Assembly: GCA_035495775.1 (NCBI GenBank) | Contig: DATJFG010000133.1 | Span: 10,178-74,177, forward strand | Source: Verrucomicrobiia bacterium | Lineage (GTDB): Bacteria > Desulfobacterota > Binatia > UBA9968 | Length of the DNA: 64,000 bases | Direction: 5' to 3' | In this document: piece by piece, positions 1 through 64,000 of the stretch | How positions within the stretch are numbered: position 1 is the first letter of the stretch | Layout: each line of letters begins with the position of its first letter | Made by a program: the position numbers and the translations under genes | The notes under the pieces: generated by a model | Database searches by the model: none | Seen by the model: only the letters and a program-made list of their open reading frames with translations | Told to the model about the DNA's origin: nothing

Positions 1-672
1 GCCGGCCCACTGCGCGCTGCGGACTTCCTCGAATTCGAGCTTCGTGATCGGGCGCGAATAGTAGGCGCCGCCCGGAAGCCCTTTCAATTCTGCGATATGC
101 GCGTGCAGCCACCGTGTATGGACCGGGTCAACGGAATTTTCCTGAGCATTGAGCCAATTGCAGTTCAAGACGGGATGCACGACGATTTTCCGCCGGCCGT
201 CTTGTCGCACCAGCACGTTCCACCGAGGAAGCAGCGGCGCGGGCGAAGGGCCCATGTAGGCGAAGAGGAGCCCGGCCAGCTTTTCGACGCGATACGCCTT
301 GTGCTTGGCGATCCTTCTCGCCTTGCTGTCGGGCAGTTCGTCGGGCTGTTCGAGGCAGCGGCCGCCGCTGTCGAAGAGGTAACCGTGGTAGGGGCAGCGG
401 ATGCCGCCGTCCTCGACAAAGCCGTAAGAAAGCGACGCGCCGCGATGCGGGCAGCGGTCGCCCAGAAGCCCGTAGTGTCCCTGGTCGTCGCGAAAAAGAA
501 TCAGGTCTTCGTCCAAAATTTTCAGCCGCTTCGATTTAGGTAGGCCGTATCGTCCAAGACCGTGAAGCTCGGCCGCGGGCGCAACCGGCTGCCAGTAGCG
601 ACGCAACAACTCGCCGACAGGCGTGCCCGCGCCGACGGAGGTCAACAGGATGTTTTCCTCGCGCGTCAGCAT
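1..672 (-). CDS. Rieske [2Fe-2S] non-heme iron oxygenase alpha subunit (phthalate/KshA-like class), 3' end runs off window start
   Basis: Reverse-strand translation from ATG at 672 gives MLTREENILLTSVGAGTPVGELLRRYWQPV...CPHRGASLSYGFVEDGGIRCPYHGY (CxH-X17-CxxH Rieske motif). It is absent from the ORF track because there is no stop inside the window; the frame stays open to position 1. Confidence 0.8.
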   Translation of the reverse strand, partial: MLTREENILLTSVGAGTPVGELLRRYWQPVAPAAELHGLGRYGLPKSKRLKILDEDLILFRDDQGHYGLLGDRCPHRGASLSYGFVEDGGIRCPYHGYLFDSGGRCLEQPDELPDSKARRIAKHKAYRVEKLAGLLFAYMGPSPAPLLPRWNVLVRQDGRRKIVVHPVLNCNWLNAQENSVDPVHTRWLHAHIAELKGLPGGAYYSRPITKLEFEEVRSAQWAG

Positions 673-698
673 GGCCTTGCCTCCGTTGCTCTTTCGCT

Positions 699-887
699 TC
701 AGCTGAGCCAGTCGGATACTTGTCCGGCGAGAATAACCGCGAGGATATGATCGCAATCTTCCAGCGCTCTGTCCGCTTCTTTCGCATCGTTCAGACGCGT
801 TATTCCATGGTTCACGGTCAAATGTAGCGCCTGGACGACCTGGAGTAGATACGTATCCAGCTCCTCGCCTCTCTTGAATTCGGACAT
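699..887 (-). CDS. hypothetical small protein (62 aa) between diiron and Rieske genes
   Basis: ORF with RBS-like GGAGAA upstream of ATG; position inside operon; no recognisable motif. Confidence 0.3.
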   Translation of the reverse strand: MSEFKRGEELDTYLLQVVQALHLTVNHGITRLNDAKEADRALEDCDHILAVILAGQVSDWLS

Positions 888-900
888 CGGTTCTCCGTGT

Positions 901-1617
901 TTAAAGATAATGACGCCCTTGGAGCGGATCGGGGACGCGAAGCCCCATCGACTCGATCAAGGGGTTCACCTCTTTGATATAGGCTTCGCGCGCCTGCTTG
1001 TTGGAGCGCCGTTTGAGGCCCCAGTAGACGTAGCGCTCCGAGTTCCTTGAATCGGAGTGGCCGAACATGTCGAGCGCCTTGATGTACCAGCGGTTGATCG
1101 CCTGCTGGACTTTTTCTTTCGATTCGCCGCCTCTCGCGGCGAGCTCGCGCGTCTGCGTCTCGCCGTAGTCGATATGGCCCAGCTCTTCCTGGATGATATC
1201 AGCCAACAGCGGCTCGATCGGCCGATAGCTGCAGCCGATAAACTCCTCCAGTTGGTAGCGGCCGATCCGGTCGATCAGGCAGCCGAAGACTGCGAAGTCT
1301 TCCCACGTTTGGATCGCGCCCCGGAACGTTTCCACATAGCGCTTTTGATTCGGCATGCTGAGCAGGAAGGAAACATCGAGGCCGATGTCGCCGGCGATGC
1401 GCGCGAACTTCCGGAAATGATCGATCTCTTCGGTCGCCGTGCGTGCGACGATCAACTGGTCGAGCCGCGTCGGCGCCGTCGGCAGCATCGATTCGACGTA
1501 GAGATGCGGCCCGCCGATCTCGCAGTCCGATTGGATCGTGAGCACTTTGCGCACGAGATCCTGATACTCCGGATCCATCTTCTCGAAATCCTTGGCTTCG
1601 ACTTTGTCTTTGAACAT
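901..1617 (-). CDS. ferritin-like diiron protein, PaaA/PaaC (phenylacetyl-CoA epoxidase) family-like
   Basis: Two E..ExxH diiron motifs (TATEEIDH, IQEELGHIDYG); ~240 aa. An ATG at 1617 with AAGGA RBS is preferred over the TTG at 1626. Confidence 0.6.
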   Translation of the reverse strand: MFKDKVEAKDFEKMDPEYQDLVRKVLTIQSDCEIGGPHLYVESMLPTAPTRLDQLIVARTATEEIDHFRKFARIAGDIGLDVSFLLSMPNQKRYVETFRGAIQTWEDFAVFGCLIDRIGRYQLEEFIGCSYRPIEPLLADIIQEELGHIDYGETQTRELAARGGESKEKVQQAINRWYIKALDMFGHSDSRNSERYVYWGLKRRSNKQAREAYIKEVNPLIESMGLRVPDPLQGRHYL

Positions 1618-1648
1618 CGTCGTCAATCCTTTTTACCCGCGGCGTTGT

Positions 1649-2440
1649 TTAATTGCCGGTGAAATTGGCCTTGCGCTTTTCCAAGAAGGCCGAGGTGCCT
1701 TCGCGGAGATCGTGGCTCGTCGCCAGATTCCCGAAGCAGCGCGCCTCGAGCTCGAGCCCCGCGGCCAGATCGACTTCCGGGCCCCGGTTCATGAGCATCT
1801 TCGAAGCCTCCAGCGCCAAACGCGGCAGCGCCGCGAGCTTGGCCGCGAAGTTATTCGCTTCTTCGAGCAGTTTACCTTTGGGCACGACTTTCATGACGAG
1901 CCCGGCGGCGAGCGCCTGCTCGGCGACAATCGGCTCTCCGGTTAGAATCATTTCCTTCGCTTTTGCGCTGCCGATAAGCCGCGGCAGCCGCTGCGTGCCG
2001 CCGCCGCCTGGAAACGCGCCGATCTTGATTTCCGGCAGGCCGAACTTGGTCCCCTCCGACGCGATGCGGAAATCGCAGGCGAGTGCCAGCTCGCATCCGC
2101 CGCCGAGCGCATAGCCGGCCACGGCGCCGATAACCGGCTGCGGCAGCGCCTCGATCTTGTCGAACAGAAGCTGAAACTCGCGGGCGTGGCGGTAGGTCGC
2201 CTCCGCCGTCGAAGCTTCCAGAATCTCGCCGATGTCGGCGCCGGCGCAGAAAAACTCCTCGCCGCCGGTGACGATCACCACGCGCTGCGAAGGATCGCCG
2301 GCAATCTCCTTGAGCGCGGCTTCCAATTCTTCGCGCAACCGGCCGTTGAAGGAATTTTTCTTTTCCGGCCGGTTGAGCCGAAGCGTCGTGATGCCGCCTT
2401 GTTTATCGACGAGCAGATGCTGAAACATAAACTCCTCCAA
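1649..2440 (-). CDS. enoyl-CoA hydratase/isomerase (crotonase family)
   Basis: Crotonase core motifs: FCAGADI, AVAGYALGGGCELALACDFRIA, GLPEIKIGAFPGGGGTQRLPRLIG; 263 aa. Confidence 0.85.
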   Translation of the reverse strand: MEEFMFQHLLVDKQGGITTLRLNRPEKKNSFNGRLREELEAALKEIAGDPSQRVVIVTGGEEFFCAGADIGEILEASTAEATYRHAREFQLLFDKIEALPQPVIGAVAGYALGGGCELALACDFRIASEGTKFGLPEIKIGAFPGGGGTQRLPRLIGSAKAKEMILTGEPIVAEQALAAGLVMKVVPKGKLLEEANNFAAKLAALPRLALEASKMLMNRGPEVDLAAGLELEARCFGNLATSHDLREGTSAFLEKRKANFTGN

Positions 2441-2449
2441 AAAAACAGA

Positions 2450-3301
2450 TCAAAGGCCGAAGAGCTGGACGGTATTGTCGTGCAAGACTTTTCGCTTCAC
2501 CTCGTCTTTGAGCCCGATCTGATCCATTTGATCGAGGCTCGCCTTCCAGGCAAGCCCGTTAGTGCCCCAGACGCATCGGTCCATGCCCATGCGGCTGTTC
2601 ATGAAGTGAAGGATTTCCGGTCCGAGATATTTCGGCAGCCAGCCGTCGATGCCGAAATAGATATTGTCCCATTTGTAGCAAGCGGAGATGAGCTCCGCCG
2701 CCCACGGCCAGCCCGTGTGCGCGCCGATCATTTTCAATTCCGGAAAGTCGCTCGCGATCTTGTCCAGGTAAATCGGCCGGCCGTGCTCGCTCGGCATCGC
2801 CTCGAGCACATGTCCCACCTGCATCGAAACCGGGATGTCGAGCTCGACGCACTTGGCGTAGAGCGGGTACATCTTGGCATCCGAGAGCGGGATGTCGAAG
2901 CCGTAAATATGGACATAGACGCCTTTAAAGCCGTACTGCTTGACGCCGATCTCGATCTCTTGCAGCGATTCTTTGATGCGGAAGGGGTTATAGCCGGCAA
3001 GTCCGACGAAGCGCTCCGGATAGCGCTTTGTGTACTGCGCGACCTCGTCGAGCGTCGTGTCCATGTACATCCAGTGATTGCGGTAGGACCACATCTTGGT
3101 CTGCGTGATGAAGACCTTCTCCACGCCGGCCTCGTCCATCTTGCCGATCATCGCCTCGATCGAATCGAACTGCGGCAGCCCGCCTATGGCGCGCTCCATG
3201 CGGCAGATGAGCTCGTTTTTTTTCGCGTCGTTCCACTTGGCGATAAACTCCGGTGTCGCCACGTAGTACATCATATCGATCGCTTTGAGGCCGTTCTGCA
3301 T
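2450..3301 (-). CDS. amidohydrolase-2 family (ACMSD/LigW-like metal-dependent hydrolase or decarboxylase)
   Basis: TIM-barrel amidohydrolase_2 signature regions (GFKGVYVH, MQVGH, AHTGWPW, DRCVWGTN); RBS AGGAGA. Confidence 0.75.
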   Translation of the reverse strand: MQNGLKAIDMMYYVATPEFIAKWNDAKKNELICRMERAIGGLPQFDSIEAMIGKMDEAGVEKVFITQTKMWSYRNHWMYMDTTLDEVAQYTKRYPERFVGLAGYNPFRIKESLQEIEIGVKQYGFKGVYVHIYGFDIPLSDAKMYPLYAKCVELDIPVSMQVGHVLEAMPSEHGRPIYLDKIASDFPELKMIGAHTGWPWAAELISACYKWDNIYFGIDGWLPKYLGPEILHFMNSRMGMDRCVWGTNGLAWKASLDQMDQIGLKDEVKRKVLHDNTVQLFGL

Positions 3302-3310
3302 GTTTTTCTC

Positions 3311-4075
3311 CTACGACATCGTGAGGCCGCCGCTGACGCTGATCGTCTGGCCGGTGACGAAATCGGAATCGCTGGAGGCCAGGAACACGACCATCGCGGC
3401 GATCTCCTCGGGCTTCGCGGCGCGGCGGAAAGGCGTCGCTTTGATCACGGCATCGACGATCTTGGCGGTTTTTTCCGATTGGTCCTTAATCGCCTGCATG
3501 AGCGGCGTGTCGGTCATGCCCGGGCAGATGACGTTCACATTGATATTGTATCGGGCGCTCTCCCGCGCGAGCGTCTTGGAAAACGCGATCACCGCGCCTT
3601 TTGCGCCCGAGTAAACCGCCTCCCAGCTCGAGCCCACGCGGCCGGCGTCCGAGGCGATGTTGATGATCTTGCCCGAGCCGTGCTGGATCATGTTCGGCAG
3701 CACGGCTTTCGCCGTCTGCAGGACCGATTTGAAATTGATCGACAAGACCTTGTCCCACGTCTCTTCCGTGCTCTCGAGAAACGGCTCCAGTCTGTCCCAG
3801 CCCGCGCAGTTGACCAGAATATCGATCTGGCCGAACTGGCCGAGAACCGTCTTAACCATCTGTTCGACGTCGGCGCGTTTGGTCAGATCGGTGCGGCAGG
3901 CGACGGCGGAGCCGAAACCCGAGTCTTTGATCTGGCTGCAGACCTTCTCGGCCTGCTCGACGGCGATATCGGCGATCGCGACATTGGCGCCTTCGAGTCC
4001 CAAGGCGATCGCTGTCGCGCGGCCGATGCCGCTTGCGCCTCCCGTGACGATGGCAGTCTTTCGTTTAAGCTTCAT
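3311..4075 (-). CDS. SDR family oxidoreductase (BadH-like 2-hydroxyacyl-CoA dehydrogenase candidate)
   Basis: TGGASGIGRA Rossmann motif, NCAG, YSGAKGA catalytic YxxxK; 254 aa; RBS GGAGGTG. Confidence 0.9.
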   Translation of the reverse strand: MKLKRKTAIVTGGASGIGRATAIALGLEGANVAIADIAVEQAEKVCSQIKDSGFGSAVACRTDLTKRADVEQMVKTVLGQFGQIDILVNCAGWDRLEPFLESTEETWDKVLSINFKSVLQTAKAVLPNMIQHGSGKIINIASDAGRVGSSWEAVYSGAKGAVIAFSKTLARESARYNINVNVICPGMTDTPLMQAIKDQSEKTAKIVDAVIKATPFRRAAKPEEIAAMVVFLASSDSDFVTGQTISVSGGLTMS

Positions 4076-4102
4076 GAAATCACCTCCACAGTGTTTGTTG
4101 AC

Positions 4103-4930
4103 TTAAGCTACTTGGGCTGCCGAGGCCGGCTCTTTCCCGCCTTCGCGGATCTTCTCCAGCCGCTTCAGCGCGAGCAGCGCGGCGCCGATCGCGCCGACCA
4201 TCTCCGGCTCGTCGCTCACGTTGACCTTCTTCTTGACCGTTTCCGATAGCGCTTTGACCATACCGTTTTGTCGTGCGACCCCCCCGACGAACGTCAGTTC
4301 TTCCTCGAGGCCGGCGCGCTTCAGAAGCGCGAGGGCGCGCGAGGCGAGCGAATTGTGCACGCCGCGGAGAATGTCTTCGACCGTTTCGCCTGAAGAGACG
4401 TGGTTGATGATCTCCGACTCCGCGAGCACGGCGCATACGCTGCTGATGGTCTGCGGCTTTTTCGCGTTAAGCGAGAGATCGCCGACCTGCTCGATGGCGA
4501 CCTCGAGGTACTTGGCGGCGCGCTCGATGAAGCCGCCGGCGCCCGCGGCGCACTTGTCATTGGTCCGAAACTCGAGCACCTTGCCCGCTTCGTTCACGCG
4601 CAGCGCGCGCGTGCTCTGCGCGCCGATGTCGAGGACGCACCGGGTCTTGGGGAAGAGAAACACCGATCCTCGCGCGACGCACGTAATGTCTGTGATCTGA
4701 ACATCGCGGAACGGCACGTTGTAACGGCCGAAGCCCGTTGTCGCGATATAGCCTAAATCGCTTTGCGCGATCCCCGCCTGCTTGAGCGCGATATCCAGGG
4801 CATCTTGGGCGATCACCGGGAAATCCGGCTTCGTCCGAATCGAGCTTTTTCCGCGGATGCGCCGCTCGCCGTCGAGCACGATAGCCTTGGTGAGCTTGGC
4901 GCCCATATCGATGCCGGCTACAAAAATCAT
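4103..4930 (-). CDS. BadF/BadG/BcrA/BcrD-type ATPase (CoA-enzyme activase, ASKHA fold), short form
   Basis: GIDMGAK...DIGAQSTRA...DKCAAGAGGF...FVGGVARQ motifs typical of HgdC/BcrD; RBS GAGGAGG. Confidence 0.85.
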   Translation of the reverse strand: MIFVAGIDMGAKLTKAIVLDGERRIRGKSSIRTKPDFPVIAQDALDIALKQAGIAQSDLGYIATTGFGRYNVPFRDVQITDITCVARGSVFLFPKTRCVLDIGAQSTRALRVNEAGKVLEFRTNDKCAAGAGGFIERAAKYLEVAIEQVGDLSLNAKKPQTISSVCAVLAESEIINHVSSGETVEDILRGVHNSLASRALALLKRAGLEEELTFVGGVARQNGMVKALSETVKKKVNVSDEPEMVGAIGAALLALKRLEKIREGGKEPASAAQVA

Positions 4931-4960
4931 GAGGCCTCCTCTTAGGCGACGGGCGAACGG

Positions 4961-5773
4961 CTAGGCCGTCGCCTGAGCCAATTCGCCCTTCGCCTTGACG
5001 GCGCGTTCGAGGGCGAAGATCGCCGCTCCGAGGGCGCCGACATAGTGTGAATCTGGGCTGACGTTTATCTTCATGCCGAGTTTTTCCTCCAGCGCGCTCA
5101 CCATGCCGATATTGCGCGAGACGCCGCCGGTGAATGTCACCTCCGGCTCGATGCCGACCCGGCGTATGAGAGAGACCGTGCGCGCGGCGATGGCGCTGTG
5201 GACGCCGCCGAGGATGTCCTCGACCTTTTTATTTTGCGCTAGATAGGACATGATGTCCGATTCGACGAAAACCGTGCACACGGTGGTGAGGCGCACGGGA
5301 TTCTTCGCCTTCAGCGCAATCGGTCCGATGTCGTCGAGATTCAAAAGCAGCGCCTCGGCCGCGCTGCCGAGGAATCGTCCCGTGCCCGCCGCGCATTTAT
5401 CGTTCATAACGAAGTCTTTGACATCGCCGTCCGGGCCGACGCGTATGCCTTTGGCGTCCTGTCCCCCCATGTCGATGACCGTCTTGGTGTTCGGGAATAG
5501 ATAACACGCGCCGCGCGCGTGGCAGCTGATCTCGGTGATCTGCGCGTCGCCGAAGGTTACTTTGTAGCGGCCGTAGCCGGTGCCGACGATGTAGGCGACG
5601 TCTTCGCGCGGCACGTTGGAGACTTTGAGCAATTCTTTGAAGCAGTTGTCGCCCGCGCGCGTCACGTTGGCGCCCGTCATGATGAGAGCACGCGCGACGA
5701 TGTTGCGGTTCTCGTCGAGGATAATGCCTTTGGTTTGCGTCGAGCCGACGTCGATTCCCGCGCTGTACATCAT
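4961..5773 (-). CDS. BadF/BadG/BcrA/BcrD-type ATPase, second distinct subunit
   Basis: [11 protein letters not shown]...[10 protein letters not shown]...[11 protein letters not shown]...FTGGVSRN. The true start is at the MMYSAG doublet (AGGAGGTG RBS); the track ORF has an Arg-rich spurious extension. ATGA overlap with the upstream gene. Confidence 0.85.
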
Positions 5774-7065
5774 GCGGCACCTCCTGCGGCGGCTTTCGCC
5801 TCGCGAACGATTTTCTTGTGCTCCAACGACTCGAAAAATGCGTCGATGCGGTTTTTGATCTGCGCTTCCGAAAAGTAGCGCGGGTCTTCGATGTCGGACT
5901 CGATGAGCAGCGTCGGCACATTGAGGTCTTTCGTGAAGTACTCGCGCATGTCGCCCTGCCCTGCGGAGAAAAGCCGGCAGCTCTTCACGGAATGGATGAC
6001 GAGCGCGTCGGCGTTCCATTCTTCAATGTAGCGGCGGATTTGCGCATAGCGCTGGAGGAAGTTTCGATTCGTGACGTTCCATTCGAGCATGTGCTCGGCG
6101 ATCGATTCGAGCGGCCGGTTCGGGTCGTGCTTGAAGCCGAACTCCCAGAGGCCGCCGACGGTCGAATAGGTAGAGGCGACGGCCACCGCGCCCCACTTCG
6201 AGAAGAGATCGCGGAAGGTCCGCAAAAAGGGCCACGGCGGAGGACCTTCGATGACGAAGCGGAAACGCTCCTCGGGCAGCGGCCCCTGACCCATTTCCAC
6301 TTTTTCTTCCATCTCTTTGAGAGCGGTCTGGAAAAATTTAAGCCCGTCTTCGGTGCCGCGAAGACAATAGAGCGGCGCCATCATCGTCACGGAGTCGAAG
6401 TAGGCGTCGAACGGCGTCGGCCTATGTTTGGTGAGCGACTTCACCTTCGACCACAGCTCGCCGGTCTCGGCCGAGAACTCGACGATTCTCTTGAGCTTGG
6501 CCCAGTCGAGATCTTTGCCGGTGATCCGCTCCATGGCGACTATCACCTCTTCGAGCTGCTTGACGACGTATTCGATATCCGCCTTCGAAGGTTTGCCGGA
6601 CGGGTCGCGCAGAAACGGGATGTCGAGATTATAAATCTCGCCGTCGCAGTATTCCGCCAGATGCTCGAACCACTGGAGATAGACATTGCAGCCGACGTAG
6701 TTACAGAGAATTAAAGACGGCAGCGGGATCGTCGCAAAAGGGGTCTTGCGGTCGCCGAGAAAAAGACCGACGTCGGCCTTCACATAGGCGCAGTTGTCCA
6801 TGGAATAGCCGATCTCCTCGGCCTTCTGAATGAACGGCAGCGCGGCTTTTTTGACCGCGAGCTGCAGCGCGTTGATCTCGGGATACACCGGCACCATGTC
6901 GAAGGCCTGAACGAGCTCGACGGGATTGCCGCTGATCAGCATGTAAACGGCTTTGCCGTCGCCTTGCTCGGCGGCCCGCGTGACGCGGGCGAAGTAGCGC
7001 CCCATCATATCCTTCTGGAGCAGGTGCATCTGGCCCTGGTAAATGCTCTTTGCCGATTCAGCCAT
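5770..7065 (-). CDS. 2-hydroxyacyl-CoA dehydratase/benzoyl-CoA reductase BcrB/BadE/HgdA-like subunit
   Basis: 431 aa; HgdAB/BcrBC-family fold inferred from size, conserved Cys pattern and operon context with two activase ATPases; RBS AGGAGG. Confidence 0.75.
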
Positions 7066-7073
7066 TGTTCCTC

Positions 7074-8228
7074 CTAATCGAACAGCATGGATTCCACGAA
7101 CGTTTCGACCTCGGTTCTCGACTTGTCAAAAATCCACATCTTTTCTTCGAATTCGAGGTAAAGATGAGGAATCCCTGCTTTCTCCAGAGCCTGACGATAG
7201 AGGGCATAGTCAAACAAGGCGGGCTCGCAAAACTTCGCCGCGAGGATCACGACGGCTGCCGCGCCGGTTTCTTTGACTTTGTCGATGAGGTGTTTCGATT
7301 TCCGCTCGCGAGTGTCGTGCTTCACGCCCGAGTAGACGCTCCGTCTCAGATAGCTTTCGGCGAGGTTCCGCACAGGATCGCCGTCGGTCGGAATATCTTC
7401 GGTGAAGAAGCGCCAGCCGGTCAGGAAATCGTCGTCCAGGATGTAACAGCCGGCGGCTTCGAGCCCTTCGATCAATTCGAGCGGCGGCTGCTCGCAGAAG
7501 GAGCCTTCGAGCACGACTTTGATGCGGTCCTTTGGCCTCTCGTCCCGCAGTCGAATGGCAGCCAGGGCTTCCTTGAGAATGGAGATATGCTCTTCGGGGG
7601 GCATCAGTGTCGCGATTCGCGTAAGCACGTAAGTCTCGACCGTGGAGAGGTTCTGCGGCTGTGTCGCGCGGAGCGCGTAAAGGTCGCGCAGCAGCTTTCG
7701 CTGTTCGTTGTAGATTCGCGTGCTGCGTCTGAGAGCCTCGTCGTCGGGTTTGATGCCGGAAAGCTCCGTATAGCTCTCCAGTAGCCGATGATACTCCGCC
7801 GTGAGATAATCGACGGTGGCCGGCGAAGTCATATTCTGCGGAAAGTGGATATATTCGACCATGAGTTTCGGAAAGTTCCGTTTGTAAACGCTGGCCAGGT
7901 TTCGCGCGGGGTCGCAGATCGAATGGAAGACGATGCCGTCGAGGAATCCGATGCGGTCGGTCATCGCGAGTTCGAGTGTGCTTTTGACGATCGAGCAGAC
8001 GAACGATTGAAAGCGCGAATCGGCATGGGCGATCTCCAGTCGGTTGCCGCCGCCGAGGATACCCACCGGCAACATCCCGGCTGCATGAATCAGTTCGACG
8101 GGCGAATAGACGGGATAGCAGCCGACGGCTTTTGTCGTGGGATGGCTCGCCTTCCAGCGCGCGACCCGCTCAAGCGGCGCCTCTTCCAAGGCCTCTCTAT
8201 ACTCGGCGATTACGTTGTCTATGTTCAT
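7074..8228 (-). CDS. 2-hydroxyacyl-CoA dehydratase/benzoyl-CoA reductase BcrC/BadD/HgdB-like subunit
   Basis: 384 aa, first gene of operon, same family as downstream gene; size matches BcrC/BzdN/BadD. Confidence 0.75.
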   Translation of the reverse strand: MNIDNVIAEYREALEEAPLERVARWKASHPTTKAVGCYPVYSPVELIHAAGMLPVGILGGGNRLEIAHADSRFQSFVCSIVKSTLELAMTDRIGFLDGIVFHSICDPARNLASVYKRNFPKLMVEYIHFPQNMTSPATVDYLTAEYHRLLESYTELSGIKPDDEALRRSTRIYNEQRKLLRDLYALRATQPQNLSTVETYVLTRIATLMPPEEHISILKEALAAIRLRDERPKDRIKVVLEGSFCEQPPLELIEGLEAAGCYILDDDFLTGWRFFTEDIPTDGDPVRNLAESYLRRSVYSGVKHDTRERKSKHLIDKVKETGAAAVVILAAKFCEPALFDYALYRQALEKAGIPHLYLEFEEKMWIFDKSRTEVETFVESMLFD

Positions 8229-8280
8229 CGGTGCCTCATATCTGAACGGTCATTCGTTCTGTTCTCCTAATGCTGAAGCG

Positions 8281-8296
8281 AGCAATCCATATGCCA
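8281..8296 (-). promoter_or_regulatory. sigma54 (-24/-12) promoter, TGGCAT-atgga-TTGCT, for the reductase operon
   Basis: Plus strand reads AGCAATCCATATGCCA; reverse complement is TGGCATATGGATTGCT with exact GG/GC spacing; 53 nt upstream of start at 8228. Confidence 0.65.
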
Positions 8297-8520
8297 GCGA
8301 ATTTCTGCCAGTGATTCAGTTAATTGCAAGTATTTGTGTCGTTCGGTTTTCTCAAAATAAAGAAGAAACGAAGGGATATTCTCAATCGTGCGACTGCTGG
8401 ATTGCGACACATCACTCGTCGGTTTTCCGTCGCTTTAGCGCTGGGTTCTACCGATATGCCGGTTTTATTTGAAAATGGAGCGCCGACGGATTATAAATGC
8501 GCGAAAGGGGTTACTTATCC

Positions 8521-9018
8521 ATGGAGTCCGATTTCGAACCACTCGAGGCCTTTTCTGAGGTCGAACGGTTAGTCGGAAAGGTGTATTTCCGATTTTCCCA
8601 TCTTTTCATGGGCCGGCCGGATCTCAGAGATTTCTGGTGGGAAATGGCGCGCCAGGAAGAGCAGCACGGACTCATTCTACTTGCATGCAAACTCATCATT
8701 CAGAATTATGAAGATGAGGAGGTCGATCCGAGTCTCGGCCGCGAGAACGCACGGCGATTGAAAGAGCACGTGCAAAGTTATTTAAGCGAAGGAACGCCGG
8801 CGATCAGCGTCAACGAAGCGTTCAAAATCGCGCTTGACATCGAGACCTCCGAGATCGACGCGATTTACGGCAAGCTGTTACAGTTGGGAGGCCCCAAGGT
8901 CGCTCAGACACTAGAGAACCTAGGCGTGCCGGCGAGCGTGCAGCGACAAAAACTCAAAGGCGCGATTCGTCAGTTTTGCAACGATCCCAACCTAATCGCC
9001 GCGGCGGAGCAGCTATAA
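8521..9018 (+). CDS. hypothetical ferritin-like 4-helix protein (ExxH motifs), possible partner of the adjacent sigma54 activator
   Basis: EMARQEEQHG and LDIETSEIDAIYG motifs; paralog of 18782-19276 product (IILHDEERHHGLL / LILDSEKHERLLG). Start uncertain (8497 or 8521). Confidence 0.5.
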   Translation: MESDFEPLEAFSEVERLVGKVYFRFSHLFMGRPDLRDFWWEMARQEEQHGLILLACKLIIQNYEDEEVDPSLGRENARRLKEHVQSYLSEGTPAISVNEAFKIALDIETSEIDAIYGKLLQLGGPKVAQTLENLGVPASVQRQKLKGAIRQFCNDPNLIAAAEQL

Positions 9019-9023
9019 GACGA

Positions 9024-9974
9024 ATGGATTCCATGCAGAGCGGCTTCGAACATATCATCGGTAAGAGCAGAGTTCTGCTCAACTTGCTGGACATGGTGAC
9101 CAAGGTCGCGCCGACTGCGGCGACGGTCTTGATCTCCGGAGAAAGCGGCACCGGCAAGGAGCTTATCGCGCGCTCCATTCATTCGCTGAGCGACCGGCGC
9201 GACAAGCTCTTTTTACCGGTGAACTGCGGCGCATTGCCGGAGACATTGTTGGAGAGCCTTCTCTTCGGTCACATGAAGGGTTCTTTCACCGGCGCGTTCG
9301 CCAACCAAGAGGGGCTTTTTGAGAAAGCCCGCGGCGGCACGATTTTCTTAGATGAGATCGGCGAAATCCCGCAGCACCTCCAGGTGAAGCTGCTGCGCGC
9401 CCTCGAAGCGAAGGAGATCCTGCCGATCGGCAGCACGAGCCCGCGGCGCACCGATGTGCGAGTGGTCGCAGCGACGAACCGGGATTTGAAAAAGGAGACC
9501 GTCGAGGGACGGTTTCGCGACGATCTATACTACCGACTTAACATCATGGAGCTTCATATCCCGCCGCTGCGCGAACGGCCCGAGGATATTCCGCTTCTCA
9601 TCGAGCATCTGGTTCGCAGGCACAATCCCGAACTGAAAAAAAACTTCAGGGGCGCCGAGCCGGAGGTGATCCGCATGCTCGCCACTCTCGAATGGAAGGG
9701 CAATGTGCGCGAGCTCGACAATGTGATCGAGCACACGATGATCCTCGCCGATGGCGAATGGATCAAAATGGAACATGTGCCGGCGAGCCTCAAGAATCAG
9801 GAAACGGTCACCCCCTTTATTTTGAACCTCAAAGAAGCGACGAGACAATTCGAAAAACAGCACATCGTCCATGTCCTCGAGCAGGCGGGACAAGACCGCA
9901 AAGAGGCCGCGCGCTTGCTCGATATCAGTCTCTCTTCGCTGTATCGTAAGCTCGAAGAGCTGGGAATCGATTGA
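9024..9974 (+). CDS. sigma54-dependent transcriptional activator (bEBP) lacking N-terminal regulatory domain (PspF/HrpS-like architecture)
   Basis: Starts directly in AAA+ domain: Walker A GESGTGKE, GSFTGA (GAFTGA) motif, Walker B/R-finger, C-terminal Fis-type HTH; ~317 aa. Confidence 0.85.
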   Translation: MDSMQSGFEHIIGKSRVLLNLLDMVTKVAPTAATVLISGESGTGKELIARSIHSLSDRRDKLFLPVNCGALPETLLESLLFGHMKGSFTGAFANQEGLFEKARGGTIFLDEIGEIPQHLQVKLLRALEAKEILPIGSTSPRRTDVRVVAATNRDLKKETVEGRFRDDLYYRLNIMELHIPPLRERPEDIPLLIEHLVRRHNPELKKNFRGAEPEVIRMLATLEWKGNVRELDNVIEHTMILADGEWIKMEHVPASLKNQETVTPFILNLKEATRQFEKQHIVHVLEQAGQDRKEAARLLDISLSSLYRKLEELGID

Positions 9975-10073
9975 TTCCGGTTCTGAAGACATTTACCCGC
10001 GTCTTTTCCCGAAGTTGAGAAACGAGCTGCGATTTTCTTCAGCGTAAACAGCGTTCTTCGCGCGCTAAATCCC

Positions 10074-10089
10074 TGGCATCCTTATTGCT
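10074..10089 (+). promoter_or_regulatory. sigma54 promoter TGGCAT-cctta-TTGCT
   Basis: Exact -24 GG / -12 GC spacing; just upstream of the kinase-fusion gene. Confidence 0.6.
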
Positions 10090-10111
10090 CGGCGTATGCT
10101 GTGGAGCAGTC

Positions 10112-11749
10112 ATGGAACCCGAGTCGCTCATGTTGCCGTCGCCGCGTGCTGATCAGGAATCATTGGTGCAGGCGATGCTCGACCCGGCCTTTTACCCGCG
10201 TCGGCCATCGACGGTAAACTATCGCGAAACTCACATCTCGCACCTATTCTTCGCGGGAGACCTCGTCTACAAGGTCAAAAAAGACGTACGGTATTCGTTT
10301 GTCGATTACTCGAACTTAGAGCGGCGGCTGTTTTTCCTCCAGGAGGAACTCCGGCTCAATCGCCGTCTCGCGCCATCGGTGTATCTCGGCATCCTGCCGA
10401 TCTCTCACGACGACTACGGCTGGCAGCTGGGCAGTGATGCCCAACTAGCGGAATACGCCCTGGTTATGCGACGACTACCCGAACGGCGCATGCTCGATCA
10501 TCTCCTCGACACCGGCCAGGCGACGCCGTCGATGATGGACGCAGTGGCGGAAACACTCGCGCCGTTTCACGCAGCGGCGCCGAACGGCCGCAAGGTGCGG
10601 CCCTTCGGCGATCCAGCGAGGATCCGCTCGGTATGGACGGAGAACCTCTCCGATCTCGATCCTTTCATCGGACGCACCGTTGACGCCGGAACGCTCGCGG
10701 CGATTCGAGCATTCGGCGACAGTTTCCTGGCCGAGCATTCAGAACTGATGCAGCGCCGCGCGCTCGCCGGCTACACGCGCGAGGTTCACGGCGATCTTCA
10801 TTGCGAACATATCTGTTTCGCCCCCGAAGGCATCCAGATTTACGACTGCGTCGAGTTCAGCCGCCGCTTTAGATTCATCGACGTCGCGTCCGAGGTCGCC
10901 TTTCTCTCGATGGACCTCCAGGCGCGCGGGGCTCGCGAACACGCTCAGCGCTTTATCAATCGGTATGTCGAGCTGACGAACGACGCCGACCTGGCGAAGC
11001 TTCTGCCGTTTTATGAATGTTATCGGGCGCTCGTCAGGGCGAAGGTATTCACGCTCATCTTTCGCGACCGCGCCGAGGCGGCGTCGCGCTATTTCGATCA
11101 GGCGTACAGTTATACCTGGCAGGCGCTGAAGCCTTTCGTGGTGATGATCGCCGGCTTGACCGGCAGCGGGAAATCCACTCTAGCGCGCGCGCTCGCGCGA
11201 CGGCTCGGCGCGACTGTGATCAACTCCGATGTCACGCGTAAACGCCTTGCGGGCGCCTCCGATCGGCACGATCAGCTTAAGTACGGCGAAGGGCTCTATA
11301 GCCCGGCGATGACGGCGCGCGCCTATCGCAAGATGATGGAAGAAGCGGATAATTGTCTCGCCGCCGGCCGCAGCGTGATTCTCGACGCCACGTTTCATAA
11401 AGCGGCGCAGCGCGATCCGTCTTTGGAGATCGCCGAGCGCCGCGGTGCGTCCATAGCGCTCATCGAATGCCATGCGCGTGACGATCTCATCCGTGAGCGG
11501 CTCGCCGCCCGCGCCGAGGCCAGACGCGATCCTTCTGACGGAAATTGGCAAATTTACTTGAAACAAAAAGAGCTCTTCGAACCGTTTACGCTAAACCCTA
11601 ATCGCCTGCGGCTCGATACGGAGCTGTCGCTTGCGCAGCTCACGAACAAGTCCGAAGAGTTTCTCAGGGCCGCGCTGGCAAAGCCGGCGAATAAGACGGC
11701 CTATCCCATTCGAATTGCCGCCTCGAATCTGCTATCAGAAACCCGATGA
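10112..11749 (+). CDS. bifunctional phosphotransferase (APH/choline-kinase-like) + P-loop AAA_33-type kinase fusion
   Basis: N-terminal half has HGDLHCEHI catalytic loop and DxxE region of phosphotransferase family; C-terminal half has Walker A GLTGSGKST. ATG at 10112 (GGAG RBS) preferred over the TTG at 10085, which lies inside the promoter. Confidence 0.7.
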   Translation: MEPESLMLPSPRADQESLVQAMLDPAFYPRRPSTVNYRETHISHLFFAGDLVYKVKKDVRYSFVDYSNLERRLFFLQEELRLNRRLAPSVYLGILPISHDDYGWQLGSDAQLAEYALVMRRLPERRMLDHLLDTGQATPSMMDAVAETLAPFHAAAPNGRKVRPFGDPARIRSVWTENLSDLDPFIGRTVDAGTLAAIRAFGDSFLAEHSELMQRRALAGYTREVHGDLHCEHICFAPEGIQIYDCVEFSRRFRFIDVASEVAFLSMDLQARGAREHAQRFINRYVELTNDADLAKLLPFYECYRALVRAKVFTLIFRDRAEAASRYFDQAYSYTWQALKPFVVMIAGLTGSGKSTLARALARRLGATVINSDVTRKRLAGASDRHDQLKYGEGLYSPAMTARAYRKMMEEADNCLAAGRSVILDATFHKAAQRDPSLEIAERRGASIALIECHARDDLIRERLAARAEARRDPSDGNWQIYLKQKELFEPFTLNPNRLRLDTELSLAQLTNKSEEFLRAALAKPANKTAYPIRIAASNLLSETR

Positions 11750-12921
11750 GGGAAGTCGTTATCTTGAGCGCCGTGCGGACGCCGATCGGCGGCCTCAACG
11801 GATCGCTGTCTGCATTGCCGGCGCCGGCGCTCGGCAGCGTCGCGATCCGCGAGGCGCTCGCTCAGGCTCGGATCGGCGCCGAGCGCGTCGACGCCGTCAT
11901 CATGGGCAATGTCATCTCCGCGGGCGTCGGACAGGCACCGGCGCGCCAGGCGGCGCTCAAAGCCGGCCTTCCAAATACGGTCAGTTGCACGACGATCAAC
12001 AAGGTCTGCGGTTCGGGTCTCAATGCGGCGATGATCGCCGCGCAAGCGATCCGCACCGGAGACGCGGAAGTCATCGTGGCGGGCGGTATGGAGAGCATGA
12101 GCAACGCGCCCTATCTCCTCGACCGCGCACGCGCCGGCTATCGCATGGGCCACGCGACAGTTCTCGACAGTCTGATCAGAGACGGTCTGTGGGATGCCGT
12201 CGGCGATTTTCATATGGGCGTGGCGGCGGAGAAGTGCGCCGAGCGCTTCGGCATCTCGCGCGCCGATCAGGATGAATTCGCGGCGACAAGTTATCGCCGC
12301 GCGCACGCGGCGCAGATTAGCGGCGCGTTCAAGCACGAAATCGTTCCCGTGCTGACCGTTCAAAAGAACGGCTCCACGCCTGTAGCCGAAGATGAATCGG
12401 TGAAACGCTTCGATGCCGAGAAGATGCGCGCGCTAAAGCCGGCCTTTAAGTCCGACGGAACGGTTACGGCGGGGAACTCCTCTTCGATCAGCGACGGCGC
12501 CGCAGCCGTCGTCTTGATGACGCGCGAGAAGGCCGATGCGTTGGGCCTCAAACCCATCGCGCGGGTGATCGGCTCGGCGTCCGCGGCGCGCGCGCCTGAA
12601 TGGTTCACGATCGCGCCGGCCGACGTTATACCGAGGCTACTCGATCGCTGCGGCTACTCATTGAGCGACATTCACCTCTTCGAGATCAATGAGGCCTTTG
12701 CGGCCGCATCGATCGCCGTCAACCGCCTGCTCCATCTCGATCCGGAAAAGGTCAACGTGCGCGGCGGCGCCGTCGCCCTGGGCCATCCGATCGGCGCCAG
12801 CGGCGCGCGCATCTTGACGACGTTGACGCATGCGCTGGTCGACCTCGATAAAGAGCGCGGCGTGGCCGCGCTTTGCATCGGCGGGGGTGAAGCGGTGGCG
12901 ATGATGGTCGAGCGGCTTTAA
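11746..12921 (+). CDS. acetyl-CoA C-acyltransferase (thiolase II family)
   Basis: N-terminal VIVSAVRTPIGG-like block, active-site NKVCGSG, C-terminal GGGEAVAM; 391 aa; ATGA overlap with upstream gene. Confidence 0.9.
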   Translation: MREVVILSAVRTPIGGLNGSLSALPAPALGSVAIREALAQARIGAERVDAVIMGNVISAGVGQAPARQAALKAGLPNTVSCTTINKVCGSGLNAAMIAAQAIRTGDAEVIVAGGMESMSNAPYLLDRARAGYRMGHATVLDSLIRDGLWDAVGDFHMGVAAEKCAERFGISRADQDEFAATSYRRAHAAQISGAFKHEIVPVLTVQKNGSTPVAEDESVKRFDAEKMRALKPAFKSDGTVTAGNSSSISDGAAAVVLMTREKADALGLKPIARVIGSASAARAPEWFTIAPADVIPRLLDRCGYSLSDIHLFEINEAFAAASIAVNRLLHLDPEKVNVRGGAVALGHPIGASGARILTTLTHALVDLDKERGVAALCIGGGEAVAMMVERL

Positions 12922-12934
12922 TCCACTTTACGCT

Positions 12935-14386
12935 TCAGCGATCGATCTGATCCGCCGTGGCGCTATAGGTCTCGAATTTCGCGCGCACGTAAGGCGAGCT
13001 GTAGCCGTTTCGAATGCGCTCGATGCGCTCGGGCCGGCTGAAGAACTCCCGGTTGATCTCCGCCGACAGCGCTCCGAGCTCCTGCCGTGAGAGATGGCGC
13101 GTCGGCATGACGGTGTGAATCGCATCCCAATTTTTCAGATCGATGTTCTCGACGCGCTCACCCGTGAGCGCTTGGCGCCAGACCGGCGATCCGGGCATCG
13201 GCGTCAGGAGCATGAGAACGCCGATATCCGGGTCGATGTCGTCGACGGCGCGAAAACGCTGCCGAATCTTCGTCGCATCGTCCTCCCAGAAACCGCTCAT
13301 GTAGGTGCCGACTGTCGAGATGTCGTTTCGCCTGAGGAGTCGCACGAGCTCTCTTAAATCTCCGATCGTATAGCGATCTTTGCTTTTATGCAGGTTGACC
13401 AGCTCCTCGTCGCTGCCGACTTCGATGCCGAATAAGACCTGATAGCAGCCGGCGCGCCGCATGCGCGGAATCAAGTCGGCGTCGCGAAGCAGGTTGCGCG
13501 CTCGTCCCATGAAGAACCATTGCATATCGATGCGGCGCTTCTCGATCTCATCCAAGAGATCGACGATTTTTTGCCGGTCGGAGTTGAAATCGTCGTCCAT
13601 GAAGTTGAGCGCCTTCACGCCGTAGGTCTTGCTCAGCAACTCCATTTCATCGGCGACGAGCTTTCCGCTGCGCGTGCGGTGAACGAAAAAATCCTGCCGT
13701 CGGCGAAAATCTACCAGGCCCCACTCGTAGCAGAAGCTGCAGGCTCCTTCGCAGCCGCGGCTCGTCACCGCCTCGTTATATCCTGCGATCCGGGAAAAGC
13801 CGATGTATTTATCCATCGGGAAGAGATCATACGCCGGCATGGGCAACTCGTTCAGATCGATGATGAGCGGCCGCGGCGCGGTGAAGCGGATTTCGGATTG
13901 TTCCCGATAGGCGAGGCCGAGAACATCTTTGAGATTTGGTTGCGCCGATTTGAGCTGCTCCAAAAGCTCGGCGAGCGTCCGGTCGGCCTCTCCGATCACG
14001 ATGTAATCCAGCTGCGGAGCGAGACCGAGAATGTCTTTCGGCATGGACGAAAGCGCAAGGCCGCCGGAGATCGTGACGATACTGGGAAACGCTTGCTTGA
14101 CGGTCTCGAGGGCTTCCAAATAGCGCATCACCGAACCTGCGCCGCCTTCGGTCACGACCCGGGTGCCGACGAAGATCGCGTCGGGCGCGCTCTTTCTGAT
14201 GCTCTCGATCATCGCCTCTTCATCGAGGCCGAGAGCGCGGCAGTCGAGGACTTCGACCTGCGCAACCTTTTGCGTGCGAACGTACGCCGCCAAGTGTGCG
14301 TAGAGGGCATTACAGGCGACGTGGCGCGCGCCCCAGCGCTTCCAATTAGCCATCGGCGGCGTAAGGAAAAGTAGCTTCATATTCAC
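12935..14386 (-). CDS. B12-binding domain radical SAM protein (class B radical SAM)
   Basis: N-terminal cobalamin-binding Rossmann-like domain followed by CEGACSFC (CxxxCxxC) radical SAM cluster motif; 483 aa. Confidence 0.85.
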   Translation of the reverse strand: MNMKLLFLTPPMANWKRWGARHVACNALYAHLAAYVRTQKVAQVEVLDCRALGLDEEAMIESIRKSAPDAIFVGTRVVTEGGAGSVMRYLEALETVKQAFPSIVTISGGLALSSMPKDILGLAPQLDYIVIGEADRTLAELLEQLKSAQPNLKDVLGLAYREQSEIRFTAPRPLIIDLNELPMPAYDLFPMDKYIGFSRIAGYNEAVTSRGCEGACSFCYEWGLVDFRRRQDFFVHRTRSGKLVADEMELLSKTYGVKALNFMDDDFNSDRQKIVDLLDEIEKRRIDMQWFFMGRARNLLRDADLIPRMRRAGCYQVLFGIEVGSDEELVNLHKSKDRYTIGDLRELVRLLRRNDISTVGTYMSGFWEDDATKIRQRFRAVDDIDPDIGVLMLLTPMPGSPVWRQALTGERVENIDLKNWDAIHTVMPTRHLSRQELGALSAEINREFFSRPERIERIRNGYSSPYVRAKFETYSATADQIDR

Positions 14387-14427
14387 CCCGGGACTGTTTG
14401 GGACATGAAATGTTTAGGTGTCAACTA

Positions 14428-14443
14428 AGCAACTGCTATGCCA
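14428..14443 (-). promoter_or_regulatory. sigma54 promoter TGGCAT-agcag-TTGCT for B12-radical SAM gene
   Basis: Plus strand AGCAACTGCTATGCCA; reverse complement has exact consensus spacing; 42 nt upstream of start at 14386. Confidence 0.6.
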
Positions 14444-14590
14444 CCGTAAACAGCCGATACGGGGCATATTAAAGGGAAATTACGTAACAAATTTCTGTCG
14501 ATAAGAAACAGATAGGAAACTTTTCCCAAATTAAGGAAGTGGGTAAATCATCCGTCTAAGACTTAGCACGATGGCGGGGTAGCGCTCTTG

Positions 14591-14643
14591 AAGAAAACCA
14601 AGTGCGTCGTTGCGGCCGCTTTCGTGGCGACCGCAACGACGGC
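14591..14643 (-). terminator. Rho-independent terminator after the NMT1-like SBP gene
   Basis: GC-rich inverted repeat GCGTCGTTGCGGCCGC / GCGACCGCAACGACGGC; followed on the minus strand by TTGGTTTTCTTC. Confidence 0.55.
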
Positions 14644-14650
14644 TGAGTTC

Positions 14651-15670
14651 TTACAGGACGCCTTTTTTATATAGTCCGTCGATGAAGCCGCTCTGATCGA
14701 GTTTGCGGAGAATGCCTTCATCGACGAAATCATCGACGTTCAGCTTGCCGACGGACGGACTGATGTTTTTGACCTCATCGATAATCGCTTGGATGCCTTT
14801 ACGGTTCGGGTAGGGTCTCGCTTTGACCCACAGCGAGGTTACCTGCTCGTACGCCGCAGTGCCATCGCCCATCTTGGGGCCGAGATTTTTCACGAGCGTT
14901 TTCTTGACGGCTTCTTTGTTCGCCGGGTTGAGAATGAAGGCGTTCGCTTCCAGCAACCCTTTTAGAACCGCTTCGACCGATCGCGGACTTTCCTTCAAAT
15001 ACTTTCCGGTCGAAAGCAGCACGTCGTGCTCCCAAGGTATATTCAAGGCGCCGAGATCCGCCAAGATGGGAAACCCCTCTTTCTCGATCATGGGCTGGTA
15101 AAGGCGGTCGAAAACGGTCGCCTGGATGCCGTTCTGACCCAATGCGATCTGCCGCTCGACCTCGTTGCCGGCCGAGATAAGCGTGATGCGGTCTCTTTTC
15201 GGATCGAGGCCGAGATGCTTGAGCCCCAGGATCACACCGATATACGACGCCGATAAGCCGGTGCCGCTCACCCCGAAGATTTTTCCTTTGAGCCCTTCGG
15301 CGGATTTGATCTCTTTGCGCGTGACGACGAGGTAAGGCATCGTCGGCGCGACGGTGGCGAATTCGACGAGATCGGCGCCGCCGGCGCGCGCCGCCACCGC
15401 GGAGTGCGGCCCGGCCATTAAGATTGGAATCGAGCCGGTGAGGAGCGCCTGCGTGCCGATCGGATTGCCGCGAAACTGGATGATCTTCACGTCGACGCCG
15501 TATTTTTTGAAATAGCCGCGCTCGAGGCCGACCCAGAAGCCGACGGGAACGGCGTTTACGAAGGTCTGGCCGACGAGCAGCTCCGTCGCGCGTTGATCGG
15601 CGCGCGCCGGGGCGAGCCACACGAAAATGGCAAACAATGCAGCTGCTACGAGCGTTACTTTCCTGTTCAT
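14651..15670 (-). CDS. NMT1/THI5-like (SsuA/TauA-type) periplasmic substrate-binding protein
   Basis: Signal peptide; SBP type-2 fold signature blocks; 339 aa; no cognate permease or ATPase nearby. Confidence 0.7.
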   Translation of the reverse strand: MNRKVTLVAAALFAIFVWLAPARADQRATELLVGQTFVNAVPVGFWVGLERGYFKKYGVDVKIIQFRGNPIGTQALLTGSIPILMAGPHSAVAARAGGADLVEFATVAPTMPYLVVTRKEIKSAEGLKGKIFGVSGTGLSASYIGVILGLKHLGLDPKRDRITLISAGNEVERQIALGQNGIQATVFDRLYQPMIEKEGFPILADLGALNIPWEHDVLLSTGKYLKESPRSVEAVLKGLLEANAFILNPANKEAVKKTLVKNLGPKMGDGTAAYEQVTSLWVKARPYPNRKGIQAIIDEVKNISPSVGKLNVDDFVDEGILRKLDQSGFIDGLYKKGVL

Positions 15671-15696
15671 TCGATCCTCCTCCTGATGACTTATTG

Positions 15697-16698
15697 TTAA
15701 TGCGGACGCCGCGCCTTTCGGACAAAAGAAAAGTCCACGACATCGGAGACCGCGATCTTCCGATCGATTTTCTGGAGCTTTTTCACCTGCTCGATGAGAT
15801 CCAAGACGAGCGCCTCGGGCGCCTCGCCGTCGGAGCTGAACGTTTTGATCATGAGATCATAGCTGTTTTCCGCCACCCGCCGGCTCAAGTGCCACTGCTT
15901 CGCGATGAAATCGAGAGCCTCGCCGCGCCGCGCCCGCGCGAGCTCCACGCTTCGCACCAACACGCGGGCCATCCGCTCGACCTGCGCGGGATTTTCGTTG
16001 ATTTTCTTCACCGAGCAGGCGAGTCCCGATTGCAGCCCTTCGATGATGTCGCCGGCGAAGACGAGCTTCTTGAACCCCTGCTCCTCGGCGATGGAATCAT
16101 CGGGGACCGTGAGAATGGCCGCGTCCACCGCTTTGCCCTGGAGCGCGGCGATCTTGTTGGCCTCGCTGCCGAGCGGCATCGTAACGATGTCTTTATCGGG
16201 GTTGAGCCCGTAATGGCGTACGATGTCGCGCGCAACGAAGTCGGTCGTCGTGCGCAGGGACGAGACCGCGATTTTGCCGCCCTTCAGCGCTGCGACGCTC
16301 TGGATGCCAGGCTGGACCACCAAAACGAGTGACGATCGTATACCGGTAAACCCGATCGCTTTAAGCGGCATGCCCGAGACCGCGGCGCGGATCGTGGTCT
16401 CGGCGGAAGTTGTGAAGTCGAGGTCGGCGCTGATCAGCGCGGGCAGCGCGAGCGCCGTGCGGATCTGGATGATCTCCGGCTGGAAGCCTTCGGCGTCGAA
16501 GAGTTTTTTATCTTTCGCGAGCAGGATCGGCAGCTGGCTCAGCGCCATCACTGGAATGCCGATACGAATCTTCTCCGCCTTCGCCGTCGAACTGAAGCCC
16601 GGGACAAAGCCGCAGAGGATAACGATCGCGGCGATGTATGACGCTGTGACTCCGGTTGCTCGGCTCACGATCGATCCTTCAAATCTTTTTCCGCTCAT
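15697..16698 (-). CDS. NMT1/THI5-like substrate-binding protein, second paralog
   Basis: Signal anchor VTASYIAAIVILCGF then SBP fold. An alternative GTG start at ~16668 would remove the 20-nt overlap with the UbiD-like gene. Confidence 0.65.
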   Translation of the reverse strand: MSGKRFEGSIVSRATGVTASYIAAIVILCGFVPGFSSTAKAEKIRIGIPVMALSQLPILLAKDKKLFDAEGFQPEIIQIRTALALPALISADLDFTTSAETTIRAAVSGMPLKAIGFTGIRSSLVLVVQPGIQSVAALKGGKIAVSSLRTTTDFVARDIVRHYGLNPDKDIVTMPLGSEANKIAALQGKAVDAAILTVPDDSIAEEQGFKKLVFAGDIIEGLQSGLACSVKKINENPAQVERMARVLVRSVELARARRGEALDFIAKQWHLSRRVAENSYDLMIKTFSSDGEAPEALVLDLIEQVKKLQKIDRKIAVSDVVDFSFVRKARRPH

Positions 16699-18331
16699 TC
16701 AGATATTCTTCGGCTATTTTTTCGAACTCGCCGCGCACCGCCATCTCGGCGCGGCGCGCGTGTACTTCTGGCCACTCTCCCCACGAAACGCCGTGCCACG
16801 GCTCCATCGGTTTGAGCTTGGGCAAGCCGAGTTCCTCCCAAAGAACGCGGCCGCGCTCCATGAACTCTTTCTTCGGCAGCGATGTCGGCGTGTACGCCCA
16901 TTTTCGCGTCGCATCGATCAAGATGGATGAGTTTCCCGAGAGACCGGTCCGCGACATGGGAAATTCCTGCTCATCGAGAGGCAAACTCCTTGGCCCGCCC
17001 GAAGGGTCCGCGGTCGAGCCGCGTCCGGCGATGATCTGCGTATCCCGATGCGGCTGATACCGGAACGACACGCCCCAAAAGACCGATTCCAAATCCCATG
17101 GATCGATATCCGAATCGACGGCGATGACGATCTTGGGCCATTCGGCGGAGACCGCCAGGGATGAATGAAGCGCATGCCAGACGGTGCGGTCGGAAGTCGG
17201 CGAAGAGCCGACCTGCTGCATGCGGATGACGCAGAACCTGCGCGAGCCGCCGCAGTGATGAAACGCGACGTCTTTCACTTGCGGTATGCCGCACGAGTCG
17301 CGCAGGAAGGTGATCATGCGCGCCTCGCGCGTGAGGTTTCCCATGACGCTCGATTCGCTCGGCGGAAACTGGTCGATCAGGTCGTGCCAGATCGGTTTTT
17401 TGCGGTGCGTGATGCAGCGGACGTGAAAGCCGAAGACCATCCGCCCGATGAAAGTGTAGCCGGTATGCTCGCCGCTCGGCGGATCGGGGAGAAGGTAATC
17501 GGTCGGGATTTCCCCTTCGATGACGATTTCCGCGCCAGCCGGCACCTCGATATCGGAGGTCTCGCAGCGGACGACTTCGATCGGTTCGCCGACCAGAGCG
17601 CCGGCCGCTTCGAGCTCGTTCATGCCGTAAGGAATCTCTGTAATGCTGACGGCAACCACCGCCGGGACCGGGCCCACGACGGCAGCGGCCTGAAGTGGAA
17701 TTCCACGCGCCTTGCATTTTTCCCAGTGAACGCGCAGATCGCCGCGCGGCGAGACGCGCAGGCAAAATTTATCGGGACCGAGCAGCGCGCCGTTGTACGT
17801 GCCGACGTTGACGGCGCCGCTGTCGGGATCGCGCGTGACGACGCAGAGCGACGTCATCCGCGGCAGGGCCTCCCAGCCGTTCGTCGTCATCGGGATCGGG
17901 AACTCGCGCAGGCCGCCGTGCGCCAAGAGGTCGCCGCCCTTGTGAACTTCTTCTTTGACGGCTCCGGTCTTTACCAATCGCGTCGGAATCGGATGGCGGT
18001 ACGCTTCGCTCCAGCGCTCGTAAATCGCTTCGCGGGTCGGTTCGCATTTGAGCGCCAGCGCATAGGCCTCCAGCGATGGAGCGATCACGGCGGCGGCAAC
18101 TCTGCCGTCATAGCGCTTGCCATCGATTCCTTTGAGGTTTTCGAAAAGCAATCCGAAGCGCTCCGCTTCCGGCAGGCCGCGAAAAATCCAGCGCACCACC
18201 GGATGAAGTTCCGTGTCTTTGTCGATTTCTTTCTGGATCCGGCGCAGCTTGCCGAACTTTTCCAGCGCCTCAAGGTATTCGCGCAGATCTTTATAGTAGG
18301 CTCGGGAAGCTTCCGTTCTTTCCGCTTTCAT
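16679..18331 (-). CDS. UbiD-family (prFMN-dependent) reversible decarboxylase/carboxylase
   Basis: 550 aa; UbiD family blocks, including the conserved acidic metal/prFMN-binding region; ATGA overlap with the RidA gene. Confidence 0.8.
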   Translation of the reverse strand: MKAERTEASRAYYKDLREYLEALEKFGKLRRIQKEIDKDTELHPVVRWIFRGLPEAERFGLLFENLKGIDGKRYDGRVAAAVIAPSLEAYALALKCEPTREAIYERWSEAYRHPIPTRLVKTGAVKEEVHKGGDLLAHGGLREFPIPMTTNGWEALPRMTSLCVVTRDPDSGAVNVGTYNGALLGPDKFCLRVSPRGDLRVHWEKCKARGIPLQAAAVVGPVPAVVAVSITEIPYGMNELEAAGALVGEPIEVVRCETSDIEVPAGAEIVIEGEIPTDYLLPDPPSGEHTGYTFIGRMVFGFHVRCITHRKKPIWHDLIDQFPPSESSVMGNLTREARMITFLRDSCGIPQVKDVAFHHCGGSRRFCVIRMQQVGSSPTSDRTVWHALHSSLAVSAEWPKIVIAVDSDIDPWDLESVFWGVSFRYQPHRDTQIIAGRGSTADPSGGPRSLPLDEQEFPMSRTGLSGNSSILIDATRKWAYTPTSLPKKEFMERGRVLWEELGLPKLKPMEPWHGVSWGEWPEVHARRAEMAVRGEFEKIAEEYLNERKKI

Positions 18332-18729
18332 ACGACCGCCATCCCTTCGAGCTCGACCATCGCTCCGGCCTCATAGAGGCTTTTCACTTCGACCAAAGTC
18401 ATGGCGGGAAAATGCTTGCCCATGTGCCTCCGGTAAATCTGGCCCAGCTCTTTGCCCGCGGCGAGATAGCGTTCTTTGTCGGTAACGTAGAGATTCAGTT
18501 TGACGATGTTCTCCGCCTGGCCGCCGGCTTCCGTCACCACCGCCAGAAGATTGGCCATCGCCTGATCGAACTGCGCAACGATATCTTCGCCGCCGACAAG
18601 CCTGCCTTCTTTGTCCCAGGCGACCTGGCCGCCGAGAAAGACAAGCGAGGATGCACCGGAGACTTTGAAGCCGTGATTGTAACCTCGCGGGGGCGCGAGT
18701 GTTTGCGGGTTGACGATCGCGATCTGCAC
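18328..18729 (-). CDS. RidA/YjgF/TdcF reactive-intermediate deaminase family protein
   Basis: 133 aa; typical RidA length and conserved C-terminal signature region. Confidence 0.8.
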   Translation of the reverse strand: MQIAIVNPQTLAPPRGYNHGFKVSGASSLVFLGGQVAWDKEGRLVGGEDIVAQFDQAMANLLAVVTEAGGQAENIVKLNLYVTDKERYLAAGKELGQIYRRHMGKHFPAMTLVEVKSLYEAGAMVELEGMAVV

Positions 18730-18781
18730 GATTTCTGCTCGTTTACTCGGCGGCTTGGTTCGGTGTCCCTGGAGCGGGGCT

Positions 18782-19276
18782 TCAGGTCATCTGGATTATT
18801 TTTTCGATCGCGCCGAGGAGTCGCTCATGCTTTTCGCTGTCGAGAATGAGCGCGTCGAGCAGGGCGCCGAAAAATTCGCTCTCTTCGGGCGGAGTCCGGC
18901 TCTTCAGCTCGCGGCACGCCGTGATCGTTTCACGCTCGTGTTCCTGGAGTTTGCGCATGTGGCGGGCGAGCTCGTAGGGATCGACCACCCACGGCAGGGC
19001 GTTCTTCCGCCGATTTTTCATGCGCAGGTACTTGGCCATCATGCGTAGTAGCCCATGATGCCGCTCTTCGTCGTGCAAGATGATATCGATGAGAAAACGC
19101 GCCGGGCCGCTCTCGATGGGGCCGGCAAGCTTGCGGTATTCCTCCATGATGCCTGTCTCGGTCTCGACGTGCTGATCGAGACAAGCCGCGCAAAGCTCGC
19201 GGCTATTATCAAGCGGAACGGCTGGTCGGCTCGGTTCGGCTAGCGTGGACTTACCACGCGGTTCGGAAGTTTTCAT
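18782..19276 (-). CDS. hypothetical ferritin-like protein, paralog of the 8521-9018 product
   Basis: ExxH motifs HDEERHHGLL and DSEKHERLLG; RBS GGAGGTG. Confidence 0.45.
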   Translation of the reverse strand: MKTSEPRGKSTLAEPSRPAVPLDNSRELCAACLDQHVETETGIMEEYRKLAGPIESGPARFLIDIILHDEERHHGLLRMMAKYLRMKNRRKNALPWVVDPYELARHMRKLQEHERETITACRELKSRTPPEESEFFGALLDALILDSEKHERLLGAIEKIIQMT

Positions 19277-19292
19277 GAAACACCTCCGGAAA

Positions 19293-19559
19293 TTACTCTT
19301 CGCTGATGCAATTGGCGGGACAGCCTTTCCGCTCCGGCCAGCGGGTGCATGCGTTTACGCGCAGAGCCGGAGCGCCGACGAGCGCGGATCGCGCGGCATA
19401 CGAGGCGTCGATGCGTATCTCGGCCAGCCCATGGGTCTCGGGACAAGTGACGACGCGCCGTCTGCCATAACGCCGGTAGGTATCGGCGGCGACGGGGAGA
19501 AGCACGTAGAGCAGTCCAACGGCGGCAATCGCCGTGATCGTCAGAAGCGGTGTCTCCAT
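19293..19559 (-). CDS. small membrane-anchored Cys-containing protein (possible zinc-ribbon/anti-sigma-like)
   Basis: N-terminal TM helix LLTITAIAAVGLLYVLLPV; CPETHG...NAC...KGCPANC cysteines; AGGAGG RBS 6 nt before the second ATG. Confidence 0.35.
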   Translation of the reverse strand: METPLLTITAIAAVGLLYVLLPVAADTYRRYGRRRVVTCPETHGLAEIRIDASYAARSALVGAPALRVNACTRWPERKGCPANCISEE

Positions 19560-19765
19560 GAGCATCCTCCTGTGCTTTGCGCGATCTCCTTAAATGGGCG
19601 AGCAAAACAAAGGCCAAGACATTCGGCATCGCTTTGCTGCGGGGGCGATGCCTTTCGTCTGTGAGCATTCTCAAGACTGCAAAGAAGGAGAAATTTTTTA
19701 TTGGATTTGAGAACGAAAAGTTCGAAAAATACTGCCGCGATGCAGCCGTTGCGGGCGTTTTTTGA

Positions 19766-19781
19766 TGGCATATGCCTTGCT
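19766..19781 (+). promoter_or_regulatory. sigma54 promoter TGGCAT-atgcc-TTGCT
   Basis: Exact consensus spacing; 54 nt upstream of the LTxxQ protein gene. Confidence 0.6.
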
Positions 19782-19834
19782 GAATTTACTTTGTGTATTC
19801 TGCGATTGAACTCGATAAGCGAAGGGGAAAGGTT

Positions 19835-20095
19835 ATGAGAAAATTACATTGGCCGATACCTGTTGTTGGAGTCTTTGTCGCGGCGCTGGCGACAGCCCAG
19901 GAGCCCACTTCAAAACCGCCGGAAAATCAAGGAACGCCGCAGGGCATGATGCGCGACGGCGGGCCGATGCGCGACATGAGCGCGATGATGGAGATGATGC
20001 GGACGATGACTCCCGAGCAGCGGGCGAAGATGGTTGAACACTGCCGCGAGATGATGGAAGCCGCGGCGGCAACGACATCACAGGCGGAGAAATAG
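19835..20095 (+). CDS. small periplasmic Met-rich LTxxQ-motif protein (Spy/CpxP/ZraP/CnrX-like)
   Basis: Signal peptide MRKLHWPIPVVGVFVAALATAQE; MTPEQRAKM LTxxQ-like motif; Met-rich segment; good RBS. Confidence 0.45.
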   Translation: MRKLHWPIPVVGVFVAALATAQEPTSKPPENQGTPQGMMRDGGPMRDMSAMMEMMRTMTPEQRAKMVEHCREMMEAAAATTSQAEK

Positions 20096-20101
20096 TCCGA
20101 C

Positions 20102-21205
20102 ATGCATTTTGAAACGAGCGAAGTGTCCGACACCGAACGCGCCGCGAGTCGATTCGTCCATTCGCGCGCGCCGCTTTTAATCTATTGGGAACTTACGCGG
20201 GCGTGCGATCTCGCATGCCGGCATTGCCGCGCAGAGGCGATCGCGCAGCGCGACGCTCGCGAGCTCGATACTTTCGAAGCGATGGCGCTGCTCGAGAAAA
20301 TCCGCTCGTTCAGCGAGCACGGAGTCCACGTGGTGCTGACAGGCGGCGATCCGCTCAAACGTCCGGATCTCTGCACGCTCATCGAGCATGGCGCCAAGAT
20401 AGGGTTAGCGGTGTCGATCGCGCCAAGCAGCACGAATCTGCTCACGCGCGAAGTCTTCCAGCGCTTCAAGGACTCGGGCGTGGAAAGTTTGAGCCTGAGC
20501 CTCGACGGCTCGACGGCCGAAAAGCACGAAGAGATACGCGGCGTCCCCGGCTGCTTCGGCAGAACGCTCGACGCCGCGTGGGACGCTCTCCGCGCCGGTC
20601 TCCGCCTTCAGGTCAATACTTTGGTGACGGCCGAAACGCTGGAGGACCTCGACGAGACTTATGGACTGCTAAAGCATCTTCCGCTGATGCGGTGGAAACT
20701 CTTCACGTTGATCGGCGTTGGAAGGGGACGCACGCTGAAGGAGCCGTCGCCGGAACAATGCGAGGCGCTGCACCACTGGCTTTGCGATGTTTCGAAAGAT
20801 TCCCCGTTTCCTGTTGCGACCACCGAAGCGCCGCATTTTCGCCGCGTCGCCCTGACTCGGATGCGTGAGCGCGGCATGCCGATGGCGAAGATTGAAAAAA
20901 CGCCGGTCGGAAGAGGGTTCGGCATCCGGGACGGCAATGGAATTCTTTTCATCTCGCACAGCGGCCATGTTTATCCATCCGGGTTTCTGCCGCTTGCCGC
21001 GGGCAACGTGCGCAACTCAGACGTGACCGACCTTTATCGCTTTTCGAAATTGTTCCGCAACTTGCGCTCCACGCGGTTGTACAAAGGGAAATGCGGCCGC
21101 TGCGAGTTCAGAGAAATCTGCGGCGGCTCCCGCGCGCGCGCTTATGCGCGCCATGGCGATCCGCTTGAAAGCGATCCGCTCTGCGCGTACGAGCCCGTTC
21201 ACTAA
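20102..21205 (+). CDS. radical SAM enzyme with C-terminal SPASM domain
   Basis: CDLACRHC CxxxCxxC near N-terminus; C-terminal Cys cluster CGRCEFREICGG...C typical of SPASM auxiliary clusters; 367 aa. Confidence 0.8.
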   Translation: MHFETSEVSDTERAASRFVHSRAPLLIYWELTRACDLACRHCRAEAIAQRDARELDTFEAMALLEKIRSFSEHGVHVVLTGGDPLKRPDLCTLIEHGAKIGLAVSIAPSSTNLLTREVFQRFKDSGVESLSLSLDGSTAEKHEEIRGVPGCFGRTLDAAWDALRAGLRLQVNTLVTAETLEDLDETYGLLKHLPLMRWKLFTLIGVGRGRTLKEPSPEQCEALHHWLCDVSKDSPFPVATTEAPHFRRVALTRMRERGMPMAKIEKTPVGRGFGIRDGNGILFISHSGHVYPSGFLPLAAGNVRNSDVTDLYRFSKLFRNLRSTRLYKGKCGRCEFREICGGSRARAYARHGDPLESDPLCAYEPVH

Positions 21206-21364
21206 ACGGCTGCGATAAGTCCGCAGTTCCGTTCTTCTAAGCCTGTTCCAGAAACTAGGACAGCGCCTTACATGCTTTCTCATTTTTGCGAAATTGGAAA
21301 CTGGCCTACGCCTATAAGCCCGTGTTTTTATACGCAATCTTGACAATTTTTGGATCCTCTTCGC

Positions 21365-21380
21365 TGGCATGAAAGGTGCT
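21365..21380 (+). promoter_or_regulatory. possible sigma54 promoter variant TGGCAT-gaaag-GTGCT upstream of split PFOR
   Basis: GG and GC dinucleotides at correct spacing, but -12 is GTGC not TTGC; overlaps the first ATG of the track ORF. Confidence 0.35.
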
Positions 21381-21401
21381 TTGAAAAGTCATGAGAAAAT
21401 T

Positions 21402-23390
21402 ATGAAGACAAGTCTTAAAACGCTAATCGCCTCTAATCATCCTATGCTTCGTTTTCCCGGCATCGCCACGACCGCCGATGGATCCGAAGCCGTCGTCTGG
21501 GTTGAGACGCAAATCAGCCAGGGAGCGTGCGCTTATCCCATCACACCCTCGACGTTGATGGGCGGCGCTTATCAGGTTGCCGTCGCCAATGGTCAAAGGA
21601 ATTTATGGGGTGAGCCGCTGAGCTTTCTCGAGCTCGAATCCGAGCACAGTTCCGCGAGCACCTGCGAAGGGTTCGCGCTCGCAGGCGGCCGCGTGACGAA
21701 CTTCACTTCGGGGCAGGGCTTAATTTTGATGAAGGAAGTCCTGTATGTCATTTCCGGCAAGCGGTTGCCGGTTGTCTTTCACATCGGCGCGCGCGCTTTG
21801 ACTTCGCAGTCGCTGAACATTCACGCGGGTCACGACGACGTCATGGGCGTGTCGGACTGCGGTTGGGGCATGCTGTTTGGCCGCAATGCGCAGGAAGCGG
21901 CGGACCTCGCGTTAATCGCGCGCCGCGCGGCGGAGGAATCTGCGACGCCTTTCTTCAACGTGCAGGATGGATTTTTAACCACGCACACAATCGAGAGTCT
22001 TTTGCTCCCTGAACCGGATCTCATGAAGGAATTTATCGGCGAGCCGAGGAACCTCTGGAATCTGATGGACCCGAGCCGGCCGGTGATGAGCGGCGTCGTA
22101 CAAAACCAAGACAGCTACATGAAGGGAAAGATTGCGCAGCGGACATTCTACGATCGTCTGCCGGAAATTATCGATCGCGTGATGGCGGGCTTCACCGAGC
22201 TTACCGGCCGTCGCTATGGACTTATCGACGGGCACCGCCTCGATGACGCCGACTACGCGCTGGTCGGTATGGGAAGCATGCTGGAGACTGCCGCGGCAAC
22301 GGCGGATTTTCTCCGGGAGCGCGATGGAATCAAGCTCGGCACGCTGCACGTCAGCTGCTTCCGGCCGTTTCCCGGGCCGCAGATCGTAGCGGCGCTCAAA
22401 CATCTGAAGGCGATCGCCGTCATCGAGCGGCTCGATAATCCGACGGCGCAATCGAATCCGCTGGCGGCGGAGATCAAAGCTGCGTTCGCCGACGCGCTCT
22501 CAGGCGCGCCGGGTTATCCGAAGATCGACCGCGCCCCGGCGGTTTACTCCGGCTCTGCCGGTCTCGGCGGCCGCGATGTCAGACCGGCCGACTTTATCGC
22601 CGTCGCAAGACACATCGCGAGCGGCGCGAAGCGGCGCTTCTTTGTCCTCGGCATCAAGCATGACCTGGCTCTGCTTCCTGAAGGCGAAGCGGATGTCCGG
22701 CCCGATGGCGCCTTCTCGATGCGCGGTCACTCGATCGGCGGCTACGGCTCGGTTACGACCAACCGCATCATCGCCGCGGTCGTCGGCAATCTCTCGGGTT
22801 TACGCGTCCAGGCCTATCCGCTTTACGGATCGGAAAAAAAAGGGCTGCCGACGACCTATTATCTGACCGTCGCGGACCAACCGATTCTCGTTCACGCGGA
22901 GATGAGCGCGGCGGATTTTGTTCCGTTGAACAACACCGATGCGTTTCGCATCGGCGATCCCGTCGCCGGCGTCCGGTCCGGCGGCGCGATTTTCCTGCAG
23001 CACGCGAGCCGCGACCCGAGACAGGTGTGGGCGGCTATCCCCAAGGAGGCTCAGGAAACGATCCGGCGAAAGGAGATACGCGTCCTTGCGCTCGACGCAG
23101 TCAAGATCGCGCAAGAGGTCGCGACCAAGCCCGAGCTGGCGCAGCGCATGCAAGGCATCGTCCTGCTCGGAGTATTTCTCCGCGTCGCGCCGTTCCTCGC
23201 GCGCTTGAAGCTGAGTGAGGCCGAGACTTCCGCCGCCGTCGAAAAGGCGCTGAGGAAATTCTTCGCCAAGCAGAGCGAAGCGGTCATTCAAGACAACCTG
23301 AAAGCGGTCCGCCGCGGCGGCGAAGAGGTTTTCGAAATCCCGCGGGAAATTATCGAGACGGAGAGTAACAGCAATGGCAATTCGAATTGA
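21402..23390 (+). CDS. 2-oxoacid:ferredoxin oxidoreductase, alpha+gamma domain protein (PFOR domains I, II, III)
   Basis: YPITPST motif, domain II, C-terminal gamma domain GGYGSVTTN. Start uncertain (21369, 21402 or 21444). Confidence 0.8.
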   Translation: MKTSLKTLIASNHPMLRFPGIATTADGSEAVVWVETQISQGACAYPITPSTLMGGAYQVAVANGQRNLWGEPLSFLELESEHSSASTCEGFALAGGRVTNFTSGQGLILMKEVLYVISGKRLPVVFHIGARALTSQSLNIHAGHDDVMGVSDCGWGMLFGRNAQEAADLALIARRAAEESATPFFNVQDGFLTTHTIESLLLPEPDLMKEFIGEPRNLWNLMDPSRPVMSGVVQNQDSYMKGKIAQRTFYDRLPEIIDRVMAGFTELTGRRYGLIDGHRLDDADYALVGMGSMLETAAATADFLRERDGIKLGTLHVSCFRPFPGPQIVAALKHLKAIAVIERLDNPTAQSNPLAAEIKAAFADALSGAPGYPKIDRAPAVYSGSAGLGGRDVRPADFIAVARHIASGAKRRFFVLGIKHDLALLPEGEADVRPDGAFSMRGHSIGGYGSVTTNRIIAAVVGNLSGLRVQAYPLYGSEKKGLPTTYYLTVADQPILVHAEMSAADFVPLNNTDAFRIGDPVAGVRSGGAIFLQHASRDPRQVWAAIPKEAQETIRRKEIRVLALDAVKIAQEVATKPELAQRMQGIVLLGVFLRVAPFLARLKLSEAETSAAVEKALRKFFAKQSEAVIQDNLKAVRRGGEEVFEIPREIIETESNSNGNSN

Positions 23391-25002
23391 CGGTGTTTCA
23401 GGCGAACCGTTTACGGTCGATGATTCGACCGTCGCGTCGCCTTTTGGTGATCTCGATAGCTTCGCCGAGGATTTTAGCCGCGATATCGTCGGCGCCTATC
23501 AGCGCGGGCAAGCCTCGGCGGCGCTTCCCGCGGACGCAGCCCTCGCCCGCAGCTTGATCCCGCCGGGGACGGCCGCGCTGCGCGATTTCAGCTACATCGC
23601 GCCTGACATTCCCGTATTCAATTCAGATCGCTGCGTCGGCTGCATGGCGTGCGTGACGGAATGTCCCGACACGGCCATCCTGGCCAAGGCCATCCCCGCG
23701 ACTCGCGTCGCCGACGGGTTAAGCGCGATCCGCGACAAGGAAGAGCGCTTCCGTGTCGCCGCGCACTGGACCGTGACGCGGAAGTATCACGAGCTGCCGC
23801 TGAAGCAGGGTCGCGAGAGCGCGCTGTTCGGCTTGTTTATCGATCCGACCAAATGCAAGGGCTGCGGCGAATGCGTCGCGGTTTGCGATGCGCTCGATTT
23901 TCACGCGCTTGAGATGGTCAAAAAAGACGATGCCACGCTGCCGCGTTATCAAAAGGCCTTCGATTTTTTTACCAATATCGGACCCACGCCCAAAGAATAC
24001 ATCAACGAGCGGGCGCTCGCCGATTTCATGCTCGACGAAACGGCGGCGCGGCTTTACACCGGCGGCTCGGGCTCCTGCATGGGCTGCGGCGAAGGCACGG
24101 CGATCCGCATGATGCTGGCTGCCGGCGGGTTCGTTTACGGCGCGGAAAAGCTCGCCATCGTGGCGGCGACCGGATGCAACACCGTCTGCGCCTCGACTTA
24201 TCCGTACAATCCGTATCGTGTGCCATGGACGAACTCGCTGTTCGAAAACGCGCCCGCGGTGGCGATGGGCGTGCGCGCGCGGTGGGATCAACTGGGCTGG
24301 GCGGACAAACGGCTGTGGGTCATCGGCGGCGACGGCGCGATGTACGACATCGGCTTTCAGAGCCTCAGCCGCCTGTTGGCGAGCGGCATGGACATCAAGG
24401 TCCTCGTCCTCGATACGCAAGTCTACTCGAATACCGGCGGGCAAGCCTCGACGAGCACGTTTTTGGGTCAGGAAGCGAAGATGGCGAGCTTCGGTAAGTC
24501 GCTTCAGGGTAAGCGCGAGCACCGAAAGGAATTCGCCCAAATCTGCATGATGCATCCCGACGTTTACGTCGCCCAGACGACGCCGGCGCATATCAATCAC
24601 TTTTACAAAGCCGTGCTCGAGGCGAATGAATTTCCCGGTCCGGCGGTTATCAATGTCTACGCCACGTGCCAGCCTGAGCACGGCGTTGCCGATGATCTAG
24701 GGGCGAGCCATGCGAAGCTCGCCGTGGAATCGCGCGCCTTTCCGCTTTTTATCTACGATCCGCGCAAGGGCGAAAAGATCAGCGAGCGCCTTAGCCTCGT
24801 CGGCAATCCTGCTCAGAAAGAGGATTGGTGGACGCCTCCGAACGCCGGCCAGCCGCTCACGTTCGTCGATTTCGCCCAACGCCAGGGACGCTTCGCGAAA
24901 CATTTTGACGCCGACGGGCGGCCGTCGGAAATGGTGAAGCGCGCGCAGGCCGATCGCGTGGAGAACTGGCGCCGCTTGCAGGAGCTCGCGGGTATCCGAT
25001 GA
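23374..25002 (+). CDS. 2-oxoacid:ferredoxin oxidoreductase, delta (2x[4Fe-4S]) + beta (TPP-binding) domain protein
   Basis: CVGCMACVTECP and CKGCGECVAVCD ferredoxin motifs, then TPP-binding GDG...N region (VIGGDGAMYDIGFQSL). Confidence 0.85.
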   Translation: MAIRIDGVSGEPFTVDDSTVASPFGDLDSFAEDFSRDIVGAYQRGQASAALPADAALARSLIPPGTAALRDFSYIAPDIPVFNSDRCVGCMACVTECPDTAILAKAIPATRVADGLSAIRDKEERFRVAAHWTVTRKYHELPLKQGRESALFGLFIDPTKCKGCGECVAVCDALDFHALEMVKKDDATLPRYQKAFDFFTNIGPTPKEYINERALADFMLDETAARLYTGGSGSCMGCGEGTAIRMMLAAGGFVYGAEKLAIVAATGCNTVCASTYPYNPYRVPWTNSLFENAPAVAMGVRARWDQLGWADKRLWVIGGDGAMYDIGFQSLSRLLASGMDIKVLVLDTQVYSNTGGQASTSTFLGQEAKMASFGKSLQGKREHRKEFAQICMMHPDVYVAQTTPAHINHFYKAVLEANEFPGPAVINVYATCQPEHGVADDLGASHAKLAVESRAFPLFIYDPRKGEKISERLSLVGNPAQKEDWWTPPNAGQPLTFVDFAQRQGRFAKHFDADGRPSEMVKRAQADRVENWRRLQELAGIR

Positions 25003-25012
25003 GGAAATACCG

Positions 25013-25822
25013 ATGACCGCCGCCGAATTCATCAACCGCTTTGTTCTTGCCCGCTCGGCCTATCGGCGCCGCGATACCGAGGCGGCCGAAGCGGCGCATG
25101 CGCATCACCATCTCGAACTATCGCTCTATGAGACCGGGCGGCACGGCCAGCATTTGGCCGACGCGGTGCTCGGGGCGACCGACGGCGTCGTCACAACCTT
25201 CGCAGTCGTCGCCGGCGCAGCGGGCGCGCACCTCTCCTCGGGTGTCGTCCTCATCATGGGCTTTGCCAATCTTTTAGCCGACGGCCTGTCCATGGCGATC
25301 GGCAATTATCTCGGCGCTCGTTCGCAGCGCGATTTCTGGCGCGAGGAACGCGAACGGGAAATCTGGGAGATCGAGCAAATTCCCGAGGCGGAGCGTGAAG
25401 AGATCCGCCGGCACTACCGCCGCAAAGGCTTCGAAGGGGATTTTCTCGAACACGCGGTCGGCCTCATCACGTCCGATAAAGAGCGCTGGCTCGATGAAAT
25501 GATGCGCGAAGAGCTCGGCATCCGCGAAGAAAAGACCGCGCCGGGCATGAGCGGTATCGTCACGTTCGCGGCATTTTCGCTGGTCGGCCTTCTGCCTCTG
25601 ATCTCTTACACGATTGCGTTCTTCTATGCCGATTTTCTGAGGAGCGCGTTTACAGTGTCGATTGCTCTTACGGCCGGCGCGTTGTTCGCCGTCGGCGCGG
25701 CGCGCTGCTTCATTACGCGCCGTACCTGGTGGCGGAGCGGCTTCGAAATCCTCGCATTGGGCGGCGCCGCCGCTCTGTGCGCGTACGCCGTCGGCTATTT
25801 TTTGCAGGCTTTGGTTGGCTGA
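25013..25822 (+). CDS. VIT1/CCC1 (vacuolar iron transporter) family membrane protein
   Basis: Conserved GATDGVVTTFAVVAG and second half LVGLLPLI TM blocks; 269 aa. Confidence 0.7.
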   Translation: MTAAEFINRFVLARSAYRRRDTEAAEAAHAHHHLELSLYETGRHGQHLADAVLGATDGVVTTFAVVAGAAGAHLSSGVVLIMGFANLLADGLSMAIGNYLGARSQRDFWREEREREIWEIEQIPEAEREEIRRHYRRKGFEGDFLEHAVGLITSDKERWLDEMMREELGIREEKTAPGMSGIVTFAAFSLVGLLPLISYTIAFFYADFLRSAFTVSIALTAGALFAVGAARCFITRRTWWRSGFEILALGGAAALCAYAVGYFLQALVG

Positions 25823-25835
25823 AAAGGAGAGCTCT

Positions 25836-26171
25836 ATGACCGTCGAAACGACTGCGGCAACGCCGCTCAGCTTAAGAGAGCATCTTTGGATGGCGCTCGT
25901 CGTCGGGTTTTTGCTGCTCGTCTCGATCGCCTGGACACGGCTGGCGGTGAATGCGTCCGAAGGGCCGCAAAAGAGCGACGGTTATGTCCGGCGCGAGAAA
26001 AAGCCGGTGCTCTCGCCCGCGCTTTTCGTCGGCCAGACGGCGAAGGCCTACCGCATCGCGCAGGAGATTCCCGATGTTCTCGACCAGCTCTACTGTTATT
26101 GCGAATGCGACAGGCACCTCGGGCATAAGAGCCTGCTCTCGTGTTTCACCGATGATCACGGCGCCGGCTGA
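25836..26171 (+). CDS. PCYCGC-motif membrane-anchored protein. The ORF ends at an in-frame TGA and may continue to 26279 as a selenoprotein.
   Basis: TM helix then YCYCECDRHLGHKSLLSCFTDDHGAG; TGA at 26169. The downstream in-frame peptide VNICQGEALDASQMLKQGYSIKQIRAEIDKKYARR runs to TAA at 26277. Confidence 0.55.
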   Translation: MTVETTAATPLSLREHLWMALVVGFLLLVSIAWTRLAVNASEGPQKSDGYVRREKKPVLSPALFVGQTAKAYRIAQEIPDVLDQLYCYCECDRHLGHKSLLSCFTDDHGAG

Positions 26172-26286
26172 GTGAACATCTGCCAAGGAGAGGCGCTGGA
26201 TGCGTCTCAAATGTTGAAGCAGGGCTACAGCATCAAGCAGATTCGCGCCGAGATCGATAAGAAATACGCCCGGCGCTAAAATAAAC

Positions 26287-28284
26287 GTGAAGAATTTTCT
26301 TTTCATTCTTCTTTTTCTTCTTGTCCCCGGGCACGCTTTCGCCCACGGTGAGCACGGCAATGCCGCGCCGCCCACGGGAACGTCGCCGGTAACCGTCGAC
26401 GGCTATCAAATTGAACTGTTGACGGTTCCTTCGCCGCTCGTCGCCGGCAAAGCGAGCCAAATCGTCGCGAAGGTGCTGCGCAGCGGCACGATGGAGCCCG
26501 TGAGCGGCGGCACGGTTTCCATCGGCATCGCCCCGATGGAAGCGGCGGCGGCGATGGATGCGCATAGTGAGCACGCCGGTCATGCCGCAATGAATCACGG
26601 TTCGTCTTTGACGCCGGTGCCCGAGGTCACATGGGCGGGCAGCTATACGCTCGAGCAGACGCCGGTGCAGCCGGGCTCCCATATGGTCCGCGTTGCGCTG
26701 GCGGAGCTCAACGGCAGAGCTTTCGCATCGCCGATCGTTATCGATTTTCATATCGACGTCGGCTCCGCCAACGCAATTTCGCCCGCGCTTCTCATAGCCG
26801 CGCTATCGGCATTGGTCGTCGCTTTCGTCGGCGTCGGGCGCGCCGCGGCGCGCGCGCGCGCGCCGATCGAGGCCGAGGGTTCGCTCGATTTGCTGCGCCT
26901 TCAATGGCTCGATCGCTTCGTCCGCTGGAGAGGATTCCAGCCGGTTTTTCAACTCCCCGTTTTAGCGCTGACGATTCTGCTCGCGTATCTGGGCTTCGCC
27001 GACATCCAGGACGGCGCGAAAAATCTCGCGACGAGACTCACCTGGATCGTCTGGTGGCCGAGCATCATCTTTACTTTTATTCTCGTCGGCCGCTTCTGGT
27101 GCGTGATGTGTCCGTTCGGCGCACTCAACGAATGGGCGGCGAAATTGGGCAAGCCCGGGCGCATGTTTCCCAAACCGCTGCGCAATCTTTGGGTTGCGAC
27201 TTTTCTCTTTGTCCTTCTCACTTGGTTCGACGAGCAGCTCGGCATCATCCGCTCGCCGTATATGACGGCTTCTCTCATCGTCCTGCTCTCGTCGGCCGCG
27301 ATCGTCACCGGACTTTTTTATCAGCGCCGGACTTTTTGCCGATATCTATGCCCGATCACCGGCTTGCAGGGCCTTTACTCGATGATCTCCCCCGTCGAGC
27401 TGCGCTCAAAAAATCGCAGCGCGTGCCAGACCGAGTGCCATCAGGAATGCTATCGCGGCAACGACCGCGGCGACGGCTGCCCGATGTTCGAGTTCCCGAT
27501 GATGATGGAGCAGAATACGTTCTGTAACTTCTGCTTCGAATGCGTGAAAAGCTGTCCGCCGGGAAATCTAGCGCTTAAAACGCGCGCGTTTGGACGCGAG
27601 CTGTGGAGCGCGGGCGTCCGCAAGCTCGACGAAGCGTATCTCGCCGTCGCGCTGGTCGGCATCACCAGCATCGTCAGCGCGCAGATGCTCGGGCCGTGGA
27701 ACGACTGGATATCGCGCCTGGCGCGTTATCTGCCGATCGACATCCGTGTTTTGATGCGGCCCGTGACATATCTCGCGATGACCGAATCGGCCGTGTTCTT
27801 CCTGCTATCGCTCGCCTTTGCCCCCTTGCTGGTACTTTTCGCCGCCTGGTTGGCGGTCAAGTCGTCAGGTGAAACGGCGCGAAGCGTCAAGGAGACGTTT
27901 GTCATGTTGGCGGGCATGTTTATTCCCGTCGGCCTCGCGATGCATCTCGCGCACAACGCGTCCCATCTTCTGGCCGAGGGAGCCGGGGTTATTCCGGCCT
28001 TGCAGCGCGTCTTGAACCGCTACACTCCGTTCGATTTCGGCACGCCCAATTGGCAGAGCAGCCCGCTGGCGTCCGCCGAAGCGATCCACTGGCTGCAGAT
28101 GCTGCTCATCGTTGCCGGGCTCGGTCTCTCGTTGGCCGCCTACGAGCATCTTTCGATCGCATGGCAGGGAAAGCGGCCGCAAGGGGCGCGGGCGCTCATT
28201 CCGTTCGCGGCAGTGGCCCTCATCTTCACGATCATCAATTTGCTCCTCCTCAATCAGCCGATGGCCATGCGCCACGGCATGTAA
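26287..28284 (+). CDS. membrane polyferredoxin of NapH/CcoG(FixG)/NosR type with N-terminal periplasmic His/Met-rich domain
   Basis: Signal peptide; HGEHGN and MDAHSEHAGHAAMNHG; CxxCP motifs FWCVMCPFG and CRYLCPITG; two ferredoxin motifs CQTECHQEC...CP and CNFCFECVKSCPPG; extra C-terminal TM helices; GTG start. Confidence 0.7.
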   Translation: MKNFLFILLFLLVPGHAFAHGEHGNAAPPTGTSPVTVDGYQIELLTVPSPLVAGKASQIVAKVLRSGTMEPVSGGTVSIGIAPMEAAAAMDAHSEHAGHAAMNHGSSLTPVPEVTWAGSYTLEQTPVQPGSHMVRVALAELNGRAFASPIVIDFHIDVGSANAISPALLIAALSALVVAFVGVGRAAARARAPIEAEGSLDLLRLQWLDRFVRWRGFQPVFQLPVLALTILLAYLGFADIQDGAKNLATRLTWIVWWPSIIFTFILVGRFWCVMCPFGALNEWAAKLGKPGRMFPKPLRNLWVATFLFVLLTWFDEQLGIIRSPYMTASLIVLLSSAAIVTGLFYQRRTFCRYLCPITGLQGLYSMISPVELRSKNRSACQTECHQECYRGNDRGDGCPMFEFPMMMEQNTFCNFCFECVKSCPPGNLALKTRAFGRELWSAGVRKLDEAYLAVALVGITSIVSAQMLGPWNDWISRLARYLPIDIRVLMRPVTYLAMTESAVFFLLSLAFAPLLVLFAAWLAVKSSGETARSVKETFVMLAGMFIPVGLAMHLAHNASHLLAEGAGVIPALQRVLNRYTPFDFGTPNWQSSPLASAEAIHWLQMLLIVAGLGLSLAAYEHLSIAWQGKRPQGARALIPFAAVALIFTIINLLLLNQPMAMRHGM

Positions 28285-28313
28285 AACTCCCGCGCACTAC
28301 GGAGGTTGTTTCG

Positions 28314-30680
28314 ATGTCCCGAGCAAATTTAAGCAGGCGCGACTTTCTCCGCCAGACCGCCGCTCTCGCCGCGGCATCGGGCGTATCGCCGAGTGTTTTT
28401 TTCGCCAAGGAGGCCGACGCCGAAGAAGCGGTCGTCGATGCCTGGCAAAAAGCGCCGTGCCGCTTCTGCGGCACGGGCTGCGGCGTTCTAGCCGGAATAC
28501 GCAAAGGCAAGATCGTCGCCGTGCGAGGCGATCCCGAGGCGCCGGTCAACCGCGGGCTTCTCTGTATCAAAGGTTACAGTCTGCCGAAGATCCTCTACGG
28601 CTCCGACCGCTATACGACGCCGCTGCTGCGCCAAGGCGATGAGTTTGTCCCGATCACCTGGGAAAGCGCGCTCGATCTCATGGCCGCCAAGTTCAAGCAG
28701 GCGATCGAAAAATCCGGACCGGAATCGGTCGGCGCTTACTTCTCGGGGCAATCGACGATTTTCGAGGGCTACGCGATCAATAAGCTGATGAAGGGCGGCA
28801 TCGGTTCGAACAACATCGAGGGCAATCCGCGGCTCTGCATGGCTTCGGCCGTCACCGGATTCTACTCGACGTTCAATATGGACGAGCCGATGGGCTGCTA
28901 CGACGATTTCGAGCTCACCGACACCTTTTTTCTCTGGGGCTCGAACATGGCGGAAATGCATCCTATGCTTTACTCGCGCATTGTCGAGCGCAAGCGGCAA
29001 GACCCCGCCGTCAAGATCGTGAGCCTCCAGACCTTTACGAACCGCAGTGCGGAAGCTCCGGCCGATATCGTTATGGTCTTCAAGCCGCAGTCCGATCTCG
29101 CCATCGCCAACGCCATGGCCCACGTGGTCGTCAAAGAGGGGCTCATCGACGAGAACTTCATCCGCAAGCACGTGAATTTTAAACGCGGTCTCACCAACAT
29201 CGGCTACGGCGTCGAAGACCGCTTCGAATACGGCGGCGCGGAGCCGAGCTGGAAAACCTTTCGACCCTTCGCCGACAAAGGCGAGCCGGTAAGCTACGAC
29301 GATTACAAAAAATTTCTCCAGACCTACACGCCGGAATACGCCGAAAAGATCTCGGGCGTGCCGGCGCAGATAATCCGAGAGGCGGCGCTGCTATTCGGCG
29401 ATCCCAAGCGCAAGGCGGTTTCCCTTTGGACGATGGGGTTCAACCAGCACACCCGCGGCACTTGGATCAATAATTTGCTCTACAACCTGCACCTGCTGAC
29501 GGGAAAAATCGCCGCGCCGGGAAACAACCCGCTATCGCTCACGGGGCAGCCGTCCGCCTGCGGCACGACGCGCGAGACCGGCGCGCTCGCGCATCTTCTT
29601 CCCGGCGGTCATTTCGTCGCCAACGAAGAGCACCGAAAGGAGGCGGCGGAAATCTGGGGTGTCGCGCCGGAGAAGATCTCTCCCAAGCCGGGTTATCATA
29701 CGATGGAGCTGTTCCGCGCCTTGGACCGCGGCGACGTTAAAGTGCTGTGGATCAACACGACGAATCCATTTCAGACGCTGCCGCGCGCCGGCCGCTACCG
29801 ACAGGGCGCGCGTAAAGGCGGGGAGCGCTTTTTGATCGTGTCGGAGGTCTACCCGAGCGAGACGTCGCGTTACGCCGATCTCATCCTGCCGTCTGCGATG
29901 TGGATCGAGAAGGAAGGCATGTTCGGGAATACCGAGCGCCGCACGCAGCATTGGGCGAAGATGGTCGAGCCGCCCGGCCAGGCGAAAGGCGATCTATGGC
30001 AAATCGTCGAGCTGGCGAAGCGCTTGGGTCTGGGGAAACTTTTCGACTACGGCGCGGAGCCGCTGGAGAAATCCTTATTCGAAGAATATCGCAAGTTCGG
30101 CTCGGGAAGAGGAAAGGATCTCGCTCCGTACGATGTCTACGCAAAGGTTCGCGGCGGACTTAGGTGGCCGGTGGTCGACGGCAAAGAAACTCGCTGGCGC
30201 TATCGCGAAGGTCACGATCCCTACGTCAAGGCCGGCGAGGAGGTGCGCTTTTACGGCCAGCCGGACGGCCGCGCGGTTATTTGGCTGCGGCCCTACGAGG
30301 CGCCGGCGGAAGCGCCGGACGGCGATTATCCCTTCTGGCTCAGTACCGGCCGCGTCCTTGAGCATTGGCACACCGGAACGATTACGCGGCGCGTTCCCGA
30401 ACTCCACGCGGCTTTTCCCTTCGCCCCGGTTTGGATCAATCCCGATGACGCCAAGGCCATGGACGTCAAGACCGGCGACCGCATGCGCATCCAATCCCGC
30501 CGCGGCGAGATTGTCGCGCGCGCCGAGCTGGGCGGCAGGAACACGGTGCCGAAAGGCTTCGTTTACGTGCCGTTTTTCGATGAGAGCGTGCTGATCAATT
30601 TGGTGACGCTGGACGCTTTCGATCCCATTTCCAAACAGCCGGACTTCAAGAAATGCGCCGTCCGATTAGAGAAAATATAG
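28314..30680 (+). CDS. napA: periplasmic nitrate reductase catalytic subunit NapA (molybdopterin oxidoreductase)
   Basis: Tat signal SRRDFLRQTAALAAA; N-terminal [4Fe-4S] motif CRFCGTGCGV typical of NapA; ~788 aa. The track ORF starts upstream, but the ATG at 28314 with GGAGG RBS fits. Confidence 0.85.
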   Translation: MSRANLSRRDFLRQTAALAAASGVSPSVFFAKEADAEEAVVDAWQKAPCRFCGTGCGVLAGIRKGKIVAVRGDPEAPVNRGLLCIKGYSLPKILYGSDRYTTPLLRQGDEFVPITWESALDLMAAKFKQAIEKSGPESVGAYFSGQSTIFEGYAINKLMKGGIGSNNIEGNPRLCMASAVTGFYSTFNMDEPMGCYDDFELTDTFFLWGSNMAEMHPMLYSRIVERKRQDPAVKIVSLQTFTNRSAEAPADIVMVFKPQSDLAIANAMAHVVVKEGLIDENFIRKHVNFKRGLTNIGYGVEDRFEYGGAEPSWKTFRPFADKGEPVSYDDYKKFLQTYTPEYAEKISGVPAQIIREAALLFGDPKRKAVSLWTMGFNQHTRGTWINNLLYNLHLLTGKIAAPGNNPLSLTGQPSACGTTRETGALAHLLPGGHFVANEEHRKEAAEIWGVAPEKISPKPGYHTMELFRALDRGDVKVLWINTTNPFQTLPRAGRYRQGARKGGERFLIVSEVYPSETSRYADLILPSAMWIEKEGMFGNTERRTQHWAKMVEPPGQAKGDLWQIVELAKRLGLGKLFDYGAEPLEKSLFEEYRKFGSGRGKDLAPYDVYAKVRGGLRWPVVDGKETRWRYREGHDPYVKAGEEVRFYGQPDGRAVIWLRPYEAPAEAPDGDYPFWLSTGRVLEHWHTGTITRRVPELHAAFPFAPVWINPDDAKAMDVKTGDRMRIQSRRGEIVARAELGGRNTVPKGFVYVPFFDESVLINLVTLDAFDPISKQPDFKKCAVRLEKI

Positions 30681-30688
30681 GTGGGCTC

Positions 30689-30985
30689 ATGACGAAAATC
30701 ATTTTCCCGATTCTTTTCGTGGCATTTCTCGCCTTATCGACCGCGCAGGACTCTCCCGCAGAAGAGAGTCAGCGGTTGCCGCGCTCTTATCCTGGAGCGC
30801 CGCCTCTGATTCCGCACGATGTGGAGGCGCGAAAGGGACTTTGTCTCACCTGTCATGAAACCGGAGTGGCTGAGGCGCCGATCGTTCCGCATCCGACGCG
30901 TGATCCGGTATGCCTGGAGTGCCATGTCGGCCAAGACCGTACGGCGAAAGAGTTCCGTAGCTCCACTCAGCCGGCTAAGCAGTAA
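30689..30985 (+). CDS. napB: diheme cytochrome c NapB, small subunit of periplasmic nitrate reductase
   Basis: Signal peptide, two CxxCH (CLTCH, CLECH), LIPHD region; ~98 aa; immediately downstream of napA. Confidence 0.75.
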   Translation: MTKIIFPILFVAFLALSTAQDSPAEESQRLPRSYPGAPPLIPHDVEARKGLCLTCHETGVAEAPIVPHPTRDPVCLECHVGQDRTAKEFRSSTQPAKQ

Positions 30986-31066
30986 AGAGGAGCACGTCGT
31001 CTGACTACCGCGACGGGCTATTCAACACGGAGAGCAGCGTTGGCTTACGCAGGGTGCTTCAGTTAA

Positions 31067-31543
31067 TCAAGCCGCTGCAACAGCCGGCTTCAGCTGCGGC
31101 TGTGGTCGGATAGACAGAACGGGGCAGGATGATTTCCGCACGACGTTTTCCGTGACGCTTCCCGTGAGCATGTGCGATAGCCCTGTCCTGCCATGCGTTG
31201 AGATGACAATGAGATCGACATTCTCCTGGGCGACCTTCTCTACGATATTTTCGTCTGGATTGCCTACTTCAACGATAGCTTCCAACCCTTCCACCGGCAG
31301 CAAATCGCTACAGTGCGCTTCGATGAAGCTCGCGAGCAGCTGACGATGCTTCTTCAACAGCTTTTCAAGCAGAATCGGCTTGACGTGCAAGAGCTGGAAG
31401 CGGACAAATTCGTCAAGGCAAAGCACGTGATAGACGATGACCTTGCAGCCGGACTCTTTGGCCATCTCAAGCGCCGTACGCAAGCCGACAAGCGAAAGCT
31501 CCGATAAATCCGTCGGCGCCAGAATCTTTCCAATTTTTTTCAT
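31067..31543 (-). CDS. universal stress protein (UspA family)
   Basis: 158 aa; USP fold blocks (ILAPTDLSE..., VIVISTHGRTGL..MLTGSVTENVVRKSSCPVL). Confidence 0.85.
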   Translation of the reverse strand: MKKIGKILAPTDLSELSLVGLRTALEMAKESGCKVIVYHVLCLDEFVRFQLLHVKPILLEKLLKKHRQLLASFIEAHCSDLLPVEGLEAIVEVGNPDENIVEKVAQENVDLIVISTHGRTGLSHMLTGSVTENVVRKSSCPVLSIRPQPQLKPAVAAA

Positions 31544-31588
31544 CGTCCGATCCTCTCGGTTAGTGGGAGTTTTCTATTTTTTGCTTCA

Positions 31589-31603
31589 GCACAAAGCATG
31601 CCA
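31589..31603 (-). promoter_or_regulatory. possible sigma54 promoter variant TGGCAT-gcttt-GTGCT upstream of usp
   Basis: Plus strand GCACAAAGCATGCCA; GG/GC spacing correct, -12 is GTGC. Confidence 0.3.
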
Positions 31604-31769
31604 CCCATAACGAGTAAATCTCCAGGAAAAAGCCTGTCTCTACATGGCTTTTTCCACTTTTTAAGAGAATGGCGCTTAAAATTCGCATTGAAGCGAAAAA
31701 TTCCCTCGCCCTCTTCAGTAAGTTGTGCTATTTTTCCACGGCATAAAGCTTGCTGTGTGGTTTCGGCGC

Positions 31770-32510
31770 ATGAGGAATCGGCTCATAATTACGTCCGCTT
31801 TTTCCTTCCTCATCACCTCCTTTATTTTTTCAGCGGCTCTGTCTTTCGCCTACGATGAGATCGCAGTTGCCAACGGCGGTGCGATCAAAGGCACGGTCCG
31901 GTTTACCGGCGGTCTGCCGAAGCTCGCCCCCCCCGTCGTGACGAAGTTCAAAGAGGTCTGCCAGGGCGTTCCGAATGAAAGCCTGGTCAGCGGTCCGGGA
32001 CAGGGAATCCGCTATGCCGTCGTCACGCTTGAAGGCGTCGCCAAAGGACGTCCCATCGAGCGCGAAGTCGTCCATGAAATCGACAACGTAAAATGTCGCT
32101 TCGCGCCCCATGTGATCGTCGCGGAGGTGGGGCAGTTTATCGTCTTCAAGAACAGCGATCCGATACTCCATACGGCGCACGCTTTATTCCAGGGCGATCA
32201 GCCGCAATTCAACGTCGGCCTCTATCCTGGACGCGTCAGCCGCAAGCCGCTGACGATGCCGGGAATCGTAAAGATCATTTGCGAAGTCCATTCATGGATG
32301 AGCGCCTACGTCGGGGTCACCGATCACCCGTATCACGCCGTCACGGACGCCTACGGTGAATATTTAATCCAAGATGTGCCGCCGGGCGTCTACCGGCTGA
32401 AACTATGGCATGAGACTTTGGGCGTCCAGGAGAAAGATATCGAAGTGAAAGCGGCTACGACTGCGCAGGTCGACTTCAGCATGTCGCAAAAATCGGGAGA
32501 AAAGAAATGA
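31770..32510 (+). CDS. secreted cupredoxin-like (type-1 copper, C-x2-H-x2-M) domain fused to carboxypeptidase-regulatory-like beta-sandwich domain
   Basis: Signal peptide; ligand candidates H (PILHTAHALF) and CEVHSWM (amicyanin-like C-x2-H-x2-M); C-terminal YGEYLIQDVPPGVYRLKLWH CarbopepD_reg-like. Confidence 0.5.
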   Translation: MRNRLIITSAFSFLITSFIFSAALSFAYDEIAVANGGAIKGTVRFTGGLPKLAPPVVTKFKEVCQGVPNESLVSGPGQGIRYAVVTLEGVAKGRPIEREVVHEIDNVKCRFAPHVIVAEVGQFIVFKNSDPILHTAHALFQGDQPQFNVGLYPGRVSRKPLTMPGIVKIICEVHSWMSAYVGVTDHPYHAVTDAYGEYLIQDVPPGVYRLKLWHETLGVQEKDIEVKAATTAQVDFSMSQKSGEKK

Positions 32511-33124
32511 TCCGGCCGTGGCTGATCATATCGGTTTTGCTCGCTCTGGATTTTTCATCTGCGCTGGCGGCAGAGCCGGCAAACGGCGTCATTAAGGGAT
32601 CCATCACCATCGGCGGCCGGCCGACCGCCGATGCCGTCGTTTCCTTGGAGGGGTTCTCGCCGAAGGCTGTAAAGCCGCAATCAGCCGCCAGCAAAACGAA
32701 AGCCGTCATCGATCAAAAAGATCTCAAATTTAATCCGCGCGTGCTGGCCGTGATGGTGGGCAAGACCGTGGATTTTCCGAATCACGACAAGACTTTCCAC
32801 AACGTCTTTTCGACCTCAGAGGCGAAAAAATTCGATCTCGGTCTCTATCCGTCGGGCCAAAGCCGCAGCGTCAATTTCGACAAGCCGGGCGTCGTCAAAA
32901 TCTTGTGTAATGTCCATCCAAACATGGAGGCCTACGTTGTCGTCAAGGCGCACCCGTACTTCAGCGTTCCCGACGACCGCGGCAATTATTCCATCAAGGG
33001 TGCGCCGATGGGTAAATATCGCGTCGAGGTGTGGCATCCACAATTCGGCGTCAAAAGCGTTCCCGTGGAGCTGGTGCGAGACGGCGAAGTCCTCGCGATC
33101 AATTTGGATTTAAAGGACAAATAG
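32507..33124 (+). CDS. paralog of preceding gene: cupredoxin-like + carboxypeptidase-regulatory-like domain protein
   Basis: FHNVFS ... CNVHPNM (C-x2-H-x2-M) ... GNYSIKGAPMGKYRVEVWH; ATGA overlap. Confidence 0.5.
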   Translation: MIRPWLIISVLLALDFSSALAAEPANGVIKGSITIGGRPTADAVVSLEGFSPKAVKPQSAASKTKAVIDQKDLKFNPRVLAVMVGKTVDFPNHDKTFHNVFSTSEAKKFDLGLYPSGQSRSVNFDKPGVVKILCNVHPNMEAYVVVKAHPYFSVPDDRGNYSIKGAPMGKYRVEVWHPQFGVKSVPVELVRDGEVLAINLDLKDK

Positions 33125-33250
33125 CTCATTCGAGTCTTGTTTTTGAAAATTACCGGTATTATACCTGAGCGCGAATTTTCAGTCGTCGGTTTGCGGTAAT
33201 TCCGAGGCCGCGGCGATGCGGCCGGTTAGAGAAAGCGAACGGGGGGTTAC

Positions 33251-34213
33251 ATGATCCAACGACCTCTGAAGGATTTCGTTTTCCGCTGTCTTGTAAAATT
33301 TTCCGCAGCGGCTGTTTTCTTCATTCTAACCGCAGCCGCCTGGTCTGCGGACGCACCTCCACCCGAGCCTACCTACGTCGGCAGCGACGTCTGCAAGGCC
33401 TGTCACGCGCCTCAATTCGAGCAGTTCTCGCAGACGCAGATGGGCAAAATATTTTTATTCAACGCCCGCACGCTGCGCGAGAAACAAGCCTGCGAATCTT
33501 GCCACGGACCCGGCAGCAATCACGTCGCCGCCGGCGGCGGCCGGGGCGTCGGCGGGCTGATCTCGTTTCGTAAAGACGCCGAGCCGGGAAAAGTGCAAAA
33601 CGGCGCCTGTCTCCAATGCCATGAGAAGGGCATGCATACGTATTGGGAGGCGAGCCCGCATGCGAGCCGCGGGCTCACCTGCACGAACTGCCACACCGTC
33701 ATGCACAAGACGACCGACCGCTACCAGCTCGCGAAGGTCGACGACAAGACCCCGTTTTTCTGGAAGCGCGCCGATATCGAGGTCTGCGGGCAATGCCATC
33801 TGCAGAGAAAAGCGCAGCTCATGCGCTCCTCACACATGCCGATGCGCGAAGGAAAGATCGGCTGCAGCGACTGCCACAATCCCCATGGAACGCCGAATCC
33901 GTCCCAGCTGAAACAGGCAAGTGTCAATGAGAACTGTTACACGTGCCACACCGAGCGGCGCGGGCCCTTCCTATGGGAGCATCCGCCGGTCATCGAGAAC
34001 TGCACGAATTGCCATGAGCCGCATGGTTCGGTCAACGACCGGCTGCTAAAGGTCACAGACCCGCGTCTCTGCACGCAGTGCCACCAGACGGCATTTCACC
34101 CCTCGACGCCGCGCGGGAAGAATTCGGCCTTTTTCTTCAACCGCAGCTGTACGAATTGTCATAGTCAGGTCCACGGCTCGAATCATCCAGCTGGGATATT
34201 CTTCCAGAGATAA
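33251..34213 (+). CDS. periplasmic decaheme c-type cytochrome, MtrA/MtoA/PioA family
   Basis: Signal peptide and 10 CxxCH motifs in 320 aa (CKACH, CESCH, CLQCH, CTNCH, CGQCH, CSDCH, CYTCH, CTNCH, CTQCH, CTNCH). Confidence 0.85.
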   Translation: MIQRPLKDFVFRCLVKFSAAAVFFILTAAAWSADAPPPEPTYVGSDVCKACHAPQFEQFSQTQMGKIFLFNARTLREKQACESCHGPGSNHVAAGGGRGVGGLISFRKDAEPGKVQNGACLQCHEKGMHTYWEASPHASRGLTCTNCHTVMHKTTDRYQLAKVDDKTPFFWKRADIEVCGQCHLQRKAQLMRSSHMPMREGKIGCSDCHNPHGTPNPSQLKQASVNENCYTCHTERRGPFLWEHPPVIENCTNCHEPHGSVNDRLLKVTDPRLCTQCHQTAFHPSTPRGKNSAFFFNRSCTNCHSQVHGSNHPAGIFFQR

Positions 34214-34225
34214 GGAGGTCGGAAC

Positions 34226-36535
34226 ATGAAAACCATCAAGCGGTCCCGCGCGATTATTACCGGCTTGGCGACGTCGGTGGTTCTGGCCTTCAGCGGTCTC
34301 GCCGCGGCGGAGGTCGAATTCGCCGATCTGGTCGCCAGCGGCAGCGCAGAGATCGGTGGCGTCCCCGGCACGAGAACCGGCGGCAATGAGGGGAAATCGA
34401 AGTTCGAGGAATATCGTGAGACCGGCCTCGGCGGCTGGATCGTTCCCGAGCTGCAGTTGTTCCTCGGCGGCAAGAAAAACGACTTCTTCGTCAGCTTCGA
34501 TTCCACCAAGCCGGGTTTCAGGGATCAAAATTATCGCCTCCGCTTCGGCCTCTACGGCCTCCTCGACATCGAGGCGGAATGGGATCAGATCCCGCATCTC
34601 TTCGACGAGGGGATCTCCCGCACGCCCTTCCGCCGCGACGGCGGCACGTTCCATCTGGACGGCAAACCGACCACCAACATTTCAACTTCGGCTCACTGTG
34701 ATGCGCAGCCGGCGACGAATTTTTGCCATTTTCTCGATAAGGGAAATACGCACCCCGTCGATTTGGGGCTGCTCTACGGCATCGGCCGTTTTAAAATCAA
34801 ATACACGCCCCTTCCGGGCTGGACATTAAACGCCGGTTACTGGTCGCAGCACGTCGGCGGCGACCGCGCGTTCGGAACGATATTCGGCACGCCCGGGAAC
34901 TTTTCCGTGGTCGAGCTCCCCGAGCCGATCGACTATCAGATGCACAACGTCGAGCTCGGCGGGGAATACGCGGCAGACTGGTGGTCGGTGGGGCTTAGGT
35001 ATCAGGGCTCGTTCTTCCACAACAACATCAGCACGCTGATTTGGGACAATCCGCTGAACCTCACCGGCGTCGGCGGCGGCTGCTCCGACTCGGCGACCTT
35101 CAGCAATGCCACCAACGGAGTGGACGCCAACCGCGGCCCGTGCCGTGGGCGGCTCGACCTCTATCCCAGCAACCAGGCGCATACGTTCACGCTCACGGGC
35201 GCGGCGACTTTACCCTGGAAGACGCGTTTCATGGGAACCGCCTCCTACGGCTGGCGGCTCCAGGACGACAAGTTTCTTCCCTTCACGATCAATAGCGCGA
35301 TCACCCAGCCGGCCATGTCCGCGCACAGCCTCGACGGGGACGTCCGGCCGACGATGATCAACGCCACGGTCGTCAACAACGCGATCGATCATCTGAACCT
35401 TAAGGCCTACTATCGCTATTTCGATCTGGACAATCAGAGCCGCAGGGTCTCTTTCCCCGACGGCATCGTCATCAACGATCAGGCGGGCACCGCGGTAAGC
35501 CCCAATTGCCCGCCCGCCGGCGCGAGCTGCGGGGACGCCGAGAGAACCAACCGCTACGCCTATTCCAAGCAGAACATCGGCTTCGACGCCGGATATGACT
35601 TGACCCGCTGGCTGACGGTTAAACTCGGAACAGGCTGGGAGAAGATGCATCGGGAATTCCGCGAGGTCAGAAACAGCGATGAATACGGCGTCGGCCCGAC
35701 GGTCGACGTCAAGCCGTTATCGTCGCTTCTGCTCCGCGCGAGCTACCGCCATTCGTGGCGCAACCCCTCTCATTATAATCTCGACGAGGAGAACATCGCC
35801 AAGAAGTTCGACGAGGCGCGACGGAACCGCGACCGCGCGAGTCTCTTCGCGCAATATACACCGTGGGAGATTTTAAACCTCTACGCCGGATTCGAGTTTA
35901 CCAAGGACGATTATCCCGACAGCCGCCTGGGCACTCAATTCGATTTCAATTATTCGCCCTCGGCGGGCTTTGCGCTAATGCCGTACAAATGGCTCAAGTT
36001 TTTCGGCGATTACAATTGGGACCGCTACGACTGGCAGCTCGATGCGATACAACGAAGCGCGGCTTTGGAGACTCCCGACGCCGTGAATTGTCCGAAGAGC
36101 GGACCGACCCGCTGCTGGACGAGCCGCGGCCTGGACCGAGTCCACACGTTGTCGTTCGGCAGCGACGTGACTCTGATTGAAAACGTCCTCGGCTTCCGCA
36201 TCCAGTACGGCTATTCGTTCGGCACCAGCCGAGTGAACGCCTCGGGCGCCACCTGCGGCGGCTGCACCCGGGCGACGAACTATCCGACGATTAACAATAG
36301 CTGGCAAGAGCTGCTCGCCCGTTTTGAATATCAGGTCATGAAGAACGTCGGTTTAAGGGTGGGCTACTACTTCAACCGTGCCCGCGACAACGACCACGGC
36401 GTCGATATCATGAAACCGTGGATGGGCGATGTCGACCCCAGCGCGAGTGTGCAGCATTCTGTGTTTCTCGGCGACCGCATCAAAGGTCCGTTCACGGCGC
36501 ACGTCGGCTTCGTCGCTTTGAAATTCAGTTTCTAG
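34226..36535 (+). CDS. outer-membrane beta-barrel porin of MtrB/MtoB/PioB family
   Basis: Signal peptide, 769 aa, alternating amphipathic beta-strand pattern, C-terminal ...ALKFSF aromatic terminus; AAGGAGG RBS; gene order matches mtrAB/mtoAB/pioAB. Confidence 0.7.
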   Translation: MKTIKRSRAIITGLATSVVLAFSGLAAAEVEFADLVASGSAEIGGVPGTRTGGNEGKSKFEEYRETGLGGWIVPELQLFLGGKKNDFFVSFDSTKPGFRDQNYRLRFGLYGLLDIEAEWDQIPHLFDEGISRTPFRRDGGTFHLDGKPTTNISTSAHCDAQPATNFCHFLDKGNTHPVDLGLLYGIGRFKIKYTPLPGWTLNAGYWSQHVGGDRAFGTIFGTPGNFSVVELPEPIDYQMHNVELGGEYAADWWSVGLRYQGSFFHNNISTLIWDNPLNLTGVGGGCSDSATFSNATNGVDANRGPCRGRLDLYPSNQAHTFTLTGAATLPWKTRFMGTASYGWRLQDDKFLPFTINSAITQPAMSAHSLDGDVRPTMINATVVNNAIDHLNLKAYYRYFDLDNQSRRVSFPDGIVINDQAGTAVSPNCPPAGASCGDAERTNRYAYSKQNIGFDAGYDLTRWLTVKLGTGWEKMHREFREVRNSDEYGVGPTVDVKPLSSLLLRASYRHSWRNPSHYNLDEENIAKKFDEARRNRDRASLFAQYTPWEILNLYAGFEFTKDDYPDSRLGTQFDFNYSPSAGFALMPYKWLKFFGDYNWDRYDWQLDAIQRSAALETPDAVNCPKSGPTRCWTSRGLDRVHTLSFGSDVTLIENVLGFRIQYGYSFGTSRVNASGATCGGCTRATNYPTINNSWQELLARFEYQVMKNVGLRVGYYFNRARDNDHGVDIMKPWMGDVDPSASVQHSVFLGDRIKGPFTAHVGFVALKFSF

Positions 36536-36556
36536 TCAAGAGAGGAAGATAAAATC

Positions 36557-36940
36557 ATGCAATGGATCATCTTGATTGGTGCGTTAGTGATTTTCTCATT
36601 TTCCTCTCCGGCCAGCACATGGGCGCAGTCAAAAGGGGATGCCAACGCTGGAAAAGCAAAATACGAATCTCTATGCGCGGGCTGTCACGGGAAAACAGGT
36701 AAGGGCGACGGCCCGGCGGCGGCGAGCTTGAACCCCAAGCCGCAGGATCATACCGATGGCAAAGTCATGAATGCTCTCAGCGATCAATACCTGACGGACA
36801 TTGTCAAGAACGGCGGCGCATCGGTTAAAAAATCGCCGCTGATGCCCGCGTGGGGCAAGACGTTGAAGGACCAAGAAGTAGCGGATGTAATCGCCTATAT
36901 AAGAAGCTTGGCCAATCCTCCCTACAAGTCGGGGAAATAA
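36557..36940 (+). CDS. monoheme class I cytochrome c (MtoD-like candidate)
   Basis: Signal peptide, single CAGCHG, distal Met region; 127 aa. Confidence 0.8.
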   Translation: MQWIILIGALVIFSFSSPASTWAQSKGDANAGKAKYESLCAGCHGKTGKGDGPAAASLNPKPQDHTDGKVMNALSDQYLTDIVKNGGASVKKSPLMPAWGKTLKDQEVADVIAYIRSLANPPYKSGK

Positions 36941-37065
36941 GGACGCTCTATTCCCTGTCGGCCTGGAACGTTTTCATTCGGCGGCGAATCGACATCGGCG
37001 GCAGCCGCTTGTAATCATCGATCGGCATATTAAAATTACATAGCAGATTCACAGGAGGAATCATC

Positions 37066-37389
37066 ATGAAAATCTTCGTAGCCATGCTTGGTTTTTTCCT
37101 CGCTGCAGCGCTGTCCGGCGTTGGCTGGGCCGCCGATGCCGGCAAGGCTGTGTATGACAAACAGTGCGCCTCGTGCCATGGACCCGACGGCAAGGGGAAT
37201 CCATCGATGGCGAAGGTTTTTGGCGAGAAGCAACTCAACATCGCCACAAAGGAAGTCGCGGATAAGAAAGACGACGAGCTCGTCAAGGTGATTACCGAAG
37301 GTAAAGGCAAAATGCCGGCCGCGGGCAAGTCGCTGAACGCCGCAGATCAAAAAGCCGTCGTAAGCCACGTAAAGTCTCTCGGGAAGTAG
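37066..37389 (+). CDS. monoheme class I cytochrome c
   Basis: Signal peptide, CASCHG; 107 aa; paralog of 46495-46845 product. Confidence 0.8.
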   Translation: MKIFVAMLGFFLAAALSGVGWAADAGKAVYDKQCASCHGPDGKGNPSMAKVFGEKQLNIATKEVADKKDDELVKVITEGKGKMPAAGKSLNAADQKAVVSHVKSLGK

Positions 37390-37417
37390 GCGGCAGCAGG
37401 GGAACAACACGGCCTTG

Positions 37418-38599
37418 ATGATAAAAATCATCGCTGCCGCTGCTGTTCTCCTCTGCTTGGCCAGCGCGGCGTTCGCTCAATCGCTCTTCACTTCGGAGCA
37501 GGATCCGACCGCCGGCGCTCGCGTCTTCGGTGCTAAGGGATGCTCGAATTGCCATAGCATCGAAGGGCTCGGCGGCAAAATCGGCCCCGATCTCGCGCGC
37601 ACCCAGCAAGGCCGCTCGTTTTACGATCTCGCCGCCGCCATGTGGAACCATCTTCCAGGCATGGCGGACAAGATGCGGGAGTTGAAGATCCAGCGGCCGC
37701 TTCTCAGCGCCGAAGATGCGGCCAACCTGATCGCGTTCCTTTTTACGCTCCAGTATTTTGACCGTCCTGGAAATGTCGATGCAGGCAAACGTCTCTTCGC
37801 GGAAAAAAAATGCGTTGTTTGCCATCAACTGAACGGCACCGGCGGCGTCGTCGGCCCGAATCTCGACGGGCTTAAAGATTATGGCTCGCCGCTCTTCATC
37901 GCCGCTGCTATGTGGAATCACGGACCATCGATGGCCGCGGTTATGCGTGAAAAGAGGATTGCACGGCCGTCGTTCAGGGGTTCGGAACTGACCGATCTCA
38001 TCACATATATAAAATCGGCGGCGACGGCGAAAAGCGAGTCGCCGGTGACTGTTTTGACCGGCTCTCCCGAACGCGGCCGGCGACTTTTCGCCGATAAGCA
38101 CTGTCTCGAGTGCCATAGTGTCGCGAGTCAGGGAGGAAAAATCGGGCCGGATCTGGCGGATAAAGCGCTCCACCGAAGCATTCTCGATTTCGCAGCGGCG
38201 ATGTGGAACAAAGCGCCGGCGATGCTCGCGGCGATGAAGACCCGCAAAGTCGCTGCTCCGAGACTAGAACCCGAAGAGATGGCCGACATCGTCGCCTATC
38301 TTTACTCCGTCCAGTACTTTGCGCGCCCGGGCAACGCGAAAAGGGGGCGCGAGATTGCCTCCCAAAAAGGATGCTTTAGCTGCCATGGCGTAGCTGGCGT
38401 CGGGGATAAGTCCGCGCCGAGTTTTTCGCAGATCAAGGACATCGACTCGCCGGCGACCGTGATCGCGGCGATGTGGAATCATTCGTTTCTCACGGATCGA
38501 CCGTTGCAGGGTCAAAAAACGCTTTGGCCGCAGTTTCGTGCCGACGAGATGGCGGATTTGGCGGCCTATTTGCAAACGAGTGGCCGGGGGCCGACATGA
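37418..38599 (+). CDS. tetraheme cytochrome c built from four tandem class-I cytochrome c domains
   Basis: Four ~95-aa repeats, each with CxxCH (CSNCH, CVVCH, CLECH, CFSCH), a GPDL/GPNL turn and an AAAMWNH motif. Confidence 0.8.
   Translation: MIKIIAAAAVLLCLASAAFAQSLFTSEQDPTAGARVFGAKGCSNCHSIEGLGGKIGPDLARTQQGRSFYDLAAAMWNHLPGMADKMRELKIQRPLLSAEDAANLIAFLFTLQYFDRPGNVDAGKRLFAEKKCVVCHQLNGTGGVVGPNLDGLKDYGSPLFIAAAMWNHGPSMAAVMREKRIARPSFRGSELTDLITYIKSAATAKSESPVTVLTGSPERGRRLFADKHCLECHSVASQGGKIGPDLADKALHRSILDFAAAMWNKAPAMLAAMKTRKVAAPRLEPEEMADIVAYLYSVQYFARPGNAKRGREIASQKGCFSCHGVAGVGDKSAPSFSQIKDIDSPATVIAAMWNHSFLTDRPLQGQKTLWPQFRADEMADLAAYLQTSGRGPT
37480..38590 (+). repeat. 4x intragenic tandem repeat (~285 nt units) encoding cytochrome c domains
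   Basis: Repeated protein blocks G(A/E)(R/K)..F..K.C..CH......G.(I/V)GP(D/N)L....FAAAMWN. Paralogous at protein level, nucleotide divergence substantial. Confidence 0.6.
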
Positions 38600-39849
38600 G
38601 CGCTTTGCGCGCATACGGAGTGTTTTTGTGTTTCGTTTTCCTGGGGCTCGCTGCCTTGTCGTCGGCGGCCGAACCGGAGAGTTGCGTCGCCTGCCATCAA
38701 GCGATCGGCGTACCCAAGCTCACCCAGCCGGTCAAAGATTTTCCCCAGGACATCCACGCAGTCAAGGGGTTTGGCTGTGTCGCCTGTCACGGCGGCGACG
38801 CCAAAGACCCCGGCATGACGGCCATGGACAAGACCAAAGGCTTCATCGGCGCGCCGACGCGAAAAGATCTTCCACAGGTGTGCGGACATTGTCATTCCGA
38901 TGCGCGTTTCATGCGGCAATACAATCCATCCCTGCGCGTCGATCAGGTTGCGGAGTATTACACCTCGGTCCACGGCCAGCGGCTCGCGCGCAACGGCGAC
39001 GAAAAGGTCGCGGTTTGCACGAGCTGTCACCCGGCGCACTCGATCCGTCCGCCGTCGGACCCGCGCTCCTCGGTCCATCCGCTGAAGGTCGCCGACACGT
39101 GCGGCCGGTGTCACGCCGATGCGAAGTACATGGAGAGCTACAAGATCCCGACCGACCAGCTGCCCAAATATAAAAAGAGCGTGCACTGGCGGATGATGTC
39201 GGCCGGCGGCGATCTCTCCGCGCCCACGTGCAACGATTGCCACGGCAATCACGGCGCCGCGCCGCCGGGAGTCTCTTGGGTCGGGAATGTCTGCGGCCAG
39301 TGCCACGCGCAAAACGAAGAGCTGTTCAGCAAAAGCGTTCACTCCAAAGCATTCGTCAAAATGGGCATTCCCGGCTGCGCCACCTGTCATTCAAACCACG
39401 AGATCGTCCCGCCGAGCGACGCGATGCTCGCGGTCGGCGAGGGCGGCGCCTGCGCGGGTTGTCACACCGCCGAAGACAACGGCGGCAAGACCGCTCTGGA
39501 GATGCATCGGCAGATCGATGCGCTGAGAAACGCCTACGACAAGGCGCATGCCGCTCTGGCGAAGGCTGAGTCTGCCGGCATGGAAGTCAGCCAGCCGCAG
39601 TTTGAACTGAACGGCGCCAAGACCGCGCTCGTCAAGTCGCGCGCGGCAGTGCATGCGTTCAACATCGACGCAGTCAAAAAAGAAGCCGCGCCCGGCATCG
39701 ATATCAGCGGAAAAGTCTATGCCAGGGGCGTCAAAGCGCTCGATGAATTGCAATTCCGCCGCAAGGGGCTCGCGGTCTCCGCGCTGATCATCGCCGGGTT
39801 GATCGTCGGCCTGGTCTTGAAAATACGAGAGATGGAGAAGCCGAAGTGA
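38596..39849 (+). CDS. nonaheme c-type cytochrome with C-terminal membrane anchor
   Basis: Signal peptide; 9 CxxCH; C-terminal TM helix GLAVSALIIAGLIVGLVL; ATGA overlap with upstream gene. Confidence 0.8.
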   Translation: MSALRAYGVFLCFVFLGLAALSSAAEPESCVACHQAIGVPKLTQPVKDFPQDIHAVKGFGCVACHGGDAKDPGMTAMDKTKGFIGAPTRKDLPQVCGHCHSDARFMRQYNPSLRVDQVAEYYTSVHGQRLARNGDEKVAVCTSCHPAHSIRPPSDPRSSVHPLKVADTCGRCHADAKYMESYKIPTDQLPKYKKSVHWRMMSAGGDLSAPTCNDCHGNHGAAPPGVSWVGNVCGQCHAQNEELFSKSVHSKAFVKMGIPGCATCHSNHEIVPPSDAMLAVGEGGACAGCHTAEDNGGKTALEMHRQIDALRNAYDKAHAALAKAESAGMEVSQPQFELNGAKTALVKSRAAVHAFNIDAVKKEAAPGIDISGKVYARGVKALDELQFRRKGLAVSALIIAGLIVGLVLKIREMEKPK

Positions 39850-39875
39850 GAGATTCCAACGCCTCAGGAGATAAC

Positions 39876-40331
39876 ATGTCCGACGGAACACTCGATCCGC
39901 GAATCGACCGGAGAAACTTCTTAAACTGGTTTCTAGGTACGACGGCAGGCGCTTTTCTCGTCGCGGTTCTGTACCCGCTGAGCCGCTACCTTATCCCTCC
40001 AAAGGTCGAGGAGTCGACCGCCAAGAATGTTACACTTTCGATCAAACCCGGCGACGTCAAAGTCAACAGCGGCGAGATTTTCCGCTTCGGCAACCAGCCG
40101 GCGATTTTGGTTCGGACCCCCGCCAACGAGCTCAAAGCGTTCTCGGCGGTCTGCACGCATCTGTCCTGTATCGTTCAATACCGATCGGACCTGAGCCATA
40201 TCTGGTGCGCGTGCCACAACGGCCACTATGATCTCAACGGTAAAAATATCATCGGCCCGCCGCCCAAGCCGCTCGAAGCATACACCGTCAACGTCAAGGG
40301 CGACCAGATCGTTGTGAGCAAGACGGCGTGA
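39876..40331 (+). CDS. Rieske [2Fe-2S] iron-sulfur subunit of a cytochrome bc-type complex
   Basis: Tat motif RRNFLNW, TM helix, CTHLSC...CACHNGHY Rieske boxes; ATG at 39876 with AGGAGA RBS preferred over GTG at 39846. Confidence 0.85.
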
Positions 40332-40336
40332 CGCTT

Positions 40337-41434
40337 ATGGAACCGACGACGGAAAAGCACGGCAAGCTCTGGAACTGGTTCGACGCGCGCGTCGGACTGA
40401 AAGATTTGGACAAGCTTGCCAAAAAAAAGCAGGTACCGCTGCACAGGCACAGTTCGTGGTACTACTTCGGCGGCATGACGCTGTTTCTCTTCACGGTTCA
40501 GGTGATCACGGGCATCTTGCTGCTACTGTACTATCGGCCGAGCTCAGGCGAGGCCTACGAATCGGTGCAATTTCTCATGACGGAAGTCGAGTTCGGCTGG
40601 CTCGTCCGGTCGATTCACGCGTGGTCCGCCAATCTGATGATCTTTACGCTGTTCGTCCATCTGTTCAGCACGCTGATGCTCAAGGCGTACCGCCAACCGC
40701 GGGAGCTGACCTGGCTTTCCGGCATGGGCTTGATGGCTCTGACATTGACGTTCGGTTTTACCGGTTACCTGCTCCCGTGGAACAAGCTCGCGTTCTTCGC
40801 CACCAGCGTCGGGACGGAAATCCCCGGGGTTCTGCCGGTCGTGGGCGCGTTTCTCCGCAGACTGCTTCGCGGCGGCGATGAGGTAACGGGCGCCACGCTG
40901 ACGCGGTTTTACGGCATCCACGTCGCCGTCCTTCCTGCGCTCGTTTCCTCGCTGATCGGCGTCCATCTCTTTTTGGTGCAAAAGCATGGCATGAGCGTTC
41001 CTCCGAGCGTCGCCGGGCAGGCGAGCCCGCCGCGAACGATGCCGTTCTTTCCCAACTTTTTCCTGCGTGACGCGGTCGGCTGGCTCTGCGCGCTGGCGGT
41101 GCTTGCGACGCTGGCGGCGTTCTATCCGGCGGAGCTCGGCGAGAAGGCCGACCCGTTTCAGCCGGCGCCGATCGGTATCAAGCCTGAATGGTATTTCATG
41201 TTCATGTTCCAGACGTTGAAGCTGCTGCCGAGCTACATCCTCGGCATCGAAGGCGAGCTCGTGGGTATTCTCGCATTCGGCGCAGGGGGGCTGTTTCTCG
41301 CGCTGATTCCGTTCCTCGATCGTGCATCGGCACGCGGCGAGCGCAGCCAGCTTTTTGTCTGGATCGGCAGCGCGATCATTCTTTACATGCTGGTTTTAAC
41401 TTATCTGGGATACACGATGAGCGCGACAAAGTAG
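40337..41434 (+). CDS. cytochrome b (b6/subunit IV fused type) of bc complex
   Basis: [11 protein letters not shown]-terminus like b6 YDWFEERL; heme-ligand His in TM helices ([22 protein letters not shown]); PEW-like loop LLPWN; 366 aa. Confidence 0.85.
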
Positions 41435-41463
41435 CTTGTACGTATCGTTGAACGCAGGACAAG

Positions 41464-42570
41464 ATGAAAACGGCCGAGTCCATTTCAATCATCGTCGTCT
41501 TCTTCGGTGCGGTTTTTCTCATCTCCTCGATTTCTTTCGCTCAGACTATCGCGTTTCCGAAAGATTGTGTCAGTTGCCACGGTTCCGAAGCGAAATATCC
41601 GGTACGCGGCGTGCGCAGCCAGTATCTGACTTCCGGCCATCGAACCATCGGCAACGCCTCGTACGCCAACGCCGACGATTGTCAGGGTTGTCATACGAAC
41701 GAAGGATTTATCGACAGGGCGAAGACCGGGAAGGTCGATACCAAGAAATACGTACGCTATCCATCGGAAATCGGCTGCTTCACCTGCCACGCTCCGCACG
41801 ACAGAGGCGACTTCTCGTTGCGTAAGACGACGGCTGTCACGCTCGCCAACGGCACCACCTACGACCGAGGCAAAAGCAATTTATGCGCGAGTTGCCATCA
41901 AGCCCGGCGCACAGCCAAAGAAGAAGTGAAGGCGCGAGTCATCCCGAGCGACAGCTGGGGCGCTCACCATGGGCCGCAAGCGGATATGCTTCTCGGCACG
42001 AATGCGTATGAGTACTCGGGAAAGAAATATTCCAAATCACCACACGCGGTTTTATCCAACGCCGACTGTATCACCTGCCACATGGCCCTCCCGAACGGAC
42101 GCTATTCGCTCGCCCCTTCGATCGGCGGGCACAGCTTTAATGTCGCAGGCGAGGTGCACGAACGGCCGACGGTCAACGCGGCGGGATGCCTGTCGTCAGG
42201 CTGCCATACGGAGATGAAACAGATCGAAGGAAAACCCTTCTTCGATCGCAAGGCAGCGGCGGATTACGATGGCAACGGCAAAATCGAAAGCATCCAAGAA
42301 GAAGTGCAAGGGCTCCTTAACAAGCTCATCAACGAGCAAGGCACCGGCCTTTTGCAGACGATGAAAAATCCTCCCTACGACGCAAAAGGAAAATTTATCG
42401 AGAATAAGGTTTCGTATCCCGTCGAGGTCACGGCGGCTCTTTACAATTACAAATTCGTCAAAGAAGACGGCAGCCGAGGGATCCACAATACTACATACGC
42501 CGTCGAGCTCTTGATCGATTCCATCCACGCGTTGAACAAAGATTTCGACGATTCCAAACGGCCGCAATAA
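41464..42570 (+). CDS. hexaheme c-type cytochrome subunit of the bc complex
   Basis: Signal peptide; CVSCH, CQGCH, CFTCH, CASCH, CITCH plus non-canonical CLSSGCH (CX4CH). Confidence 0.75.
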   Translation: MKTAESISIIVVFFGAVFLISSISFAQTIAFPKDCVSCHGSEAKYPVRGVRSQYLTSGHRTIGNASYANADDCQGCHTNEGFIDRAKTGKVDTKKYVRYPSEIGCFTCHAPHDRGDFSLRKTTAVTLANGTTYDRGKSNLCASCHQARRTAKEEVKARVIPSDSWGAHHGPQADMLLGTNAYEYSGKKYSKSPHAVLSNADCITCHMALPNGRYSLAPSIGGHSFNVAGEVHERPTVNAAGCLSSGCHTEMKQIEGKPFFDRKAAADYDGNGKIESIQEEVQGLLNKLINEQGTGLLQTMKNPPYDAKGKFIENKVSYPVEVTAALYNYKFVKEDGSRGIHNTTYAVELLIDSIHALNKDFDDSKRPQ

Positions 42571-42600
42571 AAGGCCGGCCGAGAAGTCGGCGGATCGTCA

Positions 42601-44565
42601 ATGAGGGTTTGTGTGAGTAGGCATTGGTTTGCTGTGATCCTCGCAGTTTGTTTCTTCGCGTCGCTTTTTTCGCTGTCAGTCGTGCATGCAGCGGAACCTT
42701 TAGCGAAGGAAGTCTGTCTTTCGTGCCATGGCGCGCCGGGATTGGAAAAAACGCGCGACGGCAAGACCGTCTCCTTGCAGGTCGACGGGGACGCTTTTGA
42801 GCACTCCGTGCACGCTCCTTTCGGGTGCGTGACGTGTCACAGCGACATCAGCGCCATCCCGCATTCACCGCAATTAAAGCCGGTGGATTGTAGCGCCTGC
42901 CACGCCGAAGCCATCAAAGTTTTCTCGCAGAGCGTTCACGGTAAGGCGCGGGCCAACGGAGCAGCCGAAGCGCCGACGTGCAAGAGCTGTCACGGCGACC
43001 TCCACCGCGTCAAACGAAGTTCCGAGCCGGACGCGCGAACTTATCGCACGAACATTCCGAACGTGTGCGCGTCGTGCCACGCCGATGAGAAGATTGCGCA
43101 GAAATTCCGCATCCCGATCGTCCGTCCGGTCGAGGCGTATCTAAAAAGCGTGCATGCGCGTGCCGTTGCCGCCGGCAGAAACGGCGCCGTCTGCACCGAC
43201 TGCCACGGCTCGCACGGCATTGAGCCCGGATGGGACCCGACTTCTTCCGTATGGCGGATCAGCATTCCGGCGACCTGCGGCAAATGCCATGAGCAGATCC
43301 AGACGGCATACCGCGAGAGCGTTCACGGGGTGGCGCTCGCTCGCGGAGTGCGCGAAGCTCCGGCTTGCACCGACTGTCACGGAGAACATCGCATTCTGGC
43401 GCCGAGCGAACCGCAGTCGCCCGTATTCGCCGCCAACATTCCCGGTGAAACCTGCGGCCGCTGCCACGGCGACGCGCGCCTGAGCGAGAAATACGGGATT
43501 CCCATCGACAAGGTTCGAGCCTATCAGGACAGCTATCACGGACTCGCCTTGCGCGGCGGCAAGGTCACCGTTGCCAATTGTTCGAGCTGTCACGGCGTGC
43601 ACGATATCAGAGCGTCTTCGGATCCGCGCTCGCATGTTAACGCGAAAAACCTGCCGCAGACTTGCGGCAAGTGCCACCCGGGGGCCGGTCTCGTTTTGGC
43701 GCTCACACGCGTGCACGTCCTGCCGACCGAGTCGGACCCGGTGCTTTATTGGATTCGCTTCATTTATCTCTGGATCATCGGCCTCGTCATCGGGGGCATG
43801 CTGATTCACAACTTGATCGACCTTGTGAAAAAAGCGCGCAGCGAAATTCCGCATCATGCCGAGATCGTCCCGACGTCCGAACGGATGCCGCGCCAGCTCC
43901 GCTGGCAGCACGGTCTCGTCATGGTGAGTTTTCCTTTGCTGGTCTATACCGGCTTCGCTCTCACGTATCCGGAAACCTGGTGGGCCACGCCGCTGGTCCG
44001 CTGGGAGGCTCAAGTGGGAATCCGCGGCCTTCTGCACCGCATTGTCGCGTGCATCCTTGTCGCGTCTCTTTTGTGGCACGGGATATCTATTGCCCGCAGT
44101 CCAAGACTGCGCGAATGCCTGCTGCGCTCAATCATGTTCCGGTTCCAGGATATACGGGATATGATCCGGCTCCAGCGTTACAATCTCGGATTTGATTCCG
44201 AACGGCCGCGGTTCGGTAAGTTCAGTTACATCGAAAAAGCCGAGTACTGGGCATTCATGTGGGGCATGATATTGATGACCGTCACCGGAGTGCTTCTGTG
44301 GTTCAACAATACGACCCTGCGCTACCTGTCGAATTGGATCACCGACATCGCGACTGCTCTTCACTTCTACGAAGCCGTTCTGGCGACCCTCGCAATCCTG
44401 GTCTGGCACTTCTATTGGACGATGTTCGATCCTGAGGTTTATCCGATGGACGCAAGCTGGTGGCACGGCCGCGCGCCGGCCGCCCGCGAGGCGGAACGCC
44501 ATGAGCCGATATCGCCTCCGGTTGAGGGGAAAGAAACGCCGAATCCGCCACTCGATAGAAAATAA
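42601..44565 (+). CDS. CbcL-like fusion: periplasmic multiheme (11 CxxCH) cytochrome c domain + C-terminal diheme cytochrome b (HydC/FdnI-type) membrane domain
   Basis: 11 CxxCH in the N-terminal 370 aa. This is followed by 4-5 TM helices with conserved His (HNLIDL, WWHG...) typical of Ni/Fe-hydrogenase or Fdh gamma b-type cytochromes. Confidence 0.75.
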   Translation: MRVCVSRHWFAVILAVCFFASLFSLSVVHAAEPLAKEVCLSCHGAPGLEKTRDGKTVSLQVDGDAFEHSVHAPFGCVTCHSDISAIPHSPQLKPVDCSACHAEAIKVFSQSVHGKARANGAAEAPTCKSCHGDLHRVKRSSEPDARTYRTNIPNVCASCHADEKIAQKFRIPIVRPVEAYLKSVHARAVAAGRNGAVCTDCHGSHGIEPGWDPTSSVWRISIPATCGKCHEQIQTAYRESVHGVALARGVREAPACTDCHGEHRILAPSEPQSPVFAANIPGETCGRCHGDARLSEKYGIPIDKVRAYQDSYHGLALRGGKVTVANCSSCHGVHDIRASSDPRSHVNAKNLPQTCGKCHPGAGLVLALTRVHVLPTESDPVLYWIRFIYLWIIGLVIGGMLIHNLIDLVKKARSEIPHHAEIVPTSERMPRQLRWQHGLVMVSFPLLVYTGFALTYPETWWATPLVRWEAQVGIRGLLHRIVACILVASLLWHGISIARSPRLRECLLRSIMFRFQDIRDMIRLQRYNLGFDSERPRFGKFSYIEKAEYWAFMWGMILMTVTGVLLWFNNTTLRYLSNWITDIATALHFYEAVLATLAILVWHFYWTMFDPEVYPMDASWWHGRAPAAREAERHEPISPPVEGKETPNPPLDRK

Positions 44566-44603
44566 GCGGACGAGGGATCGACAAAAAGGAAGGATAAGTC
44601 TTA

Positions 44604-46412
44604 GTGAATCAATATCTAAGAAGACTGATTAGCCATCCGGTGAGCCTCGCCGGCGCGATCCTCGTCATTTTCAGCTTTCTGTCGATCGTCTCGATGCTGA
44701 TGATCGAGGCGGTCATAGGAAGACCGAATCCCTACGCCGGGCTCTTCGTTTACATGGTTTATCCCGGCCTGCTGATCTTGGGACTCGTTCTCATGCCGGT
44801 CGGCTTCTTCCTCGAACGCAAGCGCCGGGTGGTCGTCGGCGAAGCGCCGCCGTTCCCGCGTATCGATCTGAACGACGCGCGAACCCGCGCCACCTTCGTC
44901 ATTCTGGCAGGAGCGGCGTTTGTCGTCGTGGTTCTCATCTCGACGATCAGCTATCAGGCGTACCATTTTACCGAGTCGGTCTCCTTCTGCGGCGAGCTCT
45001 GTCATTCGGTCATGAATCCCGAATACACGGCGTACCAAGCCTCGCCGCACTCGCGCGTCGCCTGCGCGGATTGCCATGTCGGCCCAGGGGCGACCTGGTG
45101 GGTACGCTCGAAGCTCGCCGGCATGTACCAGATCTATTCGGTCGTGTTCAAACAATATCCGAAGCCGATCGCGACGCCGGTGCACAGCCTGCGTCCCGCG
45201 CGCGAAACCTGCGAGCAATGTCACTGGCCGGAGAAATTCTTCGGCGCTCAGATGAAGGTCATCAATCGCTTCGGCTACGACGACCGCAACACTGCGCGCC
45301 AGATTCAAATGCTCATCCGCACCGGCGGCGGCAGTCCGACGACCGGTATTACCGCCGGCATTCACTGGCACATGAACATAGCGAACGTGGTGTACTATGG
45401 CGCCGCCGACGCGCACCGGCAAAAGATTCCTTGGGTTTGGATCAAAGATCCTCAGGGCAGGGTGACGGAATATTTCGACACCAGCGCATCGCTCAAGCCT
45501 GATGAATGGAAACAGCTCGAGATCCGACGCATGGACTGCGTCGACTGCCACAATCGTCCCTCGCACATCTTCCGCGATCCGGACGCGGCGGTCGACAATG
45601 CGCTTTTCGTCGGGCTCATCGACCGGGGGCTGCCGTTTATCAAGCGCGAGGCCGTCAGGGTCTTGAGCCAGAGCTATCCCAGCCGTGAAAAGGCCCTCGA
45701 GGGAATCGCCACCATGCTCGATGCGTACTATGTCAAAGAGTTTCCGAAATTATATAAGGAGAAAAACGAGGCCGTTAAAAAAGCGATCAGCGAGACGCAA
45801 AAGATCTACGAGGTCAACTTCTTCCCCGAAATGAAAGTCGACTGGCGCACGCACCCCGACAATATCGGCCATACGCTCTATCCGGGTTGCATGCGGTGCC
45901 ACGACGGCAAGCACGTGAGCCGCGAAGGCAAGGTGATCCGCAATGAGTGCCAGCTCTGTCATACGATCATCGGTCAGGAAACTCAGGTGCGCAATCCGAC
46001 CGAAGTCCAGGCGGCGGAAAAGTTCAAGCATCCGTGGCCGCTCATGGGCAAGCACGCGCAGCTCACCTGCAACAGCTGCCATTTGCGCGGGCGCGGCTTA
46101 ACGCCCGAGTGCTCGACCTGTCATGTCCGTCCCGCCGATGCGCCAATGGCGTCGTTCCCGTGCGGACAATGTCATTTAAAGGAGCAAAGCGTTCAGCCGA
46201 CGCAGAACTGCGCGACATGCCATCCATCGCGAGCCGGACTCCATGTGAAGGCAACCCATTCGGCGGCTCCGTGCGTGACCTGTCACATCCCGCACGAATG
46301 GAAAGTGGCGAAGCGAGAGCCCTGTCTCGCCTGCCATACCGATAAAGCGGAGCATAATGCTCCTGTGGCATGCCGTGACTGTCACAGCTTCCGGCCGGCC
46401 GCCAAGACATGA
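44604..46412 (+). CDS. inner-membrane multiheme cytochrome c (13 CxxCH), NapC/NirT/ImcH-like N-terminus
   Basis: Three N-terminal TM helices, then CGELCH...CADCH and 11 more CxxCH; GTG start with AAGGAAGGA RBS. Confidence 0.75.
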   Translation: MNQYLRRLISHPVSLAGAILVIFSFLSIVSMLMIEAVIGRPNPYAGLFVYMVYPGLLILGLVLMPVGFFLERKRRVVVGEAPPFPRIDLNDARTRATFVILAGAAFVVVVLISTISYQAYHFTESVSFCGELCHSVMNPEYTAYQASPHSRVACADCHVGPGATWWVRSKLAGMYQIYSVVFKQYPKPIATPVHSLRPARETCEQCHWPEKFFGAQMKVINRFGYDDRNTARQIQMLIRTGGGSPTTGITAGIHWHMNIANVVYYGAADAHRQKIPWVWIKDPQGRVTEYFDTSASLKPDEWKQLEIRRMDCVDCHNRPSHIFRDPDAAVDNALFVGLIDRGLPFIKREAVRVLSQSYPSREKALEGIATMLDAYYVKEFPKLYKEKNEAVKKAISETQKIYEVNFFPEMKVDWRTHPDNIGHTLYPGCMRCHDGKHVSREGKVIRNECQLCHTIIGQETQVRNPTEVQAAEKFKHPWPLMGKHAQLTCNSCHLRGRGLTPECSTCHVRPADAPMASFPCGQCHLKEQSVQPTQNCATCHPSRAGLHVKATHSAAPCVTCHIPHEWKVAKREPCLACHTDKAEHNAPVACRDCHSFRPAAKT

Positions 46413-46443
46413 AAGGGGGGCGAAAAAATGTAAAATTGAAGTG

Positions 46444-46481
46444 TTGACACCGGTTGTGCGTCTAATTATTGGGTTTATAAA
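46444..46481 (+). promoter_or_regulatory. possible sigma70-type promoter (TTGACA / TTGTGC ... TATAAA) upstream of monoheme cytochrome gene
   Basis: TTGACA at 46444 and TATAAA at 46476; spacing ambiguous. Confidence 0.25.
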
Positions 46482-46494
46482 CGGAGGTGAAACC

Positions 46495-46845
46495 ATGCAT
46501 ATTTTTAGTGCGAAAGCGGCGGCGGCCACTTTGGCCCTGGCATTTGCGGTTTCTTTGACGTGGGTTTCGACGGCGGGCGCCGGCGAAGCCAAAGCTGGGA
46601 AAGCCCAGTACGATAAGCTCTGTACTTCATGTCACGGCGCCGACGGCAAGGGAAACCCGGCGATGGCGAAGTCGATGGGAGAAAAGGGGTTGAACCTTAC
46701 GACCAAAGAAGTCAAAGACGCCAAAGACGAAGAACTCATAAAAGTCATTACCGAAGGCAAGGGCAAAATGCCGGCATCGGGCAAGAGCCTGAGCAAGTCG
46801 GAGCAGAAGGAAGTTGTCGAGTACGTACGGTCGTTGGGAAAGTAA
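46495..46845 (+). CDS. monoheme class I cytochrome c (paralog of 37066-37389)
   Basis: Signal peptide, CTSCHG, KVITEGKGKMPA block shared with the 37066 gene; RBS GGAGGTG. Confidence 0.8.
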   Translation: MHIFSAKAAAATLALAFAVSLTWVSTAGAGEAKAGKAQYDKLCTSCHGADGKGNPAMAKSMGEKGLNLTTKEVKDAKDEELIKVITEGKGKMPASGKSLSKSEQKEVVEYVRSLGK

Positions 46846-46882
46846 AAACGGCAGTTCGTCCGTATTCGTGCGTGATTTCCGG

Positions 46883-46918
46883 GGCAAGCACCGCTGCAGT
46901 TTGATTGCGGTGCCTGCC
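46883..46918 (+). terminator. stem-loop after cytochrome operon (11/12-bp GC-rich stem, 12-nt loop), no clear U-tract
   Basis: GGCAAGCACCGC tgcagtttgatt GCGGTGCCTGCC. Confidence 0.3.
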
Positions 46919-47049
46919 CCAATCCCACTCAGCCGAATCCTCAGCTCAAAAACGCGTCTCTAGATTCCGATCAAGTTGTTGACAACCCCCGCGCCTTAGC
47001 TTTAGGCTCACTTTCGTTCGTGATCGTTTTCCTTGCGGCTGAGACAACA

Positions 47050-48393
47050 ATGTCGCGCAAAATTCTCATTGTCGACGACGAGCCCTTCAATTTGGACGTT
47101 CTCGAGCAGGAGCTCGGCGACCGCGGTTATTCGATCGAAAGGGCGGCCGATGGCGCCGCCGCGCTCGCTCAAACGGAATCGCTTCGTCCCGACCTCATTC
47201 TTCTCGATTATCAGATGCCAGACATGAACGGCATCGAAGTCATGAAAGAGCTTAGGAGTCGCGGCAACGAAGCGCCGGTAATCATGCTCACCGCGTATGG
47301 AACGATCGAGCGGGCGGTTCTGGCGATGAAGGGAGGCGCCTACGATTTCGTCACCAAGCCGTTTGATCCCGATCATTTGCTCCTCGTCGTCGAAAAGGCC
47401 CTGGAGCGGGAGACACTGAGGACGGAGATCGGAATTCTTTCCGACGAAGTCGGCGAGCGGCACCACCTCGTCGTCGGTAAGAGCAAGAAAATGACGGAGA
47501 TCGCGGACGCTGCGAAACAGGCCGCGTCAAGCAAAGCCACGATCCTGCTCCTCGGCGAGAGCGGCACCGGAAAGGAGATCTTCGCGCGGGCCATCCATCA
47601 TTGGAGCGAGCGAAAAGATAAATCTTTCGTGGCGATTAATTGTGTCGGCCTCTCCAAGGAACTGCTGGAAAGCGAGCTGTTCGGTCACGAGAAGGGGGCT
47701 TTTACGGGCGCGCATCAGCTGAAGAAGGGAAAAATGGAGCTGGCCGACGGCGGCACCGTTTTTCTCGACGAGGTCGGCGACATTACCCCCGAGCTTCAGA
47801 CCAAACTCCTCCGCTTTCTTCAGGAGCGGGAGTTCGAGCGTGTCGGAGGCGGCCGCTCGATATCCGTCGACGTGCGGATCATCGCGGCCACCAACCGGAA
47901 CCTCGAAGAGGATGTGAGGCAGGGCCGCTTCCGCGAAGATCTCTATCATCGTCTCAACGTCGTGCCGCTCGTCTTGCCGCCGCTCCGTGAACGAAAGGAA
48001 GACATTCCGGAGCTCGCCAACTATTTTCTTCACCGCTTTGCCAGAGAGACCAAGAAAAAGTTCGACGCCGTCACTGACGAAGCGTTGGCGTGTCTCTGCG
48101 CGTATTCGTGGTCGGGCAATGTCCGCGAACTTGCGAACGTGATCGAGCGGGGCGTCGTCCTCGGTCGGGGCTCTCGGTTAGATGTTGCCGATCTCCCCGC
48201 GCGGATCACTGGCGCCTTGTCGCCCCCGCCGCAATCCAGCGCCTCTTACCATGAAGCGATCGACGCCGCGCGGCGCGAGCTGGTCCAAAGGGCGCTCGTC
48301 CGAGCCCAAGGCAACCGCACCGAGGCGGCGAAGCTACTTGGTATGCATAAGACCCACCTATTCCGATTAATAAAAGCGCTCGGCATCGAGTGA
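47050..48393 (+). CDS. NtrC-family sigma54-dependent response regulator (REC + AAA+ + HTH)
   Basis: REC domain with DD...D...K residues, GESGTGKE Walker A, GAFTGA motif, C-terminal Fis-like HTH; 447 aa. Confidence 0.9.
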   Translation: MSRKILIVDDEPFNLDVLEQELGDRGYSIERAADGAAALAQTESLRPDLILLDYQMPDMNGIEVMKELRSRGNEAPVIMLTAYGTIERAVLAMKGGAYDFVTKPFDPDHLLLVVEKALERETLRTEIGILSDEVGERHHLVVGKSKKMTEIADAAKQAASSKATILLLGESGTGKEIFARAIHHWSERKDKSFVAINCVGLSKELLESELFGHEKGAFTGAHQLKKGKMELADGGTVFLDEVGDITPELQTKLLRFLQEREFERVGGGRSISVDVRIIAATNRNLEEDVRQGRFREDLYHRLNVVPLVLPPLRERKEDIPELANYFLHRFARETKKKFDAVTDEALACLCAYSWSGNVRELANVIERGVVLGRGSRLDVADLPARITGALSPPPQSSASYHEAIDAARRELVQRALVRAQGNRTEAAKLLGMHKTHLFRLIKALGIE

Positions 48394-48523
48394 AGCATTT
48401 CCGCTACGCCCAGTAGCTAAGCCGCTACCACGGCACGAGCACTGGCCTCGGCCGGCATCGACACCCTTCAAGAATCCGCCGTTATTTTCATGACTTGACT
48501 TAGGTCAACCGCTCGCGTCATTG

Positions 48524-48539
48524 TGGCACGGCCATTGCG
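48524..48539 (+). promoter_or_regulatory. sigma54 promoter TGGCAC-ggcca-TTGCG
   Basis: Perfect -24/-12 consensus; 100 nt upstream of the SBP/sensor-kinase cluster; palindrome TTGACTTAGGTCAA 18 nt upstream. Confidence 0.6.
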
Positions 48540-48641
48540 CCAGATTGGGGTAGAGAAAACGTATCTTTGCAGTAACCTTGATGATCATGGGGATAAATCT
48601 GCTCCGCCTACATGGTCTGAGGACGGTGAGGATGAGGGAAG

Positions 48642-49623
48642 ATGAATAGAAAAATTATCTTTGCCGTGCTCGCGGTTTTTCTCGTAGCGCATTGTGCTCC
48701 GGCGCAGGCGCAGCCGGCGGGGAAAATCCCACGCATCGGATTTCAGCTCGATGCTCCTGACTCCGTAACTTCTGGCCGCATCGATGGATTCCGGCAAGGT
48801 CTCCGCGAGCTTGGCTATGTCGAGGGCAAGAACATCTTCATCGAGTGGCGCTCCGCCGAAGGCAATTCCGAGCGCCGCGGCGACATCGCCGCCGAGCTGG
48901 CACGCCTGAAGCTTGACGTCATCGTCTCCGCCGGGCCGATCGTGACTCGTGCTCTCAAAGAAGCGACTTCCTCGGTGCCGATCGTCATGGGTCAGGATAC
49001 CGATCCCGTCGGCAGCGGCTTCGTCGCCAGTTTGGCGAAACCCGGCGGAAACATCACGGGATTATCGGCGCTGGCGCCGGAGATGAGCGGCAAACAGCTC
49101 GCGCTGATGAAAGAAATCGTTCCCAGGCTCTCGGACATAGCGATCATCGGCAATTCGACCATCCCCGGCGACGCGGAAACGCTGAGAGAGACCGTGCTCG
49201 CCGCGGGATCGTTCGAGGTCTACTTGCGCTATCTCGACGTTCTCGACCCCAAGGAGGTCGGGGCCGCGTTCCAAGCCGCGGCGAAAGGGCGCGCCGACGC
49301 GCTGCTCGTGTTAGGGAACCCGATCCTCAACTCCCAGCGCAAGCAGGTCGTCGAGCTCGCGGCAAAGCATCGCCTGCCGGCGTCGTACGGCCGGCCGGAA
49401 TACGTCGAGGCTGGCGGGCTATGTATTACGGCACGAACTACAACGACTTGTTCCGCCGCGCCGCTTACTACGTCGATAAGATTCTCAAAGGCGCCAAGCC
49501 TGGCGACCTTCCCGTCGAGCAGCCGACCAAGTTCGAGCTCGTGATCAATTTGAAAGCGGCCAAGCAGATCGGCTTACGATTCCGCCGCGGGTGCTGGCGA
49601 CGGCGGACAAGGTGATCAAATGA
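48642..49623 (+). pseudogene. PF04392 (ABC_sub_bind) family substrate-binding protein gene disrupted by two single-base deletions
   Basis: Frame 1 loses homology after ...EAGGL near 49420. The conserved C-terminus [50 protein letters not shown] continues in frame +1 (49421-49570). The final [16 protein letters not shown] requires a second 1-nt shift at ~49575 (ttacg vs ttaacg). Confidence 0.55.
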
Positions 49624-50621
49624 TCATAGATAAAGCCGGGTTCACAACTCGGCATGTAAAATGGATGGGTTTTCTGGTTGTCATCTTGCTAGGCTCGGCG
49701 GGGCCGGCCGCGGCGCAGCAAGCCAAGCCAGCTCGGATCGGAGTCTTGCTCCAGGGCGGTGCCTGGTACGACGCGATCGATGGGCTGCGCCAGGGACTTA
49801 GAGAGCTAGGGTATGAAGAAGGCAAGCAATTCGCGCTCGACATTCGTGACGCGAAAGGCGACCTTAACGCGGTCGAGAAAGAAGCGGCAGCCCTCGAACG
49901 CGAGAAAGTCAAGCTCCTATACGCCGTCGCCTCCTCGGTGGTGACCGCAGCGAAGGAAGCGACGAAGGAAGTCCCGATCGTCTTCAACGTCGGCAGCGAT
50001 CCCGTCGCGGGCAAGCTTGTGGAGAGCTTCGTCAAGCCAGGAGGTAGGCTCACGGGAGTACATTTTCTCGTGAAAGATCTGACCGGCAAGCGTTTGGAGA
50101 TTTTGAAGGAGTTTTTGCCCAAGCTCCGCAGCGTGCTGGTTATCTACAATCCGGCGAATCCGGTCGCCAAAGAGTCGGCGCAGCTGGCTCAGGCCGAAGC
50201 GAAGCGTCTCGGCCTTAAAATCGCCGAGCGGCACGTGGCTTCGGTCGAGGAGATCCGTGCCGCGCTGCGCGACATGAAGGCGGGTGAAGCCGATGCTTTC
50301 TTCTACCTGCCCGACGCCATGGTCGGGAGCCAGTCCCAGGCGATCATCGATAGCGCGAAAGCCAAAAAGCTCCCGACGATGTTCCAGGAGCGCGGCCTCG
50401 TCGTGAAGGGCGGCTTCGCGAGCTATGGCCAGAACTATTACGGACTGGGCCGGCTATCGGCAAAGTACGTCCAGAAAATTCTCAACGGCGCATCGCCCAG
50501 GGAGCTCAGGATCGAGACCGCCGATGATGTCGAGCTCGCGGTCAACCTTAAAACCGCCAAGGCTATCGGCGTGACGATTCCTCCTAACGTGCTGGCAAGG
50601 GCGGATAAGGTGATCAAGTGA
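49620..50621 (+). CDS. PF04392 (ABC_sub_bind) family periplasmic substrate-binding protein, intact paralog
   Basis: Signal peptide; conserved C-terminal SYGQNYYGLGRLSAKYVQKILNGASPRELRIE...NLKTAKAIGVTIPPNVLARADKVIK. Confidence 0.8.
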   Translation: MIIDKAGFTTRHVKWMGFLVVILLGSAGPAAAQQAKPARIGVLLQGGAWYDAIDGLRQGLRELGYEEGKQFALDIRDAKGDLNAVEKEAAALEREKVKLLYAVASSVVTAAKEATKEVPIVFNVGSDPVAGKLVESFVKPGGRLTGVHFLVKDLTGKRLEILKEFLPKLRSVLVIYNPANPVAKESAQLAQAEAKRLGLKIAERHVASVEEIRAALRDMKAGEADAFFYLPDAMVGSQSQAIIDSAKAKKLPTMFQERGLVVKGGFASYGQNYYGLGRLSAKYVQKILNGASPRELRIETADDVELAVNLKTAKAIGVTIPPNVLARADKVIK

Positions 50622-50693
50622 CTTCATCATTCAAGTGCGGAGTCCCTGCGTAGAATGCGCCGGGTGAAATGTTGATTTCGGTAGAGTAAGATC

Positions 50694-53129
50694 ATGACCC
50701 TCATGCAAAGGCTCGCTGGCTTCTCTCCGTTTCGGCTTTTCCGCACGCGGCCACGAGGACGCCTGGCACGGGACTACTTTCTGATCTCCGTCGTGCTCGT
50801 CGGCGGCGGCTTGATTTCAAGCGGTCTCGTCGAAATTTACTTCCGTTACCAAGAGAGCCGCGAGCAGCTGGCGATTTATCAGCGCGAAGTCGCGACGAGC
50901 GCGGCGTTTAAGATCGAGCGTTTCGTTCAGGAAATTCACAACACGCTGAAGGGCGCGACCCGGAGCAGAGAGATCGCGCCGAAGGGTCTGACGGCGGATT
51001 TCCGCTTCGAGCTGGAAAAGCTCCTTTTAATCGCTCCAGCCGTCACCGAGGCGGTCGCCTTGGATGAAAAAGGCGTCATTCGGGTTCAGGCCTCGCGTCT
51101 TCGAACAGTCTTGCCTGAGGCGAAGAAGGACCTCTCGGACACTCCATCGTTCCAGCGCGCCAGAGAGGGCAAATCGTATTTCGGTCCGGTTCATTTCGTG
51201 CGCGGCTCCGAACCTTATATGACGATCGCCGTGCCCATCGAGCGCTTCGCCGGCGATGTGATCGGAGTCCTCGCGGCGGAGGTCAACCTTAAATACATCG
51301 GCGACGTCGTCTCGAACATCACCGTGGGTAAAGCCGGTTATGCGTACGCCGTCACCCGCGCCGGCGAGTTGATCGCTCATCCCGATATCAGCCTCGTCCT
51401 GCAACGGCGGAATGTGGCGGCGCTCGATCAGGTCAAGGCGGCGTTCAGAAGCGACGCGCTTAACAAGCCGAACGCGATCGTCACAAGCAATCTAAAAGGG
51501 GAAAAAGTCTTCAGCTCGTTCGCTCTTATCCCGACGCTCGACTGGGCCGTTATCCTCGAGCGGCCGATCAAAGAGGCTTACGAGTCGATCTACGCTTCGA
51601 TGATGCGAACTTCCACGCTGCTCTTGATCGGCCTCGGGATGGCGCTGCTCGCGAGCTATTTCGTCTCGCGGCGCGTCATCCAGCCGATCGGCACGCTGCG
51701 CGAGGGCGTCGAGCGGATCGGCAGCGGCGACTTGAGTCATCGCCTCGAAGTCAAGACCGGTGATGAGATTGAAGCCCTCGCCGAAGAGTTCAACAAGATG
51801 ACCCAGCGGCTCCAGGAATCGTACGCGGGCTTGGAGCAAAAGGTCGAGGAGCGTACCAGGGAGCTCACCGAATCTCTTGCGCAGCAGACCGCGACCGGCA
51901 AAGTGCTGAGCGTCATAGCGAGCTCGCCCACGGACCTACAGCCCGTCTTGGAAACCGTCATTGAAAACGCGGTCCGTCTCGCCGGCGCGAACCAAGGGCA
52001 TATCCGGCAATTTGACGGCGAGCGGCTTCAGATGGTCGCGAGCTATGGTGAAACACCGGAGGAAATCGACATCCTGAAAGCCGCCGCGATCAGGCCGGAT
52101 GAGGCGGAGCCTGGTTCATTGCGTGCCATCGCCTTCCTCGAGAAAAAAATCGTCCATATTACTGACGTTCTCGCGCAGTCTTACCGCTCGCCGCAGGCGA
52201 TTTTGACCGGCGCCAGGACGCTGCTCGGTGTGCCGCTGCTGCGCGAAGGGACGCCCATCGGAGTCATCACAATCTGGCGTACCTTCGTCGAGCCGTTCAC
52301 TGAACGGCAGATCGAGTTGGTCAAAACCTTCGCCGACCAGGCGGTGATCGCGATCGAGAACGTGCGGCTGTTCCGGGAGATCCAGGAGAAGAATCAGCAG
52401 CTCGAAACCGCCAGCCGCCACAAGTCACAGTTCCTCGCCAACATGAGCCACGAACTGCGCACGCCGCTGAACGCGATCATCGGCTTTACGCGGCTCGTGC
52501 TGAGGAAGACCGAAGGACATATTGCGCCGCTCCAGAAAGAAAACCTGCAAAAGGTGCTCGTGAGCTCCGAGCACCTGCTCAACCTCATCAACGGTGTGCT
52601 CGATCTCTCCAAGGTTGAGGCGGGGCGGATGGAAGTGTTCGCCGAGACCTTCAAGCTCGACGAGGTGGTGCGCATCGCGGTGTCGACGGTCGAGCCGATG
52701 CTGAAAGACGGCCGAGTGCGGCTGGTGACGGAGATCGCGCCGGAGATGCCGCAGCTCCACACCGACAGAGACAAGCTCAAACAGTCGCTGCTTAATCTTC
52801 TCAGCAATGCGGCCAAGTTTACCGAAAAGGGTCAGATCAAAGTGTCGGCGTGGCCGGAAAACGGCTCACTCAAGCTCGTGGTCTCCGACACCGGCATCGG
52901 CATGACGCCCGAAGCGCTCAAAGTTATTTTCGACGAGTTCCGCCAGGCCGACATGTCGACGACGCGCAAATACGGCGGCACGGGCCTCGGCCTCGCGCTC
53001 GTCAAAAAATTCGTCGAGCTCATGGGCGGCGCGATCGCCGCGGAGAGCGAGGCCGGCAAAGGCTCGAAATTCACCGTGACGCTGCCGATCGACTATAGGC
53101 CGCAGCCCGGAGGGACGAATGGAGCGTAA
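50694..53129 (+). CDS. sensor histidine kinase: periplasmic Cache-like domain, HAMP, GAF, HisKA, HATPase_c
   Basis: Two TM helices flanking ~240-aa periplasmic domain; HAMP; GAF region; H-box SHELRTPLNAI; N/G1/G2 boxes (NLLSNAAKF, DTGIGM, GGTGLGL). Confidence 0.85.
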   Translation: MTLMQRLAGFSPFRLFRTRPRGRLARDYFLISVVLVGGGLISSGLVEIYFRYQESREQLAIYQREVATSAAFKIERFVQEIHNTLKGATRSREIAPKGLTADFRFELEKLLLIAPAVTEAVALDEKGVIRVQASRLRTVLPEAKKDLSDTPSFQRAREGKSYFGPVHFVRGSEPYMTIAVPIERFAGDVIGVLAAEVNLKYIGDVVSNITVGKAGYAYAVTRAGELIAHPDISLVLQRRNVAALDQVKAAFRSDALNKPNAIVTSNLKGEKVFSSFALIPTLDWAVILERPIKEAYESIYASMMRTSTLLLIGLGMALLASYFVSRRVIQPIGTLREGVERIGSGDLSHRLEVKTGDEIEALAEEFNKMTQRLQESYAGLEQKVEERTRELTESLAQQTATGKVLSVIASSPTDLQPVLETVIENAVRLAGANQGHIRQFDGERLQMVASYGETPEEIDILKAAAIRPDEAEPGSLRAIAFLEKKIVHITDVLAQSYRSPQAILTGARTLLGVPLLREGTPIGVITIWRTFVEPFTERQIELVKTFADQAVIAIENVRLFREIQEKNQQLETASRHKSQFLANMSHELRTPLNAIIGFTRLVLRKTEGHIAPLQKENLQKVLVSSEHLLNLINGVLDLSKVEAGRMEVFAETFKLDEVVRIAVSTVEPMLKDGRVRLVTEIAPEMPQLHTDRDKLKQSLLNLLSNAAKFTEKGQIKVSAWPENGSLKLVVSDTGIGMTPEALKVIFDEFRQADMSTTRKYGGTGLGLALVKKFVELMGGAIAAESEAGKGSKFTVTLPIDYRPQPGGTNGA

Positions 53130-53484
53130 AAAGATTCTCATCGTCGATGACACCGACTGGAACCGCGATCTCCTCGTCCAGCTCCTGGAAGACGATTATG
53201 ACATCGTGCAGGCGGTTGACGGAGCGGAAGCCGTAAGGCGAGCGGGAGATGAACGCCCCGACTTAATCTTGATGGACCTCGGCATGCCCGTGATGGACGG
53301 CTGGGAGGCGACGCGGAAGATTAAGGCGAAGGCGGAACTGAAGGACATCCCCGTGATCGCCGTCACCTCGCACGCGATGGTGGGCGACGAGATCACTGCA
53401 CGCGAGGCTGGCTGTGACGATTATATCGCTAAGCCGGTGGATGAGACCGTGCTTCTGGAAAAAATTAAAAGACTGCTTTCGTGA
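53119..53484 (+). CDS. single-domain response regulator (CheY-like receiver)
   Basis: DD, phospho-acceptor D in LILMDLGMP, T and K residues; 121 aa. Confidence 0.85.
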   Translation: MERKKILIVDDTDWNRDLLVQLLEDDYDIVQAVDGAEAVRRAGDERPDLILMDLGMPVMDGWEATRKIKAKAELKDIPVIAVTSHAMVGDEITAREAGCDDYIAKPVDETVLLEKIKRLLS

Positions 53485-53501
53485 AACCAAGGAAAGCAAA
53501 C

Positions 53502-54506
53502 ATGACGAAGGCCGTCAAAGCCTTGGTTATCATTGGCGCCGTTTTCGCGCCGTGGCTTGCGGCTTTTCTGACCACCGCTCCCATGCTGAGTCTTCGCGCG
53601 CACGCGGCGCAGGGCGATTTTCTAAAGCTCACCGTCGGCTACACGCCGATCGCCGGGGCGTCGCTGCCGTTTTTCATCGCCGTCGAGGAGAAGAGCTTTC
53701 AAAAATACGGACTCGAGGTCTCACCGATATTCATGGGCGGCTCGCCGCTGATCAACTCGGCGATTCTTTCCGGCGAGTTCCCCATCGGCTACACGGGAGG
53801 CGGCGCGCTCATGTCGAGCCGCCTCGCGGGCAGCGATCTGATCGCGATCGCCTCGCCGCTGCCGGTCTTGACCATCGACGGCTGGGCACGGCCTGAGATC
53901 AAGTCAGTCGCAGATCTCAAGGGAAAGAGAATCGGCGTTACACGGTTCGGCGCATCGAGTTATTTCGCGGGACTCTCCATGCTGGAGTCGGCCGGGGTCA
54001 AACCCAGCGAGGTCGTTTTTATCCAGAACGGCGGTGTCGGAGAGTCGCTCGCGGCGCTGCTCGGCGGCCGCGTCGACGTCTGCATGATTGGCTATCCCTT
54101 CGGTTTGAGAGCCAAAAAGGAGGGTTTCCACCTGCTTTTCCGGCCCTCGGACACCGAATACGGTTTTTTTCCGACTGCCGTCATCGCGGCGCGAGAGTCG
54201 TGGCTTAAAGAGGCCAAGAGCCGCAACCTCGCGATCAACTTTTTGCGCGCGCTCAACGAAGGGCAGCAGCTCGCCAGAGAAAACGCGGAGGCGAGCAAGA
54301 AGGCGCTCAGAAAATATACCCGCGTCGACAATGACGCGGAGTTGCAGGGCAGCTTCGAATACTACAGGTCCGCATTCTCCAGCACACTCCGCACCGCAGA
54401 TAAATCCATGGCGAACGCACTCAAATTTATCGATCATCCCAAGGCCAAAGGGGCCGATGTGAAACAGTTTTACGACAACAGTCTGGTCGACGAGGCGATG
54501 AAATGA
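53502..54506 (+). CDS. NMT1/SsuA-like periplasmic substrate-binding protein
   Basis: Signal peptide; SBP type-2 fold; RBS AAGGAAAG before ATG at 53502. Confidence 0.65.
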   Translation: MTKAVKALVIIGAVFAPWLAAFLTTAPMLSLRAHAAQGDFLKLTVGYTPIAGASLPFFIAVEEKSFQKYGLEVSPIFMGGSPLINSAILSGEFPIGYTGGGALMSSRLAGSDLIAIASPLPVLTIDGWARPEIKSVADLKGKRIGVTRFGASSYFAGLSMLESAGVKPSEVVFIQNGGVGESLAALLGGRVDVCMIGYPFGLRAKKEGFHLLFRPSDTEYGFFPTAVIAARESWLKEAKSRNLAINFLRALNEGQQLARENAEASKKALRKYTRVDNDAELQGSFEYYRSAFSSTLRTADKSMANALKFIDHPKAKGADVKQFYDNSLVDEAMK

Positions 54507-54545
54507 TTTTACATTGTCGATGCTCTAGCATGGATGAAATAAACT

Positions 54546-55631
54546 ATGCCGAATAAAATTCTCATCGTCGACGACGAGCCGTTCAATCTCGATCTCCTGG
54601 AGCAGGAACTCGCCGATCACGATTATCTGATCGAGCGGGCGAGCGACGGCGTCGAGGCGCTTGCGAAGGTCGAAAGCTTCGCGCCGGACGTCGTCCTGCT
54701 CGATTACATGATGCCGAACATGAACGGCATCGAGACCGTCAAGCGACTGAGGGAGGACGAACGCTTCCGCTCGCTGCCCGTGATTCTTGTTACGGCCAAG
54801 GGTTCGCAGGACGACAAGGTGCGTGGCCTCGACGCCGGAGCGGACGATTATGTGGTGAAACCGTTCGACTCCTTCGAGCTCCTGGCGCGGGTTCGCTCGA
54901 TGATGCGCATCAAGCGGCTGCATGATTCTCTCGAAGAGTTGAACCGTTCTCTCGCGGACAAAGTCTCCGATCAGGTGCGGGAGATCGAAAGGATGGGGCG
55001 GCTCAAACGATATCTCTCACCGCAAGTTGCCGACACGGTTCTGGAGAAGGACGAGGAGAGCCTGTTTAAGACCCACCGGCGTGAGATCACGGTCGTGTTC
55101 CTCGATCTCCGCGGATTCACCGCCTTCGCGGACAGCGCCGAGCCCGAAGAGATCATGGAGCTTCTGCGCAGCTATCACTGTGAGATGGGAAAATTGATCT
55201 TCAAATACCAAGGCACGCTGGAGCGCTTCGCCGGCGACGGTATCATGATTTTCTTCAACGACCCCATCCCGTGCGAAGACCACACACTGTGCGCGGTGCG
55301 CATGGCGGTCGAGATGCGCTCCCGCGCCGCGGAGCTCAGAGCCGGCTGGCGGAAGCGCGGATACGATCTCGATCTCGGCATCGGGCTAGCTTGCAGCTAC
55401 GCAACGCTCGGAAATATCGGCTTCGAAGGACGCATGGATTACGGCGCGATCGGCAATGTCACCAATCTCGCCTCGCGCCTCTGCGACGAGGCCAAAGGCG
55501 GGCAGATTCTCACGAATCAAAAGACGCTCAGCAAGATCGATCATCTGGTCGAAGTCGAGCCGCTTGAGGAGCTTCAACTGAAAGGCTTCGCGCGGCCGGT
55601 GAAGGCCCTCAATATCGTCGCGCTGAAATAG
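54546..55631 (+). CDS. response regulator receiver fused to class III adenylate/guanylate cyclase domain
   Basis: REC domain nearly identical at N-terminus to the NtrC-like REC; cyclase motifs FLDLRGFT, ERFAGDGIMIFFNDP, GIGLACSYATLGNIG. Confidence 0.85.
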   Translation: MPNKILIVDDEPFNLDLLEQELADHDYLIERASDGVEALAKVESFAPDVVLLDYMMPNMNGIETVKRLREDERFRSLPVILVTAKGSQDDKVRGLDAGADDYVVKPFDSFELLARVRSMMRIKRLHDSLEELNRSLADKVSDQVREIERMGRLKRYLSPQVADTVLEKDEESLFKTHRREITVVFLDLRGFTAFADSAEPEEIMELLRSYHCEMGKLIFKYQGTLERFAGDGIMIFFNDPIPCEDHTLCAVRMAVEMRSRAAELRAGWRKRGYDLDLGIGLACSYATLGNIGFEGRMDYGAIGNVTNLASRLCDEAKGGQILTNQKTLSKIDHLVEVEPLEELQLKGFARPVKALNIVALK

Positions 55632-55680
55632 TCGGAAGCGCGATAGGGCTGTTCCCCCGCTTCTGCTCTTCCCGCCCCGA

Positions 55681-57486
55681 TTACCTTCGACTCTCAACCA
55701 CAGTGGATTCCGTGACGTGCGCAAGATCAGGCGCCGCGCTCACGCGCGCGCGTACACCGATGCGGCCGCCGAGGGCTCTGACGACGATAGCTCCCGTCAC
55801 GGTGAGGACGATGATGAAGATGCTGATGATGCTCGCCGCCTCGCGGTTGCTGATGGCGATCGACGAGAGCTCCAGCGCCATCAGTGACAGCGTCATGGTG
55901 TCGCGCGAGGCGAGCAGGATGATGCTGCCCGTTGCGCTGGCGGCGCTGACGAAATTCATTACGGCTATCAGCATCAGCGCCGGCATCAAGAGCGGCAGCC
56001 AAATGCGGAAGTAGGTTCTCAGCCAACCCGCTCCGGAGACGCGGGCCGCCTCCTCCATATCCGCGCCGATCTGTACGAAGAGCCCCTTCATCACGTTCAC
56101 TCCGGTGGTTTTTCCCTGGAGGATCACCACGATGATCAGCGCCCAGATCGTCCCAAATAAGAAACTCAGCCCCGGTGTGCCGAGAAACAGCCACAAGAGG
56201 CCGAGACCGGCGAGGATTCCCGGGACCGCCCCCGAACACCAGACCATAAGGTCCAACGCGCCGCGGCCCGGCAGATGGGTTCGCACCAGGATGTAAGCAA
56301 TGATCGAGAATAGGAGCGGGCTGATGACGGCCGCGGTGGTGCCGAGAATTAGCGTCGTGTCGAGCGCTTTGATGAAAACGGGATCATTCAGGACGAGCTT
56401 CCAATGCTCGAGCGTGAAGCCGAGCATGAAGTAGCCTATGCGGGTCATGAAACTTCCGAGCACGAGTATGCACAGCGGCCCCACCGTCAGCAGCATCAGA
56501 AGCAATGCGATCGCGCCGAAGGCGACGTAGTTCCACCGGCCCATATCGATGAGCCCCGGGCGAAAGCTGCCCGTGACGGTCGTGTAGCGGCGCCGCTCGA
56601 GGATCCAGCGCTGCACGGGAATGATCAGCGCGATCAAGAGCAGCGTCATGCTCGCCAGCACCGTCGCCTCGCCGTAGTTGGGAACCGGATCACGTATCAG
56701 CGCGAAGATCTTGGTCGAATAGACGTAGAAACCAAACGGCATCCCCAGCAAGTATTCGGTCTCGAAAGACTGAAAAATTCTCAAGAGCTGAAGCGCGAGG
56801 ACCAGCATCATCGGCGGCAGCATGAGCGGCAGCGTCACTCTGAAAAGAGTCCGCAGGTTGCCGGCGCCGCCGACGCGCGCGGCCTCCTCCAAAGCGGAGT
56901 CCATGTTGCGGAACGCCGGCGTCAACAGCATGACCTTGATGGCGATGCCGTGGCCCATCAGGTTCGCCCAGACGATTCCCGGCACGCTGAAGATGTTGAA
57001 AGGGCCCTGCGCGAAAAGCCCGAGCTTCGTCAGCCCGACATTGATGAGTCCGAGATCCGGGTCGAGCAGGCTGATCCAGGCGATGGTCGTGGGGAGGGTC
57101 GGCACCATGTACGCAATCCAGAACATGAATTCCAAAGAATGGCTGTAGGGAGTGCGCGTGCGCGCGAGGAGCCAGGCGATGGCGACTCCGATGGGAAAGC
57201 TGAAAGTAACCGTCAGCGACCAGATCAGCAGGGAGTTGCCGAGGGATTTGAGCAGCCCCGGCCTGAGAAAGGCATTTTGCCAGTGCCGCAATCCCCAGAC
57301 ACGCGGCTCGACGAACCAATCGCCCGCCGCGTTGAAGCTGTTGATCAGCAGCAGCAGGACCGGCCAGACGAGAAAGTAGCCCAGCACGAGCAGCACCGCC
57401 GCCATGACGACATGACCCGCGGTGAGGTGCATCGCGGAGGCATTTCTCGCGAGGGGTAATTCGTCTATCGTCGGCGCTCGCTCCAT
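55681..57486 (-). CDS. ABC transporter permease with duplicated BPD_transp_1 domains (FbpB/ThiP-type)
   Basis: 601 aa, ~12 TM helices, two EAA-like loops. Confidence 0.8.
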   Translation of the reverse strand: MERAPTIDELPLARNASAMHLTAGHVVMAAVLLVLGYFLVWPVLLLLINSFNAAGDWFVEPRVWGLRHWQNAFLRPGLLKSLGNSLLIWSLTVTFSFPIGVAIAWLLARTRTPYSHSLEFMFWIAYMVPTLPTTIAWISLLDPDLGLINVGLTKLGLFAQGPFNIFSVPGIVWANLMGHGIAIKVMLLTPAFRNMDSALEEAARVGGAGNLRTLFRVTLPLMLPPMMLVLALQLLRIFQSFETEYLLGMPFGFYVYSTKIFALIRDPVPNYGEATVLASMTLLLIALIIPVQRWILERRRYTTVTGSFRPGLIDMGRWNYVAFGAIALLLMLLTVGPLCILVLGSFMTRIGYFMLGFTLEHWKLVLNDPVFIKALDTTLILGTTAAVISPLLFSIIAYILVRTHLPGRGALDLMVWCSGAVPGILAGLGLLWLFLGTPGLSFLFGTIWALIIVVILQGKTTGVNVMKGLFVQIGADMEEAARVSGAGWLRTYFRIWLPLLMPALMLIAVMNFVSAASATGSIILLASRDTMTLSLMALELSSIAISNREAASIISIFIIVLTVTGAIVVRALGGRIGVRARVSAAPDLAHVTESTVVESRR

Positions 57487-57522
57487 AACTTACTTCGCGC
57501 AGCTTATGAAATCACGCGCGGA

Positions 57523-58692
57523 TCATTTCTGGCGCGACTCCCAGAGCTTGTAGATCCATTTCTGGGCTTCTTCCTGGCGCGCGCCGAATTTTGGGTCCGC
57601 GTCGGGAAAGCCATACTCGGCCCCTGGCGCGCGCCGCTGGTCCGGCGGCACTTCGCCGAAGGGCACGTCGTTGCGCAAAGACGAGCGATCGAGATTCGGC
57701 ACCAAAGTGTGCGTCAGCGACTGCGCCTCTTTGGTGAGAAACCAGTTTGCGAACAGTTTCGCCGCGCTCGGATGGGGGGCGTTGGCGAACGCGGAAATGC
57801 AGCAGCCGGAGCCGCCGGCGCGTATCAGCGCGACCTGCTTGGGAAGAAAGGCCTGTTTGATCGGCAGTCCTTTTTTCGCCAGGCCGATGAGGTCTTCGCT
57901 CCCGGTGACGACGGGCTGAAGTGGAAACCGTCCGCCCACGAGCCAGGTCTCAAGAATCCTGCGATCGTCCGAGAATGTTAATCCCGCATCGAGAAGATAA
58001 GTCCGCACCCAGTCCGGCCCGCGGTCGGGCTCGAAATAGCTGTCGATCATCTGCCGGATCCCGGACGGGTCGCCCATGCCCTGGCCGATCATCTTTCCCT
58101 TCCAGCGCGGATCGAAGAAGTCCGTCTGCTTTTTCAGCGTCGCGATCTCCGGCTCTTTGATCTTGTCGGTGTTGTACCAATATTCGTACTTGTCCTCTTT
58201 CGTCACGTGATAGATAAAGATCGTGTTCGACGATTTGTCGCCGTACCAGTGGCGGCCGAGATACCAGGCGGACTTGTCCAGGACATCGGGATGAATGAGC
58301 AAGGGCGGGAACGGCACCAGCGACCCGGACGGAAGCAGTCTCTGCTGCGCCTCGCGGATGCTGATCAGGGCGATGTCCATGGTGTATTTCCCCGCCTTGC
58401 GCTCGGCGAGCACACGGTTGACCGTATCGGTCGCGCTGCCGGTGGACACCTCGACGGTGACGCCGAACTTTTTTTGGAAGACATCGACCACGGGTCGGTA
58501 CTGGCGCGAAGGCGCGCCACCGGAGGCGATCGCCACGGTCCCCTCGCGTCTTGCCGCAGCGACAAGCTTGGACCATTCCTCTTCGAAGTTCGATTTGGCC
58601 GGCGCGATGGGCTTTTCTGCGGCGGCGGCAACAGCGATAGTTGAATAGTTGAACGCCGCGGCGAAGAAAACCAGTAAAATCATCATGAGCAT
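57523..58692 (-). CDS. extracellular solute-binding protein family 1 (iron(III)/thiamine/polyamine-type)
   Basis: Signal peptide, 389 aa, type-2 SBP fold; adjacent to permease and ATPase. Confidence 0.7.
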   Translation of the reverse strand: MLMMILLVFFAAAFNYSTIAVAAAAEKPIAPAKSNFEEEWSKLVAAARREGTVAIASGGAPSRQYRPVVDVFQKKFGVTVEVSTGSATDTVNRVLAERKAGKYTMDIALISIREAQQRLLPSGSLVPFPPLLIHPDVLDKSAWYLGRHWYGDKSSNTIFIYHVTKEDKYEYWYNTDKIKEPEIATLKKQTDFFDPRWKGKMIGQGMGDPSGIRQMIDSYFEPDRGPDWVRTYLLDAGLTFSDDRRILETWLVGGRFPLQPVVTGSEDLIGLAKKGLPIKQAFLPKQVALIRAGGSGCCISAFANAPHPSAAKLFANWFLTKEAQSLTHTLVPNLDRSSLRNDVPFGEVPPDQRRAPGAEYGFPDADPKFGARQEEAQKWIYKLWESRQK

Positions 58693-58707
58693 GACGAATT
58701 CCTCCTG

Positions 58708-59919
58708 CTAGACGGCGTCATCGCGGAGCCAGTCGGACGCCCAAGCGCTATGCCCGTCGGGCCTGAGCTTGAGCCAGACCTTGCTGCCTTCTTCCACCGG
58801 ATTATGACGCTCGCCGTAAATGATGATCTCCCCTTGTCCATGGATCTCGACCTGATATTCGATACGCTCGCCGACGAACAGCGCCGCCTGAGCCGTGCCG
58901 CCGATCATCCCGGCCGGCACGCGCGTTCCCAGCGCGGGAAGGATCTCCACGTCTTCCGGCCGCACGGCGATATAGACCGCCGCGCCGCTTTTAACGCCGC
59001 CGGGGTTATAGCTGCGGCCGAAGACGACGCAGTCCGGCGCACCGTCGACGGCGATGGCGATCTGCCCAGACGGGTTGCTGGTCTCGACTCTCCCTTTGAA
59101 CAACAACGTCCGGCCGACGAAGTCGCGCACGAATTCGTTAGCCGGCTGTTCGTAAAGCAGCCGCGGACCGCCCTGCTGCTGCACGACGCCGAAGTTCATG
59201 AGCGCGATGCGATTCGACAGGCTCAGGGCCTCGATCTGATCGTGGGTGACGAACAGGACGGCGATATTCAGCCGCTTTTGTAAAAGCTTGACCTCGATTC
59301 GCATATGCTCGCGCAGCTTCGCATCGAGATTGCTGAACGGCTCATCGAGCAGCAACACCTGGGGCTCGGTCACGAGCGCGCGCGCCAAGGCGACGCGCTG
59401 CTGCTGTCCGCCGCTTAAAAACGGCCCAGGGCGCTCCTCGTATCCGGCCATGCCGACCAACTCCAACGCCCTGCGAACGCGATCTTTGATTTCTGTCCTC
59501 GGAAATCTCCGCGACTTGAGAGGAAAGGCTACGTTCTCCGCCACCGTCATGTGCGGCCAGATCGCGTAGGACTGAAAGACCATGCCGACGTTGCGCTTCT
59601 CGGGCGGCACGAATAATCGTCGTGAGCTTATGACGACGGCGCGGTCGTGGAAAAAAATATCGCCTGCGTCAGGGACCTCCAAGCCGGCCACCATGCGGAG
59701 CGTCGTCGTTTTGCCGCAGCCGCTCGGACCAAGCAAGGTCACGATTTCCCCTTCGCACACATCCAGGGAGAGGTCCTTGACCGCGGGATGTGGATTTCCG
59801 GGATAGCTCTTCCACAGGCCTTGAAGTCGCACAGCGGCTTTGGCCTGGGCGGCCGGCGCGCGCGGCGCGTCGATGCTCGACCGCAGCGCATCACCAGTCT
59901 TCTGATTTAGATTCTGCAC
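58708..59919 (-). CDS. ABC transporter ATP-binding protein with C-terminal TOBE domain (FbpC/PotA-like)
   Basis: Walker A GPSGCGKTT, signature LSGGQQQRVALARAL, Walker B LLLDEP, H-loop; C-terminal TOBE. Confidence 0.9.
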   Translation of the reverse strand: MQNLNQKTGDALRSSIDAPRAPAAQAKAAVRLQGLWKSYPGNPHPAVKDLSLDVCEGEIVTLLGPSGCGKTTTLRMVAGLEVPDAGDIFFHDRAVVISSRRLFVPPEKRNVGMVFQSYAIWPHMTVAENVAFPLKSRRFPRTEIKDRVRRALELVGMAGYEERPGPFLSGGQQQRVALARALVTEPQVLLLDEPFSNLDAKLREHMRIEVKLLQKRLNIAVLFVTHDQIEALSLSNRIALMNFGVVQQQGGPRLLYEQPANEFVRDFVGRTLLFKGRVETSNPSGQIAIAVDGAPDCVVFGRSYNPGGVKSGAAVYIAVRPEDVEILPALGTRVPAGMIGGTAQAALFVGERIEYQVEIHGQGEIIIYGERHNPVEEGSKVWLKLRPDGHSAWASDWLRDDAV

Positions 59920-59933
59920 GAGAAAGTCTGGAG

Positions 59934-60884
59934 CTACTGCCCCGGAAGCGCGGCGGCCTCGGCATGAAAAAAGGTACGGTAATCGATGCGGTTCGGCGAC
60001 AGTCCCTGTTCATGCGCGAACTGCGTCATCGCTTCGAGCGTGCGGCGGTTGTTTTCGATGTTGTACGACCAGTAATTGTCGCCCATGAGCGCGCGCTGGT
60101 CGCCGACCGCGGCGGCGGCCCACGAATAGATGATGATGCTAGGGTCGGGCCCCTCGAGGCGGTTGAAGGCTTCGTCGCGCGCGCGGCGGAACGCCTTCAG
60201 CAGCGCGACCGGCGCGCCTGGATGACGGTCGACGAACTCTTGCTTCAGCGTCACGATGTGACTGGTCGGGAAAATGCCGGTCTCTTTGAAATAGGTCTGC
60301 TCCTCGCTCCGGTAATCGCGGAAAAGCCGGCGCGCGCGCGGGTCGCGATTCGTGATCGAGGGCAGCACGTTCGGTCCGATGACCGCGTCGAGTTTTCCCT
60401 CCACTAATAAACCGTCCAACATCGCGTCCGCGTCGCCGCGGCCCTCGAGCTGCTCGATGCGAATGCCTGCGGCGACGCCGTCTTTTTTAACCCGCGGCGC
60501 GAACCATTTGATGCGCGTAAGATCGACGCCGTAATAATGCTGCAGCGCGCCGCGTGCCCACACCCCCGCCGTGTTATCCCATTGCATGATGCCGACGCGC
60601 TTGCCATCCAAATCCTTCGGCGACTCGACGCCCGCTTTGCTGTTGACGAAAATATAGGCAAGGCGAAACTTGCGGTTCGGGAACGCAGGTATGGAGATGT
60701 GCGGGAGACCCTGAGCGTATGCCCGCACGCGCGCGGCGAAGCCGCAGTCCCAGGCGTCGGCCTCGTCTTCCGTAGGCACGAACTCGAAATCGAAGCCGTC
60801 GATCTTGACCGTGCCGTCGGTGATCGCGGTGTTGGTGTCGATCGTGGGCTCGCGGAAATAAAAACGGAGCTTGGGGTTGGCCAT
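59934..60884 (-). CDS. 4,5-dihydroxyphthalate decarboxylase (PhtD)-like / NMT1-fold protein
   Basis: DLDGKRVGIMQWDNTAGVWARGALQHYYGVDL and ALMGDNYWSYNIENNRRTLEAMTQFAHEQGLS blocks resemble the PhtD family. True start MANPKL with AAGGAG RBS; the track ORF has an Arg-rich artefactual extension. Confidence 0.55.
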   Translation of the reverse strand: MANPKLRFYFREPTIDTNTAITDGTVKIDGFDFEFVPTEDEADAWDCGFAARVRAYAQGLPHISIPAFPNRKFRLAYIFVNSKAGVESPKDLDGKRVGIMQWDNTAGVWARGALQHYYGVDLTRIKWFAPRVKKDGVAAGIRIEQLEGRGDADAMLDGLLVEGKLDAVIGPNVLPSITNRDPRARRLFRDYRSEEQTYFKETGIFPTSHIVTLKQEFVDRHPGAPVALLKAFRRARDEAFNRLEGPDPSIIIYSWAAAAVGDQRALMGDNYWSYNIENNRRTLEAMTQFAHEQGLSPNRIDYRTFFHAEAAALPGQ

Positions 60885-60931
60885 CGTTGAACTCCTTGTA
60901 ACCAGCGAGCGCGGAAGGCGGCGCGGCAGCG

Positions 60932-61954
60932 CTAGAATCCTCGCGCTTCTTCTTTCAGGTAGAAGCCGAGCTTTTTCATCGCCGGCCAATCGTCGATCGA
61001 GAAGAGGACCGCGTCGCCGCCGCCCGTGTTCTCGTGATGATGCCACTTCCAGGCGGGGACGGCGAAGATGTCGCCTTGCTGCCATGCGAGGCGCTCGCCC
61101 TCGATGGCGACCGCGCCTTCGCCTTCGAAGCCGAAGTAAAAGGTCGTGCTGTTGTGCCGGTGCGGAAAAGTTCTCTGCTTTCGCTCCAGCAACTGTGCCT
61201 GCCAGGCGATCGTCGGCAGAGTCGGCCCGCCGTCGACGGGACTTGCGAGCATCGTGAGAAATCCATCGTAGGGATCGCTCGCTCCGGCCTGCCGCAGCGC
61301 CGTTAGCGCCGCTTGCGTCGCGGCCCACGGATAGCGCATCGGCGGAATAGGGAAAACCGTCTCACCCGGCGCGGAGCGCGCGCCTTCCACGGCGATCGGC
61401 CCGTCGCCGGCCTCTTTTTTGATCTCCTGATAGGGCGCGTCGTCCGGCAGCCGCTCGTTTATGTTCACGTTCGGGTTGTAGCCGTTGTCGTAGCCGTCGA
61501 TCCAGATCGCCGGCGTCGCGCCTTTGTTCCAATGGTCGTGGAAGGTCCACGCCGGGTTCGTGACCACGTCCCCGCGCTCCATCGGGTAGGTCGCATGCTC
61601 GCAGACGAAGACCGCTTCCTCGGGCGCCTGGCAGACGAGCCGCGTCTCGCTCCGCAAGTTTCGATGCGCCTGGGTCCGCTCACCGGGCATGAGGATCTGG
61701 GCGTTCATCCAGATGGGAAAGCGGCGCGCTTCGATGCCGACGACCGACCGCATTCCGGTCATGCCGCTGGGCCCCACGGTCACGATCTTTCCCGACTGCA
61801 TCAGCCCCTTGTAGATTCCTTCCCAGGACCAGTGGGCGGCGGTGTTGCCTTCGCGCGGCGCGGTGCGCCCTTCACGCCTGAGCCCGGCGCCGACGAGGTG
61901 ATGCTCGGCGAGAAACCGCTCGAGGTCTTCGTGCGTGGTCCCTACGTCAAGCAT
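60932..61954 (-). CDS. gentisate 1,2-dioxygenase-like bicupin
   Basis: Two cupin motifs (HRHNSTTFYFGFEGEGAV..., metal-binding His); ~340 aa from MLDVGTTHEDLERF. Confidence 0.7.
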   Translation of the reverse strand: MLDVGTTHEDLERFLAEHHLVGAGLRREGRTAPREGNTAAHWSWEGIYKGLMQSGKIVTVGPSGMTGMRSVVGIEARRFPIWMNAQILMPGERTQAHRNLRSETRLVCQAPEEAVFVCEHATYPMERGDVVTNPAWTFHDHWNKGATPAIWIDGYDNGYNPNVNINERLPDDAPYQEIKKEAGDGPIAVEGARSAPGETVFPIPPMRYPWAATQAALTALRQAGASDPYDGFLTMLASPVDGGPTLPTIAWQAQLLERKQRTFPHRHNSTTFYFGFEGEGAVAIEGERLAWQQGDIFAVPAWKWHHHENTGGGDAVLFSIDDWPAMKKLGFYLKEEARGF

Positions 61955-61985
61955 GGATGGTTTCTGCGAGCTTGCGTCCGGCGTT

Positions 61986-63137
61986 TCAATCGAGATGGAA
62001 ATATCTGACGGTGTTGCCGACGAGCATTGCATGCCGGTCTTTTTGCGGCACGCCGGAAAAGTCTTCTTCCATGACCGGGATCGAGTTCGGCCACTCGCTC
62101 GCCGCATGGGCGAAATCGGTTCCCCAGATCAATTTGTCCGCGCCGATGCAATCGCGCTTGCGGACGCCGACCGGATCGTGCAGAAAGCCCCAGTAATTTC
62201 GGTCCTTGAGGTATGCGCTCGGCGGCCGTTCGAGATATTTGAGCCCCCAGTTCTCGTGGATCATCGGCATGTAGCGCTGGTAGTGATCGTCGAGCTGCCA
62301 GAGGCCGTATTCGAGCCAGCCGATCATGGTCTCGGCCCAGTACATCTCGAGCGTGGGGAAGCGGTCCCAGACTCCGGCGAACGCCATCTGAACCGCGCCC
62401 GTCATGGCGTCGTTGGTGAAGCGAAAGAAATAGTTCAGGGGCTCCCGCTGATGCACATCGGGTCCCGGCTCCTTGTCGTAGAGGAGACTGGGCTCGCCGC
62501 GACCTGAGCCGAATCGGCCGGTATTGTGATTGGTCAGCGGCATGCCGATCTCGAGCGCCGCCTTCCAGAATAGATCGTCTTCAGGCGTCGGATATCCTTT
62601 GCCGCTGGGGAACTTGTCGAGCTTCACGCCTTTCAATCCGAGCTTGGCGCAGTGCTCGAGCTCCCGCACCGCGTCGTTGACTCCGGATGTCGGGATCACC
62701 CCCATCGGAAAAAGGCGGTCCGGCGCCGCGGCCATGTATTCCTCGGCGAGAAACTCGTTGTAGGCGCGAATCAACTCCAGATAGAAAGCGTCGTCTTTGG
62801 CCTGCCGCAGCACGAATGAGATCTGGCTGAACAAGATCTCCGCGTCGATGCCGTCTTTGTCTTGCTCGCGCACGCGCTGTTCGGGCGAGCCGGTGCCGGC
62901 GCTGTTTTCGAACGTGGGGACCTGCTTGGCGAGATCGCTGTGCGCCACGCGCACGCTGCGGGTGATGCCGATCGTGTTGGGCTCGCCGCCGTCGATGACC
63001 ACGGCGTCCGAGCCGTTCGGCATTTTAACGCGCTTGGGGGCGCGGTCGCGCCATTTGGCCGCGACGCGGCCCCGCCAAACGTCGGGGTTGAGATCGATGT
63101 GGCCGTCTCCGGAGATGACTTTATACTCGCGCGCCAT
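61986..63137 (-). CDS. amidohydrolase-2 family (ACMSD/LigW/gamma-resorcylate decarboxylase-like)
   Basis: ISGDGHIDL N-terminal metal ligands HxH-like, GVKLDKF, WGTDFAH C-terminal block; start MAREYKVIS with GAAGGA RBS. Confidence 0.75.
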   Translation of the reverse strand: MAREYKVISGDGHIDLNPDVWRGRVAAKWRDRAPKRVKMPNGSDAVVIDGGEPNTIGITRSVRVAHSDLAKQVPTFENSAGTGSPEQRVREQDKDGIDAEILFSQISFVLRQAKDDAFYLELIRAYNEFLAEEYMAAAPDRLFPMGVIPTSGVNDAVRELEHCAKLGLKGVKLDKFPSGKGYPTPEDDLFWKAALEIGMPLTNHNTGRFGSGRGEPSLLYDKEPGPDVHQREPLNYFFRFTNDAMTGAVQMAFAGVWDRFPTLEMYWAETMIGWLEYGLWQLDDHYQRYMPMIHENWGLKYLERPPSAYLKDRNYWGFLHDPVGVRKRDCIGADKLIWGTDFAHAASEWPNSIPVMEEDFSGVPQKDRHAMLVGNTVRYFHLD

Positions 63138-63165
63138 GATGGAATCCTTCTCGTTGCGCCGGCGA

Positions 63166-63212
63166 ATTGAAAAACTGTACCCATGCCCTCCCCGGCAAGG
63201 AGAGGGCATGGG
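63166..63212 (-). terminator. Rho-independent terminator/attenuator between DapA-like and amidohydrolase genes
   Basis: 13-bp stem CCCATGCCCTCC / GGAGAGGGCATGGG; followed on the minus strand by GTTTTTC. Confidence 0.5.
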
Positions 63213-63223
63213 TCGTAGCTGAA

Positions 63224-64000
63224 TTACACCGCTTTCCTTTTCTGACCGGCGGCGGGCATCAGCGCGCTCAGCTCGTCGAGCAGCCGCTTCATGTTCTCCT
63301 CGTACAATTTTATGTGTTCGGCGCTCATCGGCTTCGTCGGCCATCTGGGATATTCTTTCACCTGGAGCCCCCTGATCCGCAGCCCTTGCAGCGTGGTGCC
63401 TCTGCCGTACTGTTTCATCGGCGCCATGCGCTCGCCGTGCTCGAGCAGGAGCACCTGGATTTTCTGCGCGCGCTCGAAATCCTTCGCCCAGATCGCCTCG
63501 ATCAGCGCAACGCCGCTTTCCGGAACCGTCACCGGCGTTCCCGCGGCGATGCTGCCGCAGACGCCGACCTGCATGCCGGGGATCATCTGCGTGATCGGAA
63601 TAAAGATATTAAACTCCCGCGACATCACGCGCAGATAGTTTACCGCCTGATCGACGCTCCCCATCGCAAGCTTCGCGGCGAAGACGTTCGGCACCGCTTC
63701 GCGGATTTTCGCCATCATCGGCGCCGGGATCGGATAACCGGAGTACTCCGGGTTATTGTAGAGCAGCATCGGCATTCCGACCGCCTTGTCCACCATCTTG
63801 TAGTGCTCGAGCAGCTCCCACTCGTTGCGGTCGCTGTAATAATAGGGGCCGACGACGCCGATCGCGTCCGCACCGATCTCTTTCGCGTGATTTCCGAGCT
63901 CGATGCTCGTGTACGGTTCCACCGCCCCGACCTGGACGACGCACGGCACGCGCCGGTTGACGCGGCGCACCACTGTCTCGGCGACCGCTTTCCGCTGATC
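63224..64000 (-). CDS. DapA/NAL (dihydrodipicolinate synthase/N-acetylneuraminate lyase) family class I aldolase or hydratase, N-terminus outside window
   Basis: ERKAVAETVVRRVNRRVPCVVQVG and downstream DapA-family blocks; the frame remains open to 64000. Confidence 0.7.
   Translation of the reverse strand, partial: DQRKAVAETVVRRVNRRVPCVVQVGAVEPYTSIELGNHAKEIGADAIGVVGPYYYSDRNEWELLEHYKMVDKAVGMPMLLYNNPEYSGYPIPAPMMAKIREAVPNVFAAKLAMGSVDQAVNYLRVMSREFNIFIPITQMIPGMQVGVCGSIAAGTPVTVPESGVALIEAIWAKDFERAQKIQVLLLEHGERMAPMKQYGRGTTLQGLRIRGLQVKEYPRWPTKPMSAEHIKLYEENMKRLLDELSALMPAAGQKRKAV

Follow-up and report, generated by a model that had tools for sequence, protein, structure and literature searches.

The closest described relative with a solved structure is the 3-methylbenzoyl-CoA reductase MbdONQP, whose substrate is ring-substituted and whose two ATPases are compact (MbdQ, 269 aa; MbdP, 273 aa). 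Together with the Thauera and Bad enzymes it belongs to a known class, the class-I BCR-type ATP-dependent aryl-CoA reductases. To our knowledge, the known dehydratases have a single homodimeric activator. In R. palustris, badDEFG is controlled by a BadL/BadM arrangement (PMC6191541).

We analyzed a stretch of 64,000 nucleotides (the window) from an uncultured soil bacterium, probably one of the Binatia. A minus-strand operon of ten tightly packed genes runs from position 8228 to the window edge. We estimate a probability of about 70% that positions 1–8228 are the promoter-proximal stretch of a long sigma54-dependent catabolic operon that encodes a class-I aryl-CoA reductase and in which the oxygenases are accessory. 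The regulators, the promoter and the operon genes in their order are as follows.

8521..9974, plus strand: divergent regulator pair, a 165-aa ORF (fold unknown) and a sensor-less sigma54 enhancer-binding protein
8281..8296, minus strand: sigma54 -24/-12 promoter box TGGCATATGGATTGCT, 53 nt upstream of the gamma ATG
7074..8228, minus strand: gamma subunit (BcrC/BadD/MbdN-like), 384 aa; Pfam HGD-D 3.5e-76
5770..7065, minus strand: beta active-site subunit (BcrB/BadE/MbdO-like), 431 aa; Pfam HGD-D 9e-67
4961..5773, minus strand: alpha ATPase (MbdQ-like, compact), 270 aa; BcrAD_BadFG 7.7e-69; 4-nt overlap with the beta gene
4103..4930, minus strand: delta ATPase (BcrD/MbdP-like), 275 aa; BcrAD_BadFG 1e-57; TIGR02261 186 bits
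3311..4075, minus strand: SDR1, BadH-like dehydrogenase, 254 aa; adh_short 1e-62
2450..3301, minus strand: non-canonical Amidohydro_2 TIM-barrel protein, 283 aa; PF04909 1.5e-30
1649..2428, minus strand: ECH1, crotonase/enoyl-CoA hydratase, 259 aa; ECH_1 1.6e-73
901..1617, minus strand: PaaA-like ferritin-fold diiron protein, 238 aa; PF05138 (PaaA_PaaC) 1.3e-22
699..887, minus strand: conserved 62-aa ORF, the usual partner of the 238-aa PaaA-like gene
1..672, minus strand: Rieske non-haem-iron oxygenase alpha subunit (phthalate-dioxygenase/LigXa family); Rieske 3.8e-17

The operon genes are spaced by -4 to 31 nt, each starts with ATG behind a ribosome-binding site of the GGAG type, and no terminator-like hairpin was found within any intergenic gap of the operon (1–8228). 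An apparent gap of 225 bp between the PaaA-like and Rieske genes is filled by the 62-aa ORF. The oxygenase genes have no space for a promoter or terminator of their own. All genes described in the initial annotation are present on the minus strand and supported by Pfam, but the 62-aa ORF had been overlooked, and the order of SDR, crotonase and amidohydrolase given there is wrong: the amidohydrolase gene stands between the other two. The Rieske gene, which is cut by the window edge, was rightly counted as an operon member but is not the operon end. On contigs of the same lineage and in relatives the operon extends past the edge into a lower module, with SDR2, ECH2, GNAT, two acyl-CoA dehydrogenases and a carboxyltransferase.

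Among the 33 loci with a gamma subunit of at least 73% identity, 20 have a sigma54 box at a similar distance (55–81 nt); its spacer sequence varies. This positional conservation agrees with the earlier proposal of a sigma54-driven transcript. There are only five strict matches to the box in the 64-kb window, four of which precede operons of the same cluster; the thiolase and 2-oxoacid:ferredoxin oxidoreductase (OFOR) genes are preceded by the same box type. The enhancer-binding protein has Sigma54_activat and HTH_8 domains and no N-terminal sensor domain. The divergent regulator pair also adjoins the operon in loci L001, L004, L006, L007 and L048.

As judged from its sequence, the four-subunit enzyme is a class-I reductase of the Thauera/Bad/Mbd type, an uncharacterised deep branch of this class. 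The best PDB match of all four subunits is MbdONQP, ahead of HadBC/HadI and BzdNO (gamma: MbdN 2.9e-85, HadC 9.6e-56, BzdN 1.2e-31; beta: MbdO 2.6e-72, HadB 1.5e-51, BzdO 2.4e-28; alpha: MbdQ 2e-111; delta: MbdQ 4e-71, MbdP 1e-60). HgdC and HadI are single-chain matches in the ATPase searches. Cluster cysteines were found in each subunit: Cys78, Cys105 and Cys334 of gamma align to them, Cys92, Cys126 and Cys363 are conserved in beta together with Glu63, and both ATPases have Cys127 and Cys166. Unlike BzdN, gamma lacks the double-cubane cysteines C263 and C293. The alpha subunit lacks the additional segment of about 165 aa of the BcrA model TIGR02259, and its match to this model is split (positions 231–432). 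The initial annotation was correct that both ATPases are short; however, this is no departure from known layouts, because MbdQ and MbdP are equally compact.

An NJ tree of beta was built with 70 full-length 50%-cluster representatives, and its reference set is small. Thauera BcrB, BadE and MbrB were not identified by name among them; the canonical BcrB/BadE equivalogs are P0131 and P0128 (815 and 630 bits on TIGR02260, respectively). The beta clade clusters with these equivalogs and MbdO in 100 of 100 bootstraps, and its position as sister to the Bcr/Bad group has a support of only 71%. The clade is separate, with 36–40% identity to characterised reductases, and it is as distant from canonical Bcr/Bad as Mbd is (35–40% identity). 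Its carriers are exclusively MAGs, representing 140 GTDB species from soil and groundwater.

SDR1 follows the delta gene in all 24 Binatia-type loci with sufficient sequence. Its earlier description as BadH-like is borne out, since the best of its 234 NCBIfam matches is TIGR03206 (2-hydroxycyclohexanecarboxyl-CoA dehydrogenase, BadH), with 286.8 bits, below the cut-off of 431. ECH1 has only generic enoyl-CoA hydratase matches in NCBIfam, all under cut-off, and no BadI/Oah-type ring-cleaving crotonase was identifiable. The amidohydrolase gene, present in 20 of the 24 loci, encodes a protein without NCBIfam matches. It has about 2,400 homologues (nearly all of 283 aa among the matches listed) with invariant D9, M11, Y13, H131, H164, H195 and N248. 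Its AF2 model (pLDDT 83) matches BB4693, LigW, gamma-RSD, LigJ and LigY in Foldseek with a TM of about 0.7. Metal-dependent amidohydrolase-2 enzymes use an HxH motif and a beta-8 Asp. Neither was found in the family alignment, where Asn248 takes the place of the catalytic Asp of LigW, and the suggestion that this protein replaces the ring-cleaving hydrolase is still a guess.

The chemistry could proceed as follows. The products of the first four genes would assemble into a heterotetrameric class-I aryl-CoA reductase that hydrolyses ATP; its two ATPases, alpha and delta, would share a [4Fe-4S] cluster, with Cys127 and Cys166 from both as ligands. Reduced ferredoxin would donate electrons to this pair, its likely source being the OFOR encoded in the window at 21.4–25.0 kb; the 64-kb window contains neither a stand-alone ferredoxin gene nor an aryl-CoA ligase gene. 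ATP would drive the onward transfer of these electrons, at very low potential, by way of the gamma cluster; beta would receive them at its own [4Fe-4S] cluster (Cys92, Cys126 and Cys363, with Glu63 nearby) and use them to convert benzoyl-CoA, or a closely similar compound, into a cyclic dienoyl- or enoyl-CoA. ECH1 would then hydrate this product and SDR1 oxidize it, after which the ring would be opened, possibly by the conserved, non-canonical amidohydrolase. Chain shortening to crotonyl- or acetyl-CoA would fall to the lower module just past the window edge (SDR2, ECH2, ACAD1, a thiolase encoded divergently, a glutaryl-CoA dehydrogenase of the non-decarboxylating type and the carboxyltransferase). 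The Rieske protein and the PaaA-like/62-aa pair might serve to use up O2 or, where it is available, to prepare substituted aromatics for the pathway.

The PaaA-like protein matches E. coli PaaA in the PDB (3.7e-17) and scores 90 bits on TIGR02156, below the cut-off of 280. About 2,000 proteins belong to its family (all of 238–240 aa among the matches listed), and 20 compared members share E33, E63/E64, H67, D116, E144/E145 and H148 without exception. The 62-aa ORF has no match in Pfam or NCBIfam; it accompanies the PaaA-like gene in L001, L008, L093, L094 and L096, and is 61% identical to its counterpart in the L001 lineage and 39% to that in L093. The window holds the N-terminal 224 of 389 aa of the Rieske protein, with the motifs CPHRG...CPYHGY and DPVHTRWLH visible. 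The full-length protein of L008 matches LigXa_C (2.5e-10) and, best in the PDB, the phthalate 4,5-dioxygenase alpha subunit 7fhr (6.5e-45).

Comparison of loci indicates that the pair and the Rieske gene, which sit precisely where the reductive upper module meets the lower one, are co-operonic but accessory, lineage-variable passengers and not core parts of the reductase. The initial annotation thus holds for their operon membership but not for their integral role, because the Rieske gene is an indel, at least 12 Binatia-type species skip the PaaA-like slot, passing from ECH1 directly to SDR2 or ECH2, and the pair occurs in unrelated neighbourhoods. The indel is a clean single-gene one of 1.34 kb relative to L001, and the gene is missing in relatives with a 96% identical beta (about 85% at the DNA level). 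In L095 the same slot holds a Rieske paralogue of only 46% identity, and L048 retains a Rieske remnant. The orthologous lower module of L093 (64–80% identical) adjoins a cluster of aerobic type, which comprises three Rieske genes of the LigXa type, LigB, a cytochrome oxidase and the PaaA-like/62-aa pair.

It is very improbable that the four-subunit enzyme is not dearomatising, i.e., that it is an ATP-dependent alicyclic dienoyl-/enoyl-CoA reductase or a 2-hydroxyacyl-CoA dehydratase with a heterodimeric activator. Gamma and beta retain the three-cysteine pattern of HadBC, sequence markers separating reductases from dehydratases are few (K96 and F411 alone stood out), and both subunits score below the equivalog cut-offs (gamma 344.5 against 421 bits on TIGR02263; beta 318 against 486 on TIGR02260). 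MbdO and MbdN, which are bona fide reductase subunits, score even less (220 and 229 bits, against 318 and 344). A dehydratase identity fails because beta falls within the 100/100 cluster, and HadB and 55 dehydratase-like representatives lie outside it; BzdO does not group with beta either. Thus beta does not cluster with HgdAB/Fld-type dehydratases, in line with the class-I reductase initially suggested. Moreover, in all 80 species-level loci where the contig extends far enough, gamma and beta are followed by two distinct ATPase genes, always in this order, unlike the one homodimeric activator of dehydratases, and the BadL/BadM-like and Hcr-like neighbours described below also argue against this reading. 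The pair and perhaps the Rieske protein could be a co-expressed, non-catabolic, oxygen-scavenging guard of the O2-labile reductase in microoxic soil. The invariant diiron ligands, the tight co-operonic arrangement and the lack of PaaB, PaaC, PaaD and PaaE partners at the operon fit this idea, as does the recurrence of the pair near O2-sensitive systems (the reductase operon here, in L095 and in L048; OFOR and NiFe hydrogenase in L094). We consider it quite doubtful, as its basis is the neighbourhood alone, neither enzyme has a reductase partner for turnover encoded in the vicinity, the oxygenases are missing from most reductase operons of the clade, and in L096, among ETF and fatty-acid synthesis genes, there is nothing to protect.

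The same proteins could instead trim substituents before or after CoA activation, together with the decarboxylase-like amidohydrolase, if the reductase acted specifically on an aryl-CoA with a substituted ring (methyl-, hydroxy- or methoxy-benzoyl-CoA, e.g., lignin-derived). This would be a genuine hybrid oxic/anoxic pathway. The substituted substrate of Mbd, the Mbd-like distance of the clade from canonical Bcr/Bad, the LigXa/VanA/phthalate family of the Rieske protein (a relative of O-demethylases and phthalate dioxygenase), the hydroxybenzoate and carboxyvanillate decarboxylases among the structural neighbours of the amidohydrolase, and the soil and groundwater carriers are consistent with it. 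Nevertheless we regard it as unlikely: in most Binatia-type relatives the crotonase gene is followed at once by the lower module, with the oxygenases absent though the reductase is 80–96% identical; the amidohydrolase lacks the HxH motif and the LigW Asp; and the pair also occurs beside multicopper oxidase and ETF genes, far from aromatic genes. Nothing shows the substituted or hydroxylated substrate of the initial annotation, and benzoyl-CoA itself accords no less well with the circumstantial evidence, namely the glutaryl-CoA dehydrogenase downstream and the BadL/BadM-like and Hcr-like genes in sister lineages. The ortholog of the downstream ACAD2, followed by an mmdA-like carboxyltransferase, passes the equivalog cut-off for the Desulfococcus-type glutaryl-CoA dehydrogenase (484.8 vs 470). 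GNAT and Rrf2 genes precede the four reductase genes on the same strand in 16 Acidobacteriota-type species-level loci, which is the BadL/BadM arrangement of R. palustris. One of these loci carries an Hcr-like molybdenum enzyme, whose by far best match is the 4-hydroxybenzoyl-CoA reductase alpha subunit (812 bits).

The minus strand of positions 1-8228 carries ten densely packed genes, assigned mainly by Pfam and NCBIfam profile searches:

8228-7074, minus strand, gamma subunit of the reductase (384 aa, HGD-D)
7065-5770, minus strand, beta subunit (431 aa, HGD-D)
5773-4961, minus strand, alpha ATPase (270 aa, BcrAD_BadFG)
4930-4103, minus strand, delta ATPase (275 aa, BcrAD_BadFG)
4075-3311, minus strand, BadH-like short-chain dehydrogenase (SDR1)
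3301-2450, minus strand, Amidohydro_2 protein (283 aa)
2428-1649, minus strand, crotonase (ECH1)
1617-901, minus strand, PaaA_PaaC-family protein (238 aa)
887-699, minus strand, 62-aa ORF
672-1, minus strand, Rieske oxygenase (first 224 codons; cut by the window edge)

Every gene has an ATG start and a GGAG-type ribosome-binding site, and the intergenic distances range from -4 to 31 nt. No terminator-like hairpins were found between the genes, and the search for sigma70-like promoters inside the operon gave a single weak match, which falls in the coding region of the Rieske gene. Past the window edge the operon carries on with a second SDR (SDR2), a second crotonase (ECH2), a GNAT protein, two acyl-CoA dehydrogenases (ACAD1 and ACAD2) and a carboxyltransferase. 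This continuation was read from contigs of the same lineage, in which the PaaA-like protein is identical, and from relatives with a 96% identical beta subunit. The initial annotation had the gene inventory right overall, but the crotonase comes after the amidohydrolase, a 62-aa ORF had been overlooked and the operon is truncated at the window edge. It had also assigned the oxygenase genes to the reductase operon; the tight gaps and the lack of a hairpin between the genes speak against a separate transcript and make this assignment probable. We regard the finding as real and most of the interpretation offered with it as correct. The reductase genes stand in a degradation operon that is complete, though not of the canonical kind.

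The first four genes encode two HGD-D subunits (beta and gamma) together with two different BcrAD_BadFG ATPases, a composition expected of class-I aryl-CoA reductases of the Thauera/Bad/Mbd type. To our knowledge, biochemical work on class-I benzoyl-CoA reductases is confined to a few cultured Proteobacteria. The best PDB match of all four subunits is the 3-methylbenzoyl-CoA reductase MbdONQP of Aromatoleum/Azoarcus sp. CIB (PDB 9g87, 9gai), with e-values of 2.9e-85 for gamma, 2.6e-72 for beta, 2e-111 for alpha, and 4e-71 and 1e-60 for delta. For the subunits this match is ahead of the dehydratase HadBC/HadI, the second-best PDB match, and far ahead of BzdNO. The best NCBIfam families of gamma, beta and delta are the Thauera/Bad-type models (TIGR02259-02263). 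All scores are below the equivalog cut-offs (beta 318 versus 486 bits, gamma 344 versus 421, alpha 203 versus 578, delta 186 versus 313). On the same models MbdO and MbdN, subunits of a validated reductase, score lower still (220 and 229 bits) and miss the cut-offs too; therefore the cut-offs mark off the Bcr/Bad subgroup and not the enzyme class.

Homologues of the beta subunit were collected by searching 1.84 billion cluster representatives exhaustively. A neighbour-joining tree with 100 bootstraps was built from 70 full-length representatives, nine members of the window clade (the beta-subunit lineage that holds the window's protein) and MbdO, HadB and BzdO. The canonical Bcr/Bad representatives were picked by their TIGR02260 score, and the sequences of MbdO, MbdN, HadB and BzdO were rebuilt from PDB alignments, in which a few terminal residues are absent. 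In this tree, which is bounded by the neighbour-joining method and the small number of named references, the window clade is monophyletic in 100 of 100 replicates and has as its sister, with the weaker support of 71/100, the group in which the TIGR02260 equivalogs fall. The beta subunit is 39.5% identical to a canonical BcrB/BadE representative, 36% to MbdO, 29% to HadB and 23% to BzdO. MbdO itself is 35% identical to this canonical representative, so these values make the window clade a third deep lineage of Thauera-type reductases. Judging by such comparisons of sequences, the enzyme is best described as a putative member of an uncharacterised, widespread third lineage of Thauera-type class-I aryl-CoA reductases.

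An alternative is a 2-hydroxyacyl-CoA dehydratase of the HgdAB/HadBC/FldBC kind. Dehydratases such as HadBC/HadI and HgdAB/HgdC belong to the same superfamily and have the same fold and three-cysteine pattern. They have one activator gene, whose product is a single homodimeric activator and not a stoichiometric subunit, whereas the present operon has a fixed pair of distinct ATPase genes. The proposal of a four-subunit reductase was to be given up if the subunits clustered with dehydratases, and the beta subunit does not: in the neighbour-joining tree the window clade, the TIGR02260 equivalogs and the Mbd group form one cluster in 100/100 replicates, with HadB and 55 dehydratase-like representatives outside it. 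We also sought residues that separate reductases from dehydratases; only K96 and F411 emerged, both weak, and they were dropped as diagnostic positions.

Both ATPases, alpha and delta, have Cys127 and Cys166, which we take to be the ligand positions of HgdC. The gamma subunit has the cluster cysteines Cys78, Cys105 and Cys334. In the beta subunit the active-site residues Cys92, Cys126, Cys363 and Glu63 align with the cluster residues of BzdO. The operon thus encodes cysteine ligands both for the ATPase cluster between subunits and for the [4Fe-4S] clusters of beta and gamma. The active-site cysteines and glutamate of BzdO, its His131/Glu65 pair and the six double-cubane cysteines of BzdN have been described (PMC11971306). 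His131 of BzdO is not kept in the beta subunit, which has Val or Tyr at this place. The equivalents of Cys263 and Cys293 of BzdN are Phe and a non-Cys residue in gamma, and therefore an [8Fe-9S] double cubane is not expected. MbdN, the gamma subunit of MbdONQP, likewise lacks these two of the six cysteines. BzdNOPQ (PDB 8s02) belongs to the same enzyme class, and its three cysteines and glutamate align, yet the enzyme of the window lacks the further BzdN cysteines and His131 typical of Azoarcus-type reductases and scores only 121 bits on TIGR03190 and 100 bits on TIGR03191.

Compared with MbdONQP, the four-subunit make-up is the same. The two short ATPases had been thought to depart from the known layout, which is not the case: MbdQ (269 aa) and MbdP (273 aa) are already as compact as the ATPases of the window. 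The alpha ATPase is without the long extra segment of BcrA/BadF (a 432-position model). Thus the clade combines Bcr/Bad-like catalytic subunits with compact, Mbd-like ATPases. It differs from MbdONQP in its position in the tree next to the Bcr/Bad group, in the gene order gamma-beta-alpha-delta and in the downstream genes. This order is the C-B-A-D order of BcrCBAD (Thauera aromatica) and BadDEFG (Rhodopseudomonas palustris), and here too a BadH-like SDR comes next. The differences from these two systems, besides the low identity and the scores under the cut-offs, are that the window operon is without a BadI-type hydrolase, a BadA ligase and a BadB ferredoxin.

Relatives of the beta subunit with 67-90% identity are present in 140 GTDB species representatives, and the best 80 of these 140 genomes are all MAGs. 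The clade is found in Binatia (many labelled "Deltaproteobacteria bacterium RIFCSP..."), Acidobacteriota, Methylomirabilota (Methylomirabilia), Chloroflexota, Eremiobacterota/Vulcanimicrobiota and Dormibacterota; the window's protein is nearest (90%) to those of Binatia-type MAGs. Thousands of beta homologues are listed in the protein database, under the name "benzoyl-CoA reductase subunit B" or the name "2-hydroxyacyl-CoA dehydratase family protein", and metagenomes contain thousands of homologues of the clade. A preprint based on automatic annotation reports abundant benzoyl-CoA pathway genes in Binatota and Acidobacteriota (10.1101/2025.11.25.690425). We found no biochemical work on the window clade in the literature. 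If the clade acts on benzoyl-CoA or lignin-derived analogues, a large share of oxygen-independent ring breakdown in soils and aquifers may use an enzyme lineage that has never been assayed. One more distant beta homologue (P0124, 46% identical) comes from a MAG of "Candidatus Kariarchaeaceae archaeon", which suggests that the wider reductase cluster reaches into Archaea.

In each of the 80 species-level loci the four genes follow one another as gamma-beta-alpha-delta, as far as the contig reaches. Among the 24 Binatia-type loci with enough sequence, SDR1 follows delta in every one and the amidohydrolase is present in 20. Downstream of the amidohydrolase these loci have ECH1 and then SDR2-ECH2-GNAT-ACAD1-ACAD2. 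Several relatives have an additional gene between the amidohydrolase and ECH1, which is not in the window. It encodes an isocitrate-lyase-family protein of about 820 aa with a KVCGH motif (Pfam ICL in the last of the loci listed here):

L013 (locus of a relative, as are the next three), 14761-17265, isocitrate-lyase-family gene
L048, 14757-17219, isocitrate-lyase-family gene
L049, 14789-17260, isocitrate-lyase-family gene
L095 (metagenomic contig), 4686-7148, isocitrate-lyase-family gene

The best match of SDR1 is TIGR03206 (BadH), with 287 bits against a cut-off of 431. The BadI, Oah and Dch models are absent from the top NCBIfam matches of ECH1 and ECH2, and ECH2 passes only the generic PRK08258 model. 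Neither crotonase can thus be assigned to the ring-cleaving BadI or Oah/BamA type, and the ring-processing set that accompanies the clade is one without a classical ring-cleaving hydrolase.

The amidohydrolase has about 2,400 homologues, which form a very uniform family: across phyla the mean column identity is 82%, and nearly all listed members are 283 aa long. In the homologue searches with the amidohydrolase and the PaaA-like protein the matches listed were filled by relatives at least 70% identical, and no characterised enzyme is linked to either protein among them. The AF2 model of the amidohydrolase is a confident TIM barrel (pLDDT 83). Its structural neighbours, at a TM of about 0.7, are first the uncharacterised BB4693 and then hydroxybenzoate/carboxyvanillate decarboxylases, the hydratase LigJ and the C-C hydrolase LigY. 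Metal-dependent Amidohydro_2 enzymes (ACMSD, LigW, LigJ, LigY, LigI) have an HxH motif on strand 1, histidines on strands 5 and 6 and an aspartate on strand 8. The HxH motif is absent from the family studied here, in which the first invariant histidine is H131; H131, H164 and H195 are retained. On strand 8 the invariant Asn248 is aligned with the catalytic, metal-binding Asp of LigW, a position held by Ala in BB4693. The active site is unlike that of known Amidohydro_2 members. Replacement of the ring-cleaving hydrolase by this protein, as suggested in the initial annotation, is an attractive idea, the basis for which is its conservation and the absence of another candidate. A second, longer Amidohydro_2 protein (452 aa) is encoded at 61986-63344 on the minus strand, beside ABC-transporter and NMT1-like genes.

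In anaerobes the benzoyl-CoA pathway ends with the conversion of glutaryl-CoA through glutaconyl-CoA to crotonyl-CoA. The ACAD2 ortholog in a related locus (L001) scores 484.8 against a cut-off of 470 on the model of the non-decarboxylating glutaryl-CoA dehydrogenase of Desulfococcus, and the next gene there encodes an mmdA-like carboxyltransferase; this pair fits that end of the pathway. In 16 species-level loci of the Acidobacteriota type (L054-L079) genes for a GNAT and an Rrf2 protein lie immediately upstream of gamma on the same strand. They resemble the BadL/BadM pair, which controls badDEFGAB in R. palustris (PMC6191541). One of the loci with these two genes encodes a molybdenum enzyme whose best family is the 4-hydroxybenzoyl-CoA reductase alpha subunit (812 bits; next best 522). 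The glutaryl-CoA dehydrogenase, the GNAT and Rrf2 genes and the molybdenum enzyme are independent, circumstantial pointers to benzoyl-CoA-type chemistry. In L054-L079 the GNAT and Rrf2 genes are about 0.55-1.3 kb upstream of gamma, and a 4HBT thioesterase gene is often found downstream.

Counting the genes, a Bad-like route can be proposed. ECH1 would be the hydratase and SDR1 the BadH analogue, with one ring-opening step. ACAD1, ECH2, SDR2 and a divergent thiolase (11746-12921) would carry out one round of beta-oxidation of a C7 dicarboxyl-CoA, and ACAD2 with the carboxyltransferase would handle glutaryl-CoA. The likely source of low-potential electrons for the reductase is a two-subunit 2-oxoacid:ferredoxin oxidoreductase (21369-25002, plus strand), which is preceded by a sigma54 box of the same type as that of the operon. 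Neither a stand-alone ferredoxin gene (CxxCxxCxxxCP) nor a CoA ligase is encoded in the 64-kb window. A VIT1 iron transporter gene follows the oxidoreductase (both together 21369-25822, plus strand).

The PaaA-like protein aligns with E. coli PaaA, its best characterised match. It shares the ferritin-like fold of the PaaABCE and BoxB epoxidases, and the six diiron ligands are kept in it and invariant in 20 family members. Of the marks of PaaA only these ligands are present: the score on TIGR02156 is 90 bits against a cut-off of 280, the protein has 238 aa and not about 310, and PaaB, PaaC, PaaD and PaaE partners are encoded neither in the operon nor in the loci of relatives examined. Its partner is rather the 62-aa ORF. 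The two genes form a unit found in several settings, including non-aromatic neighbourhoods: by itself the unit lies beside a multicopper oxidase in one locus (L094) and beside ETF genes in another (L096). In L093 the unit belongs to a cluster of aerobic type, together with LigB, three LigXa-type Rieske genes and a cytochrome oxidase.

The Rieske protein has the CxH...CxxH and D-x2-H-x4-H motifs and the LigXa_C domain of the homotrimeric phthalate 4,5-dioxygenase/LigXa/VanA family. Of this protein the window contains the Rieske domain and no more than the beginning of the catalytic domain; the LigXa_C domain was seen in the full-length copy of a related locus (L008; PDB 7fhr match, 6.5e-45). 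No reductase partner is encoded nearby. It differs from the members of this family in being a variable insert inside the operon of an oxygen-labile reductase. We rejected the idea that it is the electron-transfer partner of the diiron protein, as the Rieske protein is a complete oxygenase that has a catalytic domain of its own.

The DNA is collinear, at about 85% identity, with that of the relatives whose beta subunit is 96% identical until the 62-aa ORF ends. These relatives have no counterpart of the 1.34-kb segment that comes next, which contains the Rieske gene only, and collinearity returns in SDR2. In at least 12 Binatia-type species neither the PaaA-like nor the Rieske gene is found between ECH1 and the lower module. 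In L048 the PaaA-like gene is directly followed by 25 codons left over from the N-terminus of a Rieske protein (MLTQEQNERLTRVGPGTLAGELLRR, 18831-18910), which indicates that the Rieske gene was lost in that lineage. The full operon is also present on the metagenomic contig L095, where a Rieske paralogue comes directly after the PaaA-like gene; relative to the window, the former is 46% and the latter 74% identical.

The aerobic-type cluster of L093 is attached to an SDR2-ECH2-GNAT-glutaryl-CoA dehydrogenase-carboxyltransferase module, as in the reductase operon, and this lower module is orthologous to that of the operon (SDR 64%, ECH 78%, GNAT 70%, glutaryl-CoA dehydrogenase 80%). The same region of L093 (2938-20717) also has a 375-aa PaaA-like gene, a cupin, a 392-aa amidohydrolase and a four-gene cytochrome c oxidase. 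The Rieske indel and the orthology of the lower modules place the oxygenase genes at the joint of a reductive upper module and the lower module. The genes appear to have been inserted at this joint in the present lineage and to be accessory and interchangeable. The mix of oxygen-sensitive and oxygen-dependent chemistry pointed out in the initial annotation is truly co-operonic here, but its oxygenases are accessory, given the 1.34-kb indel and the species without both genes. One common lower module is joined to a reductive or an oxygenase module, and oxygenase genes are at times within the reductase operon. At this mosaic joint the recombination of aromatic modules, oxic and anoxic, in soil bacteria can be studied on a concrete example.

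Several explanations of the presence of oxygenase genes at the joint are candidates. The oxygenases may trim substituted aromatics when oxygen is present, they may scavenge oxygen, or the genes may be a carry-over from recombination. A scheme that combined UbiD, a phthalate-dioxygenase-like Rieske protein and phthaloyl-CoA metabolism was not adopted; the UbiD protein matches the generic family only, and a UbiD gene is absent from the loci of the relatives with a 96% identical beta subunit. A far-reaching reading would join two claims: that the amidohydrolase is a new ring-opening C-C hydrolase replacing BadI/Oah in a third, uncharacterised lineage of class-I aryl-CoA reductase pathways, spread widely among soil phyla without cultured members, and that some Binatia deliberately co-transcribe an oxygen-labile pathway with diiron and Rieske proteins for fluctuating or micro-oxic running, as an oxic/anoxic hybrid. 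We consider it unlikely that both hold together.

The sigma54 -24/-12 box TGGCATATGGATTGCT lies at 8296-8281 on the minus strand, 53 nt 5' of the gamma start codon. At the sequence level the operon thus has a GG-N10-GC box at a suitable distance and a gene for a sigma54 enhancer-binding protein (EBP) nearby, as expected of sigma54-dependent operons. The strict motif has five matches on both strands of the 64-kb window, and four of the five are directly before operons of this cluster. These four boxes are near-identical (TGGCAT-N5-TTGCT). The boxes and the regulatory genes are as follows:

8281-8296, minus strand, sigma54 box preceding an operon
10074-10089, plus strand, sigma54 box preceding an operon
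14428-14443, minus strand, sigma54 box preceding an operon
19766-19781, plus strand, sigma54 box preceding an operon
8521-9018, plus strand, 165-aa ORF without a family match, 5' of the EBP gene
8976-9974, plus strand, sigma54 EBP without a sensor domain, divergent from the operon

Of the 33 loci with a gamma subunit at least 73% identical, 20 have a box of the same form 55-81 nt 5' of gamma, and its spacer sequence varies; the box is absent from 40 Acidobacteriota- or Eremiobacterota-type loci. The proposed sigma54 control of the operon is thereby supported and would be lineage-specific. The four boxes look like one regulon of the sensor-less EBP. The 165-aa ORF may be the absent sensor of this EBP or its partner; its AF2 single-sequence model (pLDDT 47) is unusable. 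In Binatia relatives this ORF is always upstream of the sensor-less sigma54 activator. About 60-75 nt upstream of each of the four boxes there is a TTGAGAA/TTGGGAA-like motif.

Among the other genes of the window, some share this type of promoter. At 10085-12921 on the plus strand, behind its own sigma54 box, there is a gene for a 554-aa fusion of APH-type phosphotransferase and AAA_33/zeta-toxin-type kinase domains, followed by the thiolase gene; this pair is kept beside the reductase operon in close relatives. An operon on the minus strand (12935-18331), also preceded by a sigma54 box, encodes a B12-binding radical-SAM enzyme, two NMT1-type binding proteins and a 550-aa UbiD-family (de)carboxylase. 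Positions 33251-46412 on the plus strand encode an MtrB/PioB-type outer-membrane porin, several multihaem cytochromes, a Rieske/cytochrome b complex and a cytochrome b561 fusion, and this region looks like an extracellular electron-transfer module.

Follow-up and report, generated by a model that had tools for sequence, protein, structure and literature searches.

The 64,000-nt stretch of DNA analyzed here in full, hereafter the window (contig DATJFG010000133.1 of GCA_035495775.1, from an uncultured Candidatus Binatia bacterium), carries nine motif sites that, judged by placement and conservation, are genuine sigma-54 promoters, most of them evolutionarily conserved, at which transcription is predicted to start. 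These promoters probably answer to at least two independent activator circuits, one formed by the activator EBP1, the heptamer TTGAGAA and the small protein p165, the other by the activator EBP2 and a GCTAC palindrome. The wiring of the operons appears to be set by the upstream enhancers, which differ, and not by the -24/-12 elements.

The first-pass annotation had reported five exact elements (promoters A to E, Table 1), all of which were recovered with the same positions, strands and sequences, and had put the chance expectation below 0.3. Dinucleotide shuffles of the window bear this out: TGGCAY-N5-TTGCK occurs five times for 0.16 expected, a count reached in none of 100 shuffles, and TGGCAT-N5-TTGCT four times for 0.01 expected. 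All five sites are intergenic, although ~92% of the window is coding, and, as had been claimed, all five lie upstream of the next gene and point towards it, that gene starting 22-102 nt past the 16-mer. If GG and GC must match and up to one mismatch is allowed elsewhere, the window holds nine sites, the four additional ones being 19616(-), 21365(+), 31603(-) and 31739(+). A similar density in coding DNA or a random orientation had been named as evidence against promoters; only ~5% of positions lie at the 5' end of a gene and are oriented towards it, yet 9/9 sites do. The nine two-mismatch matches (GG and GC fixed) are all intragenic. When GG and GC are left free, 11 one-mismatch matches are found for 4.3 expected, and the extra matches at 40987 and 59319, with GC or GG broken, are both intragenic.

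Comparison with related Binatia contigs and loci (L-numbers; 1.7 Mb in total) revealed conserved sigma-54 promoters before the BCR-like reductase, kinase-thiolase, rSAM/SPASM, PFOR, cupredoxin and SBP operons. Since the sites greatly exceed the number expected by chance, sit where promoters should and are kept at orthologous loci, we read them as sigma-54-type promoters. No rpoN gene was found in either the window or the related loci (1.7 Mb), and its presence is implied only by the two sigma-54 activators that the window encodes. These, EBP1 and EBP2, had been recognized in the first pass and are the only two such activators in the window; both carry Sigma54_activat, AAA_lid_14 and HTH_8 domains, with intact loops of the GAFTGA type (GSFTGA and GAFTGA, respectively).

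Table 1. Promoters, enhancers and regulatory genes of the window, with predicted targets (distances from the TGG of the promoter)
Feature	Sequence or type	Position	Strand	Context
Promoter A	TGGCATATGGATTGCT	8281..8296	-	Drives BCR-like reductase operon 8228->901
Promoter A enhancer	Two direct TTGAGAA heptamers	8349-8355 and 8379-8385	-	59 and 89 nt upstream
Sigma-70-like promoter	TTGAAA-N17-TATAAA	8469..8497	+	Before p165/activator operon; read from sequence
p165	165 aa, ferritin-like four-helix fold	8521..9018	+	No Pfam family
EBP1	AAA+ (GSFTGA loop) and Fis-type HTH alone	9024..9974	+	Without N-terminal sensor domain
Promoter B enhancer	TTGAGAA	10015..10021	+	59 nt upstream
Promoter B	TGGCATCCTTATTGCT	10074..10089	+	Drives APH/AAA_33 kinase (ATG 10112) and thiolase operon
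Promoter C	TGGCATAGCAGTTGCT	14428..14443	-	Drives B12-binding radical SAM gene (ATG 14353)
Terminator-like hairpin	15 pairs	14605..14641	-	Ends UbiD/NMT1 operon just upstream of promoter C
Promoter D'	TGGCCTTTGTTTTGCT	19601..19616	-	Drives operon 19565->14651
D/D' common enhancer	Inverted pair TTCTCAA-N32-TTGAGAA	19668..19713	.	Each half 58-59 nt from the promoter it faces
Promoter D	TGGCATATGCCTTGCT	19766..19781	+	Drives Met-rich secreted peptide (ATG 19835) and TIGR04053 radical SAM/SPASM gene
Promoter F	TGGCATGAAAGGTGCT	21365..21380	+	Before PFOR-like 2-oxoacid:ferredoxin oxidoreductase (true ATG 21402)
Promoter G	TGGCATGCTTTGTGCT	31588..31603	-	44 nt before universal stress protein gene (ATG 31543)
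Promoter H	CGGCATAAAGCTTGCT	31739..31754	+	Before CarboxypepD_reg/cupredoxin operon (true ATG 31770)
EBP2	NtrC-type response-regulator activator	47050..48393	+	Receiver, AAA+ with GAFTGA, HTH
Promoter E enhancer	GCTAC-N5-GTAGC-N6-GCTAC	48403..48428	+	Centre ~114 nt upstream
Promoter E	TGGCACGGCCATTGCG	48524..48539	+	Drives operon 48642->55631

Four promoters (8296-, 10074+, 19616- and 19766+) share TTGAGAA in the same orientation 58-59 nt upstream of TGG. This heptamer is the sole 7-mer common to their three upstream regions, which hold five of its 11 copies in the window, and TTGAGAA-N45-60-TGGC matches five times for 0.53 expected, four times with N51-52. TT[GA]AGAA recurs at the equivalent promoters of L003, L006, L014 and L018. 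The 16-mer of promoter A, which precedes genes for two HGD-D, two BcrAD, SDR, amidohydrolase_2, enoyl-CoA hydratase and PaaA/C-like proteins, is identical in L003 and L006 and reads TGGCACATCGATTGCT in L014, always before the orthologous gene; its distal heptamer is kept in L003 and L006 amid diverging flanks. Promoter B is kept before the orthologous kinase in L003, L006, L014, L016, L018 and L023, with TTAAGAA at the place of the heptamer in L003, L006, L014 and L018; in L016 and L023 the promoter of the kinase lacks the motif. A TTCTGAA at 9981-9987 is a possible inverted partner of the promoter B heptamer.

Promoter D' had been overlooked in the first pass; it diverges from promoter D and precedes genes for a 90-aa ORF, p164, a RidA-like protein, a UbiD-like protein and two NMT1 binding proteins. 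Its heptamer lies 58 nt upstream. Promoter D' is kept in L003 (17505-) and L014 (15639-), as is promoter D, which also precedes the rSAM orthologue in L010. The layout of the common enhancer is the same in L003 and degenerate in L014. In L012, where an EBP1 orthologue stands among other genes, TTCTTAA-N2-TTGAGAA lies between a divergent sigma-54 pair beside that orthologue.

Proximity and conservation make EBP1 the most likely activator of the TTGAGAA promoters A, B, D and D', through putative binding to the heptamer. Encoded amid its target operons, EBP1 would thereby switch on oxygen-sensitive anaerobic enzymes, namely the benzoyl-CoA-reductase-like enzyme with beta-oxidation-type genes, the kinase/thiolase, the UbiD-like (de)carboxylase and the radical SAM/SPASM enzyme. 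Because EBP1 has no sensing domain of its own, it is probably controlled in trans, and p165, possibly together with the related p164, would exert this control. Every EBP1 orthologue of at least 70% identity has a p165 homologue encoded immediately before it, and none of the more distant paralogues does; in L008 and L009, p165 homologues occur without an adjoining activator. No sequence-level relative of p165 with a known function was found and its Foldseek matches are weak. The protein carries conserved Glu/His residues, and its second metal-type motif reads ExxE instead of ExxH. p165 is probably a trans-acting sensor or anti-activator of EBP1. L003 and L006 share the sigma-70-like promoter before the p165/EBP1 operon, which the consensus scanner passed over since its final base is A instead of T. 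No sigma-54 promoter precedes the EBP1 operon in its clade.

It is unlikely, if still worth weighing, that the promoters are real but TTGAGAA is bound by another activator, an architectural protein or a repressor, with EBP1 acting elsewhere. Many sigma-54 promoters in the AT-rich intergenic DNA of Binatia have TAAGAA-like words before them, these words being common there, and the offset of TTGAGAA drifts in more distant orthologues (56, 46, 67 and 38 nt). Nevertheless, the motif clusters near the EBP1 gene in two genomic contexts (the window, L003 and L006; L012), its position at ~-82 from the predicted start is typical of a proximal enhancer, and it does not resemble the IHF consensus, WATCAANNNNTTR.

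Promoter E and EBP2 likely form the second circuit. The enhancer of promoter E is kept in four orthologous loci (75-93% protein identity) amid diverging neighboring sequence, and TGGCACGGC-NN-TTGCG is invariant in L174-L177. The operon behind it encodes two ABC_sub_bind proteins, a dCache-HAMP-GAF histidine kinase, a receiver, an NMT1 protein and a receiver-cyclase; EBP2 keeps its synteny with the SBP genes in L174-L177 and, in L177, also with the gene for the dCache/GAF kinase. On proximity and conservation, the palindrome is most likely a binding site of EBP2, which would activate the adjacent promoter E once phosphorylated by the kinase. If this pairing is true, the location of the kinase gene inside the E-driven operon creates a positive feedback loop. 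The JGI label 'AtoC' for EBP2 is a family name only.

The sigma-54 promoters C, F, G and H are placed in neither circuit. Neither TTGAGAA at the fixed offset nor the GCTAC palindrome was found at C, G or H, C having no TTGAGAA upstream at all, and F has neither TTGAGAA at the -58/-59 offset nor the palindrome. The nearest relative, L003, lacks promoter C, and the gene there directly follows the NMT1 gene without a promoter. The weaker, GG/GC-keeping variants noticed earlier before PFOR, usp and the cupredoxin gene are all present; the PFOR and cupredoxin sites are kept in relatives, and similar sites before usp homologues in L024 and L008 lend weak support to promoter G. Promoter F lies inside a 19-nt block identical in L003, with diverging flanks and indels of 2 and 5 nt after the block, and a TGAGAA-like element (TTTCTCA) ~88 nt upstream is also conserved there. 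The in-frame ATG at 21369, overlapped by promoter F, was rejected as the PFOR start, as similarity to the L003 protein begins at residue 12. The orthologue of promoter H in L016 is a perfect TGGCATAACCATTGCT at the equivalent position; a GTG start extending the first gene over promoter H proved false.

That all sites form one regulon under both activators, as the first-pass annotation proposed from the near-identity of the elements, now seems improbable. The TGGCA(Y)-N5-TTGC core is indeed common to all sites, both activator genes lie inside the window, and the TTTCTCA kept upstream of promoter F suggests that the EBP1 circuit could exceed four promoters. However, it is sigma-54, and not an activator, that reads the -24/-12 element, whose similarity simply reflects the sigma-54 consensus; the same core precedes many unrelated genes on other Binatia contigs, so near-identity is no proof of shared wiring. 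Moreover, the fifth site is another variant (TGGCAC/TTGCG), invariant in orthologues, and the enhancers differ, with TTGAGAA at A, B, D and D', the palindrome at E and neither at C, G and H. Nor are the operons 'otherwise unrelated', as the 0-23 kb block is a syntenic island conserved in relatives. Finally, chance or a dispersed repeat is effectively refuted by the counts and placement given above and by conservation of the sites across species as islands of identity, and the aligned regions share only the TTGAGAA and -24/-12 blocks, with no further flanking sequence that would mark copies of a mobile repeat.

The two circuits, as we propose them, have clear relatives. One precedent is Aromatoleum anaerobium, whose anaerobic aromatic cluster for resorcinol (1,3-dihydroxybenzene), with RedR1/RedR2 and promoters PrehL1, PbqdL and Porf14, groups several sigma-54 promoters that have enhancers in common (PMC10084136). 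The locus resembles it in being a ~25-kb catabolic island of the anaerobic aromatic type, made up of several transcription units, in which a number of sigma-54 promoters have conserved upstream activating sequences in common and two activators are encoded (PMC10084136). RedR1/2, however, are near-identical paralogues with N-terminal sensor domains acting on the same promoters, whereas EBP1 and EBP2 differ in architecture and enhancers, and Red enhancers lie at ~-120 to -136, compared with a predicted ~-82 for TTGAGAA and ~114 nt upstream of TGG for the palindrome (PMC10084136). EtpR of Aromatoleum aromaticum EbN1, which is XylR/DmpR-like, likewise places a peripheral anaerobic catabolic module under sigma-54 and a dedicated activator, but in regulators of this type the aromatic effector is bound by the protein's own N-terminal domain, and EBP1 has no such domain (PMC4630880).

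PspF/PspA and HrpR/S-HrpV illustrate activators without a sensor domain that are controlled in trans by a separate protein, and EBP1, like PspF, consists of AAA+ and HTH domains only (PMC4987338). Control of EBP1 by p165 would resemble that of PspF by PspA, and a gene for a small helical protein invariably adjoins EBP1 (orthologues of at least 70% identity). The sigma-70-type pspF promoter diverges from the sigma-54 promoter of pspA, and in the EBP1 clade a sigma-70-type activator promoter likewise diverges from a sigma-54 target promoter. Unlike the PspA/IM30 coiled coil, p165 is a ferritin-like four-helix bundle, and its gene is co-transcribed upstream of the activator instead of being its target; its interaction with EBP1 is putative. 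Back-to-back sigma-54 promoters with one common enhancer are found in E. coli at hyc/hyp (FhlA) and zraP/zraSR (ZraR). Promoters D' and D similarly diverge from a central inverted enhancer pair, but here the TGG-to-TGG spacing is strikingly constant: of 15 divergent pairs, 7 from different Binatia loci and gene contexts have a spacing of 146-151 bp. Finally, EBP2 shares receiver, AAA+ (GAFTGA) and Fis-type HTH domains with the activators of NtrBC, ZraSR and AtoSC, its inverted-repeat enhancer ~114 nt upstream of the -24 element matches the ~100-140 bp of NtrC-family enhancers, and a kinase gene lies within the regulated locus; in contrast to these systems, the gene for this dCache-HAMP-GAF kinase belongs to the target operon, where it follows two solute-binding-protein genes. 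The signal and enhancer sequence of the EBP2 circuit are new relative to NtrBC, ZraSR and AtoSC. The network as a whole is a normal, if tidy, example of an already known type of gene control.

The window, whose gene map was built from ORFs and Pfam matches, is about 92% coding; yet all five exact matches to the sigma-54 pattern TGGCAYNNNNNTTGCK (promoters A to E) are intergenic and directed at the next gene. The first-pass annotation had placed five such elements at these very coordinates and strands, with fewer than 0.3 matches expected by chance, and both statements hold: dinucleotide-preserving shuffles gave 0.16 matches on average and never reached five. For the stricter form TGGCAT-N5-TTGCT there are four occurrences where 0.01 would be expected. 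With 10 matches against 7.5 expected, the bare skeleton TGG-N8-TTGC shows no enrichment in the window, so the signal resides in the full -24/-12 element. A relaxed search with GG and GC held fixed and one mismatch tolerated added four sites (D', F, G and H), three of which are the weaker variants previously suspected before the PFOR, usp and cupredoxin genes. All nine carry GG at -24 and GC at -12 exactly 10 nt apart and, as had been proposed for the five exact ones, precede gene starts in the correct orientation, the start codon lying 15-102 nt beyond the site. Coding density and orientation were also borne out as discriminators: sites with at most one mismatch stand at gene 5' ends in nine of nine cases, and the nine two-mismatch matches are all inside genes. 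We hold the nine sites to be very probably genuine sigma-54 promoters; the published consensus is TGGCAC-N5-7-TTGCT (PMC12316311). With transcription taken to begin 11-13 nt downstream of the GC, starts are predicted near 8270(-), 10100(+), 14417(-), 19590(-), 19792(+), 21391(+), 31577(-), 31765(+) and 48550(+).

Positions of promoters, genes and candidate regulatory elements in the window
Feature	Position	Strand	Description
BCR-like operon	8228 to 901	(-)	two HGD-D, two BcrAD, then SDR, amidohydrolase_2, enoyl-CoA hydratase, PaaA/C-like
Promoter A	8281-8296	(-)	exact match
Block upstream of A	8297-8306		GAAAT(T)CC-like
Sigma-70-like promoter	8469-8497		TTGAAA-N17-TATAAA
p165	8521-9018	(+)	165-aa protein
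EBP1	9024-9974	(+)	activator
Candidate inverted partner, B	9981-9987		TTCTGAA
Block upstream of B	10065-10073		GAAAT(T)CC-like
Promoter B	10074-10089	(+)	exact match
Promoter C	14428-14443	(-)	exact match
Terminator hairpin	14605-14641		15 pairs
p164	18782-19276		p165-related protein, D' operon
90-aa ORF	19293-19565	(-)	putative gene
Promoter D'	19601-19616	(-)	one mismatch, TGGCCTTTGTTTTGCT
GC-rich inverted repeats	19625-19652, 19735-19754		hairpin-forming
Inverted pair, D/D'	19668-19713		TTCTCAA-N32-TTGAGAA
Promoter D	19766-19781	(+)	exact match
Promoter F	21365-21380	(+)	one mismatch, TGGCATGAAAGGTGCT
Nitrate-reductase-like set	26287-30985		Fer4_5 membrane protein, molybdopterin oxidoreductase (876 aa), NapB-like dihaem cytochrome
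Promoter G	31588-31603	(-)	one mismatch, TGGCATGCTTTGTGCT
Perfect inverted repeat	31625-31655		GGAAAAAGCC-N11-GGCTTTTTCC
Promoter H	31739-31754	(+)	one mismatch, CGGCATAAAGCTTGCT
Cytochrome cluster	33251-46845		decahaem-type cytochrome, MtrB/PioB-type outer-membrane porin, several multihaem cytochromes, Rieske/cytochrome b pair, mono-haem cytochromes c
EBP2	47050-48393	(+)	activator
E repeats	48403-48428		GCTAC-N5-GTAGC-N6-GCTAC
Conserved block, E	48494-48499		CTTGAC
Region with palindrome	48494-48508		TTGAC-TTAG-GTCAA
Promoter E	48524-48539	(+)	exact match

A sigma-70 consensus scan of positions 8000-21500 returned one weak intragenic match where four were expected, which argues against rival sigma-70 promoters at the sigma-54 sites; the scanner's last-base rule made it miss the conserved sigma-70-like element before p165. 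An origin of the promoters from a dispersed repeat was ruled out by alignment of the promoter regions. The RpoN-box peptide was not found in the window or in any of the 177 loci (1.7 Mb) fetched for comparison from Binatia and metagenomes (L-numbered below); the presence of rpoN in the genome is implied, because two activators are encoded.

Conservation of the element in orthologous intergenic regions was seen for A, B, D, D', F, H and E. The same 16-mer stands at A in L003 and L006, with TGGCACATCGATTGCT in L014; B precedes the orthologous kinase in six further loci, at protein identities down to about 52%; and both D and D' are kept in L003 and L014. At E, TGGCACGGC-NN-TTGCG is invariant in the loci fetched through EBP2 homologues (75-93% identity). 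Overlap with ATG 21369 had seemed to bar 21365 as the PFOR promoter, an objection overturned by the L003 alignment: a block of 19 nt that contains the 16-mer is identical there, between flanks that are about 60-70% identical. Since indels of 2 and 5 nt follow the block and protein similarity begins only at residue 12, the true PFOR start is ATG 21402, 21 nt downstream of the element. Promoter H likewise lies inside a false GTG extension, the real start being ATG 31770, which opens a signal peptide; a perfect TGGCATAACCATTGCT occupies the equivalent place in the L016 orthologue. The longest-ORF starts 21369 (PFOR alpha gene) and 31725 (CarboxypepD_reg gene) are therefore false, and the leaders predicted from the true starts measure only about 11 and 5 nt. 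For promoter G the evidence of conservation is weak and indirect, namely similar sites ahead of usp homologues in L024 and L008. Promoter C is not conserved, as the B12-radical SAM gene of L003 directly follows the NMT1 gene; in the window, a terminator hairpin parts C from the preceding operon.

The -24/-12 element is the part read by sigma-54 itself. The same core stands ahead of many unrelated genes in other Binatia contigs, with 57 exact and 78 one-mismatch sites in 1.4 Mb of the fetched sequence. Core similarity therefore signals sigma-54 rather than a common regulator, and the earlier view that near-identical cores wire the operons together is not supported; regulator specificity must reside upstream of the element. 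Nor are the operons "otherwise unrelated", as had been stated. A conserved island, whose gene order is shared by L003-L006 at 80-91% protein identity, makes up the left third of the window. After the operon resembling benzoyl-CoA reductase (BCR) come p165 and EBP1, the kinase-thiolase pair, the B12-radical SAM gene, a UbiD-like/RidA/NMT1 operon, a Met-rich peptide with a TIGR04053 radical SAM/SPASM protein, and a PFOR-like enzyme. The window's proteins are also encoded on contigs of JGI metagenomes from soil and sediment, and their closest named relatives are Candidatus Binatia MAGs. The best NCBIfam matches of the BCR-like subunits are BcrC, BcrB, BcrA and BcrD, all under the curated equivalog cut-offs (344 bits against 421, 318 against 487, 204 against 578 and 186 against 313, respectively), so that none of the models for the class I (ATP-dependent) enzyme is matched above its threshold. 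As judged from its sequence, the promoter A enzyme is best described as BCR-like, with no substrate assigned. The first ORF after D' encodes a putative 90-aa protein that begins with a hydrophobic helix and has a tail rich in Cys; L003 lacks this ORF, and D' directly precedes the p164 orthologue there.

The window codes for just two GAFTGA-type proteins, and both have the hallmarks of bacterial enhancer-binding proteins (bEBPs), namely a Sigma54_activat domain, a Walker A motif, a GAFTGA-type loop and a C-terminal Fis-type HTH. EBP2 (PF00158 at 1.8e-71, GAFTGA, HTH_8) is a classical NtrC-type response regulator with a receiver domain. EBP1 (PF00158 at 4.5e-67, GESGTGKE, GSFTGA, HTH_8) consists of an AAA+ domain and HTH only. 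An N-terminal regulatory domain is typical of bEBPs, not obligatory. In EBP1 the AAA+ domain begins at about residue 11 of 316 (residue 27 when counted in the scanned 332-aa ORF, whose start is 16 codons further upstream) with nothing ahead of it, which groups the protein with sensor-less bEBPs such as PspF.

The notion that p165 and EBP1 form a single frameshifted gene was discarded, since every relative encodes them separately. Each EBP1 orthologue with 70% identity or more is immediately preceded by p165, and a p164-like gene precedes p165 in 8 of 11 GTDB representatives; paralogues of at most 59% identity have neither gene upstream. The fold of p165 is a ferritin-like four-helix bundle; in sequence, the protein matches neither a Pfam family nor a PDB chain. 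Two E...ExxH metal-binding motifs characterize the ferritin-like diiron-carboxylate superfamily. Invariant residues of p165 are E15, H27, E46-x2-H49 and E108-x2-E111, the second motif ending in Glu rather than His. The sigma-70-like element before the p165-EBP1 operon is conserved in the window, L003 and L006, and in other Binatia a p164-p165-EBP operon stands under its own sigma-54 promoter. As to gene arrangement, most Binatia have this three-gene module (e.g., L012 8189-9201 and L014 8990-9880), and p164 lies apart in the window, having moved into the UbiD operon driven by D'. Both p164 and p165 are Pfam-less helical proteins sharing EE(Q/R)H-x-GL (BLASTP E 0.018).

TTGAGAA is the sole 7-mer common to the regions upstream of A, B and D/D', which hold five of its 11 copies in the window. 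The heptamer keeps the promoter's orientation throughout, and its start lies 59 nt from the T of TGG at A, B and D and 58 nt at D'. TTGAGAA-N45-60-TGGC has five matches against 0.53 expected, four at N51-52 and an intragenic one at N47. Between D and D' lies one inverted pair common to both, each half of which faces its own promoter; at A the heptamer is repeated directly at -89, and TTCTGAA may be an inverted partner at B. TT[GA]AGAA is kept at the corresponding promoters of L003, L006, L014 and L018; its offset drifts (56, 46, 67 and 38 nt) and is constant within close relatives only. In L012, the EBP1 orthologue (79% identity) has different neighbours (PaaA/C-like and multicopper oxidase genes), and TTCTTAA-N2-TTGAGAA lies between two divergent sigma-54-like promoters, an arrangement that lends the TTGAGAA circuit independent support.

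In the D/D' region, GC-rich inverted repeats also lie between each TTGAGAA half-site and its promoter; in L003 their pairing is not evidently kept. The -24 of A and B is immediately preceded by a GAAAT(T)CC-like block shared with the L003, L006 and L014 orthologues (variants gaaattcgc, taaatccc, gaaatttcct, gaaattcc and gaaaatcct) and replaced by a T-run at D-type promoters; it may be extended -24 context or a further site.

The second candidate enhancer, the GCTAC/GTAGC repeats, directly follows the EBP2 stop codon, with its centre some 114 nt upstream from the TGG of promoter E. The inverted-repeat search missed its 5-nt arms, which multi-locus alignment revealed: the repeats are kept in four of four orthologous loci, and the following 60 nt diverge. 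All five orthologous E promoter regions also keep CTTGAC, some 30 nt ahead of -24, which in the window belongs to a palindrome; it may be the site of a second regulator or of a bending protein, or an overlapping sigma-70 -35 box. In relatives, ABC_sub_bind genes follow EBP2, joined in L177 by a dCache/GAF histidine kinase gene. The first solute-binding protein was abandoned as a metagenome-scan probe for E, since it retrieved tandem arrays of paralogues lacking an upstream activator, which are uninformative, and EBP2-homologue loci (L174-L177) were used instead. In the soil metagenome loci L094-L173, its homologues mostly stand in tandem, as three to four ABC_sub_bind paralogues in a row, and the sigma-54 promoter is confined to copies adjoining EBP2 orthologues.

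TTGAGAA was not found upstream of C, G, H or E, and at PFOR (F) there is no more than a conserved TTTCTCA, some 88 nt upstream. An inverted-repeat search upstream of C and F found nothing, and no candidate pairing of enhancer and activator emerged for C, F, G or H. The perfect inverted repeat that separates the usp promoter from the divergent promoter of the cupredoxin operon is a candidate for the enhancer of a third activator. Beside the periplasmic nitrate-reductase-like set, the window encodes a cytochrome cluster that points to extracellular electron transfer or iron oxidation by this member of the Binatia; the cluster has no sigma-54 site with at most one mismatch and intact GG/GC.

Nine sigma-54-type promoters, two enhancer types of conserved geometry and two activators of differing architecture are established, and every assignment of activator to enhancer is based on proximity and conservation. 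First, EBP2, phosphorylated by the kinase from the E operon, would bind the GCTAC/GTAGC repeats and activate E, resulting in positive feedback; we consider its action on E likely. Second, EBP1 would bind TTGAGAA-type sites and activate A, B, D and D', a pairing that we favour with some reserve. Given that EBP1 has no sensor of its own, we infer that p165, perhaps together with p164, could control it in trans, the ferritin-like partner being possibly metal- or oxygen-responsive; by analogy, this role for p165 is a tentative proposal. Finally, C, F, G and H would need further activators, which may be encoded elsewhere.

More speculative still, EBP1 and p165 (with or without p164) might form an undescribed sigma-54 module in which a ferritin-like, probably metal-binding sensor of oxygen, redox state or iron gates a sensor-less EBP in trans, so that oxygen-labile enzymes are made under anoxia only. 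If so, the gated set would comprise the BCR-like reductase, the radical SAM enzymes, the UbiD-like carboxylase and possibly PFOR, and the module, the TTGAGAA-type enhancer and a back-to-back geometry of about 149 bp would constitute a lineage-wide regulatory device of Binatia. Divergent sigma-54 pairs are spaced 146-151 bp from TGG to TGG in 7 of 15 cases, from different loci. These are 19616/19766 in the window, 17505/17654 in L003, 9085/9236 and 15810/15959 in L008, 7356/7505 in L012, and 8622/8772 and 15639/15785 in L014; two other pairs, in L010/L015, are spaced 319-320 bp and two more 198-200 bp.

Binatia are abundant, uncultured bacteria of soils and sediments for which there is no genetic system. 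The analysis provides a regulatory map of a conserved anaerobic catabolic island of this lineage, with nine promoters and their predicted starts, two enhancer motifs and a likely activator for five promoters; it also corrects two start codons and highlights a conserved pair of a sensor-less EBP and a ferritin-like protein. The promoters themselves are textbook biology, and novelty, if any, lies in the partner protein and the fixed promoter-enhancer geometry. The literature searched held no paper naming both Binatota and sigma-54, and a paper on the Geobacter metallireducens aromatic island makes no mention of sigma-54. Binatia as a lineage, both enhancer sequences, the strict EBP1-p165 pairing and the back-to-back promoter geometry were not described before in that literature.

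Sigma-54 control of an anaerobic aromatic module is known from EtpR of A. aromaticum (PMC4630880). The window most closely parallels the resorcinol genes of Aromatoleum anaerobium, whose 25-kb anaerobic aromatic cluster has three sigma-54 promoters, shared enhancers and two activators (PMC10084136). The EBP1-p165 pair resembles PspF/PspA (PMC4987338), but its partner protein is ferritin-like: p165, without a Pfam match, is not a coiled coil of the PspA/IM30 family, so the pair may act like PspF/PspA without being a member of that type.

Follow-up and report, generated by a model that had tools for sequence, protein, structure and literature searches.

In uncultured soil Binatia, a gene for a sigma-54 activator that has lost its own sensor domain is nearly always preceded by a gene for a small, uncharacterized ferritin-like protein, and this arrangement suggests that the small protein may stand in for the missing sensor. 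We studied the pair in a stretch of 64,000 nucleotides (the window), in which the small protein, here called B (8521-9018, + strand, 165 aa), and the activator, a bacterial enhancer-binding protein (EBP; 9024-9974, + strand, 316 aa), are encoded one behind the other. In a review (PMC7175178), bacterial EBPs (bEBPs) that have no R domain are listed under regulation through 'protein binding in trans'. Gene neighbourhood points to B, together with proteins of a second family, A, as a metal- or redox-sensing partner that acts in trans on the EBP, which we consider quite possible, if a little short of probable. Our literature searches turned up no paper that connects either ferritin-like proteins or Binatia to sigma-54 activators.

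The activator has no sensor domain and resembles the NtrC/ZraR clade

The product of 9024-9974 is an intact sigma-54 activator without a sensor domain. The AAA+ domain starts at residue 11 (Pfam Sigma54_activat, PF00158, residues 11-177, E=4e-67) and is followed by a lid (AAA_lid_14, 183-261) and a Fis-type HTH (HTH_8, 274-312). Pfam places no domain N-terminal of the AAA+ domain, so that the first-pass annotation was right to describe an EBP beginning straight at that domain, as it was in placing the gene for the small protein just 5' of it with a gap of 5 nt between stop and start codons. The translation contains Walker A (GESGTGKE) and Walker B (IFLDEIGE) motifs and a GAFTGA-type loop (GSFTGA) typical of the sigma-54-interacting domain of bEBPs, and the C-terminal HTH is matched by putative enhancer palindromes upstream of predicted -24/-12 promoters. 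Orthologs are 313-316 aa long, and in having no regulatory domain at the N-terminus the protein agrees with Group 4 of the bEBPs.

The EBP had also been likened to PspF or HrpR/S. This likeness holds for the absence of a regulatory domain and fails for descent. The nearest solved relatives are ZraR (1e-81), NifA and NtrC1/4, with PspF at just 3e-53, and scores against the NCBIfam pspF models were far under the cut-offs. We therefore reject a shared origin with PspF or HrpR/S. At 45-58% identity, every relative has a receiver-sized N-terminus. These comparisons make the EBP a member of the NtrC/ZraR clade that has lost its receiver; the more distant members of the clade are all receiver-bearing.

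The upstream gene is predicted to encode a ferritin-like protein

Searches of Pfam, NCBIfam and PDB sequences with B returned nothing significant. The family has approximately 994 homologs, none of them named beyond 'hypothetical' or 'rubrerythrin', and is nearly restricted to Binatia and related metagenome-assembled genomes (MAGs). The structural model of B is a four-helix bundle with the up-down-down-up arrangement of the ferritin-like superfamily. Of the two folds that the first-pass annotation had considered, ferritin-like and PspA-like coiled coil, the model thus favors the former, with a degenerate metal site; the long coiled coil of the PspA/IM30 family is not predicted and we rejected membership in that family. 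Residues E15, H27, E46, H49, C56, E108, E111, G123-G124-P125, G135-V136-P137, V140-Q141-R142 and C153 are invariant. These include candidate di-iron ligands (E15, E46xxH49, E108/E111) but not the full set of E, ExxH, E and ExxH on helices 1 to 4, since the fourth helix (residues 137-152), with Q141, R142 and Q143, carries neither E nor H. The metal site of B is degenerate and probably non-catalytic. The most invariant stretch, GGP...GVPxxVQR, is modeled with lower confidence and is not on the canonical ligand helices.

We also rejected an assignment of B to rubrerythrin (PF02915). B itself has no match to this model, only three of 54 family members match it and then at E values of at least 0.054, and there are neither CxxC pairs nor a rubredoxin domain; distant relatives of B have PF02915 matches near or under the cut-off. 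Small proteins of known structure that are ferritin- or rubrerythrin-like include TM1526 (1vjx), a COG1633 protein (2oh3) and the N-terminal domain of a GGDEF protein (3ezu). B differs from these in having no Pfam or NCBIfam match, no ExxH on helix 4 and invariant motifs of its own (RDFWW, GGP and GVPxxVQR).

A second small protein of the window (18782-19276, - strand, 164 aa) had been described as a paralog of B in a sigma-54-linked locus. The locus is as described, in that the gene is part of an operon that follows a sigma-54-like promoter at 19616(-). Paralogy did not survive comparison of the two proteins, which have no detectable sequence homology (BLASTP E=0.018 over 50 residues; hhalign probability 1%). 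Instead, the protein belongs to a separate family, A, as a distal member (E 4.6e-46 with the HMM of the B-adjacent A proteins). It is modeled as four long helices (pLDDT 83), and the invariant residues of the family are H36, E40, E70, H73, H74, E114, D146 and H150.

The canonical module is A-B-EBP, with A normally encoded directly 5' of B and translationally coupled to it in most genomes. The lineage of the window has lost the adjacent A and kept B, with 5-24 nt between B and the EBP. In eight of 34 loci a DoxX gene precedes A. The iron genes VIT1, FeoB and FTR1 recur near A-B modules.

The pair of B and receiver-less activator is conserved across changing neighborhoods

The first-pass annotation would have given up its proposal had the two genes not been conserved together in related genomes, and they are conserved. 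Starting from B, 44 of 63 assessable species-genome loci have an EBP gene directly downstream, which encodes a receiver-less EBP in 40 of them. Starting from the EBP, B is upstream of 23 of 24 receiver-less proteins of this clade versus one of 35 receiver-bearing relatives (Fisher p=4e-14, uncorrected for phylogeny). These counts are not independent because the B family is nearly confined to Binatia and related MAGs, and one ancestral event within a single clade may account for the co-occurrence. The same confinement speaks for a reading in which B and the EBP are neighbors merely by descent and have no functional link. This seems very improbable given that the pair persists from 95% down to approximately 55% identity of B despite complete turnover of the flanking genes, and that receiver-bearing relatives are found without B. 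The pair moves among unrelated contexts in which the divergent neighbor is a bcr operon, PFK, UbiD or PaaA/C.

A and B are also found apart from such EBPs. In 19 of the 63 loci no EBP adjoins A-B, and in a more distant homologous locus (L164) DoxX, A and B are encoded amid thiol-redox genes (thioredoxin/AhpC/DsbD), again with no EBP, so that A-B has an independent life; the contexts of distant B relatives that we examined were uninformative or had no EBP. In a few loci (L011, L019, L022, L070 and L094) A-B is ahead of a receiver-bearing EBP, for which the need of an extra sensor is less obvious.

The tight translational coupling, and a co-occurrence with receiver-less EBPs that is close to obligate, could also mean that the EBP needs B, or A and B, positively, for instance for hexamer stabilization or metal delivery, with no anti-activator or sensor role. 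The receiver of NtrC promotes assembly, in contrast to those of NtrC1 and DctD, and loss of an NtrC-type receiver would call for a substitute assembly aid. However, ZraR and proteins of the NtrC1 type, among the closest solved relatives of the EBP, have an inhibitory receiver, and B is missing upstream of one close sensor-less EBP (L085), which counts against B as a sensing partner too. We know of no precedent for a co-activator or assembly factor of this kind and consider this reading improbable.

Predicted sigma-54 promoters share an enhancer palindrome at a fixed distance

The first-pass annotation had placed the pair between two sigma-54 promoters and proposed that it controls both. Both promoters were recovered, and both are conserved in orthologous loci and have an associated palindrome. 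They match TGGCAC-N5-TTGCW with the GG and GC elements 10 bp apart, on the correct strand and upstream of a gene. The first (8282..8296, - strand, TGGCATATGGATTGC) is 54 nt upstream of the ATG at 8228 of a class-I benzoyl-CoA-reductase-like operon (4103..8228, - strand) comprised of bcrC (7074-8228), bcrB (5770-7065), a bcrA-like gene (4961-5713) and a bcrD-like gene (4103-4930). These genes were recognized by Pfam HGD-D and BcrAD_BadFG and by the NCBIfam benz_CoA_red_C, benz_CoA_red_B and activase models, with all matches under the equivalog cut-offs. The reverse-complement box of this promoter is conserved in L001 and L013-L015. The second promoter (10074..10089, + strand, TGGCATCCTTATTGC at 10074-10088, or TGGCATCCTTATTGCT) precedes genes predicted by Pfam to encode a two-domain kinase (APH and AAA_33; 10103..11749, + strand, with an uncertain start codon at 10103 or 10121) and a thiolase (Thiolase_N and Thiolase_C; 11746..12921, + strand). 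A promoter approximately 100 bp past the EBP stop codon is conserved in L001-4, L013, L014, L016 and L072, and in 24 of 52 assessable loci this kinase gene comes after the module.

A 16-bp palindrome, TTCNNA-N4-TNNGAA, is located at about -60 from TGGCA before five sigma-54 promoters within 12 kb (8296-, 10074+, 14443-, 19616- and 19766+), and the half-site spacing is fixed at 58-59 bp in four of the window's promoters. Upstream of 8296(-) are a proximal site at 8349..8364 (TTCTCAAAATAAAGAA, one mismatch), with a TTGAGAA half-site that begins 59 bp upstream of TGGCA and a TTCTC box conserved in orthologous loci, and a distal site 30 bp from it at 8379..8394 (TTCTCAATCGTGCGAC). The site for 10074(+) is at 10006..10021 (TTCCCGAAGTTGAGAA), and equivalent sites (TTCCCGAAGTTAAGAA, TTCTTGAACTTAAGAA) have the same position in L001 and L013-L016. 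The promoter at 14443(-), with a palindrome at 14523-14538 (TTCCCAAATTAAGGAA; whole region 14428..14538, - strand), precedes a Pfam-predicted B12-radical-SAM gene (12935-14386). The divergent promoters 19616(-) and 19766(+) (19601..19781) have common putative enhancers at 19668-19683 and 19698-19713, the second with two mismatches, and in both a TTGAGAA half-site is 58-59 bp upstream of TGGC. A second copy of the palindrome is thus found some 30-40 bp further upstream at least at 8296(-) and in the shared 19616(-)/19766(+) region.

In homologous modules the palindrome arrangement is found at 75 of 99 sigma-54 promoters. The 99 promoter regions contain 112 sites versus 10 +/- 3.5 in dinucleotide shuffles (11-fold), and the positions, in a set of 98 promoters, form two peaks approximately 32 bp apart, which the two sites before 8296(-) fit. 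Compared for specificity to the sensor-less clade, the palindrome is present at 18 of 24 promoters near close EBPs versus three of six near distant receiver-type EBPs. Raw counts in the window are not above chance for sigma-54 boxes (six found, 3.6 expected) and not significant by themselves for TTGAGAA (11 found, 7.4 expected); the signal resides in intergenic position, orientation, conservation and the palindrome at a fixed distance. A generic search for repeats between the genes gave nothing useful, and an Rfam scan of 8000-10300 returned no RNA element. Because the predicted promoters have this palindrome in common at a fixed spacing, the EBP very probably controls both flanking promoters and several others.

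The B-EBP operon itself appears to be transcribed from a sigma-70-like promoter, TTGAAA-N17-TATAAA (8469..8497, + strand), in which ATTTGAAAA and TATAA(A/G) are conserved in five of five aligned lineages. The -10 element ends in A, and a simple sigma-70 scanner therefore passed over it. Elsewhere, 13 of about 38 distinct intergenic regions separating B from the EBP contain a TTGACA-N17-TATCTT-like promoter, and a predicted sigma-54 promoter with enhancer is upstream of canonical A-B, also where no EBP adjoins. The canonical module thus seems to follow the logic of the Psp system, with A-B driven by sigma-54 and the enhancer, and the EBP often having a sigma-70-like promoter of its own.

B as a proposed gate or as a possible target of the activator

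A simple target operon would have the same promoter and enhancer before A-B. A-B, sometimes with DoxX, could accordingly encode a ferritin- or rubrerythrin-like effector that is the primary target of this EBP clade, such as an O2- or peroxide-scavenging or iron-handling pair shielding oxygen-sensitive enzymes, and the EBP would be controlled otherwise, for instance through how strongly it is expressed, through an unlinked partner or through an EBP higher in a cascade. The EBP-less loci, the distant pair beside DoxX and thiol-redox genes, the DoxX genes preceding A, the recurrent iron genes nearby, the retention of six candidate metal ligands in family A and the 'rubrerythrin' label that some sources give to these proteins are all consistent with this. 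The sigB operon of the Bacillus cereus group co-transcribes a Dps-like ferritin (compare 2qqy) that we take to be a stress effector and not a regulator, and we count it on the same side. Against an effector role, B has no fourth-helix ligands and no rubredoxin domain, and the lineage of the window keeps B alone, with neither A nor DoxX, in a sigma-70-like operon a few bases before the EBP, which is hard to reconcile with a subunit of a sigma-54-induced effector. It would also leave a constitutively made, sensor-less activator wholly uncontrolled. We regard A-B as effector, the main rival reading, as a serious possibility, though a doubtful one.

If B is instead the regulator, the system might work as follows. 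The EBP would bind the palindromes through its Fis-type HTH, form a ring and open E-sigma54 complexes with ATP. The promoters served would drive oxygen-sensitive or anaerobic functions, namely the benzoyl-CoA-reductase-like enzyme, radical-SAM enzymes and UbiD; 2-oxoacid:ferredoxin oxidoreductase and Usp, which have two-mismatch promoters, are weaker candidates. Because the EBP has no sensor and is apparently made from sigma-70-like promoters, its activity would have to be gated in trans. B would be the gate, co-translated with the EBP and binding its AAA+ domain to block or permit ring assembly and ATPase activity according to the occupancy or redox state of a residual carboxylate/histidine (possibly cysteine) metal site, which would make O2, redox state or iron the signal. 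Family A would pair with B and, being encoded in the window under putative sigma-54 control (18782-19276), would be an output of the system and complete a feedback loop of the Psp type. Both the signal and the sign of the regulation are guesses here.

Binatota are abundant in soil, have never been cultured and have been described chiefly as aerobic methylotrophs and alkane degraders (PMC8262859). More tentatively, we propose that in these otherwise aerobic bacteria A and B form a metal- or redox-sensing module that replaces the lost receiver of an NtrC-family EBP and turns on an oxygen-sensitive, hypoxia-type regulon. To our knowledge, there are only two paradigms for control of sensor-less sigma-54 activators in trans, PspA-PspF and HrpV-HrpS. 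A and B would be a third and mechanistically new class of trans partner, adding a type of signal input in which the metal or redox centre is on a separate small protein. This would define two new protein families, B (about 1000 database members) and A, and the enhancer motif and promoter set would provide a regulatory handle, in Binatota, on how aromatic compounds are broken down anaerobically and on adaptation to hypoxia. Even if A-B is a target, the TTCNNA-N4-TNNGAA enhancer, the regulon map and the coincidence of receiver loss with the presence of B are new.

Comparison with known systems

Sigma-54 activators that receive a redox or iron input are known. The sensor of NorR is a non-haem iron centre. 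This centre is in its own GAF domain and acts in cis, whereas the putative metal site here is on a separate protein. NifL is an anti-activator that passes O2 or redox status to its EBP through protein-protein contact (PMC12998190). Unlike B, NifL is a flavoprotein of large size that is PAS/histidine-kinase-like, and a GAF domain is retained in NifA, while the putative site here would be on a 165-aa ferritin-like protein.

In type III secretion of Pseudomonas syringae, the small unrelated regulon protein HrpV restrains the sensor-less EBPs HrpR and HrpS in trans (PMC4145663, PMC3105312). The module described here likewise has a sensor-less EBP and a small unrelated candidate trans partner. It differs in having a single EBP in place of a co-dependent pair and a partner of another fold. 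No counterpart of the anti-anti-activator HrpG was identified, a role that family A could conceivably have.

In the phage shock response of Enterobacteria, PspF is an EBP without a regulatory domain, made from a sigma-70 promoter, and its partner PspA, encoded adjacent to it, probably also acts as an effector independently of PspF (PMC3791423, PMC3128695, PMC7175178 Table 1). Here, by contrast, the candidate partner is predicted to be a ferritin-like four-helix bundle and not a PspA/IM30 coiled coil, the EBP is nearer to ZraR, NifA and NtrC than to PspF, and B of the window is co-transcribed with the EBP and not divergent from it. The canonical A-B-EBP module nonetheless resembles PspF-PspA in combining an EBP that has no regulatory domain, apparently made from a sigma-70-like promoter, with an adjoining partner that would be made from a sigma-54 target promoter of that EBP, and thus in the feedback loop that this would create.

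Results

Two open reading frames 5 nt apart lie on the + strand within 8229-10102. The first (8521-9018) encodes a 165-aa protein that we call B, and the second (9024-9974) encodes an intact sigma-54 enhancer-binding protein (EBP) of 316 aa containing Walker A, Walker B and GSFTGA loop motifs. Pfam searches found Sigma54_activat at residues 11-177 (E=4e-67), AAA_lid_14 at 183-261 and HTH_8 at 274-312, and no domain N-terminal of the AAA+ region, in agreement with the sensor-less start read in the first-pass annotation. NCBIfam equivalog models matched through the central and C-terminal parts only, every score falling below cut-off. The closest solved relatives of the EBP are ZraR (1e-81), NifA and NtrC1/NtrC4, whereas PspF matched at 3e-53. 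The likeness to PspF and HrpR/S proposed earlier thus holds for the architecture, that of a sensor-less group-4 bEBP, but not for descent: the EBP is of NtrC/ZraR type and has lost its receiver.

To the left, on the - strand, is an operon whose first gene is bcrC-like (7074-8228), with bcrB-like (5770-7065), bcrA-like (4961-5713) and bcrD-like (4103-4930) genes. Next in order, completing the stretch 901-8228, come genes for an SDR, an amidohydrolase_2, an enoyl-CoA hydratase and a ferritin-fold protein resembling PaaA/C. None of the NCBIfam equivalog models for benzoyl-CoA reductase scored above its cut-off, so the substrate may differ from benzoyl-CoA itself. To the right, with its own sigma-54 promoter, is a gene for a two-domain kinase of ~545 aa (10103-11749, +; an APH phosphotransferase fold plus an AAA_33 P-loop kinase), followed by a thiolase gene. 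We take this kinase architecture to resemble that of mycobacterial dormancy-regulon proteins.

A search from B recovered 71 loci of species-representative genomes, 63 of them assessable. An EBP gene lies directly 3' of B in 44 and is absent in 19; 40 of the 44 EBPs are receiver-less (~314 aa) and four have a receiver-sized N-terminus. In the reverse search from the EBP (80 metagenome loci), homologs with at least 70% identity had B directly upstream of 23 of 24 receiver-less genes, the exception being locus L085. Homologs at or below 58% identity all carried an N-terminal extension of ~131-148 residues, and none of the 32 assessable had B upstream (Fisher's exact p=4e-14, uncorrected for shared ancestry). 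The linkage seen from both directions shows that the pair is clearly conserved. Such linkage could also be inherited synteny with no function, a reading to which we give very little credence; flanking genes turn over completely between B loci. The divergent neighbour of the module is PFK in 13 loci and HGD-D/Bcr, UbiD or PaaA/C in four each, and the APH+AAA_33 kinase is the downstream neighbour in 24 of 52, some of which have no EBP.

The protein encoded at 18782-19276(-) had been called a paralog of B. Homology was undetectable (BLASTP E=0.018 over 50 residues; hhalign probability 1%). Its locus is sigma-54-linked as described, the gene being second in an operon (90-aa ORF, this gene, RidA, UbiD and two NMT1 genes) that follows a sigma-54-like box at 19616(-). 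Its relatives in the retrieved loci yielded a profile that defined a second family, A. A ~168-aa A protein is encoded directly upstream of B, on the same strand and with few-nt gaps, in 41 of the 63 assessable genomes, so the canonical module is A-B-EBP. The window lineage (loci L001-L004 and L013-L015) has lost the adjacent A, and its sole remaining A-like copy is divergent and lies several kb away; this copy has a CAAC motif, and its family is small (43 hits). Neither family has an entry in Pfam or NCBIfam. At locus L056, A-profile and B-profile matches fall within one 336-aa ORF (5485-6495), which could be an A-B fusion or reflect a frameshift in the assembly; if natural, the fusion would favour A-B heterodimerisation. 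The long A ORFs at L040 and L041 probably result from start codons called too far upstream. An ancestral-looking order recurs at L005-L010 and L164: divergent PaaA/C-like and multicopper oxidase genes, DoxX-A-B with or without EBP, and a convergent GlnE gene. At L164, B is 33% identical, the neighbours include thioredoxin, AhpC, DsbD and SCO1 genes, and the only sigma-54-like box is weak (TGGTAT-N5-TTGC).

B itself had no match in Pfam, NCBIfam or PDB sequence searches. A 5.8-billion-protein collection contains ~994 homologs, nearly all from Candidatus Binatia or MAGs labelled 'Deltaproteobacteria'; their annotation is 'hypothetical' or, in a single source, 'rubrerythrin'. The family is tight (mean column identity 79%), with invariant E15, H27, R36-D37-F38-W39-W40, E46, H49, C56, E108, E111, G123-G124-P125, G135-V136-P137, V140-Q141-R142 and C153. 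B retains the first three elements of the canonical ligands (E / ExxH / E / ExxH), and helix 4 is without acidic or histidine residues. The description of B as ferritin-like is therefore correct, but it has a single ExxH motif rather than several and is unlikely to form a normal catalytic di-iron site. In one other case (locus L167, 2374-3625), a small ferritin-like protein is again encoded next to a transcription factor: the gene for P0163, a distant relative of B (37% identity), shares 23 nt with the 3' end of a gene for a Crp/Fnr-family regulator.

Sigma-54 boxes flank the pair, as had been noted, at 8296..8282(-) (TGGCATATGGATTGC) and 10074(+) (TGGCATCCTTATTGC). Boxes across the window show no excess over chance; these two gain credibility from their intergenic position, correct orientation and conservation in orthologous contigs. 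Aligning regions upstream of local boxes showed that four promoters (8296-, 10074+, 19616- and 19766+) share TTGAGAA, read in the same direction as the promoter, 58-59 bp before TGGC. This heptamer forms the right half-site of a 16-bp palindrome, TTCNNA-N4-TNNGAA. Palindromes lie at the expected distance from sigma-54-like boxes at 8349-8364, 8379-8394, 10006-10021, 14523-14538 and 19668-19683 (with a weaker site at 19698-19713). Two further sites are likewise placed: a perfect copy (TTCTCATTTTTGCGAA, 21277-21292) is 88 bp upstream of box 21365(+), and another site (TTCGCATTGAAGCGAA, 31682-31697) lies between divergent boxes 31603(-) and 31739(+). Among 99 non-redundant sigma-54 promoters from the 71 genome loci, 75 have at least one palindrome between -150 and -30 (112 sites in all, versus 10 +/- 3.5 in dinucleotide-preserving shuffles). 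Positions form two peaks ~32 bp apart, the signature of tandem upstream activating sequences (UAS) for an HTH activator of the dimer-binding kind. The motif occurs at 18 of 24 promoters near close EBPs and at 3 of 6 near distant receiver-type EBPs. The window encodes one further EBP, a receiver-containing NtrC-type protein (47020-48393, +). Adjoining it is the window's single perfect TGGCAC-N5-TTGC box (48524-48539, +), with no such palindrome upstream, suggesting a separate sigma-54 circuit and making the motif the putative site of the sensor-less EBP.

The receiver-less EBP would bind these tandem palindromes and activate the promoters of the benzoyl-CoA-reductase-like enzyme, two radical-SAM enzymes, a UbiD-family enzyme and the kinase/thiolase pair. 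The radical-SAM genes (12935-14386, -, and 20102-21205, +, the latter preceded by a 100-aa ORF at 19793-20095 with no family match) each follow a sigma-54 promoter. One has a B12-binding domain, and the two could form a peptide-modification or anaerobic-activation system. Boxes 21365(+), 31603(-) and 31739(+), with two mismatches each, mark candidate members. Downstream of the first are a 2-oxoacid:ferredoxin oxidoreductase (21369-25002) and VIT1 (25013-25822), and the second precedes a universal stress protein (Usp; 31067-31543). At 31725-36535(+) is a porin-cytochrome module for extracellular electron transfer or iron oxidation; besides CarboxypepD_reg and cupredoxin proteins, it encodes a multihaem cytochrome (33251-34213) and an outer-membrane porin of MtrB/PioB type (34226-36535). 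All three groups probably belong to the regulon, the porin-cytochrome cluster possibly under the same sigma-54 control. The functions are largely oxygen-sensitive or low-oxygen, and the PFK, GAPDH and Usp genes that neighbour the module elsewhere agree with this. The phylum of Binatia has been described as aerobic (PMC8262859).

Discussion

In canonical modules, a sigma-54 promoter and UAS precede A, or DoxX-A (8 of 34 loci), and they do so also at loci that have no EBP next to the pair. The B-EBP gap (50-160 nt) contains TTGACA-N17-TATCTT in 13 of ~38 distinct sequences. The window lineage has a conserved TTGAAA-N17-TATAAA (8469-8497) ahead of B-EBP and no sigma-54 box at that position. Given these sigma-70-like promoters and the sigma-54 promoter before A, the EBP appears to be made constitutively, with A-B, or in the window just A, as an output of the system.

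Such an output could be an effector of ferritin-like type, for stress or iron; A-B, by itself or together with DoxX, would then simply be what this clade of EBPs mainly controls. This is the main rival reading, somewhat doubtful in our judgement. It would account for the A-B pairs without an EBP, their own sigma-54 promoter, the distant DoxX-A-B locus amid thiol-redox genes and the A-B genes upstream of a few receiver-bearing EBPs. It fits less well with the incomplete site of B and with the window lineage, where B without A is kept tightly joined to the EBP and follows a sigma-70-like promoter.

The reading we tentatively prefer, drawn from comparative genomics, is that B regulates the EBP. 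Since the EBP lacks a sensor, its control in trans would fall to B, whose residual Glu/His (and possibly Cys) site would respond to O2, redox state or iron. B would be co-translated with the EBP, its conserved non-catalytic surface being RDFWW, GGP and GVPxxVQR, and A would pair with B and close a feedback loop. That B instead serves the EBP as a positive co-factor seems improbable.

In the literature searched, we found no paper linking sigma-54 to Binatia, or its activators to ferritin-like proteins. The enhancer motif and regulon map are solid by-products of the analysis. Group 4 bEBPs have no R domain and are regulated through protein binding in trans (PMC7175178), a description that fits the EBP here. 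A constitutive activator with its partner as output is the wiring of PspF/PspA (PMC3791423, PMC3128695), the same logic as that proposed for A-B-EBP, and effector and regulator roles are compatible in PspA, as they would be in A-B. B resembles neither PspA nor HrpV; the logic of a trans-regulated sensor-less EBP is known, and the candidate partner family is new.
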